From contig CBDBHK010000035.1 in assembly GCA_965205615.1 (NCBI GenBank), positions 162,620 through 226,619 on the forward strand: a DNA stretch of 64,000 nucleotides, written 5' to 3'. The DNA comes from Acidobacteriota bacterium (GTDB lineage Bacteria > Acidobacteriota > UBA6911 > RPQK01 > CBDAPI01). The first letter of the stretch is position 1. Each line of letters opens with the position of its first letter. The notes under the pieces are model-generated. The model saw only the letters and a program-made list of their open reading frames with translations, ran no database searches and was not told where the DNA came from. A program made the translations under genes and the position numbers. Below, one piece after another: positions 1-64,000 of this stretch.

Positions 1-419
1 CCGGCCTCGGTGTAGCGCCTGGCCGAATCGTGGCGGCTGATGTCCGCTCGCAGACGGCGCATCCGCTCCATGACTGCCCCAAAGTCCACTTCCAGAGCCT
101 GTGGCGCCCGAATCCCGTAGTCGCCGGACTTGCGCACCGTGGCCGCAACTTTGGCCGCCGCCAGCAGGCCCTTGGACGGAACACAACCGACAGTGAGGCA
201 GTCTCCGCCCATGAGGTGCCTCTCGACCAGGGCCACCCGGGCCCCCAGGCCCGCCGCTCCGATGGCTGTTACAAGCCCTGCTGTTCCGGCCCCGACCACC
301 ACCAGATTGTATCGGCGCCGGGGTTCGGGGTTGACCCAGTCCGGGGGGTGGACATTGCTGACCAGAAGTTCATTGTGCCGGTCGCGTGGAAGGATTGGAA
401 AGCCGTCAGAGGTTGCCAT
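1..419 (-). CDS. Mercuric-reductase-like / dihydrolipoamide dehydrogenase-family pyridine nucleotide-disulfide oxidoreductase (runs off the window edge)
   Basis: Not in the ORF track. Hand translation from ATG 419 (GGAG upstream) gives MATSDGFP...YNLVVVGAGTAG...VERHLMGGDCLTVGCVPSK, i.e. the FAD-binding GxGxxG and the redox-active CxxxxC motif. Confidence 0.88.
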   Translation of the reverse strand, partial: MATSDGFPILPRDRHNELLVSNVHPPDWVNPEPRRRYNLVVVGAGTAGLVTAIGAAGLGARVALVERHLMGGDCLTVGCVPSKGLLAAAKVAATVRKSGDYGIRAPQALEVDFGAVMERMRRLRADISRHDSARRYTEA

Positions 420-438
420 GATGGACTCCGTTCAGTAG

Positions 439-1134
439 CTATTGAATACGCTGGTTGAGCGCGGCACGGGCAATGCGAGTGACATAAACCGTAACCAGGA
501 TAGTGGCGACGAGACCTGCTCCGAAGAGCGCAAGCTCGCCGGTCGTGCGTCCACGGTCACTGTCCCCCAGGGCAGCCAGATCTCCGGCCAGTGACCCGAT
601 ATAGACATACACGAAGGTTACCGGCGCCATCCCCACGAACGAGGCCACGACGTAATCCCGCAGCGAGACCCGCGTCAGACCGAAGGCATAGTTGAGCAGG
701 TTGAAGGGGAACACCGGTGAGAGGCGGGTCAGACCTACAATCTTCCAACCTTCCTCCGCAACTCCCCGGTCGATGGCCTTGAATCTCTGGTCGCGTTCAA
801 TCTTGGAGGCCACCCACTCCCGGGCCAGATATCGGCCGACCAGAAAGGCAGCGGTGGCTCCCAGGGTCGCCGAAACCAGGGCGATCAGCGTTCCTGCCAG
901 GACACCGAAAATGGCCCCGGCTCCCAGCGTCAGAATGGACCCGGGCACCAGAGCCACCGCTGCGATGACGTAGATCAACGCGAAGACCAGTGGACCGACG
1001 GCTCCCAGGCCTCGGATCCAGTCCAGGGTCTGCCGGACGGTCGTTTGAAGATCGTACCGGACGCCGAAATAGATGAGGCCGGCGGCCAGCACGGTAACGA
1101 TCAGGAGTTTGGGAACGGAAATATTGTCTTTCAT
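439..1134 (-). CDS. TVP38/TMEM64 (DedA/SNARE-associated) membrane protein
   Basis: [21 protein letters not shown] and [18 protein letters not shown] motifs. Start placed at MKDNI (1134). Confidence 0.9.
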
Positions 1135-1348
1135 CGGCGTCAATTCTAGTCGTGCGCGCCCGCAGCCGCCAGACCTGCCCCTGCCAGACGCCCCCGGGGC
1201 TGCCAGCCCGCTTGGGTACAATGAGCCTTACAATACCCTCACCGGTGCGATGATTCTGGCCGGCGCTTCAGCACCGCCTCTGAACGTCCTCCGGAACAGG
1301 GGAATGAGAGGTGCAACAGCTTTGGCAACCAACCGATCACCGGCCCGG

Positions 1349-3204
1349 GTGGCCGCTTACAGCGAAGAACATGTCAGGAGCCTCGACTGGAAGGAGCATA
1401 TTCGAACTCGCCCCGGGATGTACATCGGGAAACGGGGAGACGGATCCCATGAAGACGATGGGATCTATCTACTTTTCAAAGAGGTGGTCGACAACAGCGT
1501 AGACGAGTTTCTGATGGGCGCCGGCAAGAAGATCGAGGTCACGACGGCAAACGGAACGCTGGTCGTGCGCGATTACGGTCGCGGGGTTCCCCACGGTAAA
1601 TTGATCGACTGTGTCGCCCAGATCAATACGGGAGCCAAGTACGATACGGGGGCTTTTTACCGCAGCGTCGGATTGAACGGAGTTGGGACAAAGGCTGTCA
1701 ACGCGCTCTCCACCAGCTTTGTCGTCGAGTCGTTTCGAGAAGGCAAGGTCAAGCGTGCCGAGTTCTCGCGTGGAGAACTCGTCAAAGAGTTCCCGGCTCT
1801 GCCCTCCGGCGAACCGGGCGGTACTCTCGTCGAGTTTAGTCCCGATCCGGAGATTTTTCCCGCCTACAGTTTCAACGTGCAGTTTCTGGAAGACCGGCTC
1901 TGGAACTACGCGTATTTGAATCGGGGACTCCGCATTCACTTCCAGGGGCAAGTGATTGCCAGCCGAAACGGCCTGCTCGATTTGTTGAGTCGTCAAGTCG
2001 AGAATGGCGGCCTGTATGAGCCCATTCATGAGGTCACTGACTCCATCGAGTTCACGCTGACCCATACTGATTCCTACGGGGAGTCCTATCTCTCCTTCGT
2101 CAACGGCCAGTACACTCCGGACGGCGGAACTCATCAGGCCGCCTTCAGGGAAGGCCTCCTGAAGGGCTTGAAAGAGTACTTCGGCAAGCAGGTTGACCCC
2201 TCCGATGCTCGGACAGGGATCGTGGGAGCGGTTCTGGTGCGCATTCACGAGCCGGTCTTCGAGTCGCAGACCAAAACCAAGCTCGGAAGCACCCATGTTT
2301 CACCGAACGGGCAGACTGTGCGCTCCTGGCTGGTCGACTTCGTACGCGAACGGCTGGTCACCCTTCTCCACAAGAATCCGCAGACGGCCCGGGAGATCCT
2401 CAAGAAGATCCGTCGCAATGAACGGGAGCGCAAAGACCTGGCCGGTATCAAGAAACTGGCTCGTGAGCGAACCCGCAAGGCCAACATTCACAACAAGAAG
2501 CTCAGGGACTGCAAAGTACACTTCAATGAACCCCGCCGGGAGGGCTTTGACCGCAGCCAGCTTTTCATTACCGAGGGAGACAGCGCATCCGGGAGCCTCA
2601 CCAAGGTGCGGAGGGTCCAGACCCAGGCCGTGTTCTCGCTTCGCGGCAAGCCGCTCAACTGCTTCGGCCTCTCCCGGAAGGTGGTCTATCAGAACGAGGA
2701 GCTGAATCTGCTCCAGCATGCCCTGGGCATCGAAGACGGCCTCGAGAGCCTTCGCTACAACCTGATCATTATCGCGACCGATGCGGATGTCGACGGGATG
2801 CACATACGACTGCTGCTGCTGACCTTCTTTCTCCAGTTTTTCCCCGAACTTGTGCGCAAGGGCCATCTCTACATTCTCCAGACGCCGCTCTTTCGGGTAC
2901 GCGACAAAAGGAAACGCTCTACTGCTATAACGAAGAAGAAAAGCGCAACGCTCTTCTGGATTTGGGTGGCCAATCAGAGATCACCCGCTTCAAGGGCCTG
3001 GGCGAGATCTCCCCGAACGAGTTTCGCGATTTCATCGGCGAAGGCATTCGCCTCGACCGTGTCCACCTGCCCCACGGACTGAACCTCAAAGACCACCTGC
3101 AATTCTACATGGGAAAGAACACTCCCGATCGAAGGGATTTCATTCTCAAGAACCTGATCACGGAATCGATGGATGCTGCGCTCAGCCCGGAAGAGGTCCT
3201 GTGA
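1349..3204 (+). CDS. parE: DNA topoisomerase IV subunit B, frameshifted near 2906-2909
   Basis: [37 protein letters not shown] and DADVDG motifs. One extra A in AAAA (2906-2909) gives [12 protein letters not shown] and joins the C-terminal TRFKGLGE frame (ORF 2962-3204). The GTG start at 1349 is inferred. Confidence 0.88.
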
Positions 3205-3234
3205 CGCCACCGTGGCTATGAAGGGGACGACCAA

Positions 3235-5247
3235 GTGAGCGGGCCCGGGAGAGTCTCGGACGGTATTTCCCCGGACAATGGTGAAATGGGCGTCCGGGGT
3301 ACGTACAAGGACTATTTTCTTCAGTACGCCTCTTACGTCATCACCGACCGCGCCATTCCCCACGCTGTAGACGGCCTCAAACCGGTACAGCGGAGAATTC
3401 TCCACTCGCTGTGGGAAAACGAAGACGGGCGGTATAACAAGGTGGCAAACCTGGTCGGGCACTGCATGAAGTATCACCCCCACGGTGATGCCTCGATTTA
3501 TGCAGCGCTCGTCGGCATGGCCCAGAAGGAGCTCCTCATAGATACCCAGGGAAACTGGGGCAACCCGGCCACCGGAGACTCGGCCGCCGCCGCCCGGTAC
3601 ATTGAGGCCCGTCTCACACCCTTTGCCAGAGAAGTCGTATTTTCCGCCCATCTGACCGAATATCAGCTTTCCTACGACGGCCGAAACCAGGAGCCGGTGC
3701 TGTTGCCAGTCCGGTTTCCGCTGCTCCTGGCAAGCGGCGCGGAAGGGATCGCCGTGGGCATGACCACGCGGATTTTGCCCCACAACTTCGTGGAGCTGCT
3801 GGAAGCACAGAAGGCCTGCCTGAACCGCCAGGAATTCACGTTGTATCCCGACTTCCCCGGCGGGGGACTGGCCGATGTCAGCAACTATAACGACGGCGCG
3901 CCAGGCTCTCGCGTCCGGGTCCGCGCCCTTTTGGAAAACGGATCGGGAAAGACTCTCGTCGTACGGGAACTCCCTTTTGGAACGACCACCGAGTCGCTCA
4001 TCGAATCGATTGTCAGCGCCAGCGAGAAGGGAAAGATCAAGGTTGCGCACATTGAGGACAACACTGCTGAAAACGTGGAGATCGTGGTCACGTTCCAGCG
4101 AGGCGCGAACATGGAGCAGGCCAGACGCGCGCTCTATGCCTTCACGAATTGTGAGGTCAGCCTGGCCTCCAACCCCATGGTCATTCGCAAGGCCCGTCCC
4201 GAGGCATGCACTATTTCCCGGCTTCTGATCGACAGCACCAGGCGGACCAGGGAACTGCTCAAACAGGATCTGGAACATCGCCTCGAGCAGCTCATCAAAA
4301 ATTGGCACCGACTCCGCCTCGTGCAGATTTTCGTCGAGAACCGAATCTATCGACGCATCGAGGATTGCGAAACCTGGGACGCCGTGCTCTTTGAGATCGA
4401 TCAGGGACTGGAACCGCACAAAGACCAGCTTCGGAGAGAGGTCACTGAAGAGGATCTCATCTATCTGACAGAGGTCAAGATCAGGCGAATCAGTGCCTGG
4501 GACTCGGAGAAAGCGAACGCAGAGCTGGAAAAAATCGACCGGCAGCTCGGCACCATTCGCCGCAATCTCAGAAACCTGACCCGCTATACGATTGACTACA
4601 TCGATCACCTCATCCAGAGCTATGGCCGGGGCCGAGAACGAAAAACGCGCTTGACCAGTTTTGGTACGGTCAAGGCCCAGACCGTTGCCGCAAAGACCGA
4701 GAAACTCTATGTCGATTACAAGGCGGGATTCATCGGGACGGATCCCAGAATCGGCGACGAAATCGGCCCCTGTTCCAGCCTCCACGATGTAATGGTGGTT
4801 CTAGGAGACGGACGACTGCTCGTGACCAAAATCGAAGCTAAGAAGTATGTTGGAGATAAAATAGTTTATTTACAGTTGTTTGAACAACATAATCGAGAAA
4901 CTACATTCAATTCGGTCTACCAGGACAAACGCACAGGCAGGGGCATGGTCAAGCGTTTCCGCATGGGAGGAGTCACACGGGACCGGTGCTATTCGTTGGG
5001 GAAGGAGAAGCATGGAACACGGACCCTTTTCTTCCAGCCGGCCGACGTCCGTTTTTGTCACGTCCGGTTGCGGAAGAAACCGCGGATCAAGCCCGATCTG
5101 TACGTCGATTTTGACGCTTACGCGGTTAAGGGTCGGGGCGCAGTCGGGGTCACACTGACTCAACACACAATGTCCAGCGTTCGCCGGATTTCCGAGCGGG
5201 TCTACATGCAGCGGGTCGGTTCCGATCCGGAATCTCCGGATTCTTAG
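3235..5247 (+). CDS. parC: DNA topoisomerase IV subunit A
   Basis: RAIP..DGLKPVQRRIL, YHPHGD, AARYIE (catalytic Tyr) and GIAVGM motifs; short C-terminal domain; adjacent to parE. Confidence 0.9.
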   Translation: MSGPGRVSDGISPDNGEMGVRGTYKDYFLQYASYVITDRAIPHAVDGLKPVQRRILHSLWENEDGRYNKVANLVGHCMKYHPHGDASIYAALVGMAQKELLIDTQGNWGNPATGDSAAAARYIEARLTPFAREVVFSAHLTEYQLSYDGRNQEPVLLPVRFPLLLASGAEGIAVGMTTRILPHNFVELLEAQKACLNRQEFTLYPDFPGGGLADVSNYNDGAPGSRVRVRALLENGSGKTLVVRELPFGTTTESLIESIVSASEKGKIKVAHIEDNTAENVEIVVTFQRGANMEQARRALYAFTNCEVSLASNPMVIRKARPEACTISRLLIDSTRRTRELLKQDLEHRLEQLIKNWHRLRLVQIFVENRIYRRIEDCETWDAVLFEIDQGLEPHKDQLRREVTEEDLIYLTEVKIRRISAWDSEKANAELEKIDRQLGTIRRNLRNLTRYTIDYIDHLIQSYGRGRERKTRLTSFGTVKAQTVAAKTEKLYVDYKAGFIGTDPRIGDEIGPCSSLHDVMVVLGDGRLLVTKIEAKKYVGDKIVYLQLFEQHNRETTFNSVYQDKRTGRGMVKRFRMGGVTRDRCYSLGKEKHGTRTLFFQPADVRFCHVRLRKKPRIKPDLYVDFDAYAVKGRGAVGVTLTQHTMSSVRRISERVYMQRVGSDPESPDS

Positions 5248-5346
5248 CCCTCCCCGCTCGGGGCGCCGATTCCGCTGCGGGCGGCGGGCAGTCGGTATGA
5301 TACTATTTTGCTCTGTTTGCATCCCTATTCTTGACGGAATCAACCG

Positions 5347-6384
5347 ATGAGAAAGCAAGCGCTGGCGGTTTTCGCAGCTCTTTTGAGCGCGGTTCTCTTC
5401 CTCTCAATTGAGGTTCCCCGTGCCCAGAAGCAGGGCCAGCGGCCACTCGAAGAAGAAGAGGATCGCCCGGCCGGACGGACGACCATCAGGGTCGGTGTCT
5501 CACAGGTCCAGGTGGACGTCACCGTCCAGGACAAAAAGGGCAACCTCATCCGGGGTCTGAAACAGGAACACTTCAAAGTCTATGAGGACAAAATAGAGCA
5601 GGAGATCACCAACTTTTCTCCCACTGAGGCGGCGATGACAGCGGTGCTGGTCGTCGAGTTCAGCAATTATATCAGCAACCGTGTGGACTACTATGGGGGA
5701 TGGGAGATGATCTATGAGGCGTTGCAGGCATCCCACACCTTTGTCCGTGGTATGCGGCAAGGCGACTGGATTGCGGTGATCGCCTACGACCTGCGATCCG
5801 AAATCCTGGTCGATTTTACTCAGAATCAAGGGGAAGTTTACGGCGCCCTGCGCCGGCTCCAGAATCCTGCCTTTTCCGAAAGCAATCTGTATGACACGGT
5901 GATCGATACGCTGGATCGCATGGAAGAGGTTAAGGGGAAGGTTTCGATGGTGCTCGTGACCAGCGGTCTCGATTCGTTCAGCAAGGCGAACCTCGGGAAG
6001 CTTCTCAAACGAGCCAAGAACACGAATGTGACGATCTACGCCTTCGGCCTGGGAGGTCAGTTTCTGGCACGCAACGACATGCATCTGTCCGCGATCACGC
6101 GAATGGACTTCCAGCAGGCAGAAGCCATGCTGAAGGCCATTACCAAGTCGACGGGGGGGGCAGCATACTTCCCGCGCTTCGTGGCCGCCTTCCCCGGCGT
6201 CTTTCAGAACATCAGTGCCCTGGTCAGGAGCCAGTATTCACTGAGCTTTGTTTCCACCAACACCAAAACCGACAGCAAGTATCGAAAGTTACGGATCAAG
6301 GTGGGAGTGGATGTGAACGGGGACGGCAAGCCCGATAAATTGAAAGTTCTGCACAAGGAAGGCTACTATCCCTCGAAGCGTTAG
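5347..6384 (+). CDS. Secreted VWA-domain protein (acidobacterial VWFA type)
   Basis: Signal peptide, VDVTVQDKKG..GLKQEHFKVYED, TGGAAYFP, QYSLSF, and a C-terminal GYY. Confidence 0.85.
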   Translation: MRKQALAVFAALLSAVLFLSIEVPRAQKQGQRPLEEEEDRPAGRTTIRVGVSQVQVDVTVQDKKGNLIRGLKQEHFKVYEDKIEQEITNFSPTEAAMTAVLVVEFSNYISNRVDYYGGWEMIYEALQASHTFVRGMRQGDWIAVIAYDLRSEILVDFTQNQGEVYGALRRLQNPAFSESNLYDTVIDTLDRMEEVKGKVSMVLVTSGLDSFSKANLGKLLKRAKNTNVTIYAFGLGGQFLARNDMHLSAITRMDFQQAEAMLKAITKSTGGAAYFPRFVAAFPGVFQNISALVRSQYSLSFVSTNTKTDSKYRKLRIKVGVDVNGDGKPDKLKVLHKEGYYPSKR

Positions 6385-6420
6385 GTATTGTCCTGAGGGC
6401 GCACGACAACCTTCCGACGG

Positions 6421-7611
6421 ATGACAGAACAGCCCCTCCAGCACTTGAGAATTCACTTCCACGGAGTCCAGGGGAGTGGCTCCATCTTCCCGTCGAAAGA
6501 AGAACGGGCGGCATAAAAACGCATCCACGACCACGACCTGCTGGGTCAGGTGTTTGACCACATGGCCGGGTTCCTCGACGAAGAGGGACGTCTCGACTGC
6601 ACTCTCGAGGAAATCCTGGGGGGTCCCCGCAGTCTGCGGACGATCAAGGCCTTTCGCTCCCAGTTCCCGGACGACGTCGCCGGTGTCTATGGTGGCTGGA
6701 CGACTTGCGTGTGGATCGAAACGGGAGACGGCTATGACCTCGTCTTCGATTGCGGCAGCGGCTTTCGGAACTGTGCCAAGGACCTGCAGGCGAAGTGGGG
6801 AGATCGAGAGGAGCGCCACCTTTACCTGTTTGGAAGCCATTCGCACCTGGACCACACCGAGGGCTTCGATCAGGCAGCAGTCTGCTTCGATCCGCGAAAC
6901 CACCTCCACATCTTCGGCAACCGGCAGTTTCTGACCGCTCTCGACGCCAATCTGGGGGTTTTCTCTCGCCATGTTGACGAGAAAGTTCTGGGGGTCCATA
7001 CGCCTATCTTCTACGGAATTATGCCGACCGAATTCGAGGCGACGGAGATCCGCGACTGCAACCTTGAGCCCGCCCCCGGGGAGGGCGGCAGCTTGAATCA
7101 GAAATACCATCACATCGAGGAAACAATTCGCCTTGGCGAGACGACCCTGACGGCATTCGAGGTCTATCATCCCGCTCCCTGTCTGGCTTACGCGGTTGAA
7201 AATTCCGGTCGGAAGTTCGTTTTCTGCACCGACCACGAGTTGAGAAGGGGTCCCGACGACAGCGATCCCGCCCAGACAGCCAGCCACGAAGCCGAACAAC
7301 GTCTTATCCACCACGCCCGCGGAGCGGATCTGCTTTATCGAGACGGGCAGTACCTCAGGAGCGAGTACGAAGGGTTGAAGGGAATCGGCAATGCGGCCGC
7401 TGTTCCCAGGGTCGACTGGGGCCACAGCTGCATCGAGGACATCCAGGAAATGGTGACCACCAGCGAAGTCCGCCGCACGCTCATCGGACATCACGATCCC
7501 AACCGCGACTGGAGTGAGAGGCAGTGGATCGACCAGTCTCTGGAGAGAACCTCAGCCGGGACCGCTTCGCTGATCGCACTGGCGCGCGCAGAAACAGTGA
7601 TTGATCTCTGA
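6421..7611 (+). pseudogene. MBL-fold metallo-hydrolase with an in-frame TAA at 6514-6516
   Basis: ATG 6421 reads MTEQPLQHLRIHFHGVQGS (a typical N-terminus) in frame with ORF 6550-7611, which has DCGSG, HSHLDH, TDHE, WGHS and HHDP motifs. Confidence 0.75.
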
Positions 7612-7629
7612 TGTCTCCCGGCGCCGGGG

Positions 7630-8122
7630 TCAGAGGATCAGACGGGTGAGGGCGAGAAAGGCCTCCTGCACGCCTTCCCCGGTCTTGGCACTGGTCCGGA
7701 GAATGGGGTACCCGAACCTCTGGAGAGGCTCCAGGAGCGGCTCATCAACTTCCCATTCCTCCTCCAGGTCGGCCTTGTTCAAGGCCACGACGAAAGGAAG
7801 CTTTCCGACGTCCCCGTTGATCTGGTCCACGAGATCCAGAGCAACGTCAACGGTATGCGCACGAGTGCCGTCAGCGACCAGGATGTAGCCTGAGGCGCCC
7901 TGCACGTAGGACGACGGTACGGAAAACCGATCCTCGGCGCCGGCTACGTCCCAAAGCAGTAACTGTACTTCTTCGCCGTCGAGCGAGACCAACGATCTTA
8001 TCAATCTTGACGCCAACCGTAATCAGGTACTTCTCGTCGAAGATACTCTGGACGTATTGGCGAACCATGCTTGTCTTGCCCACCGCGTAGGCGCCGAGCA
8101 TACAGACTTTCCTTTGGATCAT
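7630..8122 (-). CDS. Rab/Ras-like small GTPase, frameshifted near 7995
   Basis: G1 GAYAVGKT and G2 T are in ORF 7871-8122; G3 WDVAG, G4 NKAD and G5 SAK are in ORF 7630-8016. Confidence 0.85.
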
Positions 8123-8186
8123 GACAGCTGATTTCCCGATCTGAAGCGACCCGGCGGCGCGTCAGCCACCCTGGTGGTGTGCAGCG

Positions 8187-9335
8187 CTACTCGCAAATCG
8201 GAATTTGTTCCACGATGTTCAGGCCAAATCCCTCCAGGGCCACAATCTTTTTGGGATGATTCGTTAGTATTTGGATTTCGTGCAGCCCAAGCCCCGTCAG
8301 GATCTGAGCTCCCACCCCAAAGTCACGGAATGAGGCTGCCGGTGAGTCGGGGGACGCCGTCTCCTCCCGGGTGTGGGCAGCGAGTCTCTCCACTTCTCCT
8401 GTTAACTGCAGGTCCTTGTTATTGTTTCTGAGGTAGACGAGTACTCCCCTTCCCTCGGCCTCGATTCTCCTTAGTGACAGTTCCAGTTCCTGGCCGGCGG
8501 GATCCAGCTTAGAGCGAAAAACATCACCCAGGACTGACTCCGCGTGGACTCTGACCAGAACGGGTTCCGGACTACTGATGTCCCCCTTCACCAGCGCGAG
8601 GTGACGGTCGCCGTCGAGACGATTCTCAAAGACAATCAGTTGAAAGCTCCCATACTGGGTCACAAAAGGGACCTCCTCGATGTCCTCCACGAAGCGCTCC
8701 GTCTTGAGACGGAACTTGATCAGGTCTACGACGGATACGATCCGAATGCCATGTTTCTCGCGAAAGCGGAGCAAGTCCGGCAAACGTGCCATGGTGCCGT
8801 CCTCGTTCATGATTTCGCAGATCACGCCGGCGGGCTTGAGGTCCGCGATTCGTGCCAGATCCACAGCGGCTTCCGTCTGACCGGCCCGCTCCAGCACTCC
8901 CCCGGGCCTGGCCCGCAGAGGAAATACGTGCCCGGGACGAATCAGGTCCTGAGAACGTGTCCCGGGATCTATCGCCGTCAGGATGGTCCTGGCGCGATCG
9001 GCTGCCGAGATGCCGGTGGACACTCTTCGGCGCGCTTCGATGCTGACGCAGAAAGCGGTCTCGTGAGGCGACTCGTTCTCGGCTACCATGAGCGGGATCT
9101 GAAGCTGTTCCAGCGTTTCGGCGGTCATGGGTAGGCAGATCAGCCCCCGACCATGGGTGGCCATGAAGTTGATGGCCTCGGGCGTCACTTTTTCCGCAGC
9201 CAGGGTCAGATCGCCTTCGTTCTCTCGGTGCTCCTCGTCGATTACGATCACCATTTTGCCGTTGCGAATATCGTCGAGCGCATCCTGGATGCGGTCCAGC
9301 CCTTCTTGTGTTTTCGGCAACGACGAGGTTGGCAT
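8187..9335 (-). CDS. ribB: 3,4-dihydroxy-2-butanone 4-phosphate synthase with a degenerate GTP cyclohydrolase II domain (RibBX type)
   Basis: [23 protein letters not shown] and VICEI motifs. The C-terminal domain reads [18 protein letters not shown] and lacks the Zn-binding cysteines. Confidence 0.9.
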
Positions 9336-9350
9336 TCAGTTTCTCAAACC

Positions 9351-10544
9351 CTATTGAACTGGCGGAAGCCGCTTGATCCAGCGCAGGGAAATCTTGTCTG
9401 GATTCACGACCCGGCTCAGTTTCGTCTCGTAAAACGGAGTAGCGTACTTCGCGAGCAGAGGATTCTCCCGGTCATCCAGAAAGGCCCACTCTCCCTTGCG
9501 ATTGTCCTCCAGCACCACTACCGGGAAGCTGGCCATCTCTTTGTCCACAGTGATATCGATGTTCTCTCTTCTGGCAAGCTTCGTCTTCAATGCAATCCGA
9601 TTCAGAATAATCTTCTGAGGTTCTCCAGTAACCACCCTGTCGTACAGCGCGCGGGACAGCCAGAGCGTCGTTTCGTCCCCGGAGACCCTGTTCATACCGA
9701 CCTTGAACAGTCCTCGAAGCGTAAACCGGTCTGCTCGATCCACCGCCCTGCTGAAGAGCTGGACGGTTCCCTGGTCGGCGGACGTCTCCCACTCCATGAC
9801 AATGTCCGGCTGGTAGCGCGCCACGCGAATCACAATCTCGCTGGTGCTTTCGCTGGTTGTATTCTCGTAAATCAGAATGGTGTTGCCGGCTACCTCGAGG
9901 GAAGACGCCTGCAGCGATCCCAGTGAGGCCAACAGAACCAGCACGCAACTCACCAGGATTCGCTTGACGTGCAGTTCTACGTACTTACTGATCATGTCGA
10001 CTTCCAGGTTGACCTCTTCCGAACTCTCGAACCGGCCCAGATTGGTCACCTCCAGAGTATGAGGGATAATCGTCACTTCGAACCAGTCTTCTTCGAGGGC
10101 TGAGATGGTCAGGCTGACGCCATTGACTGCGATACTTCCCTTCAGCGTACAGTAACGCAGAATCCCGCGGGCCGCGCGAAACCGCAGGATCTTTGAGTTC
10201 CCCTCCTCCCTGACGGCTGTCAGCCGGCCCGTCCCATCAACGTGGCCCTGGACCAGATGCCCACCCAGGAAGTCGCTGACGCGAGCTGCAGGTTCCAGAT
10301 TGATCAGGTCTCCTTCCTCACGGGCCCGGAGGTTGGTCAGACGTATCGTCTCCGGCGTCACCTCCAGCCTGAACTCCCGTTCGGTGCACGCCACCACGGT
10401 CAGGCAAACACCATCCACGCTGACGCTGTCTCCAGACTTCAAGCGGGGAGCCAGTTCCGGGGATTTGACTGTGAGAATCGAGCCTTCAGCCCTGCCCTCG
10501 ATGCTGGCCAGTCGGCCCTGGCCGGTTACAATACCAGTAAACAT
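9351..10544 (-). CDS. ribE: Riboflavin synthase (alpha chain) with a ~200-aa C-terminal extension
   Basis: MFTGIV N-terminus, [34 protein letters not shown] and VNLEVD motifs, then a hydrophobic segment and an unknown domain. Confidence 0.88.
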
Positions 10545-10567
10545 GAGCCCGCTTATTCTAACAGTCC

Positions 10568-11470
10568 GTGGTTAATGCGGTGAGTGGACAGGGACCGAGA
10601 AAGATTCCGTCACTCGTAGCAGCGCTGCGTCCTCGCCAGTGGATCAAGAATGTCCTGGTCTTTGCAGCCCCGCTCTTCGCCTTCACCACCGACTCTGGTG
10701 CACTGCTCCGGGTCCTGATCGCGTTTCTTTCATTCAGCGCCATCTCCAGCGCCGTATACCTGCTCAATGACTGGGTTGACCTGGAAAGCGACCGTCTGCA
10801 TCCGGTCAAAAAGGACCGCCCTCTGGCCTCGGGGCGGATTTCTGCCGGAGCAGCCGTTCTGACCGCGGTCCTGCTGGCCCTGGGAGCCCTGGGGCTGGCC
10901 GCCCGTGTCTCGAAGGCTCTGCTGGTGGTGCTGGGCGCTTACATCGTGATTCAGGTGGCCTACAATCTGTTTCTCAAGGACCTCCTGATTCTCGACATCA
11001 TGACGCTGGCGTCAGGTTTCGTTCTGCGTGCGGTTGCAGGCGGCGTTGCAGCGTCGGTAGTCCTTTCGCCCTGGTTTCTTTTCTGCGTCGCCCTGCTGGC
11101 CTTTTATGTAGGTCTGCAGAAGCGCAAGAGCGAGCTGGTGAGAATGTCCTACACCGGTGTCACGACACGCCCGATCCTTCGGGAGTATTCGCTTCCCTAC
11201 CTGGAGCGCGTCGAAACGGCCCTGCTGGCGAGTATTCTCATGGCCTATGCCCTGTGGACGATCCAGGGAGCGCCCAGCTCCTGGATGATGCTGACCGTCC
11301 CCTTCGTCTTGTACGGGCTTCTGCGCTACCAGTATCTCTCCGGAGAAGAGATCGCGGAACGCCCCGAGGAGGTCGTGTTCAGAGATCGCGCCCTTTTTAT
11401 CAACCTGGCCCTCTGGAGTCTGACCTGCCTCTCCATCCTTGCTCTTTTGCACCGCCAGCACCCCGTTTGA
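10568..11470 (+). CDS. UbiA-family prenyltransferase (decaprenyl-phosphate phosphoribosyltransferase-like)
   Basis: RPRQWIKN, YLLND..D...DRLHPVKKDRPLASG, and KRKSE motifs. Confidence 0.88.
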   Translation: MVNAVSGQGPRKIPSLVAALRPRQWIKNVLVFAAPLFAFTTDSGALLRVLIAFLSFSAISSAVYLLNDWVDLESDRLHPVKKDRPLASGRISAGAAVLTAVLLALGALGLAARVSKALLVVLGAYIVIQVAYNLFLKDLLILDIMTLASGFVLRAVAGGVAASVVLSPWFLFCVALLAFYVGLQKRKSELVRMSYTGVTTRPILREYSLPYLERVETALLASILMAYALWTIQGAPSSWMMLTVPFVLYGLLRYQYLSGEEIAERPEEVVFRDRALFINLALWSLTCLSILALLHRQHPV

Positions 11471-11505
11471 TCGCAATTGTGAGGCGGTTGTCGTAGGATA
11501 GCGCC

Positions 11506-13209
11506 ATGCCCGGACGGCCTTCTGAAACGGCGATCCAGAGGGATCTTGCAGGCCTTGGAATCCCTTCGATTCTGGCTGCCGGCCTGATTCTGGTTGTGGT
11601 TTCCCTCAGCTCGTTCACGGCCTGGACCTTCCACGGCCGGGAAAGTTTCGAGGCTCTTGCCGGTCTACTTCTGTTCGCTCCCCTGACCACTCTGATGGTC
11701 TGGATCTCCCACTTTCTGCTGGGCCGCAATTTCCTGTTGACGATTACGGAGCTTCACAGTCGCACGGTGCTCGACGAGGATGCTTTTTCGAAGGCCATGC
11801 GCCAGACCTCGCCCTTGAAGACACGGCAGGAGGTGGCGGCCATTGTGATCCCAATCCTTCTGTCTTTATCTGTGGGCCGGTGGGATCAACTGGCGCCGGA
11901 ACCAGTCGAATGGTGGATTCTGCTGGCGGGACCCTGCCTTGCCATTGGGATGATCAGCTGGCTTTTTTACGTGAATCTGGCACGGACGCACCATCTGGCG
12001 TTGATTCACCGGGTACCCGTGGCTTTAGTCAATCTGGCAACCCACTGGAAGGATCCCGTCGTGCGCTGGAGTCTGGCAGTGGGGCTGCACTTCACTCTGA
12101 TCACACTGGTTTCGTTTTTTGTCATCCTGCGCGATCGAAGGCTTGCACTGATTGCGCTTTTTCTGCTGGCCTGTGTGCTCGGCTACATCCTCAACCGGAT
12201 CCTCCCATATGTCATTTCTTCCGTTTACGAGTCGCAGATTCTTTCCGCCTTTGCGCTGATTCTCGTGACCGCCGGCGCGGGAACGGCGGGATATCATTTT
12301 CTGGAAGACTGGCCCTGGTCGGACGGCCTCTATATGACCGTCATTACCATGACAACGGTCGGCTACGGTGAAACCCGTGAGCTGACTCAGATGGGGCGGG
12401 CCTTCACCATGTTGCTGATCGTGACGTCCATCGGAATCTCGGGTTATGCGATTTCAACGGTGGCCGCCTACGTCGTCGAAGGTGAATTCAAACGAGTGTT
12501 TCGAGGTCGAAAAATGGACAATCGAATTGCCAGGATGCAAGACCATATCGTACTTTGCGGCGCCGGGAGAACAGGGCTGGAAATCGCGCAGGAACTTTAC
12601 AAGACCCTGACGCCCTTCGTGATTGTGGAAAGATCCAGGGAGGCTCTGGATAGGCTTCCCTTTCTGGAAGAGATCCCTCACCTGCGCGGTGACGCGACCC
12701 AGGATTCCGTGCTTCGAAGGTCAGGGATCGAGAAGGCAAAGGGACTGCTGGCAGTTCTCCCGGACGATCAGGCCAACGTTTTTCTGGTTCTCACCGTCCG
12801 AGCCTTGAACCCTGAGCTGCGGATCATTGCCCGGCTCGCCGACGATCGGAACCGGGAAAAACTGCTTCGCGCGGGGGCTGACGCGGTTGTCCAGACCCAG
12901 GCGATCGGGGGTCTGAGAATGGCGTCCATGATGATCCGACCTTCTGCCGTGACCTTCCTGGACAAAATGCTGCGCGTGACCGGAGACACGCTGAGAGTCG
13001 AAGAGGTCACCGTAACCGCATCCATGCAGAACCAGACCCTTGGGGCTTTAAACCTGGGCGAGCGAGTCGGACTGCTGCTGGTCGCGTTGCAGCGGCAGGG
13101 GGGAGAGGACTATCAGTTCAGCCCCAGGTCAGATACGGAACTAAAGGAGGGCGACGTTTTGATCGTGATGGGTTCTCCCCGGCAGGTAGCAGAGGCCAGA
13201 AACATCTAG
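11506..13209 (+). CDS. Potassium channel (2TM pore + TrkA-N/TrkA-C) with an extra N-terminal membrane domain
   Basis: TTVGYG selectivity filter, HIVLCGAGRTG, GDAT, and a TrkA-C tail. Confidence 0.88.
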   Translation: MPGRPSETAIQRDLAGLGIPSILAAGLILVVVSLSSFTAWTFHGRESFEALAGLLLFAPLTTLMVWISHFLLGRNFLLTITELHSRTVLDEDAFSKAMRQTSPLKTRQEVAAIVIPILLSLSVGRWDQLAPEPVEWWILLAGPCLAIGMISWLFYVNLARTHHLALIHRVPVALVNLATHWKDPVVRWSLAVGLHFTLITLVSFFVILRDRRLALIALFLLACVLGYILNRILPYVISSVYESQILSAFALILVTAGAGTAGYHFLEDWPWSDGLYMTVITMTTVGYGETRELTQMGRAFTMLLIVTSIGISGYAISTVAAYVVEGEFKRVFRGRKMDNRIARMQDHIVLCGAGRTGLEIAQELYKTLTPFVIVERSREALDRLPFLEEIPHLRGDATQDSVLRRSGIEKAKGLLAVLPDDQANVFLVLTVRALNPELRIIARLADDRNREKLLRAGADAVVQTQAIGGLRMASMMIRPSAVTFLDKMLRVTGDTLRVEEVTVTASMQNQTLGALNLGERVGLLLVALQRQGGEDYQFSPRSDTELKEGDVLIVMGSPRQVAEARNI

Positions 13210-13226
13210 CAGCCCGCTTGTGAAAA

Positions 13227-14690
13227 ATGGAGTTCAGCTCCCTCGATTATCTGATTCTTTTCGCTTATCTCATTGCAACCACTCTGCTGGGTTTTCGGGC
13301 GGGCAGGGGCTCGCGCAACACCCGGCACTACTTTTTAGCCAACCGGGGTCTGCCCTGGTGGGCTCTCTCGCTCTCGATCGTTGCCACCGAGACGAGTACC
13401 CTGACCTTCATCGGTGTCCCGGCCTTTGCCTATGACCGGAATCTGACTTTCCTGCAGCTCGCCCTGGGCTATGTCATCGGCAAAATCCTGGTCAGTTTTG
13501 TTTTGATCCCGTCCTATTTTCGAGGGGACATTCAAAGTGCTTACGAGATCCTGAACTCTCGCTTCGGAGGGAAAGTGAAGAACTTCTCTGCGGGACTGTT
13601 TCAGGTGAATCGGACCCTGGCGGACGGCGTCCGCCTGTTTGCGACCGCCCTGGTTCTCTCCGTCGTGACTCAGATCTCAGACGTGTGGACGGTCGTTATC
13701 ATCGGCGTGATTACAATTATTTACACCTTCTACGGGGGCTTCAAAGCCGTTGTCTGGAACGACGTCCTTCAGCTCTTTATCTACGTTATCGGGGCTATGA
13801 GCGCTTTCTTCGTCCTTCTGGAACGCATCCCCGGGGGATGGCAACAAGTTGCACGTCTGGCTGGAGAATCCGACAAGTTTCAAATCACCGATTTCAGTTT
13901 CTCACTGGCAAACCCTTACACCTTTGCGGGCGCTGTGGCGGGCGGAGCTTTTCTGGCCTTTGCCACGCATGGCACGGATCAGATGATGGTGCAGCGGTAT
14001 CTGGCCTGTTCGGACAGGAGAAAGGCCCAGCAGGGTCTCATACTCAGCGGTCTGATCGTCATGGGTCAGTTCCTGCTCTTCCTGGTGATTGGAATCCTCC
14101 TTTTCAGCTTCTATCAGGATTATCCCAATCCCAATCTACCCTCGGACAGCCAGCGCATTTTTCCCGTCTTCATCGTTGAGGAGCTGCCTCGCGGGATCTC
14201 GGGCCTCGTCATCGCCGCCGTATTTGCCGCCGCCATGTCAACTCTGAGCAGTTCTCTGAACTCCCTCGCCTCTTCCACCTTGAACGACTTCTACCGTCCT
14301 TATCTTGCTCCCCACGCCGGCGACGAACACTACATCCGCCTGTCGCGTTTTTTCACGGCCGGCTGGGGGGTCGTCCTGATCGGTGTTTCCCTCCTGGCTC
14401 GCAACTGGGGAAGCGTGCTGGAGGTAGGACTCGGCATTACGAGCGTCGTCATGGGTGGGGTTCTCGGCGCGTTCCTCCTGGGACAGTGGACCCGGGTCAG
14501 GAGCGAGCTGGCGGGGTTGACGGCCATGATCAGTGGTCTTGGCGTGGTTCTTTTCCTCGAGTTGAACCGTGCCTGTGACTGGAGCCTGCTTCCCCCCGTC
14601 GCCTGGACCTGGTACGTTTTGATCGGGGCTGCTACCACCTTGGTCGTCGGAGTTGTCGTCGAAAGGGTCGCTGGTTACCGGTTACAGTAG
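13227..14690 (+). CDS. Sodium:solute symporter (SSS)
   Basis: YFLANR, SIVATETS, GGFKAVVWND, DQMMVQRYL and AAAMSTLSS motifs. Confidence 0.92.
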   Translation: MEFSSLDYLILFAYLIATTLLGFRAGRGSRNTRHYFLANRGLPWWALSLSIVATETSTLTFIGVPAFAYDRNLTFLQLALGYVIGKILVSFVLIPSYFRGDIQSAYEILNSRFGGKVKNFSAGLFQVNRTLADGVRLFATALVLSVVTQISDVWTVVIIGVITIIYTFYGGFKAVVWNDVLQLFIYVIGAMSAFFVLLERIPGGWQQVARLAGESDKFQITDFSFSLANPYTFAGAVAGGAFLAFATHGTDQMMVQRYLACSDRRKAQQGLILSGLIVMGQFLLFLVIGILLFSFYQDYPNPNLPSDSQRIFPVFIVEELPRGISGLVIAAVFAAAMSTLSSSLNSLASSTLNDFYRPYLAPHAGDEHYIRLSRFFTAGWGVVLIGVSLLARNWGSVLEVGLGITSVVMGGVLGAFLLGQWTRVRSELAGLTAMISGLGVVLFLELNRACDWSLLPPVAWTWYVLIGAATTLVVGVVVERVAGYRLQ

Positions 14691-14710
14691 CGCGCACGAA
14701 GTAAGCGCGT
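14687..14710 (+). repeat. GTAG-type REP-like hairpin
   Basis: GTAGCGCGCACGAAGTAAGCGCGT, matching copies at 39256, 39189 (reverse) and 55607. Its TAG is the SSS stop codon. Confidence 0.7.
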
Positions 14711-14752
14711 GGATCCCCCAGCGTTATGGGCTGACGGTTATTCGTTGCCGGT

Positions 14753-17700
14753 TCAAGGTTCCCCCGAGGAAGCCGTGGGGGGGACGGCTGACAGGTAGTC
14801 GAGAGTGACATTGCCGAATAGCTCCTGGCCGGCCAGCGGGAGACTGGACTGCACGATAACGGTACCACCGACCCTGCCCCGGCTCTCGGGCACCAGCTCG
14901 GAAAGAACTCTTGAAAAACGTTGGCCGGGTTTCAGGATGACCTCGAAGCGGCCGATGGGGATCCCCTCGGGTCCGATGACGATGATCTCCACCTCGGCAT
15001 CGGCCTGGTTGGGATTAAAAAGAGCAATCCCCGTGAACGTGCTGTCACGGGGGTCCGGGGCCGTCAGGTTGGCGACGTGCCCGAAGACGCCCCGCAGGAA
15101 ACCATGGCTCTGGAGAGGCAGCTGAGCTCCGAAGCGAAAGCTAAGAGCCTCTCCGAAAACCACATTCCCGACCACCCCGCCCTCATCCGAGCCGACGATG
15201 AGCGAACCTACTACGACCTCGGACTCTTCACCAGCGCCGAGAATCTCTGCGCCCTCGATCTCCACGCCGGCTCCAGGCGGCACCAAAAACGGCTCCAGCA
15301 CCGTAGCGATTTTGCCGTCATCATTCACCGAAGTCAGCTCGACGGTCCTGTTTTCGCCGGAGAGATTCACGACTCTGACCAGCGTGGTCAGACTCACTCC
15401 TCCCACTTCTCCATGAGCAAGCTGAGCGGAATAACCCATTCGGCTCTCCGGAATTCTGCTGGGAGGATTTCCAATGAGCGCGTCACCCACCTGAATCAAG
15501 GAGAAGGCGATACCCCCCGGCTCGTCAAACTCGAGAACAACGTAGCTGTCAGCGATCTCCCCGATCCCGAACAGGACATCAGCCGCTTGCCCCCGAAAGC
15601 CCCTGGCTGGAAGCTGTACGACCACTTGCCGGAGGGCCGTCCCATCCAGGCGAATCAGCTCCAAAGTTGCTCCCAGGGGCGCCTCGGTGGGATTGGCCAG
15701 ATAGAAGTGGGTGACGGCTTCAAGGGCAACAGCCCCAGCCCGAAAACTACCCTCCCCCTGATGGACGCGGGTGAAGACGAGTCGGGTGGCTGTGGTGGTC
15801 TCTGCGACGCCTCCGTCAAGCCGGCTGGGACGTCCTCCAACGCCATTTCCTATTTGGAAAAAGCTCGAGAGCCCCGGTGCACTCGTGCTGATTCGGGACC
15901 AGCCGATCCTTGGCTCGGCAACCGGATCTCGGAAAAGATCGCGGGCCAGGACAGCCAGCTGGCCGAACGGTCCGATCGACGATATGACGGGGTTGCGCAT
16001 CAGAGACAGACTCTGACCGTTCGCACCCCAGGCCTGTGCCAGCAACACTGCTCTCTCCGCCGAGTCGTTGCCGACAGCGACCCCGGTGAATCTCAAGTCC
16101 GAGAGTTCGATGACTGGAAACAGGAGTTCCCGGTCGGCTTCGGATCCCATAACGATGATGTGCCGCGATTCGAGGTCAAAGCTCTGATCGTTAAACACTT
16201 CGTAAAGAGACTCGTCGGGCAGGAACTGAACTGGAAGCACAGCCTCGGACCAGTCCAGCTGTCCCGAAGCGGACGGGCCCCCGCGCGTGAGTCCTACGAC
16301 GGCCTGAATCCCGGAGTTGGCGGTTACCCGCACCTGTTCGTAGTCGAACTCAATGCTGCCCTCGGGGAACAGTCGGACGCTGAAGGTGTTCCCGGGCGCA
16401 ATTCCCACCTCCGTGTACTCCGGCACGCCGATCCACCGAAACGCCATACTGGAGCCGTCGAACAGTGCCTGAATAGACCCTGCAAAGTCCGGGTTCAAAT
16501 CGGTGAAGAGGGGTGCGATACGGGGTGGGCCGGATAAAAACCGCTCCTCATCACGAGCGGTGCTCTCGCTGTCCCCCTGACCAAAGGTCAGATTTCCATC
16601 GGTGTTCACGGTGACTCGATCGTAAACCTGTCCAAAGAAGGGAAAGGTGAACTCCTGTGGAAAGGTGAAAAGCTCCTGGGCATCATCCGTCAAAGAGGCC
16701 AGATCGTTACTGCCCTCGTTGGCATAAACTAGGATGTCTTCAACAGTTTCGCCCTCAAAAGCAGTCAACAGGATCCGCTCAGCAGGATCATCCAGTTCTG
16801 TCGCCGATTCATTCTCGCCGTTATAGTAGTCTTTGGGGAACTGATCGAACCGCACCTCGAAGGGACCCACGTTGCTTCCCCCCGTGAAGAAGGCGGCGAT
16901 CGGCTCCACGAACAGCAGGTAGGGACCCGGCTCAAGGCCGGGGAGTTCGAACCGGCCGACCCCCTCCCTCAGGAAATCAGAGACAACTGACACCGTCGCT
17001 TCGGGCCTCTCGATCCAGTTCCCTTCCGCGTCAATCTCGATGGCAACGGCTACGACATTGGCCCCGGAAAGTCCTCCCCCGCTACGGCGAAGGACGCGAC
17101 CCGCCAGAGTGGCGGTCTGCTCCCGAAACCCTGCGGCCGGGTACATGTACGACAACCACACGCGATCATCGTGTCGGGGCCCTGCCGATCCTGCGCTGAC
17201 AATGAACGGAAACATGACCGGGAGGAAAGACAGACGGCTCAAAACGCGATTGGTGAAGATTTCCAGGTCGCCCTGGCTGTGATCCAGTCCCAGCAGGTGG
17301 CCCAGCTCGTGGACAACGACCCGACGGAAGGTTCCGGTCTGGCTCAGGTTGGCACTGCGGCCGTTGAGCACCGCAAACCCTCCCCGGAAGTCCAGGCCCG
17401 GCCCGTTGGTCTGGGCCTGGGCAACGCCCAGGATAGTGGTGCTGCTGCCGGCTCCGAACAGGTCATCGATAATCGACCCGTCGCGATCGAAGATCACGGG
17501 ATTCCCCTGTGGCTGGGGTGGAGTTATAAAGGGGAGGTAGTTGGAGGCATCGACATCGAAGGGCAGTTGCTCTCCCTCTGCGAACGTAATGCTTGCCGTA
17601 TCGATCTCCCATTCGGCCAGCGTGGAGCGGACGAAGTCCACCGCCTCGATGTTGGAGATCGGACCCACATCGCTCAACAGCCCCTGGTCCATCCTGATGA

Positions 17701-17872
17701 CCAACGGCTGCAGCGGACTCCAGCGAGCGAAAGTCCCGGCTCCTGTCGGCGCCGAGGGTCCCCCGGCCCAAGGTCTGCCGGAGAGCAGGATGAAGCCCAC
17801 CAGCAGAAGCGTCAGCTGTCTGAGCAACCCGTGCGCTGCCGGGGCAGCTCCTGGCACGTTTGCGGTTCTCAT
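14753..17872 (-). CDS. Secreted multidomain metzincin (matrixin-like) metalloprotease
   Basis: Signal peptide, HELGHLLGLDH plus a Met-turn (PVMFP), a carboxypeptidase-regulatory-like domain, a NIDO-like FTFPFFG...IAPLFTDL segment and beta-rich repeats. Confidence 0.8.
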   Translation of the reverse strand: MRTANVPGAAPAAHGLLRQLTLLLVGFILLSGRPWAGGPSAPTGAGTFARWSPLQPLVIRMDQGLLSDVGPISNIEAVDFVRSTLAEWEIDTASITFAEGEQLPFDVDASNYLPFITPPQPQGNPVIFDRDGSIIDDLFGAGSSTTILGVAQAQTNGPGLDFRGGFAVLNGRSANLSQTGTFRRVVVHELGHLLGLDHSQGDLEIFTNRVLSRLSFLPVMFPFIVSAGSAGPRHDDRVWLSYMYPAAGFREQTATLAGRVLRRSGGGLSGANVVAVAIEIDAEGNWIERPEATVSVVSDFLREGVGRFELPGLEPGPYLLFVEPIAAFFTGGSNVGPFEVRFDQFPKDYYNGENESATELDDPAERILLTAFEGETVEDILVYANEGSNDLASLTDDAQELFTFPQEFTFPFFGQVYDRVTVNTDGNLTFGQGDSESTARDEERFLSGPPRIAPLFTDLNPDFAGSIQALFDGSSMAFRWIGVPEYTEVGIAPGNTFSVRLFPEGSIEFDYEQVRVTANSGIQAVVGLTRGGPSASGQLDWSEAVLPVQFLPDESLYEVFNDQSFDLESRHIIVMGSEADRELLFPVIELSDLRFTGVAVGNDSAERAVLLAQAWGANGQSLSLMRNPVISSIGPFGQLAVLARDLFRDPVAEPRIGWSRISTSAPGLSSFFQIGNGVGGRPSRLDGGVAETTTATRLVFTRVHQGEGSFRAGAVALEAVTHFYLANPTEAPLGATLELIRLDGTALRQVVVQLPARGFRGQAADVLFGIGEIADSYVVLEFDEPGGIAFSLIQVGDALIGNPPSRIPESRMGYSAQLAHGEVGGVSLTTLVRVVNLSGENRTVELTSVNDDGKIATVLEPFLVPPGAGVEIEGAEILGAGEESEVVVGSLIVGSDEGGVVGNVVFGEALSFRFGAQLPLQSHGFLRGVFGHVANLTAPDPRDSTFTGIALFNPNQADAEVEIIVIGPEGIPIGRFEVILKPGQRFSRVLSELVPESRGRVGGTVIVQSSLPLAGQELFGNVTLDYLSAVPPTASSGEP

Positions 17873-18486
17873 TGATCGGGTTTCGAAGCGCGACGCGCCT
17901 GGAAGTCATCGATCCTGCGAACCGCCTGCGAGAGTGTTTCCAGCAGAACGGGGCCCTGAACGCGCAACAGATCGACCTCGGAATGCTTGAATCCCATCCT
18001 GAGAAGCCGAGTCGCGTCGAGACCGCGGAGCAGATTCCGGTTCCCGAAGCCGTTCAAGACAGTGGCTTGGGCCCTGGCGTCCTCGTGAACGTCAAACACC
18101 CCCTGAGCAAAACCGATGGGCCTGGTCAGACCGATCCTGCTGTCTGGGGCCAGGCAAATGACGGCATCCTGCCCTTTTCGGTAAGCCGGGAGACCCAGGA
18201 TTCCCACTCCCCCGTGCCCTCCGGTCCCGCCCGGGGGCAGTTGACGAAAAACGACTTCCTCGCCTTCTGTGGTACCTTTCATACCCTCGGATACGAAGAA
18301 CTGGTATTCCACGACAGGAAGTCCGTTGGAATGGGTGGTTTCTGTGACTGCGATGCAGCGCCCGCGAAAAACACGGTTTGAGGAATCCACCATTTCCGAG
18401 AGATTGACGACCCTGATGCTGGTGGCCGTCACGGTCGCTGTGGCGCCCAGAAGCACCAGAGAAACTGAAAGTCGGTAATCTCTCAC
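17869..18486 (-). CDS. Secreted hypothetical protein translationally coupled to the metalloprotease
   Basis: Signal peptide, ATSIRVVNLSEMVDSSNRVFRGRC, and an ATGA overlap at 17869-17872. Confidence 0.75.
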   Translation of the reverse strand: MRDYRLSVSLVLLGATATVTATSIRVVNLSEMVDSSNRVFRGRCIAVTETTHSNGLPVVEYQFFVSEGMKGTTEGEEVVFRQLPPGGTGGHGGVGILGLPAYRKGQDAVICLAPDSRIGLTRPIGFAQGVFDVHEDARAQATVLNGFGNRNLLRGLDATRLLRMGFKHSEVDLLRVQGPVLLETLSQAVRRIDDFQARRASKPDQ

Positions 18487-18552
18487 GGCTGCTGTCCCAT
18501 CTCACCCGCCTCTTTACCTGGACGGTCCAAATCTCTTATTCTACCGCGGCAA

Positions 18553-20880
18553 ATGGCGGCCTGGAAAATGCTTCTGAGGGTGCTCATCTGGCTTCTGCTG
18601 CTTCCGCTGCAGATTGCCCTGCTGATTTCCTCCGTTTTGGCCGAGCTTGTCTCTCTAGGCCGCGGGGCTTTGCGCAGGTCCTTTGTGCGAACCACCGTCA
18701 CCAGTCAACAGTGCTCGATTGTGATTCTTAACTGGAATGGCCGAGAACTCCTTCAACAATGTCTTCCGGCCGTGACCCGCGCCGTGGAAAGGGACGGAGG
18801 GGATCACGAAATCCTGGTCGTGGACAATGGCAGTTCCGATGGCAGCGTGGAGTGGACGCGCCAACATTTTCCAGGCGCAGCGACCCTCGAGCTGAATGAG
18901 AACCTGGGCTTCGGAGAAGGCAACAACCGGGGTGTGGCTGCAGCCAGGAACGAGATTGTCGTTCTGCTGAACAATGACATGATCGTGGATTCTTCCTTTT
19001 TGACTCCTCTGCTGGAGCCCTTTGCAGACTCGGACGTCTTTGCCGTCAGCAGCCAGATTTTCCTTCCTCCGGACAAGCAGCGTGAAGAGACGGGAAACAC
19101 TCGTGGACGAATTGCAAGGGGCTACCTTGACTTGAGTCACGCCGCCATCCACAAGCACCATGTGACGCGCCGATTTCTCCCCATTCTCTGGGCCGGCGGA
19201 GGCTCTTCCGCTTTCCGGCGCGACTACTTCCTCCGACTTGGAGGGTTTTCTTCGATCTTTTCGCCTTGTTACGTCGAGGACACGGATCTGTCCTACCGGG
19301 CCTGGAGGAGGGGGCTGCGTGTCCTGCTCGCAGCCGAGAGTCATGTGCTCCACAAGCACCGAACCACCGCGCGGAAGCGTTTCCGCGGAACCGAGATTCG
19401 GGAAATGGTCGAACAGCGCAAACTGTGGTACCTGTGGAAGAACTTCCAGCTCAGAAGTCTTCTCTCCCATTTCATCTTCTATCCACTGGTGATTTCCAGG
19501 AGAATAACTCTTCGCGCTTATCTTGGCGCCTTGTTGAGAGCTCCCTGGGCCTTAGTGCTGCGTGCCTGTGAGCCTCGTCGAAAGCTCAAAGACGCGCAAT
19601 TTCAGAAGTGGATACAACAGCCACTGGCCTATCTCAATCATTTTCACTCTCGTCGGCGCCTTCCGGGGAAAGGCAGTACCCGGCGTGTCCTCATTGCCAG
19701 CGCCTATCTTCCTCATCTGGGGCGACACGGGGGCGCAGGACGCGTTTTTCAGTTGCTCAGACGGCTCTCCGATCAGTGTCGCGTTACGCTCGTGAGCTTT
19801 GTGGAAAACAGGCTCGAGCTGCGGGAGGTCGCGCAGGTGAGTCCTTATTGCGCACGGGTCGAAACGGTTCTCAGGCGAGAGTTCGAAGCCGTCTCCTCGT
19901 ATCCCTACGAGCCCTTTGAAGAGTTCAACTGCTCCAACTTTCGGGAGTCGCTCGAGCAGGTCCTTATCGAACAGGACTTCGACCTGGTCCACTTCGAGTG
20001 GACTCAAATGGCGCAATACGCCGATCTGGTTCCCCACATTCCCAAGCTGGTCACGGAAATCGAGGTGAATTACGCAGCCCACCACAGCCTGGTGGGACTC
20101 GAAAGAAATCCTTTTCGGCGCCTCAGGCTCTATTACAACACCCTTCAGACTCTCAACCGGGAGCTGCAACTGTGCAGGAAAACCGAGGGAGTGATCTGTG
20201 TGACGGATTCCGATGCCGATTTTCTGGCAGGCTATGTTCCCCGCGAAAGACTTCACGTACTCAACACGGGAGTCGACACCCGGTATTTTACCCCTGGACC
20301 AGACGAGCGGGTCGAGCCGGACTCCCTGGTCTACGTCGGAGCTTTCCGCCACGAGCCCAACGTGGATGCCATGCTTTTTTTTCACACAGCGGTGTTCCCC
20401 CGGATCCTGAAGTCCAGACCCGGGACCCATCTCTACATTGTGGGATCATCTCCGCCGGCCGTGGTTAGAAGTCTGAGTGAACACCCTAATGTTACAGTCA
20501 CAGGCTTTGTAGAGGACATCCGCGAGTACTACGATCGCGCCCAGGTGGTGATCGTACCCCTGCGAACGGGGGTTGGCATTCGAGGGAAGATCCTGGAAGG
20601 CTGGGCGGCCGGAAAAGCCATGGTGGCAACGTCACAGGCCTGCCTGGGCATCCGCGCAGAACACGGCGAGAATATCCTGATCGCCGACGACCCCGAGGAG
20701 TTCGCAGCCTGGGCCGTGGCCCTGCTGGGTCGTCCGCAGCACTGCCGGCGTCTGGGACGGGTCGGTCGGGAGACAGCGGTCCGCTATTATGAATGGGATC
20801 AGCTGGCGGGCCAGCTGGCCGCGCTTTACCGGGCCACTGCCGGGAGCCTTCCGCGGTCCCAGACAGGCAGGACGACGTGA
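18553..20880 (+). CDS. Bifunctional GT2 + GT4 glycosyltransferase
   Basis: GT2 motifs SIVILNWN, VDNGSSDGS, LLNND and EDTDLSYR; GT4 motifs GVDT..F and PLRTGVGIRGKILE. Confidence 0.9.
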   Translation: MAAWKMLLRVLIWLLLLPLQIALLISSVLAELVSLGRGALRRSFVRTTVTSQQCSIVILNWNGRELLQQCLPAVTRAVERDGGDHEILVVDNGSSDGSVEWTRQHFPGAATLELNENLGFGEGNNRGVAAARNEIVVLLNNDMIVDSSFLTPLLEPFADSDVFAVSSQIFLPPDKQREETGNTRGRIARGYLDLSHAAIHKHHVTRRFLPILWAGGGSSAFRRDYFLRLGGFSSIFSPCYVEDTDLSYRAWRRGLRVLLAAESHVLHKHRTTARKRFRGTEIREMVEQRKLWYLWKNFQLRSLLSHFIFYPLVISRRITLRAYLGALLRAPWALVLRACEPRRKLKDAQFQKWIQQPLAYLNHFHSRRRLPGKGSTRRVLIASAYLPHLGRHGGAGRVFQLLRRLSDQCRVTLVSFVENRLELREVAQVSPYCARVETVLRREFEAVSSYPYEPFEEFNCSNFRESLEQVLIEQDFDLVHFEWTQMAQYADLVPHIPKLVTEIEVNYAAHHSLVGLERNPFRRLRLYYNTLQTLNRELQLCRKTEGVICVTDSDADFLAGYVPRERLHVLNTGVDTRYFTPGPDERVEPDSLVYVGAFRHEPNVDAMLFFHTAVFPRILKSRPGTHLYIVGSSPPAVVRSLSEHPNVTVTGFVEDIREYYDRAQVVIVPLRTGVGIRGKILEGWAAGKAMVATSQACLGIRAEHGENILIADDPEEFAAWAVALLGRPQHCRRLGRVGRETAVRYYEWDQLAGQLAALYRATAGSLPRSQTGRTT

Positions 20881-23018
20881 CTTCAGAGCACTCCTCGGCA
20901 AACAGGCTCCGAAAGGGTGGGATCCTGCTCGTTCAGTGCTGTCACCTTCCCCAGTTCTTTTACGCGGCCTCACTGCTGCGCCGGCGCCTTCCCGGCGTCC
21001 GAATGGACGCCCTGGTGAAGCGTTCAGCGGCGGTCGACTTCTACCTGGACAAGATGAGTCCATTTTCCTCAATCCTGAACTCCGACTCTTCAACTCTCGG
21101 GGATTCCGGCCACGAACGAATCGTGTTTCCCGGCTTCAATCGTGGATACGGGCGCATCAAGCGGGTGGCCTGGAGGCTTTCCGGAGACCGGCTCGAGCTT
21201 GACTATGAGGCCGGTCTCCAACCCCTCTCCAGGCTCCGCCTGGCCCGGTCGCTGATCCATTCCCTGCATCAGCCCGATGCCTCTTTCCGGAAATACTTCG
21301 CCACCTTTCCCCACCGTCCCCTGGAAAAAAACATCCTCTTCATAGAGAGCTGTCACTCCTCCCTCGTAAAAGCAACCGAGCCTGTCTGGAAACCGGTGCT
21401 GTCAGAACGGTGCAAGCTGACCCGTGTCTCGGGAGAACCTTTACACCGTGCGTTGCGCCAACTGAGGAACCAGCACTTTGACTCCTCTATTACCTTCTTT
21501 TCCGGGGAAACGGGATTCTTCGGACTCAAGACACTGCCCTTCCTGCTGCGGGTGCCCAGGTCGGTGGCCGTTAGTGACAGAGGTGACTTCTTCTACTGTA
21601 CGGCTGGCGGCCTGCTTCGGTACCTGTATCACAGGTTCCGAGTCGGGTCGCCTGTTCCCGGGTTCATCCGGACCATCCTCTTCATTCAGACAGAGGGTGT
21701 TGCCGGTTCTCGCAAGGCGCTGGAAACCCTCGTCTCCAGCCGACTCTTCCCGGACAGCGAAGTTGTTGTTTTGTGCCGCCAGGAGGATGCTCACGAACTC
21801 CGGAGCGTGGATGGCGTCAACCGTGTATTCGAGTTGAGGACCGGTGCGGCCCTGGAAAACTGGCGTACCTTCCAGGCGCTGCGCCGGCTCAACCCGGGGA
21901 TGGTCTCGGCCATACTGTCCGGGCGACCGGTGTTCCGGAAGGCAAAGCTTCTCTTCCTTCTTTTCTGCGACCGCCCCGCCCTGGTCTTCAACCCTGGTCT
22001 GGAATGCTACTTCCTGAGGCCCAGTACGATCCCCCGGATCTTCTCGCGAGAAACGTTCCTTCTCGAAGAACCAGCCGCATCGCGCATTGCAGTCGTGCAA
22101 ACGGAGCACTGCTCGATGCTCAGGGAGTCCATGGCCAGACTCCGGGGCCGCCGCCTCTATCCCGAGGCTGCGATCACCCTTGTCTGCAAGGCTGAAGACG
22201 CCCCTGCGCTGGAGAATCTCCCGGGCGTCGACGTGGTTTTCCACTTCCCTGAAGGCCTGGCTGGCTGGATCCGCCTGGCTCGTCAACTCCGCAAAGAGCG
22301 GCCGGAGGTGATCAGCCTCATTTTCTCAGGTCGCCGGGTGTTTTCGCCGCACAAACTCTGGGTTCTGCTGATTTTTCCGTTTCGTTCGAAGCTCGCCTTC
22401 AACGCCAGGCTTGACGCTTACTGGCTGGGCCCCGTCTCCTGGCCGCGGATCTTCCGCAAAGAGCCTCTCCTCATTGAGTCTGAGAGCCGTGGTGAAACCC
22501 TGCTGATCCAGACCGACTCGGTCTCCACGACCATGGAGGCCCTGGAATATCTGCTTTCCGTCACCGCTGCACGAGGCGCAAGAATTCGCCTCCTGTGCAG
22601 AGCGGAAGATCGGCACCGCTATCTTTCCCGGATCCCCGCAGAGGATGTGAGCACCTGGACACCGGGCTGGTCGATGGACAACCTCAAGCTCCTCATCGGA
22701 CTCTGCAGGGCCCGCGACGCTATCGCCGCCACTCTTTCCGGACAGCCTATCTTCCGTTTGCAAAAGCTGGCCTTTTTTCTCCTCCCGGCTCGGGACCGGC
22801 TGGTTTTCAACGAGAATTCAGATTGCTTCTACATGGCCCGCAGTGGTTTTGCTCGGGCACTCCGGCTTCCCAGCCGTCCAGCCTCCTATCATGGCCGCGG
22901 GCGCACACAGTTACTCCACCAGACACTCAAAATCGCTCTCTGGATTCCTCGCTTCGCCTATTTGCTGGGGTGGCTCACTATCGAAAAGCTGAAGCGAGCT
23001 CGACACCTGGCGGACTAG
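20877..23018 (+). CDS. Protein of about five tandem GT9/heptosyltransferase N-terminal-like modules
   Basis: Repeating ILFIQTE...LC(R/K)xED...LSGxxxF...FN pattern. The GTG start overlaps the upstream TGA. Confidence 0.7.
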   Translation: MTSEHSSANRLRKGGILLVQCCHLPQFFYAASLLRRRLPGVRMDALVKRSAAVDFYLDKMSPFSSILNSDSSTLGDSGHERIVFPGFNRGYGRIKRVAWRLSGDRLELDYEAGLQPLSRLRLARSLIHSLHQPDASFRKYFATFPHRPLEKNILFIESCHSSLVKATEPVWKPVLSERCKLTRVSGEPLHRALRQLRNQHFDSSITFFSGETGFFGLKTLPFLLRVPRSVAVSDRGDFFYCTAGGLLRYLYHRFRVGSPVPGFIRTILFIQTEGVAGSRKALETLVSSRLFPDSEVVVLCRQEDAHELRSVDGVNRVFELRTGAALENWRTFQALRRLNPGMVSAILSGRPVFRKAKLLFLLFCDRPALVFNPGLECYFLRPSTIPRIFSRETFLLEEPAASRIAVVQTEHCSMLRESMARLRGRRLYPEAAITLVCKAEDAPALENLPGVDVVFHFPEGLAGWIRLARQLRKERPEVISLIFSGRRVFSPHKLWVLLIFPFRSKLAFNARLDAYWLGPVSWPRIFRKEPLLIESESRGETLLIQTDSVSTTMEALEYLLSVTAARGARIRLLCRAEDRHRYLSRIPAEDVSTWTPGWSMDNLKLLIGLCRARDAIAATLSGQPIFRLQKLAFFLLPARDRLVFNENSDCFYMARSGFARALRLPSRPASYHGRGRTQLLHQTLKIALWIPRFAYLLGWLTIEKLKRARHLAD

Positions 23019-24755
23019 CCCGCATAGATCACCGATTTGGAAATGAAGGTGATTTTGGCAGGCCGGAACGGTTTTCTGAGAGTTTCGCTATCGATCCGGT
23101 CCAGGTCGAGTGATGCGGTGGTGTGGATGGTCGTGAATGGAGCGTTTTTCGGGTTCGGAAGAGCGTGACGGAATGCATTCAGGCAGAGCTCGGCCTGAGC
23201 GATGGAACGATTTCGTTTTTGGGGGCGTTTGATCGGGACAGACCTCAGCAGCGCAGAGGAATGGCCTGGAGGTTTCGAACGACGGCAGCGAAGACCTCGC
23301 TGTAGGGATAGGCTTCCGACATGGAGATCCAGACGTGGCGGACCGTGAGGCGGACCTGGGCGCCGATCTTGAGGAGCTTCAAGCGAATCGTCTGACACTG
23401 AGCGCGAGCCAGGGGGGTCTGCTTCAGTCCGAGACGACGCAAGGCGTGCATGAGCATGTAGGCGGCGGAGGACAGATACAGCCGGAGTTAATTGGCGCGC
23501 ATCGTTGCCGCGCTGGTCCGGTCGGCGAACAGACCCAACTGCTGTTCTTTTATGCGGTTCTCCATGTCGCCCCGCGCACAGTAGAAGTCTTCGTAGAGCG
23601 CGCGGGCCCCCAGGCGTTCCGGCGACAGGGAGGTGACGACGAATCGGGGATTGGCGCCTTTGTCCAGGAACTCGGCCTTGCCGACGACGCGTCGCTCCGA
23701 GGTCTAACTGTGGCGAGTCCGGTAGCGGAAATCCTTGAACACCCGCGCCGGTCGCCCGGTGGCGTTGAACTCGGCTTCGGCCTGAGTCATCGCTTCGGCG
23801 CTCTCTGACTTGAGCCGATCATTGTTGGCCAACCCCATCACGTAATCCACGTGATGGTCTTCACACCAGCGGAGCAAGTCATCCCGGCAAAAGCCCGAGT
23901 CGGCCCGGATGACGATCGAGACCTCCGGCCAGCTCTGCCGAATCCGGCCGACGATCCGTTCCAGTTCCTCCACCGATCCCGCGGCCCCATCGATATTGGA
24001 ACACCGCAACCGGGCGCACAGCAGATGCTCCCCCGAGAAGATGTACAGCGGGAGATAACAGTAGTGGCGGTAGTAACCGTGAAAGAACCGGCCTTCCTGC
24101 TGGCCATGGATCGGGTCGTCGGTCGCATCCAGATCCAGCACCATCTCCTCGGGCGCCGATTCGTGGGACTCCACGAAGGCATCCACCATCCAGCCGTCGA
24201 TCCGGTCCGGGTCCATCGCGATCTTCTTGTACCGCTCCTGCTCATCGACCTCGGCGCCGGTCAACTCCAACCGGTTCAGCGTACACCTGCCCGCCAGCGC
24301 CTTCCCCCGATCTGAGGCCTGCCGCCGCCTCTCCCCCAACGGATCGGCCTTATTCACCGCCACCGCCAGCATCGGATCGGTGCGCAACTGATCATGATCG
24401 TTCAGATCCTCGTACCCCAGACAGAGTCCGTAGATGCGCTGCCCCAACAACTCCTCGACCGTGTGTTCGATCAACCGCGGATCCCGGTGATCCCTGAAAC
24501 ACTCAGCCAGTCCGGCGATCAGACCCGTCCCCCTCTCGACCTCTCGCAACAGCAGCACCCCTGCATCGGAGGTGATCTTCCCGCCGTCGAACCGCGCCTT
24601 CACTTTGCGTTGAAATAGTCCGTGAAATTCGAACCTGGCTTGTTTACACTCTGTTCTCATAAGGGCCGCCTCCGTTTGCGTGTGAAAACGTTCATTCAAA
24701 ACGCTTTATACCAAACAGGGCGGCCTTTTCAGGTCCCATCGGTGAGAAATGGCGG
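23019..24755 (-). mobile_element. IS1380-family element, copy 1 (1737 bp, CTAG target duplication)
   Basis: Imperfect IRs CCGCCATTTCTCACCGAT / CCCGCATAGATCACCGAT; CTAG at 23015-23018 and 24756-24759; near-identical to 45250-46986. Confidence 0.95.
23245..24660 (-). pseudogene. IS1380 transposase with two nonsense codons
   Basis: Relative to the intact copy: TGG>TAG at 23704-23706 and CAA>TAA at 23488-23490. Confidence 0.92.
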
Positions 24756-24759
24756 CTAG

Positions 24760-24920
24760 TGCAGCTCGCCATAAGTTCTGAGCCAGGGTCGGCGCGTCAA
24801 TCGTCGTCGCTGGCTAGGCGTCGGGAGCGAGTCCTATCAAGCTATATGGCGAGCGAGCGCAACAACGCCAGCGGCGAGGAGGGACGTCTGAACGTGGGTC
24901 AGAATTTGTGGCGGGCTGCA
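24760..24920. mobile_element. MITE (161 bp) flanked by CTAG
   Basis: Terminal IRs TGCAGCTCGCCATAAGTTCTGA / TCAGAATTTGTGGCGGGCTGCA, with CTAG on both sides and no credible coding content. Confidence 0.8.
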
Positions 24921-24957
24921 CTAGGACGGGTAGTTGTACGCCTTTAGCGTCAGGTAC

Positions 24958-24992
24958 CAACAGCCCGAGGTGGAAATCGCGCGGGCTGCTAG
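24958..24992. repeat. CTAG-family mini-palindrome (CAGCCCG..GGAAATCGCGCGGGCTGCTAG)
   Basis: Matches 44149-44184 and 58419-58474; contains the stop codon of the SnoaL gene. Confidence 0.75.
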
Positions 24993-25399
24993 CCCACCGC
25001 CATGGAACTCTGGACCGGGTCCGGCGAGGAGTGAAGATGCGTCAGCTTCCAACTGCCGTTGTTTTTGTGGTAGATCTCCGTCCAGCGGCCGTTCTCTCTT
25101 TGAAGCTGCCCGTTGGACTGGTGGGCGAGGAGATACTGGGAGGTAATCCACGCGACCTCCTCTTTGACCTCAATCTGAATATTGGAGGTGAAAAAGGTTA
25201 GTTCGGCCAGTTTTCCGAAGTATTGTTGCAGCGTGTTCTCAAAGGTCTTGAAGTCGGAGAAACGAGGCGGCGGAACCGTGTTGAAAATCACGGCATGCTC
25301 GGCATAGATGCTGCGTAGTCCGGGGAGGTCCTTTTGCTCCCATGCCTTCACATGTTTTCTGTGCAGGTCGAGCAGGTGATCTCGGGGGTTATTCCGCAT
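24989..25399 (-). CDS. SnoaL/NTF2-like (DUF4440) protein
   Basis: AW..KDL..L..IYAEHAV and GRWTEIY...GSWKLTHLHSS patterns. Confidence 0.85.
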   Translation of the reverse strand: MRNNPRDHLLDLHRKHVKAWEQKDLPGLRSIYAEHAVIFNTVPPPRFSDFKTFENTLQQYFGKLAELTFFTSNIQIEVKEEVAWITSQYLLAHQSNGQLQRENGRWTEIYHKNNGSWKLTHLHSSPDPVQSSMAVG

Positions 25400-25591
25400 A
25401 AGTTATTCAGAGATTGGATCTTAGCAAACTTTAGGCCCCCGTTTCAAATGCCGCGGCCAGGGGAATCCAGAGGGCCGACCGATAACGACGCCCCTTCTTT
25501 ATCGGGTTCCCGGACTCCGATCCCCGGCACCAGGAACATGGAAGGCCTAACGTTCTGGTAACATAACTCAAGCCTCGGAGAGGAGTTTGCA

Positions 25592-26422
25592 ATGCCTTCT
25601 TTATGGTCTGGCTCTCTCAGCTTCGGCCTGGTTTCAATCCCTGTGCGGCTCGAGGTTTCCCGGCGCAGTCAGAGGCTCGGCTTCAATCTGTTGTGCCCCG
25701 AATGCCTGGGTCGAATCAATCAGGTTCCCTACTGCCCCGCCTGCGATGAGTACAGGGAGCGTGCAGAGCTGAAGAAAGGCTATCAGTATCAGCCGGACGA
25801 GTATGTGCTGATCGACCCCGAGGACCTCAGCACAGCGGAAAGCAATGCGTCTCGCAATATTGAGGTCATCGCGTTCGTGGACGCCGCGGAATTGAAACCG
25901 GTCTACCTCAACCGCACCTACTACCTGGTCCCTGAAGCGGATGCCGAAAAGAGCTATGCATTGCTCCACCGAAGCATGCGGGAAACCCGGAAAGTCGCCA
26001 TAGCCCGGTTCGTCATGCGAGGCAAGGAATACATTGGAGCCGTGAATTTCAGCGAGCGCGGCCTGATGATGCACATCCTCTTTCACAAGGGCGAGTTCAA
26101 GGATATCGAAGACGTGATTCCAGACCTGGAAATAGAGGTCTCGAGCAAGGAACTGAATCTGGCCGAGCAGATTATCGAAAAATATGTCCAGGATTTCTCC
26201 GAGGACATGCTCAATGACGAATACCGGATCCGGCTTCTCGACGTGATCCGGCAGAAAATCGAGGGCAGGAGCATCGTGGTTGCAGAGACCAGGAAGCCGG
26301 CTAAGGTCGTCGACCTCATGGAAGCCCTCAAAAAGAGTCTCGACGCCACCTCCGGAAGAAGGCAGGATGAGAACCGGGAGGACGCCGGGGAGTTGCCGGA
26401 AAAGAAACGCAAGCAAGCCTGA
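25592..26422 (+). CDS. ku: Non-homologous end-joining protein Ku
   Basis: WSGSLSFGLVSIPVRL, KGYQY, YYLVP, DEYR and VVDLMEALKKS motifs. Confidence 0.93.
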   Translation: MPSLWSGSLSFGLVSIPVRLEVSRRSQRLGFNLLCPECLGRINQVPYCPACDEYRERAELKKGYQYQPDEYVLIDPEDLSTAESNASRNIEVIAFVDAAELKPVYLNRTYYLVPEADAEKSYALLHRSMRETRKVAIARFVMRGKEYIGAVNFSERGLMMHILFHKGEFKDIEDVIPDLEIEVSSKELNLAEQIIEKYVQDFSEDMLNDEYRIRLLDVIRQKIEGRSIVVAETRKPAKVVDLMEALKKSLDATSGRRQDENREDAGELPEKKRKQA

Positions 26423-26466
26423 AGCGGTTCGTGGGATTTCCTCCATGAACGGCTAGACCGCCAACC

Positions 26467-27351
26467 ATGCTCAAACAATTCAACCGGGAGCAGGTTTCCA
26501 AGATTCTCGAGATCAGAGTCGGCCGACTTCGATACTGGGACAGGATAGGGCTGGTCAAGCCGAGCCTTCGCCAGGGCGGCCAGGTATTTTACGATTTCCA
26601 GGACCTGATCTGTCTTCGCACGGTAAAAAAGATCATCAAGAGGGGGGTTGCGGCAACTCACCTGAATCGAAGTGTCGCTTCACTCATCAGGCGGTTTCCG
26701 GAAAGGGACCACCACCTCAGCAGCCTTCGAGTCTTTGCACTGGGAGACCGCGTCATCGCGGCAAAAGGAGATCGGCTGGTCGACAGTTTGTCCGGGCAAT
26801 ACCTCCTCGGTCTGGATTGGGACAGGGTGCGGGGTGAGGTCAGAGAACGGGTCGACAGTTTCGCCGGGACTCGGGAGGCAGACGAATGGTACGAGGAGGG
26901 CCTTCGTCACGATTTCGATCCTTCCACGCATGAGCAGGCCCTGCATGTTTGTCGGCAGGCCATCAAGCTGGACCCTCGTCACGAACGGGCGTTTGTGCAC
27001 CTGGGGACCCTTTACTATCGGAGACGGAAATACCGGCAGGCCGAACGGAACTTCGCAAGAGCCCTGGAGATCACACCCGGGAATGCTGAGGCCCTCTTCC
27101 ACCTGGGCGTTGTTTTCGAAGAGTGCGACCGCCCCGGGAAGGCCCTGGCCTGTTTCGAACAGGCCCTGGTCTCGAGGCCCGATTTCCCGGAAGCTCACTA
27201 CCATCTGGCGGGCGTAGCCGAGAAGCTGGAAGACCTGGAAAAGGCAATCCTTCACTGGGAGTCCTATCTCGAATTCGACAAGACGACCCTCCACGGCCGA
27301 ATCGCGCACAAGCGGATTCAGCTTCTGCGCACTCAGTTGCAGGGGAGTTGA
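26467..27351 (+). CDS. MerR-type HTH + TPR-repeat protein
   Basis: N-terminal LRYWDRIGLVKP...YDFQDL, followed by about four TPR units. Confidence 0.85.
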   Translation: MLKQFNREQVSKILEIRVGRLRYWDRIGLVKPSLRQGGQVFYDFQDLICLRTVKKIIKRGVAATHLNRSVASLIRRFPERDHHLSSLRVFALGDRVIAAKGDRLVDSLSGQYLLGLDWDRVRGEVRERVDSFAGTREADEWYEEGLRHDFDPSTHEQALHVCRQAIKLDPRHERAFVHLGTLYYRRRKYRQAERNFARALEITPGNAEALFHLGVVFEECDRPGKALACFEQALVSRPDFPEAHYHLAGVAEKLEDLEKAILHWESYLEFDKTTLHGRIAHKRIQLLRTQLQGS

Positions 27352-27408
27352 AATCCCGGGCGGAACCCGTATCATGGGCCCGATGAGGGAAGGAGACGAG
27401 AAAACCTG

Positions 27409-28062
27409 ATGATCAGCCACGCCATGGAGGATTACCTGAAAACCATCTACCTGCTGGGGCACGATGGAGAGAAGGTTTCGACATCGAAGCTGGCGGAAAA
27501 ACTGGATTGCTCGCCGGCGAGTGTCACCAACATGCTGCAGAAGCTGGCCTCTCTCAGACTGGTGCAGTACCGGCCCTACCAGGGAGTTGACCTGACCGAA
27601 GCAGGTACGCGCGTGGCTCTAGAGGTCCTGCGCCACCACCGTCTCATCGAGCTGTATCTGAAGGAGGTGCTGGGTTATAGCTGGGACAAAGTCCACGCTG
27701 AAGCCGAGGAACTCGAGCACGTGATGTCGGAGGAGCTCGAGGAGCGTATCGACAAGGCGCTGGGCTATCCCACCAGGGACCCGCATGGGCATCCCATCCC
27801 TCGGAAAGACGGGACGGTCATGGAGGAGCAACTCCCTTCTCTGTGGGACGTGAAGGAACTGACCAGTGTCGTTGTGGCCCGTGTCGAGGACCGGGACGCT
27901 TCGGTATTGCGGTACCTGGATTCTCTGGGGATACATCCCCAGACAGAGATACGCGTTCTCGAGAAGGCCCCCTTCAACGGTCCGGTGCTGATCCGGCTCG
28001 ATGGCACCCAGCACAGTCTCAGCGAAGAACTGGCCCGCCAGATCTTCGTCAGGATCGAATGA
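27409..28062 (+). CDS. mntR: DtxR/MntR-family metal-dependent regulator with FeoA domain
   Basis: MEDYLKTIY, RHHRLIE, EAEELEH and DPHGHPIP motifs. Confidence 0.9.
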   Translation: MISHAMEDYLKTIYLLGHDGEKVSTSKLAEKLDCSPASVTNMLQKLASLRLVQYRPYQGVDLTEAGTRVALEVLRHHRLIELYLKEVLGYSWDKVHAEAEELEHVMSEELEERIDKALGYPTRDPHGHPIPRKDGTVMEEQLPSLWDVKELTSVVVARVEDRDASVLRYLDSLGIHPQTEIRVLEKAPFNGPVLIRLDGTQHSLSEELARQIFVRIE

Positions 28063-29639
28063 ACGTTCCTCTTACCCATCTTCGCTTCCTGGAGCGCGCG
28101 GCGACTCAGTTTGGTGACAAGACCGGGATCGTAGACGGCGACCTCCTGTGGACCTACTCCGAATACGCCTCTCGGTGCCGCCAACTGGCCAACCTGCTGG
28201 ACCGCCTCGAGCTCTCTCCGGGGGGCCGCGTGGTCTGCTTCGCCTACAACACGCACCACCTCCTGGAAGCCTACTACGGAGTCAACCTGGCCGGAGGTGT
28301 TCTTGTCCCACTCAACATTCGCCTGTCTCCCGCCGAGGTCCGGTTCATCCTGGATGACTGTCAGGCCGAGGTCGTGCTGTTTCACCGAGAACTGGCCCAT
28401 GCCCTGGAAGGGATTGCCAATCAGCTGGAGTCGGTTCGTTACTTCATCCTGCTGGACACGGACACGCCGCCGGACTGGGCCCACTCCGATCCCCTTGAGG
28501 AACTCATGGAAAAAGAGGCCCCGGAACGCCCGCTCGACGTCATGGCGCAGGACGAAAACGCCGTGGCCGAGATCTTCTATACGTCTGGGACCACAGGACA
28601 ACCCAAGGGAGTCATGCTCAGTCATCGGAACCTCTATTTACATGCTCTGGAGGCCGCACTTTGTACGGGAACTTCGGAGGCCGACGTTGTTCTTCATGCG
28701 ATTCCTCTTTTCCATGTCAACGGGTGGGGAACACCACAGTACCTGACCTGTCTGGGAGGCACCCACGTCATGCTTCACCGGTTCGACGCACAAGAGGTCT
28801 TTAAATCGATCCAGAGGCACAGAGTGACTGCCTTTTCGCTCGTACCGACGATGGCCACCACCCTCTTGAACCACGAATCGCTGGGCCGCTTCGACTTCGC
28901 TTCTGTTCGCATGGTGATCATCGGGGGCGCCTCCTCCAATCCGGGGCAGATCCGTGCAGTCGCGGAAGCCTTCGATTGTGAATGTTATGCCGGATACGGT
29001 CTTACGGAGACGGCGCCCGTTCTCACGATCGCCAAACTCAAAACCCACCTGGACCTCAGCGAAGAGCAGCAGTTCGAGTTGATGGCCAAGGCCGGTCATC
29101 CGGTGCCCGGCGTTCAGCTGAGGCTGATCGACGATGCCGGCAATACCCTCCCCTGGGATGGGGAGCAGATTGGCGAAGTCGTGGTCCGCTCGGATACTGT
29201 CATGACCGGTTATCTGAATCGGCCCGAGGCCACCGCTGCTGCTTTTGAAGGAGGATGGTTCCACACCGGTGACCTGGCCACTATCGATCCGGCCGGCTAT
29301 CTTCAGATCGTAGACCGAAAAAAGGACATCATTATCAGCGGAGGCGAGAACATCTCCTCGGTCGAAATCGAGAAGGCGGTTCTCGCCCATCCGGCAATCC
29401 TGGAATGTGTCGTCGTCCCGGTACCGGACGCTCAGTGGGGCGAGGTCCCCAGGGCCCTGGTCATCCTGAAACCGGGCACTCGTGTCAGAGCCGGGGAAAT
29501 CATCGAGTTCAGCCGCCGCAGGCTGGCCGGATTCAAGACGCCAAAAAGCGTGGAATTCTACGACGAGTTTCCCAAAGGAGGAACCGGCAAGGTCCTCAAA
29601 CGAGAGTTGCGCAAGAAATACTGGCCAGGTGGAGGCTAG
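28059..29639 (+). CDS. Long-chain fatty acid/acyl-CoA ligase
   Basis: YTSGTTGQPKG, GYGLTE, FHTGD and DRKKDIIISGGEN motifs; ATGA overlap with mntR. Confidence 0.92.
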   Translation: MNVPLTHLRFLERAATQFGDKTGIVDGDLLWTYSEYASRCRQLANLLDRLELSPGGRVVCFAYNTHHLLEAYYGVNLAGGVLVPLNIRLSPAEVRFILDDCQAEVVLFHRELAHALEGIANQLESVRYFILLDTDTPPDWAHSDPLEELMEKEAPERPLDVMAQDENAVAEIFYTSGTTGQPKGVMLSHRNLYLHALEAALCTGTSEADVVLHAIPLFHVNGWGTPQYLTCLGGTHVMLHRFDAQEVFKSIQRHRVTAFSLVPTMATTLLNHESLGRFDFASVRMVIIGGASSNPGQIRAVAEAFDCECYAGYGLTETAPVLTIAKLKTHLDLSEEQQFELMAKAGHPVPGVQLRLIDDAGNTLPWDGEQIGEVVVRSDTVMTGYLNRPEATAAAFEGGWFHTGDLATIDPAGYLQIVDRKKDIIISGGENISSVEIEKAVLAHPAILECVVVPVPDAQWGEVPRALVILKPGTRVRAGEIIEFSRRRLAGFKTPKSVEFYDEFPKGGTGKVLKRELRKKYWPGGG

Positions 29640-29645
29640 CAGCCC

Positions 29646-30278
29646 GTGGGAAGGGTCCTCTTTATCGATAGCCGACAACCTGACCCGGTTGCTCTGCAGG
29701 CCGCGGTGGAAGTGATTCAACAGGGCGGCGTTGTTCTTTCTCCGACGGACACCGTCTACGGGCTGGCCTGTGACCCGGGCCGGCCAGAGGCTATCGGGAG
29801 GGTCCGCAAAATCAAGGGAAGCGTTCCGGAGAAGGGCTTTCTACTCCTGATCTCCACCCCGGAATGGGTGAGGCGCCTGGGCGCGGTGACCCCGCGGAAT
29901 TTCGGGCGCCTGAAGCACTTCTGGCCGGGACCCGTGACCTTTTTGTTCGCGGCCGGACCCGAGGCACCGGAGGAAGTGGTCAGCTCCGAGCAGAAGATCG
30001 GTCTGAGATGTCCAGATGACGTCTTTCTCCGGGCCTGGCTGGAGAGTCTGATGCACCCTCTTCTTTCCACCAGTGCCAACCGTTCCGGAGAAGAACCTCC
30101 GGCTACGACACTCGAACTGAGGGAAGCGTTTGAGGATAGCGCCGACTTGCTGCTCCTGGCCCGGGAACCACAGGATGAGAGGGCCTCGACGGTCGTCGAT
30201 TTGACGACGGATCCGGCTCGGATTGTGCGCCGGGGAGAAGGCGCTGATCGAGTCGAAGCGGCGCTGACACAACCGTAG
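29646..30278 (+). CDS. tsaC: L-threonylcarbamoyladenylate synthase
   Basis: PTDTVYGL, WPGPVT, STSANRSG and STVVD motifs. Confidence 0.9.
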   Translation: MGRVLFIDSRQPDPVALQAAVEVIQQGGVVLSPTDTVYGLACDPGRPEAIGRVRKIKGSVPEKGFLLLISTPEWVRRLGAVTPRNFGRLKHFWPGPVTFLFAAGPEAPEEVVSSEQKIGLRCPDDVFLRAWLESLMHPLLSTSANRSGEEPPATTLELREAFEDSADLLLLAREPQDERASTVVDLTTDPARIVRRGEGADRVEAALTQP

Positions 30279-30324
30279 AGCGGGAACTCACCCCTCTTCC
30301 GTAACTCAACGGCAGGCTTATGCT

Positions 30325-30400
30325 TGGAGAGTTGGAGGGGCCTGGGACAGCGACCGTTTAAATCCCCCCGGTCGAGGGCCCAGGCCCCTTCAACTCTCCA
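30325..30400. repeat. Long imperfect hairpin with a TTTAAATCCC apical loop
   Basis: Arms TGGAGAGTTGGAGGGGCCTGGG / CCCAGGCCCCTTCAACTCTCCA; inner stem CGACCG/CGGTCG. Confidence 0.7.
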
Positions 30401-30461
30401 GATCCCCGGCTCGCGCCCGGAGTGCCGTGCCGTTCTCGTGTCCTGTTATCCGACCTCCACA

Positions 30462-30496
30462 ACGCGGTACGTGGAACGCAGGACGTGGAACGTGGA
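30462..30496. repeat. Heptamer tandem repeat (ACGTGGA-like x5)
   Basis: acgcggt acgtgga acgcagg acgtgga acgtgga. Confidence 0.7.
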
Positions 30497-30507
30497 ATAA
30501 TCCGTCC

Positions 30508-31848
30508 ATGCGCGGTCTGCAGTCCGACTTGACAAAGATTTACGAAGCGGCCCTGAGAGCTGCGGATCCCTATGCTTCGGTGTTGGCCAGGGTGCGGCGC
30601 CGGGGAAACTCAGTCGACGCCGGCGGACAGAGCTATTCGCTGGGGAGCTACCGGGCGGTCCACGTCGTGGGAGCCGGAAAGGCCAGCGCCGAAATGGCCC
30701 GAGCCGTCGAAGAGTTGGTGGGCGACCGCCTTCAGAAAGGCCTGCTGGTGGTTCGGGATCTGCCACCCCGGGATGTGCCATCGATGAGGATCCTGCAGGC
30801 CAGCCATCCTGAGCCTGACGAGCGGGGACTCATGGCCTCCCGGACTCTGATTCATTATCTGGAGTCGGAGGTGTCGGAAGACGACCTTCTCATCGTCCTC
30901 TTCTCGGGCGGCGCCTCGGCTCTGCTGCCAAGTCCTGTGCAGGGCATCTCGCTCGACGACAAGAAAGTAACGACGCAAGTCCTTCTCTCCTGCGGTGCTA
31001 CGATTCACGAAATCAACACAATTCGGAAGCACTTGAGCCGTCTCAAGGGCGGGCGTCTGCTCAACCATGCGCGAGGCGCCACCGTCCTGGCGCTGATCGT
31101 TTCCGATGTGGTCGGGGATGATCCTTCCACGATTGCCTCCGGCCCCACGTCTCCCGATCCTTCCACGTTTCGCGAATGCCTGGATGTGCTGGACCGCTAT
31201 CGGATCAACACCCGGATTCCGGAAACCGTGCTCTCCTATCTCCAGGAATCAGCCCGGTCACCCCATGGACTGGAGACTCTGAAGGAGGGAGACCCGCTCT
31301 TGCAGCGAACTCAAAACTGCCTCGTCTCCACCAATCGAGCCAGCCTCGAAGCCGCTGCACAAGAGGCTCGCTCGCGCGGTTATCAGCCCCTGATTCTCTC
31401 CGCCTCAATGCAGGGAAGCGCGGCCGACCTGGCGCGCTTCTACGTATCCATGGTCAGCGAAGTCCTTGCGACCGGGCACCCCCTCCCCGCCCCTTGCTGT
31501 CTGCTTTCCGGGGGCGAAACGACTGTCAAAGTCGAGGGCGGTGGAAAAGGGGGGCGCAATCAGGAGTTCGCCCTCTGGTGTTTCCATGAGACGCGGACCT
31601 GGCAGAGTTCATCAGAGATCTTCGCCGCCCTTGGGTCGGACGGATCCGATGGTCCGACGGAGGCGGCCGGAGCCGTCGTGTCGGCAGCCACGCGGGCTCG
31701 GGCCGCAAAGCTGGGGCTGGATTCCAGGGACTACCTGCAACGAAACGACTCCTACCACTTCTTCCAGCAGCTCGACGACCTGATTCTCACTGGACCCACA
31801 GGGACGAACGTCATGGATTTCCACTTTGCCCTGGTGGGCGCCGAGTGA
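30508..31848 (+). CDS. Glycerate 2-kinase (MOFRL/GckA family)
   Basis: GAGKAS, HPEPD, SGGASAL, RKHLSRLKGG, SGGETTV, GGRNQE and TGTNVMD motifs. Confidence 0.92.
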   Translation: MRGLQSDLTKIYEAALRAADPYASVLARVRRRGNSVDAGGQSYSLGSYRAVHVVGAGKASAEMARAVEELVGDRLQKGLLVVRDLPPRDVPSMRILQASHPEPDERGLMASRTLIHYLESEVSEDDLLIVLFSGGASALLPSPVQGISLDDKKVTTQVLLSCGATIHEINTIRKHLSRLKGGRLLNHARGATVLALIVSDVVGDDPSTIASGPTSPDPSTFRECLDVLDRYRINTRIPETVLSYLQESARSPHGLETLKEGDPLLQRTQNCLVSTNRASLEAAAQEARSRGYQPLILSASMQGSAADLARFYVSMVSEVLATGHPLPAPCCLLSGGETTVKVEGGGKGGRNQEFALWCFHETRTWQSSSEIFAALGSDGSDGPTEAAGAVVSAATRARAAKLGLDSRDYLQRNDSYHFFQQLDDLILTGPTGTNVMDFHFALVGAE

Positions 31849-31867
31849 TCAGTTCTGCGGTTCTCTT

Positions 31868-31907
31868 AAAATGGGGAGGTCCCTCCAAAAATGGGGAGGT
31901 CCCTCCA
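31868..31907. repeat. Perfect 20-bp tandem duplication
   Basis: AAAATGGGGAGGTCCCTCCA x2. Confidence 0.85.
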
Positions 31908-31991
31908 ACTCTCCAGAAAGTCGCTACGCCCGGGCGCGTGTCTCCTAGCCAGATTCCCTTTACCTTCAGCCGGGTACTGGGGACTCGGCAA

Positions 31992-32073
31992 GACCAAAGC
32001 GGGAGCAAACTCGGGGGCTGCGGCCGGAGGGATTTAAACGGCCGCCTCCCCCGAGTCTCCTCCCGCTTTGGTC
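31992..32073. repeat. Long hairpin whose apical loop is the reverse complement of the 30325 hairpin loop; possible bidirectional terminator
   Basis: GACCAAAGCGGGAG..ACTCGGGGG..GCGGCCG-GAGGGATTTAAA-CGGCCGC..CCCCCGAGT..CTCCCGCTTTGGTC, located between convergent genes. Confidence 0.7.
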
Positions 32074-32106
32074 CGATGTTGCCGATCCTCTGTTGTCGCC
32101 CGGCTG

Positions 32107-33036
32107 CTAGGTTCCCTCTGCTCTCGGGCTTGACTCGGCCTGTCCGCTGACCAGTTCCAGAAAGGCCTGACCGGCCCGACTCAGAGACCGCCGCTGGGGA
32201 TAGACAAGCCGAATGGGTCGCTCGACATCGATCTCCTTGACGCTGACCTCGCACAAGGTACCGTGGCGAATCTCCTGGCCGACACACATGCGCGGCAGAA
32301 AGGCCACGCCCTCGTTGGCCTGGACGAGTTTTCGGATGGTCTCGATGGTGGGCATTTCCACATCCATCCGCAGAGGCACCCGATGCTCATGGAACCGGCT
32401 GATGACAATCTGGCGATAAGGTGATACGACGTTATGGGCGATGAAAATCTCTTCCCCGAGATTCTTGATGGAGACGGAATCCTGGGACGCGAGCCTGTGC
32501 TTGGGTGAAACTACGAACGCCAGGTGATCGGTGTAGATCACGCTGGTGTCCAAACTCTCCTCAGACGGCTTGTAGCTGACGACACCAAGTTCCAGATTGC
32601 CCTGCAGGATTTCGCTGGGAATGTGGCTGGACCGTGAACGTCGGACACGGATCCTGATCTTTGGATAAAGCCAGCGGTACCTTCGGAGATGACGCAACAG
32701 ATAAAGCGCAGAAGATTCATTGGCCCCAATGATCAGGCGGCCCGCAGACAGATTGCCCAGCTCATCCAGCTCATCAACGAGCTTTCGCTTCTGTGTGTCA
32801 AAACCCCTGGCATATTCCATGGCGACCTGGCCCGCATCGGTCAGCAGCACTTTCCGGCTGGTTCGATCGATCAGAGTGTAGCCGATCTGCTCTTCCAGCC
32901 TGCGGACCGCGAGAGAAACCGCCGGCTGGGTTCTCAACAGCTTCCTGGAAGCCCTTGAAAAGCCGCCTTCCTCCACCACGGTTCGGAAAACTGACAGGGC
33001 TGAAATGTCAAGATCTGTGGGTTTGAGTTCGCTCAT
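32107..33036 (-). CDS. LysR-family transcriptional regulator
   Basis: FSRASRKLLRTQPAVSLAVRRLE HTH and LTDAG; divergent from ilvB. Confidence 0.93.
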   Translation of the reverse strand: MSELKPTDLDISALSVFRTVVEEGGFSRASRKLLRTQPAVSLAVRRLEEQIGYTLIDRTSRKVLLTDAGQVAMEYARGFDTQKRKLVDELDELGNLSAGRLIIGANESSALYLLRHLRRYRWLYPKIRIRVRRSRSSHIPSEILQGNLELGVVSYKPSEESLDTSVIYTDHLAFVVSPKHRLASQDSVSIKNLGEEIFIAHNVVSPYRQIVISRFHEHRVPLRMDVEMPTIETIRKLVQANEGVAFLPRMCVGQEIRHGTLCEVSVKEIDVERPIRLVYPQRRSLSRAGQAFLELVSGQAESSPRAEGT

Positions 33037-33044
33037 CGGGCCAG

Positions 33045-33095
33045 TATATAATAAGTTTTTATTATAGTTAAGTAGCTAATTATAAATTTGATTAG
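33045..33095. promoter_or_regulatory. AT-rich LysR-type operator region
   Basis: ATAAGTTTTTATTAT (a T-N11-A dyad) plus a second ATAAATTTGATTAG box, in an AT-rich island between lysR and ilvB. Confidence 0.6.
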
Positions 33096-33147
33096 CCAAC
33101 GGACTTGCTCCATACTGAGGTCCGGTTTTTTCTGAACGGAAGTTGCA

Positions 33148-34866
33148 ATGAGTCATACGGGTGCGCATGTCATCTGGGAAGCTGTGCTCAAAGAGGGGGT
33201 CGACCTCGTCTTTGGTTATCCGGGCGGAGCCATTCTGCCTGCTTACGATACGATTCTGGATTACCCGATCCGCCATGTGCTGGTCCGCCATGAGCAGGGT
33301 GCGGCTCATATGGCCGACGGGTATGCCCGTGCCTCGGGCAAAGTCGGTGTTGCCGTGGCGACCTCGGGACCCGGAGCGACGAATCTTGTGACCGGTATTG
33401 CCACGGCCATGCTGGACTCGTCCCCTATTGTCTGCATTACGGGACAGGTTCCCTCGGCCTTAATCGGGCGGGACGCGTTTCAGGAAGTGGATGTCACCGG
33501 CATCACTTTGCCGATTACGAAGCACAACTACCTGGTCAACGAAGCCGATGAAATCGGCCCGGTGCTGAAAGAAGCGTTTCACATCGCCCGCTCCGGCAGG
33601 CCGGGCCCCGTTCTGGTGGACATTACCAAAGATGCCCAGCAGGCCGAGACGGATTGGGAATGGGACGGGACGGCAGTGGAACTGCCGGGGTATCGGCCCC
33701 GCCACGAGACGCCGCCCGAAGAGTTCGAAACGGCTCTCGAGCTGATCAACGGATCCAAGCGGCCGGTCATACTGGCGGGTCAGGGAGTCATCAAGTCGGG
33801 CGCCACTGAGCTGCTGCTGCAGTTCGTCGAGAAGACCAGCATCCCGGTAACTCCGACCTTGCTGGGGCTGGGCGGTTTCCCGGCCTCCCATGCGCTCAAC
33901 ATGGGAATGATGGGGATGCACGGTGAGGCCTGGGTCAATACCGCCATTCAGGAGTCCGACCTGCTGCTCGCCTTTGGAATGAGATTCGACGATCGCGTGA
34001 CGGGTAACGTCCAGACCTATGCGCCTAATGCCCGCAAGATCCATGTGGATATCGACCCTGCCGAGATCAACAAGAACGTGCGCGTCGATGTGGGAATCGT
34101 CGGTGACCTTCGGGAGACTCTCGAGTCTTTCCTGAGCCTGGTCAAGGACGGTCACAGGGCGGCCTGGGTCGACCACATTCAGGAGCTCAAGGGCGATGCC
34201 GCAGTGCGGGACATCCAGTTTCTACCGGACAGTGGCAAACTCTGGGCGGCTCATGTGATCAACGATCTCTGGCACCTGACCAAGGGCGAAGCACTCATCG
34301 TTACGGACGTTGGGCAGCATCAGATGTGGGAAGCGCAGTACTACAAGCACGAAAGGCCCGGTACGCTGATCACTTCAGGCGGCCTGGGAACGATGGGCTT
34401 TGCGCTGCCGGCAGCGATCGGGGCGAAATTGGCCTGTCCCGAAAAGGAAGTCTGGGTCATCGCCGGTGATGGCGGCTTTCAGATGACGGCCGCCGAGCTT
34501 TCGACCATCGCCCAGGAGGAGATCAAGGTGAACGTTGCGGTCATCAACAACGGGTACCTGGGCATGGTCCGCCAGTGGCAGGAGTTTTTTTACGAACGAC
34601 GCTACGCCGCCACTCCGCTGCTCAGTCCGGACTTCGTCAAGCTGGCCGAAGCGCACGGACTGAAGGGCATAAGGGTCGAAAAGCGCAGCCAGGTCAAAGA
34701 GGCTGTTCGCGAGGCGGAATCTCAGGACGGCACGGTGGTTATCGACTTTCGCGTGGAGCAGGAAGACAGCGTCTACCCGATGGTCCCGGCCGGCGCTGAC
34801 CTGGACGCCATGATCCGGCGTCCACGGGAAACGGTTCTGGCCGACAGAGGAGACTCGGAGTGGTAG
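33148..34866 (+). CDS. ilvB: Acetolactate synthase large subunit
   Basis: FGYPGGA, RHEQGA, TSGPGATN, RFDDRVTG, DVGQHQMW and GDGGFQM motifs. Confidence 0.96.
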   Translation: MSHTGAHVIWEAVLKEGVDLVFGYPGGAILPAYDTILDYPIRHVLVRHEQGAAHMADGYARASGKVGVAVATSGPGATNLVTGIATAMLDSSPIVCITGQVPSALIGRDAFQEVDVTGITLPITKHNYLVNEADEIGPVLKEAFHIARSGRPGPVLVDITKDAQQAETDWEWDGTAVELPGYRPRHETPPEEFETALELINGSKRPVILAGQGVIKSGATELLLQFVEKTSIPVTPTLLGLGGFPASHALNMGMMGMHGEAWVNTAIQESDLLLAFGMRFDDRVTGNVQTYAPNARKIHVDIDPAEINKNVRVDVGIVGDLRETLESFLSLVKDGHRAAWVDHIQELKGDAAVRDIQFLPDSGKLWAAHVINDLWHLTKGEALIVTDVGQHQMWEAQYYKHERPGTLITSGGLGTMGFALPAAIGAKLACPEKEVWVIAGDGGFQMTAAELSTIAQEEIKVNVAVINNGYLGMVRQWQEFFYERRYAATPLLSPDFVKLAEAHGLKGIRVEKRSQVKEAVREAESQDGTVVIDFRVEQEDSVYPMVPAGADLDAMIRRPRETVLADRGDSEW

Positions 34867-35444
34867 AAGAAGACACGGCAGCGCCGCCCCAGATACCGCA
34901 GCAAACCCTGGTTGCCTATGTGGAGGACAAGCCCGGCGTATTGAACCGGGTTGCCTCCCTCTTCAGGAGGCGAGACTTCAACATTGAGTCGCTGAATGTC
35001 GGAAAGACGAGTCAGCCCGGCGTCTCACGTCTTACGATTGTGATGCGTGGTGGCAAAGCCACGGCCCGACGCTTCGAGGCGAATCTGTACAAGCTTGTCA
35101 ACGTCCTGCGCGTTGTCAATCTGACCGGGAAATCCACCGTGGAACGGGAACTCGCTCTGATCAAGGTCTCCTCCAACTCGGATGTTCGAAAAGAGCTGCT
35201 TCAGATAGCAGAAGTCTTTCGGGCCCGAATCGTCGACATGGGGACGGAAGCACTGGTCTTTGAGATCACGGGAACTCCCAGTAAAATCAACGGGTTGATT
35301 GAAGTTCTCGATCAGTTTGGCATCGTGGAAGTCGGTCGCACCGGCGGCCTGGCAATGACCAGGGGAGCTGAACCTCCTCCGCTTGACCCTCAGTTCGTCC
35401 CGGCCCATGTGCCGAAAGCCAAACGCGAGCAGAACCTGTACTAA
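34860..35444 (+). CDS. ilvN: Acetolactate synthase small subunit
   Basis: [27 protein letters not shown] domain and ERELALIKV. Confidence 0.94.
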
Positions 35445-35470
35445 AACGGACATCAAGGAGACGACTGAAA

Positions 35471-36499
35471 ATGGCGCGAACTTTTTATGACGCGGATGCG
35501 GACCTGAGCCTGATTCGAGCCTGCAAAGTAGCGATTGTTGGCTATGGGTCTCAAGGGCATGCCCATGCTCTGAACCTGAACGACAGTGGAGTGGAGGTTC
35601 GGGTTGGACTCAGGCCCGACAGCAGCACCCGGGAGCAGGTAGCGGCCGCTGGCCTCCAGGTCCAGTCGGTGGCCGAGGTCTCCCAGTGGGGTGACGTGAT
35701 CATGCTCCTCGCCCCCGACACCATTCAGCCTGCCATCTACCGCGAGCAGGTGGCTCCGCACCTGAATCGCGGAAAGACCCTGATGTTCAGTCACGGATTC
35801 AACATCCGCTACGGAACTATTGAGCCGGTGGCTGACGTTGACGTGACGATGGTCGCTCCCAAGAGTCCCGGCCACCGCGTGCGTGAGACGTACCTTTCGG
35901 GTGAAGGCACCCCGGCCCTGCTCGCCGTCCACCAGGATGCCAGCGGCGGGGCGCGGGACCTGGCCCTTGCTTACGCCAGCGCGCTGGGCTGCGCACGAGC
36001 CGGCGTCATCGAGACCACCTTTGAAGAAGAAACCGAAACCGATCTCTTCGGCGAACAGGCGGTTCTGTGTGGCGGGGTCAGCGAGCTGGTCAAAGCCGCT
36101 TTCGAGACCCTGGTCGAAGCTGGGTATCAGCCCGAAATCGCGTATTTCGAGTGCCTCCATGAGCTGAAGCTGATCGTTGATCTGATGTACCGCGGAGGCC
36201 TGAGCTACATGCGCTATTCCGTGAGCGAAACGGCCGAGTACGGGGACTACGAGAGTGGTCCGCGGGTGATCGACGATCACGTTCGAGAAACCATGAGCCA
36301 ACTCCTCGTAGAAGTTCAGGACGGATCTTTCGCCAGGAGATGGATCCGGGAGAATGAGGAAGGACAGCCTCGCTTCCGGCTGCAGAGACAGAAGGATCGT
36401 AGTCTCCTCATAGAGAAAGTCGGGCGGGATCTCCGAAGCCGCATGAGCTTCCTGGATCCGGTCGAGATCCTTCCGGAAAAAGAACCTGTTTCTGAGTAG
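35471..36499 (+). CDS. ilvC: Ketol-acid reductoisomerase
   Basis: [17 protein letters not shown] and [16 protein letters not shown] motifs. Confidence 0.97.
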
Positions 36500-36618
36500 T
36501 AAGCGGGTCGCTGCGCAGCCACGATCCACGTCAGACTCTGGCTGCTGCCGTCGGTCTTCGTTCTTCCGCTCTTCGTCTCCCTGAACACTTCTTCCAGGTG
36601 GACGGCCACCGGATTACC

Positions 36619-36653
36619 TCAACCGTCAACTGTCAACTGTCGACCGTCAACGG
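36619..36653. repeat. Heptamer tandem repeat (TCAACYG x5)
   Basis: tcaaccg tcaactg tcaactg tcgaccg tcaacgg. Confidence 0.75.
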
Positions 36654-36671
36654 TATACTCTGGTGCGCGAG

Positions 36672-37676
36672 ATGAACACAGACGCCGGCGAACCCATCGC
36701 CAGAGCGGCGCCCAGGCTGCACATTGCCCCGGCGACCGTGGACCTTTCGATCCTGATTCCGGTTTTCAATGAGGAAGAGAGCCTGGGTCTCCTTTACGAG
36801 AAACTGGACCGGGTGCTGAACTCGCTGGATGAATCGAGTGAGATCCTCATGGTGGACGACGGCAGCACGGATCGAAGTCTCGAGATACTCAGGCAACTGA
36901 AAGAGTCCGACCAGCGGGTGCGGGTTGTCGAGTTCGTTCGCAACTTTGGTCAGACAGCCGCCATGGCGGCGGGGTTCGAACGAGCCCGCGGCAGAATCCT
37001 GATACCGCTGGACGCCGACCTGCAAAACGACCCGGCCGACATTCCCAAGGTTCTGAGTAAGCTGGAAGAGGGCTACGATGTGGTGAGCTGCTGGCGGAAC
37101 CCCCGCCAGGACTCTTTCCTGCGGACTATCCTCTCCCGGGTGGCCAATTGGATCATCAGCTGCTCCACAGGCTGGAAGCTGCATGATTACGGCTGCACCC
37201 TGAAGGGCTACCGACGTGACGTCACTGAGCATTTTCGTCTTTACGGTGAAATGCACCGCTTCATCCCGGTCTACGCTGCCTGGGCTGGGGCCAGGGTCAC
37301 CGAGCTTTCAGTGTCCCACCGGCCACGGGCTCACGGGAAATCGAAATACGGTCTGGTCCGGACACTCAAGGTGCCGCTCGACCTGCTGACCGTTCTGTTT
37401 CTGGCCAGATACTCCACGAAGCCCATGCATCTGTTTGGGGGCATGGGCATGCTATCGTTTCTTTTCGGGCTGGCGCTGTCGGGGATAACGCTCTATCAGA
37501 AGTTTTTCGAAGGGGTCAAAGCTCATCGCAATCCGCTCCTGCTGCTGGCGGTTTTTCTGTTCCTGGTGGGAGTTCAGCTCATCCTCTCCGGCCTGATGTG
37601 CGAGCTCATGGCCCGTACCCACCACGAGTCCCAGGGCAAGGCAACCTACATCCTCAGAAGAAAGACCCGCCGATAG
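36672..37676 (+). CDS. GT2 polyprenol-phosphate glycosyltransferase (ArnC/DPM1-like)
   Basis: PVFNEE, DDGSTD, RNFGQTAA, DADLQNDP and HRFIP motifs; two C-terminal TM helices. Confidence 0.92.
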   Translation: MNTDAGEPIARAAPRLHIAPATVDLSILIPVFNEEESLGLLYEKLDRVLNSLDESSEILMVDDGSTDRSLEILRQLKESDQRVRVVEFVRNFGQTAAMAAGFERARGRILIPLDADLQNDPADIPKVLSKLEEGYDVVSCWRNPRQDSFLRTILSRVANWIISCSTGWKLHDYGCTLKGYRRDVTEHFRLYGEMHRFIPVYAAWAGARVTELSVSHRPRAHGKSKYGLVRTLKVPLDLLTVLFLARYSTKPMHLFGGMGMLSFLFGLALSGITLYQKFFEGVKAHRNPLLLLAVFLFLVGVQLILSGLMCELMARTHHESQGKATYILRRKTRR

Positions 37677-37695
37677 ACGCCGGCCTGGAGACGAT

Positions 37696-39153
37696 ATGAA
37701 TTGGTTGACCGAGACTCTGCTCACTCTGACCGGGAGTGTCTCCGACTGGATCTGGGGAGCTCCCATGGTGATTCTCCTGTTCGGGACCGGTCTGCTCCTG
37801 ACGATTACCACGGGGTTCGTCCAGCTGCGGAACTTTCGAAAGGCGTCCCGGCTGGTGCTCTCCGAAGCCATCGGAAAAGGTGCTAAGGGGCAGGGTGAAG
37901 GGGATATCAGTCCCTTTCAGGCCCTGATGACCGCTCTCTCAGCCACGGTGGGTAACGGCAACATCGCCGGCGTCGCCACGGCGATCGCCGCCGGGGGACC
38001 GGGAGCCGCTTTCTGGATGGGGCTCACTGCCGTCGTCGGTATGGCAACCAAGTATGCCGAAGCGGTGCTGGCGATCCAATTCCGGGTCAAGATGGAAGAC
38101 GGAACCATGGCCGGCGGTCCCATGTACTACTGCAAGTACGGAATCGGGGGGCGGCTGGGTGCTTTTCTGGGTGTGTTCTTCGCCGTCTGTGGGGGAATTG
38201 CGACACTGTTCGGGACCGGGAACATGTTCCAGTCGCAGCAGATTGCTCTGGCCGCGGAGCAGCAGTGGGGGATCGAGCCGTGGATCATGGGGGTCTTGAT
38301 CAGCTTCCTGGTAGGACTCGTGATTCTGGGAGGGATCAGCAGGATCGGCGCTGTTGCGGAACGACTGGTGCCGGGCATGATTATCTTTTACTTTGCCGGC
38401 GCTCTGCTCGTGATTCTGACCAATGTGACACAGGTACCGGCTGCCATCGCGATGATTTTCCAGTCGGCGTTCAGCCCTCAGGCTGTATTCGGCGGTGCCG
38501 TAGGGATCTCGATTCAACAGGCCATTCGCTTCGGCGTGGCCCACGGTATCCTCTCCAAGGAATCCGGGATGGGGAGCGCCGCAATAGCTCACGGCGCGGC
38601 CAGAACCAGGTTCCCCGTCGCCCAGGGCAGCATTGCGATGATGGGCACTTTTATCGACACGATCGTTGTCTGTTCCCTGACCGCCATCACGATTACCGTT
38701 TCAGGTGCTTATAAACAGGCCATCTTTCTGGCCGGCGAACAGGGGCTGGGCGACTCCAATCTGACCGTCGAGGCCTTCAACCGGGGAATGCCTTCCGTCA
38801 TCTCCGGCTGGGGAGGAAATGTGGTCGTGTTCGCGTCTCTCATATTCGGTTTTACCACCCTGATCGGGTGGAGCTATTACGGGCAAATCTGCGCCGAATA
38901 TCTATTCGGGCTCAAGGTCGTGAAGCCGTACCGGGTTCTCTTCGTCATACTGCTCTTTGCCGGCACTCTTTTCACGGGACCCAGCGCACCCATCGTCAAG
39001 AACATCGGGGACATCTGCAACGCCGCGATGGCGTTCCCCAACCTGATTGCATTGATCTTCCTCAGTGGCGTGGTGGCCAGGGTTACGCGCCGGGCCTACA
39101 CGGCCGGCGACCTGAAAGCGGTTGAAGTCGAACCAATGGAGATGAAACACTAG
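37696..39153 (+). CDS. Alanine/glycine:cation symporter (AGCS)
   Basis: ATVGNGNIAGVA, GGPGA.FWM, GGPMYY, FIDTIVVC and MAFPNLI motifs. Confidence 0.93.
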   Translation: MNWLTETLLTLTGSVSDWIWGAPMVILLFGTGLLLTITTGFVQLRNFRKASRLVLSEAIGKGAKGQGEGDISPFQALMTALSATVGNGNIAGVATAIAAGGPGAAFWMGLTAVVGMATKYAEAVLAIQFRVKMEDGTMAGGPMYYCKYGIGGRLGAFLGVFFAVCGGIATLFGTGNMFQSQQIALAAEQQWGIEPWIMGVLISFLVGLVILGGISRIGAVAERLVPGMIIFYFAGALLVILTNVTQVPAAIAMIFQSAFSPQAVFGGAVGISIQQAIRFGVAHGILSKESGMGSAAIAHGAARTRFPVAQGSIAMMGTFIDTIVVCSLTAITITVSGAYKQAIFLAGEQGLGDSNLTVEAFNRGMPSVISGWGGNVVVFASLIFGFTTLIGWSYYGQICAEYLFGLKVVKPYRVLFVILLFAGTLFTGPSAPIVKNIGDICNAAMAFPNLIALIFLSGVVARVTRRAYTAGDLKAVEVEPMEMKH

Positions 39154-39188
39154 CAGCCCCTGGAGTTTGATGGTTGCGACTGATTCCG

Positions 39189-39279
39189 ACGCGCTTGTTG
39201 CACGCGCGCTACTGACCGCGAGCGGTATTGGTGAATCCCCGCTCTGCCAGTTGCAGTAGCGCGCACCTAGTCAGCGCGT
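39189..39279. repeat. Pair of inverted GTAG REP-like units
   Basis: Reverse unit at 39189-39212 and forward unit GTAGCGCGCACCTAGTCAGCGCGT at 39256-39279. Confidence 0.7.
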
Positions 39280-39369
39280 GGATCACGGCAGGGCGCGTGC
39301 ATTTCAGCGCGTCCCCGCGGCCCAGCCTGTGTTTTAGGGTCAGGCACCGAGGGAGGTTCGAAGCTAAAG

Positions 39370-40242
39370 ATGCCCGGTAACGAGACCGACCTCTACGAGG
39401 AAATTGTTCGTCTCCGGCAGCTGGGAGAGCCGGCCGCCCTGGCGACCATCGTCCGCCATTCGGGAAGTACCCCACGCAAAGACGCTGCCAAGATGCTCAT
39501 TCGGCAAGATGGAACTTCAGTGGGGTCCGTGGGTGGAGGGTGTGTTGAGGCTCAGGTCTGGCAGACGGCGGAGGAGGTTATCCGAACAGGCCGCACCCGG
39601 ATGCTCGACTACCAGATGACAGATGAAGATGTGGACGAGGACGGCCTGGTGTGTGGCGGCAGAGTCGAAATCTTCGTCGAGCCGATCGCGACCGGAACTC
39701 AGCTCGTCATTCTGGGGGCGGGCCACGTCGGCCAGGCGATCTGCCGGCTGGCCGCCCGCGTCGATTTCCGTGTCACGGTCATCGACGACCGGGAAGACTT
39801 CGTGACCGAGGATCGATTCCCGGAGGCGGAGCAGCGCCACGCCCGTCCCTTAGAGGACAGCCTGGAGGACCTCGGGCTGAGGCCGGACAGCTTCATTCTC
39901 GTGGTTACCCGTGGACACAGCCACGATCAGCAGGCACTGGAAGCTGCCCTGGCGCAGCAAGTCTTGTACACCGGGCTGATCGGAAGCAGGCGCAAGATCA
40001 AACTGCTGGTGGATAACCTGCTGGAAAAGGGCTATCCACCCGAGCATTTTGATCATTTATACGCTCCCATCGGCGTCGACATCGGCTCCGAGACTCCCGA
40101 AGAAATCGCAGTCAGCGTGGCCGCCGAGCTCATCGGCATCCGCAAAGGGCAACATCAACTCAGCTCCAAGCAGCGGTTCATTCGCGACTACCTTGCCCGG
40201 GTCAAGGCCGCTTCGCGGAAGACTCCTCGTCAAGCTTCCTGA
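39370..40242 (+). CDS. xdhC: XdhC/CoxI-family molybdoenzyme accessory protein
   Basis: GSTPRK, GSVGGGCVE, CGG, GAGHV, TRGH..D and PIG..IGSETPEEIA motifs. Confidence 0.9.
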   Translation: MPGNETDLYEEIVRLRQLGEPAALATIVRHSGSTPRKDAAKMLIRQDGTSVGSVGGGCVEAQVWQTAEEVIRTGRTRMLDYQMTDEDVDEDGLVCGGRVEIFVEPIATGTQLVILGAGHVGQAICRLAARVDFRVTVIDDREDFVTEDRFPEAEQRHARPLEDSLEDLGLRPDSFILVVTRGHSHDQQALEAALAQQVLYTGLIGSRRKIKLLVDNLLEKGYPPEHFDHLYAPIGVDIGSETPEEIAVSVAAELIGIRKGQHQLSSKQRFIRDYLARVKAASRKTPRQAS

Positions 40243-40918
40243 CTTCGTCGCTGGACAACCTCCTGGACTCCCCCGGTTTCAGCCCCTCTAAGCCAAGAGT
40301 ACCTATGGAGATACGGCGCAGCCGCATCACGGGGTGGCGAATGTGCTCGAACATCCTTCGAATCTGCCGATTCTTGCCCTGCCTCAGCGTCACGTTGAGC
40401 CACGTGTTATTCCCCTCGCTGACGACTCTGATCGAGCACGGGGCCAGCCGCTCACCAGAGAGACGGATACCCTTCCGCAGGAGGTTCAGGTGTTTCTCGG
40501 AGGGTTTTCTCCTGACCTTGACCCGGTAACGCTTTTCCACTCCTCCGGCCCTCGTCATCCGCTGGCTCAGCTCACCGTCATTGGTCAAAACCATAAGGCC
40601 TTCGCTGTCATAGTCGAGCCGGCCAACGGGATAGAGACGTACCCTCGCTTTCAGAAAATCCACCACTACCGGGCGCCCTTTCTCATCTCGTACCGAGCTC
40701 AGGACCTGGCGCGGCTTGTTGAAAACGTGGTACTCCAGCCTCTCGGCCCGGATCAGCTTTCCGTCCACTTTGACGTGATCACGTTCAGGGTCGGCGCGGA
40801 CCCCCAGCTTCCGGACGACGCGGCCGTTGACCCGGACTCTCCCGGCCAGGATCAGCTCTTCTGCCCGGCGCCGGGAAGCCACTCCCGCGTGTGCGATAAT
40901 TTTTTGCAGTCTTTCCAT
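40202..40918 (-). CDS. rluB: 23S rRNA pseudouridine synthase
   Basis: MERLQKIIA S4 domain, GRLDYDSEG and GKNRQIRRM motifs; follows scpB. Confidence 0.9.
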   Translation of the reverse strand: MERLQKIIAHAGVASRRRAEELILAGRVRVNGRVVRKLGVRADPERDHVKVDGKLIRAERLEYHVFNKPRQVLSSVRDEKGRPVVVDFLKARVRLYPVGRLDYDSEGLMVLTNDGELSQRMTRAGGVEKRYRVKVRRKPSEKHLNLLRKGIRLSGERLAPCSIRVVSEGNNTWLNVTLRQGKNRQIRRMFEHIRHPVMRLRRISIGTLGLEGLKPGESRRLSSDEVRKLDEESSAKRP

Positions 40919-40999
40919 TCGCCCGAACGGAGCACCCCTACGGAATCCCCGCCTCAACGCCGATCCATTCAGGGATAAAAGCGTTTATTTGTTGGTGCT

Positions 41000-41539
41000 T
41001 TAGGATACATCCTCAAGAATCTCCTGGAACTCTTCTAGAGTGGGAAGATCCTGGAGGTCAGCCAGGCCAAAGTGGAGAAGAAACTCTCGCGTGGTTCCGT
41101 ACATGATCGGCTTGCCTACAACCTTTCGCCGGCCCCGGGTTTCGATCAGACGCTTTTCCAGAAGAGTTCGAATTGTCGACGTGTTCTTGATGCCTCTGAT
41201 TTCCATGATCTCGGGGAGAGTAACAGGCTGTTTATAGGCGATCACGGACAGGGTTTCAAGCGCCGCCAGAGAGAGCTTGGCAGAGGGCTTGGTCTTCAGA
41301 TAAGAACGTACGACCTGGTGATATTCGGGCCTGGTTGTGATCCGGTAACCTCCCGCTACTTCTCGCACCTCCATGGCGGGGATCAGGGCCTTGAAGTCCT
41401 GTCCCAGCCCGTCCAGGGCGCTCGTGAGTTCGATTTCAGAGAGATCGGTGAAAACGTCTCCGAGTTGCTCGGTGGTGACCGGGCCCTCAGCGGCAAAGAG
41501 AATGGCGACAAGCTGATTGCTCAACTCTTCTTTCAACAT
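41000..41539 (-). CDS. scpB: SMC-Scp complex subunit B
   Basis: LSLAALETLSVIAYKQPVT and YGTTREFL.HFGL motifs. Confidence 0.95.
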   Translation of the reverse strand: MLKEELSNQLVAILFAAEGPVTTEQLGDVFTDLSEIELTSALDGLGQDFKALIPAMEVREVAGGYRITTRPEYHQVVRSYLKTKPSAKLSLAALETLSVIAYKQPVTLPEIMEIRGIKNTSTIRTLLEKRLIETRGRRKVVGKPIMYGTTREFLLHFGLADLQDLPTLEEFQEILEDVS

Positions 41540-42279
41540 GCCACGATCCGAATGTCTTCGAAAGCTCCTTTTTGAAACAGTCTGATCTCATCTAGCCTGA
41601 CCAGCTCCAGCAGGGCCACAAAAGTGACTATCAGATGACGCTTGGACAGTCCTCTCTCGAAGAAAAAGGAGAAGTAGACCTCGCTTTGGACTTTGAGAAG
41701 TCCCCGCAGCTCCTTGATCTTATCCTCCAGCGTCACCGTCTCTCGCTCCACTTCTACAGTGATGTTGTCCTTGAAGCGTTCCGCCAGATTGTGAAACGCC
41801 TTGACCAGATCGAACACGGTCGCTGAAACGGCCTCCTTTTCGTCTTCTTCGAACTCGGACTGGCCGCGGGGCCAGACGGCGAGTTCGATCGTCTCCCTGG
41901 AATAAAGCATCTGGGCCGCGTTCTTGAACTTTTCGTGCTCGAGAAGCCTCTCCACCAGTTCGGTTCGCGGGTCTTCTGCTTCTCCGTCCCGTACTGCCGC
42001 TTCATCGACAGGGAGAAGCGTCCTCGACTTGATAAGAATCAGGGTCGACGCCATGACCAGGTATTCGCCGGCCAGATTGACGTTCAGATCCTTCATCGTC
42101 TGGAGGTAGTCAAGGTACTGGTCCGTCACGGTCGCGATGGGAATATCGTAAATATCGAGTTCCTGAACGCGGATGAGGTGGAGAAGAAGGTCGAGAGGAC
42201 CCTCGAAACCTTCGAGCTGAACCTTGTAGTCAAAAACCCCCTGGGGGGGCTTCGAAACTGGGACTGCCTGAGACACCAT
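41533..42279 (-). CDS. scpA: Segregation/condensation protein A
   Basis: FEGPLDLLLHLI, IKSR.LLP and FVALLEL motifs. Confidence 0.95.
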   Translation of the reverse strand: MVSQAVPVSKPPQGVFDYKVQLEGFEGPLDLLLHLIRVQELDIYDIPIATVTDQYLDYLQTMKDLNVNLAGEYLVMASTLILIKSRTLLPVDEAAVRDGEAEDPRTELVERLLEHEKFKNAAQMLYSRETIELAVWPRGQSEFEEDEKEAVSATVFDLVKAFHNLAERFKDNITVEVERETVTLEDKIKELRGLLKVQSEVYFSFFFERGLSKRHLIVTFVALLELVRLDEIRLFQKGAFEDIRIVAC

Positions 42280-42312
42280 CCAAAACGCCGGACCAAGTGA
42301 ACCCGCCGGCAG

Positions 42313-43299
42313 TCAATACTTTAACTGCATAGCCTGACGCGCCTCCTGCAGGGTCCGAGAGGCGATTTCCCGGGCCCGGGCACTGCCTTCCTTGAGGATG
42401 TTCAGCACCGATCCGGGGTCCTTTTGCAGCTCCTTTCTGCGCCTCGAAACGGGCTCGATCCTCGGCAACATTCCATCCAACAGGACTTTCTTGCAGTCAA
42501 AGCACCCAATTCCCGCCGTGGTACAACCCTCGACAACCCACTCCCTTCCCCCATCATCGGTGAATACCTTGTGCAGATCGTAGACCGGGCAGATCTCAGG
42601 ATTTCCGGGATCGTTGCGCCTCACCCGGGCCGGGTCCGTCACCATCGGCATGATTTTCTTCTTGATCTCGGCCGGGTCGTCCGAAAGCCGTATTTCGTTC
42701 CCATAGCTCTTACTCATTTTCCGTCCGTCGGTTCCCGGCAGTCGCGGCGCCCGGGTCAACCGCGCCTGAGGCTCAGGAAAGATGTTCTCAAACAAATGAT
42801 TGAAGCGACGGGCGATCTCACGGGTGAGCTCAATGTGGGAGACCTGATCCTCCCCGACGGGTACGACCTCCCCTTTGTAGATGAGGATATCGGCTGCCTG
42901 CAGGAGAGGATACCCGAGGAAGCCGAATGTCGATAAATCCCTGCCTTTGATCTGCTGGATCTGTTCCTTGTATGTCGGGACTCGCTCGAGCCAGGGAACC
43001 GGACAGAGCATTCCAAACAAAAGCTGCAACTCGGCATGTTCCGGAACGAGTGACTGAATCATCAAAATCGACTTTCCCGGATCCAGTCCGGCGGCCAGCC
43101 AGTCAAGACCGATCTCAACAACGTTCTTGGAGATCTCTTCAACGTCCTGGTATTCGGTGGTTAGAGCATGCCAGTCGACAACCCCGAAGACACAGTCGAA
43201 TTCATCCTGCATCTGAACCCAGTTGTCGAGCGCGCCCACCAGATGGCCCAGATGGAGAGCTCCCGTCGGTCGCATACCACTGAACACTCGTTTCCTCAT
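42313..43299 (-). CDS. trpS: Tryptophan--tRNA ligase
   Basis: SGMRPTG.LHLGH, YPLLQAADIL, PVGEDQ and KMSKS motifs. Confidence 0.97.
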   Translation of the reverse strand: MRKRVFSGMRPTGALHLGHLVGALDNWVQMQDEFDCVFGVVDWHALTTEYQDVEEISKNVVEIGLDWLAAGLDPGKSILMIQSLVPEHAELQLLFGMLCPVPWLERVPTYKEQIQQIKGRDLSTFGFLGYPLLQAADILIYKGEVVPVGEDQVSHIELTREIARRFNHLFENIFPEPQARLTRAPRLPGTDGRKMSKSYGNEIRLSDDPAEIKKKIMPMVTDPARVRRNDPGNPEICPVYDLHKVFTDDGGREWVVEGCTTAGIGCFDCKKVLLDGMLPRIEPVSRRRKELQKDPGSVLNILKEGSARAREIASRTLQEARQAMQLKY

Positions 43300-43390
43300 G
43301 AGCGCTTTATAAATCCAACAGCTCCTCTATGGCAAGTTGTGACGCTTCAATTTCAAGGGACAAGGGCGAAGCCTGGGACGGCAAATCAGA

Positions 43391-43410
43391 GCCCCCGGCG
43401 GAAGCCGGGG
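43391..43410. repeat. Hairpin resembling the IS200 end palindrome
   Basis: CCCCCGGCGGAAGCCGGGGG versus CCCCCGGCAAAGCCGGGGG at about 48825. Confidence 0.55.
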
Positions 43411-43434
43411 GAGGGCGAGGCCCAAGGGCGGGGG

Positions 43435-44091
43435 CTAGGAGGAAAATGGAACCATCCGGTCAATTAGGGCAAAGACCGGGCCCAGAACAGAGTGAAAGGC
43501 ACCACTGAAGAGGAGCATCAGGAGGAGAAGAAAGCCATAGGGTCGGAGCGAGTCCATCACAGCGGCCAGGTTTTCCGGCAGAAGCCCCTGCAGGATCCAA
43601 CTCCCATCCAGTGGCGGAATCGGAAACAGATTGAACACCGCCAGGATCACGTTCAGAATCAAACCCCAGTACAACAGCTCGAAGAGGGGCCGGAGGAGCA
43701 AGTGCGAGGCGATCTCGTAGCGTTCGAACCACCCGCTTAACAGGTAAAGTCCGAGGATGCAGCAGAGAGCTTGAAGGAGATTGCTCACCGGTCCCGCTGC
43801 TGCGATCAGAAGGTGATCCCGGCGCGGATGCGTGAGGTTCATCGTATTGACCGGTACCGGCTTGGCCCAGCCGAAAACCACCCCCCCGGAAACCAGCCCC
43901 AGCAGTGGGAAGAGCAGCGTTCCCACCGGGTCAATGTGAACCAGGGGATTGAGCGAAACTCGACCCAGCGCACGAGCCGTGGGGTCTCCCAAAAGGCTGG
44001 CCGACCAGGCATGGGCCGCCTCGTGGATCGTCAAAGCCACGAGCAGGACGGCCAGGGTCAGAAACGCCCGGGCTAGATCGATATCGTACAC
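43435..44091 (-). CDS. Site-2 protease (M50) family protein
   Basis: HEAAH, AGPVSN and FNLFPIPPLDG motifs. Confidence 0.93.
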   Translation of the reverse strand: MYDIDLARAFLTLAVLLVALTIHEAAHAWSASLLGDPTARALGRVSLNPLVHIDPVGTLLFPLLGLVSGGVVFGWAKPVPVNTMNLTHPRRDHLLIAAAGPVSNLLQALCCILGLYLLSGWFERYEIASHLLLRPLFELLYWGLILNVILAVFNLFPIPPLDGSWILQGLLPENLAAVMDSLRPYGFLLLLMLLFSGAFHSVLGPVFALIDRMVPFSS

Positions 44092-44148
44092 CGGGTCATG
44101 GTAGCACAGAGTATTCGCGATCCCGGCTGCTGCTTTTTCGCGTATCTT

Positions 44149-44184
44149 CTAGCAGTCCGTGGTGGAAATCGCGCGGGTCGCTAG
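44149..44184. repeat. CTAG-bounded mini-repeat
   Basis: CTAGCAGTCCGTGGTGGAAATCGCGCGGGTCGCTAG; the right-hand CTAG supplies the stop of 44181-45032. Confidence 0.75.
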
Positions 44185-45032
44185 CGCTGAAACAGAACTC
44201 GAACGACCATTTCGCCACCGGTCGTCTTTCCCTCCGAGACCGCCGGGAGCAACACCCAGGAGTTGCGTACGACGTCCAGTGCGATCTGGTCCAGCTCCGG
44301 GTCCACACCCTCCTCCACGGACAGATTCACAATGCCGCCCAGGTGGGTGAGCTGAAGGCGAATCCCGACCACCACGGGATCGGGCAGATGACTGAACTTG
44401 GGCAAAAGTCTGTGGGTCGGACTCTTGAGGACTACCGGCCCAAACACCTCCCTTTTCTCGATGAGGCTGGTAATCGGAGAGGCTTCCGGAGTGCCGGCAC
44501 TCAGCCGCTGGCCAAACCCGTGCTGAAAGCCTGCGTCATAGAGAGCCAGCGTCGCATTTTCGGTGTCCAGGTTGACCTTCCCTATCGAGTCGGCAAGCCT
44601 TTCGAACTCCTCAGGGCTCAGGGGCGCCAGCTCGAGAACTCTGGAGCCAACCCGGAGATAGGCGGACTTCGGAGGGGCCCGAAATCGGAAGTTGCCCACT
44701 ACGGAGTAGCCCTTGAACTCACGGGGGGCAAACAGATCGCTGACCTGGTAGATCTGCCCTTCCTCGTCGGCCTCGTCCCGCCTGAACAGATGACCCCTGT
44801 AGCTGTCTCCGCCTGAATCGAGAATCAGGAGATTGCTGGATTCGACGAGTTCATAGTTCGAGCCCAGGTTGATATAGTTGAGGATCGCCTCACCTGCATC
44901 AATGAGCTCTAGAGCGACGACTCTCCGGTTTGAGACATACAGGAAATATTGAACCCCGGTCTGGGCAGCCTGACCCAGGGCGTACCAGCTCGTGGCCATG
45001 AGGATTCCCAGACATACCGTCAGCCTCATCAT
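44181..45032 (-). CDS. Exported protein with a C-terminal TonB-C-like domain
   Basis: Signal peptide; the C-terminus VVVGIRL...LDQIALDVVRNSW..PA..EG resembles TonB_C. Confidence 0.6.
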   Translation of the reverse strand: MMRLTVCLGILMATSWYALGQAAQTGVQYFLYVSNRRVVALELIDAGEAILNYINLGSNYELVESSNLLILDSGGDSYRGHLFRRDEADEEGQIYQVSDLFAPREFKGYSVVGNFRFRAPPKSAYLRVGSRVLELAPLSPEEFERLADSIGKVNLDTENATLALYDAGFQHGFGQRLSAGTPEASPITSLIEKREVFGPVVLKSPTHRLLPKFSHLPDPVVVGIRLQLTHLGGIVNLSVEEGVDPELDQIALDVVRNSWVLLPAVSEGKTTGGEMVVRVLFQR

Positions 45033-45277
45033 TCAAGAACCCTGGTACAGGTGGAAGTGAACCGAATTGTACTTCCTTCACTCGGGCAGCCCGTGGGCTC
45101 CCGAGGTTATTCTATCTCGCCTGCGGCCACGGAGTCGCGTATTCTGGTATCGAAGAATGATGAACAATCAGTCGGCCGATCTCGTCTTAGACTTAGCGGT
45201 CCTGGTGCACGAAAGCGCGCGCGCCTTTTACCACGGACTGCAGGAATAGCCGCCATTTCTCACCGATGGGACCTGAA

Positions 45278-45344
45278 AAGGCCGCCCTGTTTGGTATAAA
45301 GCGTTTTGAATGAACGTTTTCACACGCAAACGGAGGCGGCCCTT
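45278..45344 (+). promoter_or_regulatory. IS leader hairpin with an extended -10 (TGgTATAAA) in the loop and the RBS (GGAGG) in the 3' arm
   Basis: Arms AAGGCCGCCCTGTTTG / CAAACGGAGGCGGCCCTT directly before ATG 45345. Confidence 0.65.
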
Positions 45345-46760
45345 ATGAGAACAGAGTGTAAACAAGCCAGGTTCGAATTTCACGGACTATTTCAACGCAA
45401 AGTGAAGGCGCGGTTCGACGGCGGGAAGATCACCTCCGATGCAGGGGTGCTGCTGTTGCGAGAGGTCGAGAGGGGGACGGGTCTGATCGCCGGACTGGCT
45501 GAGTGTTTCAGGGATCACCGGGATCCGCGGTTGATCGAACACACGGTCGAGGAGTTGTTGGGGCAGCGCATCTACGGACTCTGTCTGGGGTACGAGGATC
45601 TGAACGATCATGATCAGTTGCGCACCGATCCGATGCTGGCGGTGGCGGTGAATAAGGCCGATCCGTTGGGGGAGAGGCGGCGGCAGGCCTCAGATCGGGG
45701 GAAGGCGCTGGCGGGCAGGTGTACGCTGAACCGGTTGGAGTTGACCGGCGCCGAGGTCGATGAGCAGGAGCGGTACAAGAAGATCGCGATGGACCCGGAC
45801 CGGATCGACGGCTGGATGGTGGATGCCTTCGTGGAGTCCCACGAATCGGCGCCCGAGGAGATGGTGCTGGATCTGGATGCGACCGACGACCCGATCCATG
45901 GCCAGCAGGAAGGCCGGTTCTTTCACGGTTACTACCGCCACTACTGTTATCTCCCGCTGTACATCTTCTCGGGGGAGCATCTGCTGTGCGCCCGGTTGCG
46001 GTGTTCCAATATCGATGGGGCCGCGGGATCGGTGGAGGAACTGGAACGGATCGTCGGCCGGATTCGGCAGAGCTGGCCGGAGGTCTCGATCGTCATCCGG
46101 GCCGACTCGGGCTTTTGCCGGGATGACTTGCTCCGCTGGTGTGAAGACCATCACGTGGATTACGTGATGGGGTTGGCCAACAATGATCGGCTCAAGTCAG
46201 AGAGCGCCGAAGCGATGACTCAGGCCGAAGCCGAGTTCAACGCCACCGGGCGACCGGCGCGGGTGTTCAAGGATTTCCGCTACCGGACTCGCCACAGTTG
46301 GACCTCGGAGCGACGCGTCGTCGGCAAGGCCGAGTTCCTGGACAAAGGCGCCAATCCCCGATTCGTCGTCACCTCCCTGTCGCCGGAACGCCTGGGGGCC
46401 CGCGCGCTCTACGAAGACTTCTACTGTGCGCGGGGCGACATGGAGAACCGCATAAAAGAACAGCAGTTGGGTCTGTTCGCCGACCGGACCAGCGCGGCAA
46501 CGATGCGCGCCAATCAACTCCGGCTGTATCTGTCCTCCGCCGCCTACATGCTCATGCACGCCTTGCGTCGTCTCGGACTGAAGCAGACCCCCCTGGCTCG
46601 CGCTCAGTGTCAGACGATTCGCTTGAAGCTCCTCAAGATCGGCGCCCAAGTCCGCCTCACGGTCCGCCACGTCTGGATCTCCATGTCGGAAGCCTATCCC
46701 TACAGCGAGGTCTTCGCTGCCGTCGTTCGAAACCTCCAGGCCATTCCTCTGCGCTGCTGA
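45345..46760 (+). CDS. IS1380-family DDE transposase
   Basis: FDGG.ITSDAG, GYEDLNDHD.LR.DP, LDLDATDD, RADSGF and Y..RG.MENRIKE motifs. Confidence 0.95.
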   Translation: MRTECKQARFEFHGLFQRKVKARFDGGKITSDAGVLLLREVERGTGLIAGLAECFRDHRDPRLIEHTVEELLGQRIYGLCLGYEDLNDHDQLRTDPMLAVAVNKADPLGERRRQASDRGKALAGRCTLNRLELTGAEVDEQERYKKIAMDPDRIDGWMVDAFVESHESAPEEMVLDLDATDDPIHGQQEGRFFHGYYRHYCYLPLYIFSGEHLLCARLRCSNIDGAAGSVEELERIVGRIRQSWPEVSIVIRADSGFCRDDLLRWCEDHHVDYVMGLANNDRLKSESAEAMTQAEAEFNATGRPARVFKDFRYRTRHSWTSERRVVGKAEFLDKGANPRFVVTSLSPERLGARALYEDFYCARGDMENRIKEQQLGLFADRTSAATMRANQLRLYLSSAAYMLMHALRRLGLKQTPLARAQCQTIRLKLLKIGAQVRLTVRHVWISMSEAYPYSEVFAAVVRNLQAIPLRC

Positions 46761-46994
46761 GGTCTGTCCCGATCAAACGCCCCCAAAAACGAAATCGTTC
46801 CATCGCTCAGGCCGAGCTCTGCCTGAATACATTCCGTCACGCTCTTCCGAACCCGAAAAACGCTCCATTCACGACCCTCCACACCACCGCATCACTCGAC
46901 CTGGACCGGATCGATAGCGAAACTCTCAGAAAACCGTTCCGGCCTGCCAAAATCACCTTCATTTCCAAATCGGTGATCTATGCGGGATAGTGCC

Positions 46995-48781
46995 GTGAGT
47001 GGCCGTCTGATTCGTCTGTTTTCATTTCTCTGCCTTCTGGCCACCGGCACAACTCTGCCGGGAAACCAGCCCTCTCAGGACCGCAAGGAGAGCGTCTTTG
47101 ACGCATCTCCCGGGAATACGATAGTGGTCCAGAATGACTACGGTCGAATTCGAATCTCGAGGGCAACCGGGCGTCAGGTCAGGGTCTCCACGAGAAGAAT
47201 CGCGGCCAGCGACAAGCGCCTCGAGAACATCGCTATTCTGGCCCGAAAAGTGTCATCGAAAATTTCCCTGAGTGCCTTTTACTTCGACTACCATTCTGAG
47301 TCTGTCTACTTCGACGTCGAGGTGCCTCCCTTCGTTAATGTAGCGATCTGGGGAGCCAACCCGGCCGTCGAGATTTCCGGCATTGATGGATACGTTCGGG
47401 TGTTTACCCAGACTGGTCTGATAACGGCACAGGACCTTATTTCCTCTGTTTCCCTGACCACCGAATCGGGAGATATTGTGTTCCGGGGTCGTCGCCAGCC
47501 AGAGGGTGACATCCGACTGGAGTCGATTCGGGGAGAAGTGCGATGCGAACTGGTGGAAGACCTCAACCTGCGGGGTTGGCTGCGCGCCGGAGGCCTCCTC
47601 TCGTGGAACTCTGAGGTTGAGCTCGAGAACGGTCAACTGGAACGCCAGCGCGGCATCGGAGGGCCGCTCGTGCTGGCTGCGAGCCAACAGGGAACGGTCC
47701 GGGTGCAGCTCAGCCAGAGACCCCCCCCGGCGATTCGTCCCCTTCTCCCGACCCACCCGAGTCGGCGCCTCCCTTCCCCGACAGCCGTACTCGAGCGGCG
47801 GATGCGCCCGTCAACGAGCGCCCTCCGGTGAGGGCCGAGAGGCGGGATCCTTCGCCCCCCGAGTCGCCGCCCGCTCACCCCTCAATTCCCGCTTCACCAG
47901 ACCCGGCAATGGGGGAGTTCTCAGTCAAAGTCGATGTCAATTGGATCTACCTGAACGTTTCCGTGCGGGATCGCACCACCAACCGTAGTATTCCCGATCT
48001 CCGCAGGGAGGACTTCCTGGTCTACGAGGACTCCCAGGTTCAACAGATCGAACAGTTCCAGTCAACGGACGTCCCCTTCAGCATTCTGCTGCTCCTCGAT
48101 GTGAGCGCAAGTACCGAAGAGTACGTCAATGATGTCAGGACCGCAGCAATCGAATTCCTCAGAAGCATGAGGTCCGACGACCGCATTGCGATCGCCATTT
48201 TCAACTCGAATACCTACCTGCTGCACGGCTTTACGAGCAACCACGGCCGACTGGAGAGGCAGACTCGCCACATTCGCACGGGCGGAGGGACTGCCTTTTA
48301 CGATGCCCTCGACGTTTCCGTGAACGATTACATGTACGGAGAGGAAGGGCGCAAGGCCGTCGTCGTGTTCACGGATGGGGTCGACGGGCAGTTGATCCGA
48401 CAGCGCAGCAGCGGATCCCGGATCACTTTCCACGAGCTGTACCGGTCCATTCAGGAAACCGAATCGATCATTTATACGATCTTTCTAGACACGCAGAATC
48501 ACGGGGGGCGCGGAGGCCCAAGAGTCTATGAGATGGCCCACCACCAGATGCAGACCATCGCCGACCAGACCGGAGGACGCTTCTACGGACCCAACAGCAT
48601 TTATGACGTCCAGCGGATGTTCGAAGAGATCGCGGACGACCTCCGTGTCCAGTACCTGATTGCTTACAACTCTACGAATACGAACAACGACGGATCCTGG
48701 CGCAAAATCAGGATCCGGATTCGTGACAGCCGCGATTGGGTACCCCGCACTCGCAGAGGCTACTACGCGCCCAAGGGGTAG
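46995..48781 (+). CDS. Secreted DUF4097-like beta-repeat + Pro-rich linker + VWA protein, frameshifted at C8 (47721-47728)
   Basis: One extra C joins ORF 46980-47831 to ORF 47828-48781 through PPPGDSSPSPDPPES. The VWA part has MIDAS DVSAS, FTDG and RTRRGYYA. Confidence 0.78.
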
Positions 48782-48817
48782 GGGTTACTGGTTACCGGTA
48801 ACCACCTACCACCCAAG

Positions 48818-49467
48818 TAAGTATCCCCCGGCAAAGCCGGGGGCTTTAATCTTGTGAGCCGCTCAAAGCGGACTTGACGTTGCCGCTACCGCGGCCACTT
48901 GTGCCACCTACAGGTGGCTTGGCTACAGCAGCCTGAGCTGATCCTGGCGACGATCTTCTGCTTCTTGCCGCCGGATATACTCACGAATCACTTTCTCATC
49001 CCGACCCACCGTCGATACGAAGTATCCGCGAGCCCAGAAGTGCTGTCCAACAAAGTTACGCCGACTCTCTGAAAAGTTCCTCGCAATGTGGATGGCGCTT
49101 TTCCCTTTGATGTACCCGATCACCTGCGCCACAGAAAACTTTGGCGGAATCGAGATCATCACGTGCACGTGATCCGGCAGCAGGTGGCCCTCTTCAATCA
49201 AGCTTTCCTTCTGCCCAGCCAACCGTCGCAGCACCTGACCGAGATGTCTGCGCAGCTCCCCATAAATCAACTTCTTGCGGTACTTGGGGATGAACACCAC
49301 ATGGTACTTACACTCCCATTTTGTATGCTGTAAGCTCTTGTAGTTACTCATAAAACTCCTTTTCGTGATGCTTTGCTCGGCTCACGGAAGGGAGTTTTTT
49401 CACCTATTCCCGGAACTGTCAAACTCTGGCTGCCTCCCCGGCAGAGCCGGGGGGACTCCTTACGGGT
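48818..49467 (-). mobile_element. IS200-type element (tnpA only); ends approximate
   Basis: Subterminal hairpins CCCCCGGCAAAGCCGGGGG (about 48825) and CCCCGGCAGAGCCGGGG (about 49436) flank tnpA. Confidence 0.85.
48923..49351 (-). CDS. tnpA: IS200/IS605 Y1 HUH transposase
   Basis: KYHVVFIPKYR, DHVH (HUH), KGKS, FWARGY and EYIRRQ (catalytic Tyr) motifs. Confidence 0.95.
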   Translation of the reverse strand: MSNYKSLQHTKWECKYHVVFIPKYRKKLIYGELRRHLGQVLRRLAGQKESLIEEGHLLPDHVHVMISIPPKFSVAQVIGYIKGKSAIHIARNFSESRRNFVGQHFWARGYFVSTVGRDEKVIREYIRRQEAEDRRQDQLRLL

Positions 49468-49471
49468 CTAG

Positions 49472-51208
49472 CCCGCATAGATCACCGATTTGGAAATGAA
49501 GGTAATTTTGGCAGGCCGGAACGGTTTTCTGAGAGTTTCGCTATCGATCCGGTCCAGGTCGAGTGATGCGGTGGTGTGGATGGTCGTGAATGGAGCGTTT
49601 TTCGGGTTCGGAAGAGCGTGACGGAATGTATTCAGGCAGAGCTCGGCCTGAGCGATGGAACGATTTCGTTTTTGGGGGCGTTTGATCGGGACAGACCTCA
49701 GCAGCGCAGAGGAATGGCCTGGAGGTTTCGAACGACGGCAGCGAAGACCTCGCTGTAGGGATAGGCTTCCGACATGGAGATCCAGACGTGGCGGACCGTG
49801 AGGCGGACCTGGGCGCCGATCTTGAGGAGCTTCAAGCGAATCGTCTGACACTGAGCGCGAGCCAGGGGGGTCTGCTTCAGTCCGAGACGACGCAAGGCGT
49901 GCATGAGCATGTAGGCGGCGGAGGACAGATACAGCCGGAGTTGATTGGCGCGCATCGTTGCCGCGCTGGTCCGGTCGGCGAACAGACCCAACTGCTGTTC
50001 TTTTATGCGGTTCTCCATGTCGCCCCGCGCACAGTAGAAGTCTTCGTAGAGCGCGCGGGCCCCCAGGCGTTCCGGCGACAGGGAGGTGACGACGAATCGG
50101 GGATTGGCGCCTTTGTCCAGGAACTCGGCCTTGCCGACGACGCGTCGCTCCGAGGTCTAACTGTGGCGAGTCCGGTAGCGGAAATCCTTGAACACCCGCG
50201 CCGGTCGCCCGGTGGCGTTGAACTCGGCTTCGGCCTGAGTCATCGCTTCGGCGCTCTCTGACTTGAGCCGATCATTGTTGGCCAACCCCATCACGTAATC
50301 CACGTGATGGTCTTCACACCAGCGGAGCAAGTCATCCCGGCAAAAGCCCGAGTCGGCCCGGATGACGATCGAGACCTCCGGCCAGCTCTGCCGCATCCGG
50401 CCGACGATCCGTTCCAGTTCCTCCACCGATCCCGCGGCCCCATCGATATTGGAACACCGCAACCGGGCGCACAGCAGATGCTCCCCCGAGAAGATGTACA
50501 GCGGGAGATAACAGTAGTGGCGGTAGTAACCGTGAAAGAACCGGCCTTCCTGCTGGCCATGGATCGGGTCGTCGGTCGCATCCAGATCCAGCACCATCTC
50601 CTCGGGCGCCGATTCGTGGGACTCCACGAAGGCATCCACCATCCAGCCGTCGATCCGGTCCGGGTCCATCGCGATCTTCTTGTACCGCTCCTGCTCATCG
50701 ACCTCGGCGCCGGTCAACTCCAACCGGTTCAGCGTACACCTGCCCGCCAGCGCCTTCCCCCGATCTGAGGCCTGCCGCCGCCTCTCCCCCAACGGATCGG
50801 CCTTATTCACCGCCACCGCCAGCATCGGATCGGTGCGCAACTGATCATGATCGTTCAGATCCTCGTACCCCAGACAGAGTCCGTAGATGCGCTGCCCCAA
50901 CAACTCCTCGACCGTGTGTTCGATCAACCGCGGATCCCGGTGATCCCTGAAACACTCAGCCAGTCCGGCGATCAGACCCGTCCCCCTCTCGACCTCTCGC
51001 AACAGCAGCACCCCTGCATCGGAGGTGATCTTCCCGCCGTCGAACCGCGCCTTCACTTTGCGTTGAAATAGTCCGTGAAATTCGAACCTGGCTTGTTTAC
51101 ACTCTGTTCTCATAAGGGCCGCCTCCGTTTGGCTTTGAAGTCGTTCTCGTCAAACGCTTTATACCAAACAGGGCGGCCTTTTCAGGTCCCATCGGTGAGA
51201 AATGGCGG
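49472..51208 (-). mobile_element. IS1380-family element, copy 3 (CTAG target duplication, variant leader)
   Basis: 1737 bp; CTAG at 49468-49471 and 51209-51212. Confidence 0.95.
49698..51113 (-). pseudogene. IS1380 transposase with a TGG>TAG nonsense codon
   Basis: Stop at 50157-50159, the same site as in copy 1. Confidence 0.92.
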
Positions 51209-52637
51209 CTAGAACCCGGGCAGAAACCGCGCCCAGAAATAAGCCAGGGCCAGCCCCAGATACGCCAGGGCGCTCAGCAGGAGGGAACCGGTGGCCAGAC
51301 GGGAGGGACCCAGATCTCCCAGCCAGCCACGCATCTTCAGGTTCAGGGCCAGCAGGCCAAAAGAATAAGACACAGTGGCGACAACGCCGATGACTCCGGT
51401 GAGCAGTATCAGGGTGCCGGGTTGTGCCAGCGGCATCGTCACCGAGGTCAGCACGGTCAACAGAGCAAAGTAGATCCCGTACAAACGGCGGGTCGAGAGC
51501 GACCTGAACCAAGCGCTGAGCAGGCGGCTGCAATCGGTATGCGTGCGAGCCACACTGTCGGCGGTCGCGATCCAGGTGTCAGCCAGAAAAGCTGCGGCCA
51601 CGATCAGAAACACCGCCTTTCCCCAGGCACCCCAGCTGTGGGAGAAGAATTCGGACTGGACGACGGCCAGCTCCTCGCCCATCGGCCACAAACCCTGGGG
51701 ATAGAGGAAGGCAAAGGCCAGCAGGCAGGTCATGAGCGTCGTGAAGATGTTCCCGATGACGCCCACCAGGCTGTCGAACAGGAGGAACCGCCTCCACTTG
51801 CTGAGGCGGCTCGCCGCCTGTTCCGTGGCAACAGGACGGAAGCCTTCATCGGGGATTTCTTCTTCTTGTCCTGATAGCCCTGTGACGCGGCCGACATAGG
51901 CGGGCCAAGCCGCAGCCCTTCTCCCGCACCCAGTAGCTGTAAAACAGCATCCAGAATCCTCCCAGGCCTGCAAAGGTCACGGCGGTGAGAAGTCGTGTCA
52001 GATCCTCCGCCGCCTCAAACGGTCGGCTGAGGCCTGCCGGAATCACCAGGGCTTTACCGAATTGGCCAATCTGAGAGGAAACCTCAGATTGAAAGCAGGC
52101 CGCCAGCAATCCGGCCACGGTTACAACCGCAACCAGCCACATGAACCGCTCAATGAGAGTGTAGACAACTTTGCTCGCCAGTACCGCCCCACCAAAGACC
52201 AGGATCATGAAGTACGCCCAGGCCAGTCTCTGGTAGGGCCTTGGGTCGATGTTTTCTGGAAACCAGTGGCCTGAGGGCAGGCCTGTCAATTCGACGAGAG
52301 CCGTGGCTCCCGCTGAAGCAAAGGCCCCAAACCACAGAAAATGAACGATGAACAGCACCCACAAGAAGATCAAATACCAGCGGTGGACTCGGAAAAACCC
52401 CTGAAAGATGGATTCTCCGGTAAGGATCGTATAGTGCCCGACGTTGTAGAGAAGCGGAACCTGGATCAGGCAAGCGGGGATCAGCAGGAAAAGAAAGCCC
52501 AGACCGTACTTGGCAACCAGATACGGCCACCAGATCAGTTCGCCGCTCCCCTGAGCCAGCGCCATCCACACGATTCCCGGACCCAGCATCGCCAGGTAAC
52601 CCGGAAAGCGGGGAACCTCCCTGGGTTCAAATGGCAC
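51209..52637 (-). CDS. Nramp/MntH-like (YcsG type) transporter, frameshifted near 51900
   Basis: GPGIVW.A.AQGSGELIWWP..AKYG and YSYWVREKG motifs. An extra C in GGCCCGCC shifts the frame away from the AYVGRVT continuation. Start is uncertain. Confidence 0.78.
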
Positions 52638-52749
52638 CGGGGCTCCGGTCAACGAAGGGGAGCCCGGGCCAGCAGATCCCGGATCTCGGCCAGAAGCTGC
52701 GCCTGAGCAGAGGGCTGCGGGGGGCCCCAAGGGGTGCGAGACACTTTCA

Positions 52750-53634
52750 CTACACCCCGCCAGGGGCCAGGACCTGCAACACTCTGGCCAGTACCTGGGT
52801 CCCCTCTCGTCCGTCCCCCATGGCCTGGGCCGCCGACATGAGCTGCCGAACCAGGGAAGTTCCCATCAGTGTCGTCCGCGCCTGATAGCCGGCGTCCAGA
52901 ACCAGCCCTAGATCCTTCTGTAGCAAATCCACCATAAAGCCGGGGGCATAATCGGCCTCGGCAATCCTGGGTCCGAGGTTGGAAAACTGCCAGCTGCCTG
53001 CCGCCCCGCCGCGGACCGCTTCAATCATGACACCCGGGTCCAGATTATTCCGTTGTGCAAACAGAATGGCCTCGCAGACGCCCAGAAGGGTTACGGACAC
53101 CAGAATCTGGTTGCACAGTTTGGTCAATTGTCCGTGGCCGACCGGCCCGCAATGGGTGATCGTCGATCCCATCACCTCAAACACCGGCTTGACCCTCTCG
53201 AAGTCAGACTGACGGCCTCCTGCCATAATGGCCAGGGTTCCCTTCTGAGCTCCGATGTCGCCCCCGGAAACCGGGGCATCGACCAGGGTGCATTGCACTT
53301 CCTGCAGTTTCTCATCCAGGGTCCTTTCCATGGCGGGAGCAATGGTGCTCATGTCGACGACAACGGATTCCGGATTGATCCCCTCTATGATGCCGTTCGG
53401 ACCGGCAACCACTTCCTCCACATCGGGCGTATCCGAGACCATTGTGATAATGACTTCGCTCGCGCCGGCGACTTCCCCCGGACTGGCGGCCTCTTCGGCC
53501 CCGGCGTCGACCAGCGATTCTGCCCTGGAACGAGTCCGGTTATAGACGGTCAGAGGGAAGCCGTGCTGGAGAATGTGACCCGCCATGGGCTTTCCCATGA
53601 TTCCCAGACCAATAAATCCGATTTTTGGCTGCAT
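52750..53634 (-). CDS. NAD-dependent beta-hydroxyacid dehydrogenase (GarR/HIBADH family)
   Basis: IGFIGLGIMG, DMSTI, DAPVSGG and KLCNQ motifs. Confidence 0.92.
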   Translation of the reverse strand: MQPKIGFIGLGIMGKPMAGHILQHGFPLTVYNRTRSRAESLVDAGAEEAASPGEVAGASEVIITMVSDTPDVEEVVAGPNGIIEGINPESVVVDMSTIAPAMERTLDEKLQEVQCTLVDAPVSGGDIGAQKGTLAIMAGGRQSDFERVKPVFEVMGSTITHCGPVGHGQLTKLCNQILVSVTLLGVCEAILFAQRNNLDPGVMIEAVRGGAAGSWQFSNLGPRIAEADYAPGFMVDLLQKDLGLVLDAGYQARTTLMGTSLVRQLMSAAQAMGDGREGTQVLARVLQVLAPGGV

Positions 53635-53872
53635 AAAACTCCTTAAGTGATCGTAACGCTTGTAAGCTCAATCCGGGCCCCGTACGGTGTTCACGAACAC
53701 AATAACGCTTGAGCATCATTGTTGCGAGAAGGAATCGAGAAAAGAGAAGGCGGTGAGCTGTTGCCAGCTTTCATCTCAGGAATGGCAGCCCAGGTCCAAA
53801 GTCGGGCGAGGGCTGATCTGGCTGGCCTGAAACCGCCCGGAAATAATAAGATAATGTGAGAGAGGAGTGTGC

Positions 53873-55591
53873 ATGATGAGTACTCGACCCTGGATCACCG
53901 TCTTTCTGATTTTTGCCGTCATTGTAAGTCTCGCCCTGGTCCTTAGCTTCTGGGCCTACTGGCAACTCAGTCGTCCGCCCTCGGTATCCAAGGACACGAT
54001 CGTTGAGCTTGCCATTGGAGGCACGATTTACGAGGTGCCTCCCGAGAGCGCCTTCTACGAAGTCTTCGAGGCCAGCAAGCCCACCCTCTACGATCTCTGG
54101 GAACTATTTGAGCTGGCCTCGGTGGACGAGGATGTGTCCTCGATCTACCTCGAAGTGCAGCCCTTGAGCATGACCTTCGGACAAATCGAGGAAATAAGAG
54201 AGGGCCTGCAGAAGTTCCGGGCATCGGGCAAGAAGATCCACGCATTTCTGTCTCTGGACATGGCCGGCGAGAACGAGATCTATCTGGCCTCGGCTGCGGA
54301 TACGCTTTCCATCAACCCGGGTTCGGGCCTCCTCCTGAACGGGCTCGTTGCGGAGATTCAATTTTACAAGGGAACGCTGCAAAAGCTTGGGATCAAGCCC
54401 GAGTTCATCCAGTTCAAAGAGTTCAAGAGCCCGGAACAATACGGTCGGGAAAACATGAGTGAGCCCATCCGCTCGATGCTGCAGTCGATTCTCGAGGACA
54501 TGGAAAGCCGCTTCGTGAAGTCAGTAGCCGCCGACCGCGGAATCGAAGAATCGGAGTTGCGCGAGATCATCGACCAGGGGATGATCAATGCCCCGGCGGC
54601 CGTGACCCGAGGAGTCATCGACCAGGCCGGGTATCGCCACCAGGTGCAGGAGCGTTTGGCGAAGGAAGCCGGGCGATCCAAGTATGAGGCCATGAGTGCG
54701 GCCGACTATCTTGCTGCCGCACGCTCACGCCTGTCATCGGAAGGGCCCCAGGTTGCTCTGATCGGTGGAACCGGGCTGATCACTTCAGGGAAAAGCGATT
54801 CCTTCGGTCAGACGCTGGGCGGCAGTTCCATGGCCAAGACCCTCCGCGAGGTTCGTGAGTCCGGGGAATACGATGCCGTGCTCTTTCGTGTCAATAGTCC
54901 GGGCGGATCCGCGGTCGGCTCGGATATGGTCTGGCGCGAGGTACAACTTCTGGAAAAGGCGGGCATTCCCGTCATCGTTTCGATGTCGGCGGTAGCCGGC
55001 TCGGGTGGCTACTACATCGCAATGGCCGCCAGTAAGATCGTCAGCCAGCCCAGCACCATTACGGGTTCCATCGGCGTCATTTTTGGAAAGTTTGACCTGG
55101 CGGGTCTCTATGAATGGGTCGGCATCAGCGTTGACCGCGTCAAGACATCGCCCAATGCGGACCTGTTTTCCTTCTCCACCTCTATGACACCAGAGCAGCG
55201 AGGGCAGGTCATCGCCTGGATGCAGGAAATTTACGATGCCTTCGTGTCCAAGGCGGCAGAAGGGAGAGGGATGGAATTCGCACAGCTCGAGGAGAAGGCC
55301 CGCGGCCGGATTTACACTGGTGAGCAAGCCCGCGAGATCGGTCTGGTCGATGACATCGGCGGCTTCCCGAAGGCGCTCGAATACGTCCGAGCGGCGCTCG
55401 AACTCGACGACGATGCCAAGGTCAGGCTGATCCGCTTGCCCAAACCCAAGAGCGTGTGGGAAACCCTTTCCGAGCTGGGGACGATTCGAACCCGGCAATC
55501 AAATACCGTGGTTGACCTGGTCAAGGCGGAACTGGATGGCCTTCAGACACCCGGGCCTCGCCTGCTTCTACCCAGTATCAGCATCCACTAG
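53873..55591 (+). CDS. sppA: Signal peptide peptidase SppA (67K type)
   Basis: N-terminal TM, FKSPE, RVNSPGGS, GSGGYY, TITGSIGV and GRIYTG motifs. Confidence 0.93.
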   Translation: MMSTRPWITVFLIFAVIVSLALVLSFWAYWQLSRPPSVSKDTIVELAIGGTIYEVPPESAFYEVFEASKPTLYDLWELFELASVDEDVSSIYLEVQPLSMTFGQIEEIREGLQKFRASGKKIHAFLSLDMAGENEIYLASAADTLSINPGSGLLLNGLVAEIQFYKGTLQKLGIKPEFIQFKEFKSPEQYGRENMSEPIRSMLQSILEDMESRFVKSVAADRGIEESELREIIDQGMINAPAAVTRGVIDQAGYRHQVQERLAKEAGRSKYEAMSAADYLAAARSRLSSEGPQVALIGGTGLITSGKSDSFGQTLGGSSMAKTLREVRESGEYDAVLFRVNSPGGSAVGSDMVWREVQLLEKAGIPVIVSMSAVAGSGGYYIAMAASKIVSQPSTITGSIGVIFGKFDLAGLYEWVGISVDRVKTSPNADLFSFSTSMTPEQRGQVIAWMQEIYDAFVSKAAEGRGMEFAQLEEKARGRIYTGEQAREIGLVDDIGGFPKALEYVRAALELDDDAKVRLIRLPKPKSVWETLSELGTIRTRQSNTVVDLVKAELDGLQTPGPRLLLPSISIH

Positions 55592-55606
55592 CAGTCCGGG
55601 GCTACG

Positions 55607-55709
55607 GTAGCGCGCACCCAGTGAGCGCGTGAATTGCAGCTTGCGCGTGAATTGCATTCAGCGACGTTCAGCAGGGGCAGCCAGCCCGGATTATTCACGT
55701 CCGGGCTAC
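55607..55709. repeat. GTAG REP-like units between the convergent sppA and yjbQ genes
   Basis: GTAGCGCGCACCCAGTGAGCGCGT at 55607-55630, a GCGCGTGAATTGCA duplication, and reverse-strand GTAGCCCGGA..TCCGGGCT overlapping the yjbQ stop. Confidence 0.65.
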
Positions 55710-56125
55710 ATACCCATGACCTGAAGCGCGATGGTTCGCTGTCTGGGGCGGTTGTCGAAATTGATTACGACGACTTGCTGCCAGGTCCCCAGCCGTAACC
55801 TTCCTCCCATGATGGGAATGGTCAGTGAGGGCTTGAGAAGGGAGGCGCGGACATGTGAAAACCCGTTGCCGTCGTGCCATCTTTCGTTGTGGTCGTATCG
55901 ACCTTCGGCCGGAGCCAGACGTTCGAACAGGGTTTCCATATCGGTCTCCAGGCCGGGTTCGTACTCGACTGTCGTAACGCCCGCCGTGGAACCCACATTG
56001 AAGACACAGACCGTACCATCCTGAACTCCCGACTCGCTGACCCTGGCGGTCAGTTCAGGCGTAATGTCGACCATGTGGTAGACAGGCCTGGTCGGGATCT
56101 CCAGGGTGTAGTTCTCGACAACCAC
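55706..56125 (-). CDS. yjbQ: YjbQ/UPF0047 protein
   Basis: DIT, GSTAG, YDH..GNG.SH and LGTWQ motifs. Confidence 0.9.
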   Translation of the reverse strand: MVVENYTLEIPTRPVYHMVDITPELTARVSESGVQDGTVCVFNVGSTAGVTTVEYEPGLETDMETLFERLAPAEGRYDHNERWHDGNGFSHVRASLLKPSLTIPIMGGRLRLGTWQQVVVINFDNRPRQRTIALQVMGM

Positions 56126-57138
56126 TAACTATCCCAGCTTTCATCATAGCTGCCCGTCCGGGCGGCACCATTGCATCTGGCCCGGTGCTGCAGGGCCGTC
56201 TGGCCTGCCTTCACGCGGGCCGAATCACCTCCCCAGGCCTGCAAAACCGAAGCCTGCAGAGCTCGGCCGTAGGAAAAACTCAGCTCCCACGGAACGCCGC
56301 CAAGCTGGTTCATGGCGTTGAGATTCCGGGTGGCCTCGATCTCGCTTTGCCCTCCCGACAGGAACACGATTCCAGGCACCGCAGCGGGGACGTGGCGCTG
56401 GAAGCAGCGCAGGGTCGCTTCGGCAATCTCCTTGGTCGGCGCCTGAACAGCACAGTCCGATCCCGACAACACCATATTCGGTTTCAGGCAGATTCCGTCC
56501 AGGTTGACACGATGCCGAAACAGCGCTGAGAAAACGGCCTCCAGGGTCTCTCCGGTAACCTCTTCGCAGCGACCCAGGGTGTGGTCGCCATCCATGAGGA
56601 CTTCCGGCTCCACAATAGGAACCAGGTCGGCTTCCTGGCTCAAAGCCGCAAAACGGGCGAGGGCATGGGCATTGGCATCAATGCACCGGATCGTCGGGAT
56701 GTCTCTTCCGATTGTGATCACAGCTCTCCACTTCGTGAAAGAAGCTCCCAGACCACGATACTCTTCGAGCCGCGGTCTCAGTCCATCCAGCCCCTCCGTC
56801 ACTTTCTCCCCGGGCGCCCCCGCCAGAGCTTTGGCTCCCCGGTCGACCTTGATGCCGGACAGAATACCGTTCGAAGTGAGCAGCTCCGAAAACGCCAAAC
56901 CGTCATCTGTCTTCTGGCGCAGGGTCTCATCGAAGAGGATCACTCCGCTGATAAACTCGCCGACTCCTGGAGTCGTAAAGAGCAGTTGACGATACTGGCG
57001 CCGATTCTCTTCGGTTGATTCCACCTGAATCGTGTCAAATCGTTTCTTAATGGTAGGCGTGCTCTCGTCAGCTGCCAGAATCCCTCGATTCGGTGCGACC
57101 ATTTGACGGGCAACTTCGGTCAGATTCCCCGCATTCAT
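56125..57138 (-). CDS. Class I fructose-bisphosphate aldolase (eukaryote-like type)
   Basis: GILAADES, GIKVD, KWRAV, VPIVEPE, LKPNMV, FLSGGQ and SFSYGRALQ motifs. Confidence 0.95.
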   Translation of the reverse strand: MNAGNLTEVARQMVAPNRGILAADESTPTIKKRFDTIQVESTEENRRQYRQLLFTTPGVGEFISGVILFDETLRQKTDDGLAFSELLTSNGILSGIKVDRGAKALAGAPGEKVTEGLDGLRPRLEEYRGLGASFTKWRAVITIGRDIPTIRCIDANAHALARFAALSQEADLVPIVEPEVLMDGDHTLGRCEEVTGETLEAVFSALFRHRVNLDGICLKPNMVLSGSDCAVQAPTKEIAEATLRCFQRHVPAAVPGIVFLSGGQSEIEATRNLNAMNQLGGVPWELSFSYGRALQASVLQAWGGDSARVKAGQTALQHRARCNGAARTGSYDESWDS

Positions 57139-57303
57139 CCCCTTTTCTCCTTTCACGTCTTTCGGTTTTTCCTCAAGGTCGTTGGCGGACCAATCATGTA
57201 ATATTTGATCCACTGGTTCAAGGCTCTCCCGGCGCGGGGCCGGAGGGAGCCCGCAACGCGACCCGCGGGAGGGCCACCGTGGGCCGCCAGGAAGGCCTCG
57301 ACC

Positions 57304-58407
57304 TTGGATTTCTCAGAGCTGACCTTAGGCGTCGAAGAAGAGTACCAAATCATCGATAGAGAGAGCCGGGAGCTCACTTCCTTCGTGGGAGACGTACTCG
57401 AACAGGGGGCGACCGTCTTTCGGGACCAGGTGAAGCCCGAGTTTCTGCAGTCCCAGGTAGAGATCGGAAGCCACGTCTGCCGCAATGTTCGAGAAGCGAG
57501 GCAGGAGGTGACTCGTCTGCGCGGTCTGGTTTCTGAAACCGCCGAACGAAACGGTTGCTGCATCGTCTCCGCCGGTACTCATCCGTTTTCCCGATGGCAG
57601 GATCAGCTCATTACCGAGAAAGACCGCTACAAGGCACTGCTCACAACGATGAAGGTCATTGCCCAGCGGCTGCTCATATTCGGCATGCACGTCCATGTGG
57701 GAATCCCGGATCGCCAGCTTCGCATCGACGTCATGAATCAGCTCACCTATTTCATGCCTCATGCCCTCAGTCTTTCCACGTCCTCACCGTTCTGGCTGGG
57801 TCAACACACCGGACTCAAGTCCTACCGGAGTGTCATTTTTGAGGACCTTCCGCGGACAGGGCTTCCCGAATACTTCAGGACGGCCTCCGAATACGATCAG
57901 TTCCTCGATATCCTGATCAAGACGAACTGTATTGATGAACCCACCAAGATCTGGTGGGACATTCGACCGCACCCCAGGTTCCCCACGCTGGAGATTCGAA
58001 TCTGTGACGCCATAACAAAGGTTGACGATGTCATTTCGGTCGTCGCTCTACTCCAGGCAATGGTTGCCAAGATGATTCAGTTGCGCCTGAACAATCAGAC
58101 CTGGCGCCACTACCGAAAGGCTCTCGTCGAGGAAAACAAGTGGCGTGCCATCAAGGACGGCCTGGACGGGCACCTTCTCGACCTGGGGAAGACCGAGCAG
58201 GTCCCGACACGCCTCCTGATCGAAGAGATGATTGAATTCGTGGACGATGTCGTCGACTCTCTCGACTCCCGGCAGGAGGTCGAAGGAGTGCGACGCATCC
58301 TTGACGAGGGCACCAGCGCGGACAGGCAGATCTTGACCTATCAGAAGACAGGAAGCCTGGAAGCCGTCGTCGACATGCTGGCCGAGGAAACTATGGCGGG
58401 CTGCTAG
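57304..58407 (+). CDS. Carboxylate-amine ligase / glutamate--cysteine ligase 2 (YbdK family)
   Basis: TLGVEEEYQ, GTHPF, FGMHVHVG, SSPFW, WWDIRP and TLEIRICD motifs. Confidence 0.92.
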   Translation: MDFSELTLGVEEEYQIIDRESRELTSFVGDVLEQGATVFRDQVKPEFLQSQVEIGSHVCRNVREARQEVTRLRGLVSETAERNGCCIVSAGTHPFSRWQDQLITEKDRYKALLTTMKVIAQRLLIFGMHVHVGIPDRQLRIDVMNQLTYFMPHALSLSTSSPFWLGQHTGLKSYRSVIFEDLPRTGLPEYFRTASEYDQFLDILIKTNCIDEPTKIWWDIRPHPRFPTLEIRICDAITKVDDVISVVALLQAMVAKMIQLRLNNQTWRHYRKALVEENKWRAIKDGLDGHLLDLGKTEQVPTRLLIEEMIEFVDDVVDSLDSRQEVEGVRRILDEGTSADRQILTYQKTGSLEAVVDMLAEETMAGC

Positions 58408-58418
58408 TGCACAGAGCC

Positions 58419-58474
58419 CTGGCAGTCCGTTGTGGAAATCGCGCGGGCCGTGCGATTTTCACTACGGGCTGCTA
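58419..58474. repeat. Full palindromic form of the CTAG mini-repeat
   Basis: CAGTCCGTTGTGGAAATCGCGCGG paired with CCGTGCGATTTTCACTACGGGCTG. Confidence 0.75.
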
Positions 58475-58516
58475 CGGTTCTCAACCCCGGCTCCAGATTT
58501 GGGGAGGGAGGGCTGC

Positions 58517-60750
58517 CTACTTTTCCCGGTCAGCGAGCTTCTTCCGGAGTAGCGCCGGTTGTGGCTTTCGCAGCAGCAACCCGAAAAGCGCAAGCAGAGC
58601 AAGTCCCGCAATCGACGACCACCACACGAAGGGCAGCCTCCACGTGTCGATTCCGTTCCCCCCGGCCTGGGCTCTGTTCGTGTCGGCGCTCAGGACCAGT
58701 CTGCTTTCGCCACCAAGGTCCTTTTCCAGCAGGTTGTCGACGATTGGAGGTACCCGAGATACCGAAACAGAGCTTTGCAGCAGCAATGTCGGTTCAGCCG
58801 CTGGAACTGGGGCCGGCCGCTCCAGAACCACGGGCGAGACCCGGGCAGCAACCGGCAGCGCTGCAACGGGGCCCAGCGATACTTTCTTCACAACAGCCTC
58901 TTTTTGCAACTGCGCTTTTGTTTCCACGCTTCCCGAAGGAATTGATGCCGCCCCTTCGAATGTCACGTTGACGCTTGCCCGCGAGGCGCTCAGAGCGGAG
59001 AGTTCCCGAACCGGCATAGCAGGCATAGGCATAGGTAACACTTGCAGGGCCAGCGGAGCGACCCGGCCGGTGAACACACTCTCGACGCCGTGCTCGGTCC
59101 TTTCTTCCGGTATGGACCCCGAGCCCCCCCCCTATCAACGACGGCAAAGGTCTCTTCGGTAGTTTGCGGCGAGTGTACCGTTTCCTTGAACACCGGCACA
59201 AGACTCAGTTCGCCGCGTTCGTCATAGTCTCCAGCAACCGTGTGTGGAGTACCGGGAGCAGCCTCAGTGAGTGCCGCTGCCGGGTCAGGGGCTGTAGAAT
59301 CCCGGCCCTGAACCAGTTGTATCACCTGCAGATTCCGGTGGAGCGGCAGTTGCGCGAGTTGAGCAACGCCCGGATTCTCTCCTAGATCTCCGGAAACTTC
59401 CTGACGCGTGGCCGCAGCCACCGGTTCGGAATCGATTGACCCGAACGGTTTCGATACAGTCCCAGAATCCGCCAGTTGGCCGACCGATCCTCCGAGACCC
59501 GCGGGGAGTTCCACAAGTTCCACGACACCCGGTGCGAGAACTCTCTGAACATAAGTCGGCTTTCTCGACTCGGCAGGGTTGGGCCCAGGCTCGGCAGTCT
59601 CATCCGTTGAAGAGAGGCTGACGGAAACGCTGGAAGGGATCGCTGAAGGCGAATCTGCGCCCCGCGACGGGTCGGTCGGACCGGAAATTCTGATCTGTCC
59701 GGCTTTCAATTCAACGATCGCGTAGGTGCTCAACGAAGGCACCGATTGGATATCAACGGTGGTTCCATCGCCAGGGCTGAGTGAAACGACTACCGGGATG
59801 GGAAGACGTGAGGCGACGACTGACAGCTGCAGTGCCAGGTCCTCGTTGCCAGGTAAATACTGGAGCGCCTTCTTCAACGCGCGGTGGGCCTCAGCCCACT
59901 GTTCGGCAGCCATCAGTTCCTCACCGAGGCGGGCGTATGCTTCACCGGCAGGCAATCCGTGCCTGAGATGCGCCAGGGCGCCATCGCTCTCGCCGATCCT
60001 GACGAGAGCCGTTGCCAGAAGCTCTCGGGCCGGTGTTGATGTTGGGTTCAGCTCGAGAGCCCGTTTGCCATAGCTTTGAGCCAGCTTCCACTGCTCCGCC
60101 CCGAGGGAGGCTTGAGCGAGTGCCAGGAGAAGAGACAGCCGATCCGGGTAAGCGCGATGGGCTTCTTTGAGCGCTTCCAACGACCTCTCGTATTCACCTC
60201 GCTGCAGATAAATCTTGCCCAGAAGGGCCAGATTCGCCGGCGCTCGGTCCAGGTGGACCGCCTGCCGGGCATGATAAAGGGCAGACGAGGTAGAGCCCAT
60301 TTTCTCCCAGACGAGAGCCAGACCCGACTCGATTTCGGGATCGACTGCGGGCATTGTGCGCAGCCTGTCCAAGGTCTCAAACGCCTTGACCAGTTCCCCT
60401 TCCTTAATCAAGGCCCGCGCCAGCTCTTTCTGCACTTTCAGGTTGTTTGGACCTTCAGCCGCACGGTCTGCAAGCTCCCGGACCTGGGCACTCATGATCG
60501 CGACCGGGCCATCCTCAACGGCCCTGATACGATCGCCCTCGGATGTCCGATACATCGTCTCGAGATACTCGGAGATCTGTTTGGAGCTGACCGACCTATA
60601 GGAACTCGGATCAGCCTTGGGTTTTGTCTCGCCAAGCGTCACGCTTTGCGGATGGGCTGGTTGAACCGACCTGGGCCCACACCCGTGACCGAAAAGACAG
60701 AACAGTCCGGCCGCAGCCACTCCTCTTTTAGCTCGCTTTTGTTTGAACAA
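58517..60750 (-). CDS. TadD-like TPR lipoprotein with a low-complexity stalk and C-terminal TM anchor, frameshifted at G9 (59124-59132)
   Basis: Lipobox-like FGHGC and TPRs. G10 would read DRGGGSGSIPEE... into ORF 58517-59077, which ends in a TM helix and basic tail. Confidence 0.7.
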
Positions 60751-60776
60751 GACGTGCCTCCACCCTGAGCTGCTTC

Positions 60777-61685
60777 CTATTGGGTTCCTGCCAGGAGTGG
60801 GAGGAGCTCCCTGATCAGGCCGATTACGGCCGGTCCGGCGACGACGGCGAAAATTGCAGGGAAGATGAAAATGACAAGAGGTATGACGATCTTGACATTC
60901 ATTTTCGCGGCCTTTTCCTCAGCCCGTTGGCGTCTCTTCACTCGTAGGGATTCTGAAAACACACGCAGGGAATCGGCAATGCTGGTGCCAAACCGATCCG
61001 TTTGGACCAGACTTCCGACCAGCGCCCTCACGTCATCTACGGCAGTTCTATCGGCCAGATCTCGTAGTGCCTCGGGTCTTTTCCAACCAGCACTCACCTC
61101 CAGATTGTACAGGTGCAACTCTTGCGAGAGATCTGGATGAGTCTCTTCCAGCTCCTGTCCGATTCTCTGCAAAGCCTGGTCGAGGCCCATTCCAGCTTCT
61201 ACACAAACGACGGCCAGGTCCATCATGTCCGGCAGTGCCAGCTGGATTCGTTCCTTCCGCTTCGATATTCGGAGCCTCAGCCACATATCCGGAAGCACCA
61301 TTCCCATGACCACCGGGAGCATGATTCCCAGCAGAGGATTCGAGAAAGGCAACCCCAGCACGGCCAATACCAGGAAGGAGATCAGGCCGGTCGTAACCAT
61401 CGCTCCGTACCAGATCCAGATCGCGTTCCTGCTCCTGAACCCGGCCGTCACCAGGCGGTGTTGCTCCTTGACCCGCTTTTCCTCGGACAAAGGCAACGCT
61501 TTGCCCAGAGGAATGAGCATTTCGGAAAGTCGATCTCCGATGGGTTCCGCGTTCTCCGGACCCTGGTGCTCCGGCAGTACCCTCTTACGAAGACTGACTC
61601 CCCTCCTGAGGACTCCGGAAAGAAGGAAGAATATTCCGATGAAGAAAAGTGCGCCGGCGACCAACAGTAGAATAGTGATATCCAT
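60777..61685 (-). CDS. tadC: Flp pilus assembly protein TadC
   Basis: LPDMMDL..VCVEAGMGL, QTDRFGTSI and RRQRAEEKAAK motifs. Confidence 0.92.
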   Translation of the reverse strand: MDITILLLVAGALFFIGIFFLLSGVLRRGVSLRKRVLPEHQGPENAEPIGDRLSEMLIPLGKALPLSEEKRVKEQHRLVTAGFRSRNAIWIWYGAMVTTGLISFLVLAVLGLPFSNPLLGIMLPVVMGMVLPDMWLRLRISKRKERIQLALPDMMDLAVVCVEAGMGLDQALQRIGQELEETHPDLSQELHLYNLEVSAGWKRPEALRDLADRTAVDDVRALVGSLVQTDRFGTSIADSLRVFSESLRVKRRQRAEEKAAKMNVKIVIPLVIFIFPAIFAVVAGPAVIGLIRELLPLLAGTQ

Positions 61686-61699
61686 TCAGACGCTCCTTA

Positions 61700-62994
61700 G
61701 GACAGTGACGGAAATTAACTGGCCGTCTTCTGGGTTTTGTTGTTTATTTCGGTGGCATGAAGCGCAACGTGGAATTGGAAGCCAGCATCGTCGCGAAGTA
61801 TACGGCAGTTTCGCCCGTGTTGGATGAGCGCAGTCACCGCCGGTGGGCGGCCGCCGAGTCTCTGTCCATCGGCTATGGCGGGGATGCGCTGGTGTCGTCG
61901 GCCACGGGTCTGGCCCGGGAGACGATTCGGAAGGGTCGCCGGGAGATCTCGCAAGGCGAAGCGCCGACAGACCGGGTACGGCGTCCGGGTGCCGGACGGC
62001 CCCGTCTCGAACAGAGCCAGCCCGGTCTGCTGGCGGCACTGGAAGGTCTGGTGGACCCGCTGACACGCGGAGACCCGACCTCGCCGCTACGCTGGACATG
62101 CAAGAGTCGGGCGAAGCTGGCCGCGGTGCTGGCACAACAGGGGTGGCGAGTGAGTTCGACCACCGTCGGCCGGATGCTGCATCAACTGGGCTACCGGCTG
62201 CAATCGGTCCGCAAGCGTCAGGAGGGAGCGAGCCACCCGGACCGTAACGCGCAGTTCGAGTACATCAACGCGACCGCGGACGCGTTTTTGGCCGACGGGC
62301 AGCCGGTGATCTCGGTCGACACAAAGAAGAAGGAGATGGTCGGGAACTTCAAGAACGGCGGGCGGGAATGGCAGCCGAAGGGGACGCCGGCGGCGGTGTT
62401 GGTCCATGATTTCCCAAGCGACGCGGAGGGCAATGCGATTCCGTACGGTGTCTACGACATGGCGCGCAACGAAGCCTGGGTGAGCGTGGGATGGGACCAT
62501 GACACACCGACGTTCGCGGTGGCGTCGATTCGCCACTGGTGGCACCAGATGGGCTGCGGCGCCTACCCCGATGCCACAGCCCTGTTCATCACGGCCGATT
62601 CGGGCGGGAGCAACGGATATCGGTATCGCGCCTGGAAGCATGAGCTCCAACAGTTGGCCGACGAGACCGGACTGACCATCCAGGGGAGCCATTTTCCACC
62701 CGGCACCAGCAAGTGGAACAAGATCGAGCACCGGCTCTTCTGTCACATCACGGCGAACTGGCGCGGTACCCCGCTGACGACGTATGAGACTATCGTCGAC
62801 CGTATCGGGAACACCCGGACGGCGACCGGGCTCCGGGTCCTGGCCGAACTCGACGCCGGTCAGTATCCCACGGGAGTCAAGGTGACCCAGGAACAGATGG
62901 ACGCAATCGCGCTGGTCCGCGATGCGTTCCATGGGGAATGGAATTACAAACTGTTACCCCGATCAAGTTGACAGCTTTATATCGATCACTGTCC
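61700..62994 (+). mobile_element. ISAzo13-family element (TTA target duplication)
   Basis: IRs GGACAGTGA / TCACTGTCC; TTA at 61697-61699 and 62995-62997. Confidence 0.92.
61757..62971 (+). CDS. ISAzo13-family transposase
   Basis: RGDP.SPLRWT.KS, HPDRNAQF, ISVDTKKKE, ADSGGSNG, PPGTSKWNKIEHRLF and HGEWNY motifs. Confidence 0.95.
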   Translation: MKRNVELEASIVAKYTAVSPVLDERSHRRWAAAESLSIGYGGDALVSSATGLARETIRKGRREISQGEAPTDRVRRPGAGRPRLEQSQPGLLAALEGLVDPLTRGDPTSPLRWTCKSRAKLAAVLAQQGWRVSSTTVGRMLHQLGYRLQSVRKRQEGASHPDRNAQFEYINATADAFLADGQPVISVDTKKKEMVGNFKNGGREWQPKGTPAAVLVHDFPSDAEGNAIPYGVYDMARNEAWVSVGWDHDTPTFAVASIRHWWHQMGCGAYPDATALFITADSGGSNGYRYRAWKHELQQLADETGLTIQGSHFPPGTSKWNKIEHRLFCHITANWRGTPLTTYETIVDRIGNTRTATGLRVLAELDAGQYPTGVKVTQEQMDAIALVRDAFHGEWNYKLLPRSS

Positions 62995-63005
62995 TTAGTA
63001 CTCGG

Positions 63006-63980
63006 CTACACTCGAATGCTGACAATCTTGCGGAGCACCATGAAACCAAGGAACTGCATGACCAGAGCTACTGCGATGAACATGTGGCCGAGCGGATCTT
63101 CGAACAACCGTTCCATGTAAGCAGGGTGGAGAATATAAAAGAGAAGACCGGCAACCGGTGGCAGGATTGTCAGGATGATCAGGGAAAGTCTACCCTCAGC
63201 CGTATAGATACGAATCTGCCGCAGAATCTTGAAACGCTCTCTAACCACGGTTGCGAGGTTCGAAAGGATCTCCGCCAGGTTTCCTCCCGATTGAGTCTGG
63301 ATCTGCATGGTCGTAACGAAGATGCGGACATCTGGAAGCGGCATTCGGACGCACAGGTTCTCGAGAGCCTCTCTCAAGGGCAGACCCAGATTCTGCTGCT
63401 CGTAGAGAATGTGAAACTCCTGGTTCAGCGGTGCAGGCATCTCGTCCGAAATCAGTTCAAAGGCAGACGAAACCGCGTAGCCGGTACGGACGGCCCGCGC
63501 CAGCATATCCATGGCATCCGGAAAAAGTTCCTCGAACTTCAGAAAGCGTCGTCGGCGCAAAAACGAGACATACAGCAGTGGTGCCGTAGCCGCGAGCGCG
63601 GCTGCCACCAGGCTGACCACGAATGACATTCCCAGCAGGAAGGTCAACACATAGCCGCCCAGCGCCAAGACAACCGAGAGCATCGCCAGCACAGTGGGAC
63701 GCAGTTCGATTCCCGCCTGCTGGATATAGAGATCCATCTCGTTGACAAACGGCAACTGGAGGAGCAGTCGCTCGAAGAAAGGCAGCCCGGACACAACCTC
63801 CTCACGGACAAGCGCCAGGCCGTCTTCCGCCGGAGAGCGAAAAGACACCTGCTGAATCGCTTCCAGCCGGGTGCGCATACGTCTCCGGTCCGCAGGCACC
63901 TGGACCAGGAAATAGAAGAGGACGGTCGTAACCCCGAAAACACCTAGAAACGCAAGAGTGAGAAGAATCCAGATTGGCAT
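63006..63980 (-). CDS. tadB: Flp pilus assembly protein TadB
   Basis: FPDAMDMLARAVRTG, GGNLAEIL and TAEGRLS motifs. Confidence 0.92.
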   Translation of the reverse strand: MPIWILLTLAFLGVFGVTTVLFYFLVQVPADRRRMRTRLEAIQQVSFRSPAEDGLALVREEVVSGLPFFERLLLQLPFVNEMDLYIQQAGIELRPTVLAMLSVVLALGGYVLTFLLGMSFVVSLVAAALAATAPLLYVSFLRRRRFLKFEELFPDAMDMLARAVRTGYAVSSAFELISDEMPAPLNQEFHILYEQQNLGLPLREALENLCVRMPLPDVRIFVTTMQIQTQSGGNLAEILSNLATVVRERFKILRQIRIYTAEGRLSLIILTILPPVAGLLFYILHPAYMERLFEDPLGHMFIAVALVMQFLGFMVLRKIVSIRV

Positions 63981-64000
63981 TAGATAACTGTCCGGCGGCT

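Follow-up and report, generated by a model that had tools for sequence, protein, structure and literature searches.

Mobile elements with NTAG target words at the TAG stop codons of an Acidobacteriota genome

Why do most genes in one stretch of a bacterial genome end in TAG, and what part in this have the mobile elements that sit on those stop codons? The question is raised by 64,000 nt, hereafter the window, from a soil bacterium of the Acidobacteriota (GCA_965205615.1, contig CBDBHK010000035.1, positions 162,620-226,619). A first-pass annotation had proposed that element families targeting NTAG use stop codons as landing sites and that their remnants supply new stops and 3' ends, shaping stop usage genome-wide. 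Genes in the window and in the genome it comes from (G000) were called with a home-made caller, and stop counts were taken from genes outside long repeats; repeats of at least 200 bp make up 16% of this IS-laden genome. Pfam matches in the window agree with the earlier gene names. The relatives were partial samples of 0.08 to 0.6 Mb each, five from the same genus (G001, G003, G004, G005, and G006) and three from the same order. G006, the closest relative, was sampled over 605 kb, and G001 over 80 kb.

TAG is the main stop in the window, as first claimed, but not in the genome. The 46 non-IS genes of the window end in TAG 28 times, in TGA 16 times, and in TAA twice; the first count, 28, 15, and 2 of 45, was right for TAG and TAA and one short for TGA. 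Genome-wide, the 3777 non-repeat genes carry TGA at 52.2%, TAG at 32.4%, and TAA at 15.4%. The proportions are 52.7, 33.5, and 13.9% in a high-scoring subset of 2387 genes, and all 4525 called genes comprise 2309 TGA, 1502 TAG, and 714 TAA stops. In the partial samples of relatives the TAG share ranges from 28 to 34% within the genus (G006, 28.4% of 483 genes; G005, 31.2% of 401; G003, 33.6% of 259; and, from smaller samples, G001, 34% of 64, and G004, 29% of 69) and from 26 to 34% within the order (34% of 94, 34% of 103, and 26% of 97 genes).

The word CTAGCAGYC occurs 8 times in the window versus 0.63 expected, a count that 0 of 100 shuffles reached, and all eight sites involve a stop codon. 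Six lie at the K+ channel, SnoaL, CoA ligase, LysR, AGCS, and SppA stops, where the first-pass annotation had placed them (LysR possibly by chance); the others are an intact element at 44149 and a minus-strand site at 58399-58407 that overlaps the GCS2 stop. The source of the word is an 18-nt sequence, CAGCCCGTGGTGRAAGTC, the terminal inverted repeat of an IS1182/IS5-like IS of 1445 bp. The copy on contig C8 reads CTAG-CAGCCCGTGGTGGAAGT...ACTTTCACCACGGGCTG-CTAG, the repeats bracketing a transposase gene; this IS shows a 4-bp target duplication of the preferred form YTAR. Its 452-aa protein matches Pfam DUF772 (7.5e-17) and DDE_Tnp_1 (8.2e-07) and scores 173.5 bits against NCBIfam IS1182 (cut-off 270) and 81 against IS5 (cut-off 140). 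Homologous transposase genes were matched in 16 genomes besides G000. In all four of the other genomes examined, CAGCCCGTGGTGRAAGTC brackets the homologues (60-63% identity) about 1.45 kb apart, with 0 to 2 mismatches to a 15-nt pattern; the 4-bp flanks in the three that were read are TTAA/TTAA, ATGG/ATGG, and CTGT/CTAG.

One full copy of CAGCCCGTGGTGRAAGTC and the 10-nt tip of the other repeat form a 28-nt mini-palindrome. Because the mini-palindrome is built from the IS repeat, CTAGCAGYC is the CTAG target duplication followed by the tip of that repeat, the 5 nt with which the element begins. Of 96 regex matches, 55 have the 28-nt core and 8 are flanked by CTAG at both ends. CTAG is rare in this genome (observed/expected, 0.46); among 421 arm-like matches, the 4-mer before the arm is CTAG in 80, TTAG in 22, and CTAA in 7. 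By its IS-shared ends, lack of coding capacity, many copies, and same flanks, the mini-palindrome would qualify as a MITE, and at 28 nt between flanks it is far below the usual MITE length.

Three IS1380 copies lie in the window. Copy 1 (23015..24759, minus strand) has a broken transposase frame and CTAG at 23015-23018 and 24756-24759; copy 2 (45246..46990, plus strand; 1737 bp) has an intact 484-aa transposase and ATAG on both flanks; copy 3 (49468..51212, minus strand) again has a broken frame, with CTAG at 49468-49471 and 51209-51212. The left CTAG of copy 1 contains the stop of the gene at 20793-23018, and the right CTAG of copy 3 contains that of the minus-strand gene at 51209-51973. The flanks thus confirm the earlier claim that the CTAG duplicated by copies 1 and 3 coincides with a gene's stop, which falls in one member of each pair. 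The transposase scores 384 bits against NF033539 (cut-off 180). Both ends were found for 121 copies in the genome, and 76 have identical 4-nt flanks: CTAG in 58, CTAA in 7, TTAG in 6, ATAG in 3, and other words in 2. The reconstructed empty sites of these copies are 32 stops, 30 intergenic, and 14 coding, against 123, 214, and 263, respectively, for 600 sampled CTAGs.

The window also holds an IS200/IS605 element (48817..49467, minus strand; transposase, NF033573, 143 bits, cut-off 55), whose left end abuts the CTAG at 49468-49471. Transposases of this kind are single-strand Y1 enzymes that insert 3' of a fixed tetranucleotide. Of two such families in the genome, one has its left end 3' of TTAG in 30 of 32 copies and the other, to which the window copy belongs (family 2), 3' of CTAG in 5 of 5; no target duplication was seen. 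Since few copies sit on a stop (3/32 and 1/5), the family adds little to the pattern.

The sites of the mini-palindrome in the window range from intact to barely recognizable. An intact element, CTAG-28 nt-CTAG, occupies 44149..44184 (plus strand), its right CTAG being the stop of the minus-strand gene at 44181-45032, and a near-intact one lies behind the SnoaL stop (24957..24992, minus strand; CTAG at 24989-24992). A decayed copy sits on the CTAG stop of AGCS (39150..39182, plus strand); the same position carries a copy in G006 too, and in G005 and G001 the CTAG stop is bare. The K+ channel stop (13207-13209) lies in a CTAG followed by a decayed arm (13206..13229, plus strand) that reaches into the ATG of the SSS gene at 13227. 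Its orthologues in G003 and G005 have the same last residue and a TGA stop, and the spacer to SSS is 17 nt here versus several hundred nucleotides there. The sppA stop (CTAG; 55589-55591) is followed by a short arm remnant and a REP family C hairpin with GTAG at 55607-55610 (55588..55631, plus strand). At GCS2 the mini-palindrome core (58423-58450) lies 16 nt downstream of the CTAG stop (58404..58450, plus strand), and the Cys-TAG end is conserved in four relatives. CTAGCAGCC at the LysR stop (32102..32110, minus strand) has 5 nt of the arm and may be chance or a far-decayed copy, because it has just CAGCC in common with the element. The junction CTAG CAGCCC GTGG at 29636..29649 (plus strand) holds the CoA ligase stop (29637-29639) and the GTG start of Sua5/YrdC at 29646. 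Sua5 is inverted relative to four relatives, whose Sua5 starts with ATG, and the CoA ligase tail is four residues shorter than theirs and altered.

Does the element prefer stops, or is the word a feature of gene ends? The enrichment of CTAG elements at stops over other CTAG sites, which had been put forward for checking, is real: arm-adjacent CTAGs comprise 37 stops, 30 intergenic sites, and 6 coding sites against 306, 660, and 941 for other CTAGs (odds ratio for stops, 2.66; p=1.4e-4). The TAG is a gene stop for 39 of 94 mini-palindrome arms, and 100 of 391 CTAG stop sites are occupied by elements. Occupied versus free sites number 44/291 at stops, 18/95 in convergent spacers, and 13/208 in divergent spacers, so that occupancy at stops is about that of convergent spacers and above that of divergent ones. 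Overall, CTAG elements occur at stops about twice as often as at intergenic CTAGs. This excess may be more than tolerance alone can account for; the elements might truly prefer stops, persist there longer, or be detected there more easily because selection preserves the TAG.

The same numbers bear on the idea that selection maintains the word behind the stop as a 3'-end signal, such as a terminator, an RNA-stabilizing hairpin, or a termination-context or stalling element, and that it is no transposon scar. The arms peak sharply at offset 0 (39 on the stop versus 11 at offsets 1-150), with a two- to threefold excess over intergenic CTAG sites. Among the TAG+CAGYCC stops, arm orientation is indeterminable in 46 of 64, and a second arm plus YTAR closes the element in 7 of 64; a 22-nt word is kept across phyla in about 2600 stretches, by a tool estimate. 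There is also a precedent, as work cited in PMC12306157 has REPs under 16 nt away from a stop down-regulating translation. Yet the same 18 nt bracket transposase genes here and in the four other genomes, and the interiors that follow the word in other genomes are diverse, 1 of 96 being a palindrome. Arms point toward and away from the gene about evenly (10 versus 8), and the folding of single copies is no stronger than that of shuffled sequences (z -0.57, -0.65). The peak itself is subject to ascertainment: copies are recognized by arm plus TAG, and selection holds the TAG at stops only. A selected 3'-end signal is therefore improbable, and we retain a transposon origin for the word.

The REP-type hairpins behave differently from the CTAG elements in that they lack the excess at stops. 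Three families, each a short hairpin with an unpaired GTAG at one end and mostly extragenic, have 86, 100, and 81 heads outside long repeats, and 236 of 266 heads are non-coding or on a stop. These comprise 27 stops and 209 non-coding sites against 374 and 2697 for free GTAGs (odds ratio, 0.93; p=0.84); the distribution of the heads over GTAG sites exactly matches the supply of non-coding ones. The proposal that NTAG elements land on stops stands insofar as several unrelated families do so, with REPs following availability. GTAG hairpins had been described as overlapping the SSS, ribB, and yjbQ stops. The first is clear: REP family C (GTAGCGCGCAC..., about 80 copies) at 14687..14712 (plus strand) contains the SSS stop (14688-14690) in its GTAG, and the SSS C terminus is two residues longer than those of three relatives. 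The other two are weaker. At yjbQ (55684..55709, minus strand; stop 55706-55708 in GTAG), the hairpin GCCCGGA...TCCGGGC (z -2.57) resembles the tip of another IS end, CCCGGATTATGCA, and the TAG is ancestral, being present in 4 of 5 relatives. At ribBA (8150..8190, minus strand), only a weak hairpin of no counted family (z -0.56) lies behind the GTAG stop, and the relatives' proteins are one residue shorter and end in TGA.

Whether elements create stops or occupy them was assessed with a single orthologue per gene; the intergenic DNA is too diverged for clean alignment of filled and empty mini-palindrome sites. Plain TAG stops have TAG in the orthologue in 94 of 161 cases and the same protein end in 122 of 161; for mini-palindrome TAG stops the counts are 10 of 17 and 14 of 17, the former being more than a draw from a 31% background would readily give (p=0.016). 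TAG is equally ancestral in the two sets and the ends are unchanged; therefore, the elements appear mostly to land on pre-existing stops, and the proposal that remnants generally replace stops and 3' ends is not supported. It survives for single cases. REP-headed stops share the protein end in 4 of 10 versus 122 of 161 for plain stops (p=0.02), and within the window the mini-palindrome stops look derived, to judge from a by-eye tally of small numbers in which the closest relative has TAG in 1 of 5 such genes versus 9 of 12 elsewhere.

A stronger form of the proposal is that TAG arrives with the elements, which displace the original stops and 3' ends and so raise TAG usage genome-wide. It has several observations in its favor. 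A mini-palindrome, REP, or long repeat lies immediately next to 194 of 1224 TAG stops versus 49 of 1973 TGA and 35 of 580 TAA stops. TAG makes up 22-45% of stops in the syntenic region of relatives versus 63-68% here, and TAG found in G000 only versus in the relative only stands at 16:3, 15:3, 14:1, 8:1, and 5:0. At CoA ligase an element arm comes with a new tail and stop, and protein ends are changed at 6 of 10 REP-headed genes. However, REP-B heads, REP-C heads, and either IS1380 end number zero in all five same-genus samples, and REP-A heads are few (one in G006, two in G001, none in the other three), yet these relatives have the same TAG share, an outcome that the first-pass annotation had itself named as refuting its proposal. 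Dropping all element-abutted stops lowers TAG from 32.4% to 29.4%, an effect of at most 3 percentage points. Target-duplicating elements require YTAR beforehand, the mini-palindrome stops match plain stops in orthologue TAG with the protein end mostly kept, and the syntenic asymmetry is the regression to the mean expected for the most TAG-rich window of the genome. The element families do not explain the genome's TAG frequency, and donated TAGs as its cause are very improbable and, at genome scale, largely refuted.

Could the window's own TAG majority have a regional cause, such as a local burst of transposition or rearrangement or a recombination tract? Its 28 of 46 has a binomial tail of 6.8e-5 and is the maximum among 2651 sliding 46-gene windows, a value reached by the maximum in 14 of 300 label shuffles. 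Of the 64 mini-palindrome stops in the genome, 5 lie in the window, as do 4 of the 103 TAG stops abutted by an IS, the Sua5 inversion, and the shrunken K+ channel-SSS spacer. However, the shuffle result (14 of 300) is borderline, and tails of this kind are to be expected when many windows are scanned. Clustering across the genome is weak (402 lag-1 TAG-TAG pairs versus 393 +/- 13 in shuffles), and TAG is also abundant at those stops of the window that lack an element (18 of 32; binomial p=0.004, without correction for the window being the genome's extreme), with no mechanism at hand. TAG counts per 46-gene block are mildly over-dispersed (variance, 14.5 versus a binomial 10.1), and therefore pure sampling noise is not proven for the window. 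A regional process is nonetheless unlikely.

A reading that takes in the observed anatomy, target words, and site distribution of the elements together with stop usage and the conservation of stops in orthologues runs as follows. Four element types, DDE IS, the 28-nt mini-palindrome, IS200/IS605, and REP hairpins, use an NTAG word. The DDE IS (IS1380 and the IS1182/IS5-like IS) duplicate a 4-bp YTAR target, mostly CTAG. Insertions in coding CTAGs would be purged by selection, and a TAG stop inside CTAG would be restored by the target duplication, so that stops would account for much of the harmless target space. The exceptions are stops headed by a REP and the junction of CoA ligase with Sua5, at which an arm gives both the stop and the GTG start. 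We consider it likely that the elements mostly occupy existing TAG stops, that selection accounts for their depletion elsewhere, and that the TAG majority in the window is for the most part an extreme of sampling. A more active role, in which stop CTAGs are preferred or longer-lived homes and arms are recycled as gene ends and starts, with local bursts of stop turnover that include the window's TAG majority, seems to us unlikely.

The elements belong to known kinds. The source IS of the mini-palindrome resembles IS5/IS1182-type elements in its DUF772 and DDE_Tnp_1 domains, terminal inverted repeats, 4-bp flanks that are mostly CTAG, and short non-coding derivatives; PMC5493358 and PMC5009759 describe IS5 as duplicating Py-T-A-Pu, most commonly CTAG. 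It differs in that its best NCBIfam score (IS1182) lies under the cut-off, which leaves the family unsettled, and in that homologues elsewhere include non-YTAR flanks (ATGG). The IS1380 copies match their family in a transposase above the NCBIfam cut-off, a length of 1737 bp, and a 4-bp duplication, and differ in the strong CTAG preference measured here (58/76 copies), for which a narrow literature search found no paper, though it may be described already. The IS200/IS605 copies likewise have a transposase above the cut-off and a left end directly 3' of a fixed tetranucleotide, but they depart from the stop pattern, with few copies at stops. The REP families differ from published GTAG REPs (PMC3733652; Di Nocera, De Gregorio and Rocco 2013) in that no RAYT gene flanked by REPs was found in this assembly, which is 94.6% complete and may lack the gene; three RAYT-like loci, none of them within 500 nt of a REP head, score 77.5, 77.5, and 69.9 bits (cut-off, 80). 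The families are also essentially confined to this genome among the sampled relatives, a few REP-A heads aside. TAG-donating REPs have already been reported, PMC3733652 stating that GTAG REP termini often supply a TAG stop, and the families described here share with those REPs the hairpin with an unpaired GTAG, the extragenic location, and, in 27 heads, a GTAG that provides the TAG stop of a gene.

The motif CTAGCAGYC, found eight times in the window (G000:C35:162620-226619) against 0.63 expected, occurs 250 times in the genome under study (G000; 5.42-Mb assembly, 36 contigs, 59% G+C). About half of 60 listed sites of the 250, judged by eye, share one identical flank within a high-copy insertion sequence (IS), and the other copies are an arm of the palindrome CTAG-CAGYCCGYGGTGRAARTCSCRCGGRCTG-CTAG, a mini-palindrome whose 28-nt core was present in 55 of 96 regular-expression matches. 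Of 421 arm-like matches, 80 were preceded by CTAG, 22 by TTAG, and 7 by CTAA. A 1445-bp IS has this arm as its terminal inverted repeat; G000 carries the IS as one complete copy, three incomplete or interrupted copies, and one short fragment. The complete copy begins with CAGCCCGTGGTGGAAGT and ends with ACTTTCACCACGGGCTG, directly flanked by CTAG on both sides. Therefore, CTAGCAGYC combines a target duplication with a transposon end, and the 28-nt palindrome is a minimal IS derivative that joins one full repeat to 10 nt from the tip of the other. The 452-aa product of the IS contains DUF772 and DDE_Tnp_1 domains; its top NCBIfam model is IS1182, but because the score (173.5 bits) is under the cut-off of 270, we call the element IS1182/IS5-like. 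This ties the stop-hugging repeat to an autonomous element and makes the IS1182/IS5-like transposase a candidate for the mobilizing enzyme.

Of 200 other Acidobacteriota genomes sampled, 16 contained homologous transposase genes. In the four examined (60 to 63% identity), the genes were bracketed by the same repeat with zero to two mismatches, about 1.45 kb apart, and the 4-bp flanks read in three genomes were TTAA/TTAA, ATGG/ATGG, and CTGT/CTAG. An estimated 2600 stored stretches of public genomes, spread over Acidobacteriota, Planctomycetota, Myxococcota, and other phyla, carry the 22-nt word CTAG+CAGYCCGYGGTGRAARTC, in which CTAG precedes the 18-nt repeat; the interiors behind it are diverse there, with 1 of 96 forming a palindrome. 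Some of these interiors recur (e.g., ...CTGCATTCGAC...GCGATGCATCC...), which suggests further nonautonomous families with the same ends. A frame check across phyla, at 92 loci from other genomes, found the 30 upstream codons open in the TAG frame at 57 loci and in the other frames at 50 and 36, counts made uninformative by the G+C content of the loci. An IS110-family element of ∼1.53 kb (G000:C26:89118-90650, with 10 further copies, none within the window; NF033542, "RNA-guided transposase," 308 bits, cut-off 140) lies inside the 18-nt repeat or the mini-palindrome, between CCCGT and GGTG, in all 11 copies shown, so that a transposon end is the target of another transposon. In one case, the interrupted end belongs to the IS1182/IS5-like IS.

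Other mobile elements of G000 also adjoin NTAG. An IS1380-family element (transposase score of 384 bits versus an NCBIfam cut-off of 180) is present in 121 copies with both ends, and the 76 copies with identical 4-nt flanks had CTAG (58), CTAA (7), TTAG (6), ATAG (3), or another sequence (2). Reading the flanks in the window confirmed that the CTAG duplicated by copies 1 and 3 holds a gene stop, as had been proposed; the duplicated target of copy 2 is ATAG. Of two IS200/IS605 families, one lies 3' of TTAG in 30 of 32 copies and the other 3' of CTAG in 5 of 5, and several other IS ends adjoin CTAG or CTAA on the 3' side. In the relative G007 (stretch L008), the sppA ortholog stops with TAA, and this codon lies in the GTAAGTATCC terminus of an IS200 family-2 copy, so that an IS end appears to carry the stop there. 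G000 also contains three families of short hairpins with an unpaired GTAG head (REP-A, REP-B, and REP-C): GTAGGGGCGACCCTGGTGGTCGCCC, GTAGGGGCCGGCCTTGTGCCGGCCC, and GTAGCGCGCAC...

Genes were called with a custom caller that takes all open reading frames of at least 60 codons, scores them with a self-trained codon log-odds model, and makes a greedy nonoverlapping choice. It called 4525 genes covering 86.5% of G000, and its calls in the window agree with Pfam domains and with the gene names of the first-pass annotation. Repeats of at least 200 bp make up 16.3% of the genome by self-BLAST; genes overlapping them were treated as IS genes and excluded, leaving 3777.

CTAG is rare in G000 (2745 sites, observed/expected ratio of 0.46). 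The CTAG sites adjoining a mini-palindrome arm fell at 37 stops, 30 intergenic positions, and 6 coding positions, compared to 306, 660, and 941 for other CTAG sites (stop versus intergenic, odds ratio of 2.66, P = 1.4e-4). Reconstructed empty sites of IS1380 gave 32, 30, and 14, against 123, 214, and 263 in a control sample of 600 CTAG sites, from which an odds ratio of ∼1.9 was calculated by hand for stop versus intergenic sites. For both CTAG elements, then, coding sites are strongly depleted and stops are occupied about twice as often as intergenic sites. Counted by site type, the ratio of occupied to free sites was 44/291 at stops, 18/95 in convergent spacers, 31/330 in tandem spacers, and 13/208 in divergent spacers; stop occupancy thus resembles that of convergent spacers and exceeds that of the other two, an order that is what insertion tolerance near 3' ends predicts. 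The twofold excess at stops could possibly reflect selection, longer retention, or easier recognition where selection preserves TAG. Of the REP-headed GTAG sites, 27 were at stops, 209 in noncoding sequence, and 30 in coding sequence, versus 374, 2697, and 16802 free ones, so that the heads are distributed over GTAG sites in proportion to noncoding availability (stop versus noncoding, odds ratio of 0.93, P = 0.84). In all, 100 of 391 CTAG stop sites hold a mini-palindrome, an IS1380 copy, or some other long repeat. Annotators should regard a hairpin or IS end right on a TAG stop as normal in such genomes.

Whether such elements supply new stops and 3' ends, as had been suggested, was assessed in ∼1.5 Mb of sequence from relatives (817 pairs, 657 genes), with one closest ortholog per gene. 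Plain TAG stops (161 genes) had TAG in 94 orthologs and the same protein end in 122. For mini-palindrome stops (17 genes) the counts were 10 and 14, for IS-abutted stops (15 genes) 7 and 10, and for REP-headed stops (10 genes) 6 and 4 (same protein end, P = 0.02 versus plain). Protein ends are mostly unchanged at the CTAG elements; REPs more often accompany a shifted protein end. Conservation of TAG in the mini-palindrome orthologs, 10 of 17 versus a background usage of 31% (P = 0.016), argues that CTAG elements mostly occupy stops probably older than themselves; two or three of those ten TAG-bearing relatives have a mini-palindrome at the same site. Alignments of filled and empty sites at nine mini-palindrome loci against the closest relative, G006, revealed no clean duplication, the spacers being too diverged.

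Among window genes, AGCS ends in a bare CTAG stop in the same-genus genomes G005 and G001, while G006 has a mini-palindrome copy at the same site, the only fairly clear filled/empty case. The SppA stop is TAG in three of five relatives in one comparison and three of eight in another, and the stop of gene 44181-45032 is TAG in G006 and G001. At these three stops, TAG probably predates the element. For the K+ channel and SnoaL genes, the protein end is unchanged in relatives (72 to 91% identical) and the stop there is TGA or TAA, at a distance where about 4 in 10 stops differ anyway (plain TAG kept in 94/161). The CoA ligase tail is four residues shorter than, and unlike, those of all four relatives, and the next gene, Sua5/YrdC (window 29636-30430), is inverted relative to four same-genus genomes. 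At the left junction, CTAG CAGCCC GTG, the arm provides both the CoA ligase stop and the Sua5 GTG start, which is ATG in the relatives. The CoA ligase has a real new end at an element arm. A second inverted element was sought at the right end of the inversion (30278-30427), and none was found. Behind both Sua5 and LysR (30320-30400 and 31990-32090) is another long repeat, palindromic and with a CCGTTTAAATCCC core. Between the K+ channel and SSS genes (13206-13229), G000 has a spacer of 17 nt made of a decayed element arm, compared with several hundred nucleotides in G003 and G005; the difference hints at a deletion with one end at the element. Many stops in G003, G005, G001, and G004 are immediately followed by short tandemly repeated units of the GTTCCAC and GAACCCA types; the commonest 11-mer in the G003 sample is GGAACGTGGAA (37 copies in 300 kb), and G000 largely lacks such arrays at corresponding sites.

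TAG had been called the main stop, and in the window it is: 46 nonrepeat genes end in 28 TAG, 16 TGA, and 2 TAA codons, matching an earlier hand count of 28, 15, and 2 except for one TGA. Genome-wide, TGA is the commonest stop (1973 of 3777 nonrepeat genes, 52.2%), followed by TAG (1224, 32.4%) and TAA (580, 15.4%), and usage was alike in a high-scoring subset of 2387 genes. A changed genetic code with TGA or TAG reassigned was rejected, since frames end normally under table 11 and no stop is commoner than TGA. A mini-palindrome, REP, or long repeat directly adjoins 194 of 1224 TAG stops, 49 of 1973 TGA stops, and 35 of 580 TAA stops; without these, the TAG share falls only to 29.4%.

The same caller was applied to 0.08 to 0.6 Mb from each of five same-genus genomes, which show good synteny with G000. 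Their TAG shares were 28.4% in G006 (483 genes), 31.2% in G005 (401 genes), and 33.6% in G003 (259 genes), with 34% in G001 and 29% in G004 from small samples of 64 and 69 genes; three genomes at the order level gave 34%, 34%, and 26% (94 to 103 genes each). None of the five same-genus samples contains a REP-B head, a REP-C head, or either IS1380 end; REP-A was seen once in G006 and twice in G001, and the density of the CTAG arm varies. None of the results draws on the unpublished genome G012. Because, in these samples, relatives without the G000-specific repeats share its TAG level, the proposal that these elements shape stop usage genome-wide is refuted by the criterion stated with it. A TAG share of ∼30% is a clade trait independent of the repeats. 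It is higher than the bacterial average of ∼20% given in PMC3549826, and the pattern described here has no bearing on the open question of bacterial TAG usage.

The window has the top TAG count among all 2651 sliding 46-gene windows (binomial tail, 6.8e-5), and an equally high maximum was reached in 14 of 300 shuffles of the stop labels. Genome-wide clustering of TAG stops is weak (402 adjacent TAG-TAG pairs versus 393 ± 13; block variance of 14.5 versus 10.1 binomial). Window genes without an element at their stop are also TAG rich (18 of 32). In the syntenic region, TAG makes up 63 to 68% of stops in G000 and 22 to 45% in relatives, a contrast that any comparison with the most extreme window would be expected to show. 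We consider a real regional process behind the majority unlikely and read it mainly as a tail event, with a contribution from locally concentrated elements.

No REP-flanked RAYT gene was found in G000. None of its three RAYT-like genes has flanking REP heads, and two, G000:C19:40041-40451(-) and C30:227109-227519(+), are identical tyrosine transposase genes that score 77.5 bits (cut-off 80) and lie between inverted repeats of their own (ggtcggaccacgttttctctc) rather than between REPs; RAYT genes beside the REPs were therefore rejected. One of the identical pair adjoins an IS1380 end. Hairpins a few bases from a stop could affect termination. Four of six stretches folded no better than shuffled sequences; the two that did were the yjbQ hairpin and one at window 48775-48815. 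The latter, a strong hairpin, GTAGGGGTTACTGGTTACCGGTAACCACCTACC (z = -2.49), begins at the GTAG stop of a VWA-domain gene (47828-48781) that also ends in TAG in relatives.

The observation is real but local, and the elements are ordinary representatives of known kinds. The target duplication of IS5 is Py-T-A-Pu, mostly CTAG, according to PMC5493358 and PMC5009759. Work cited in PMC12306157 describes REPs near stops affecting translation. A literature search on CTAG elements landing on stop codons, including IS1380 and CTAG targets, returned no such paper among the partial texts it covered. The GTAG-headed hairpins match the GTAG-tagged REPs described by Di Nocera et al. (PMC3733652), whose termini, according to that paper, often supply a TAG stop; the donation of TAG stops by GTAG REPs is thus already in print. 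What would be new here is the link between the CTAG repeat on stops and an IS1182/IS5-like transposase.
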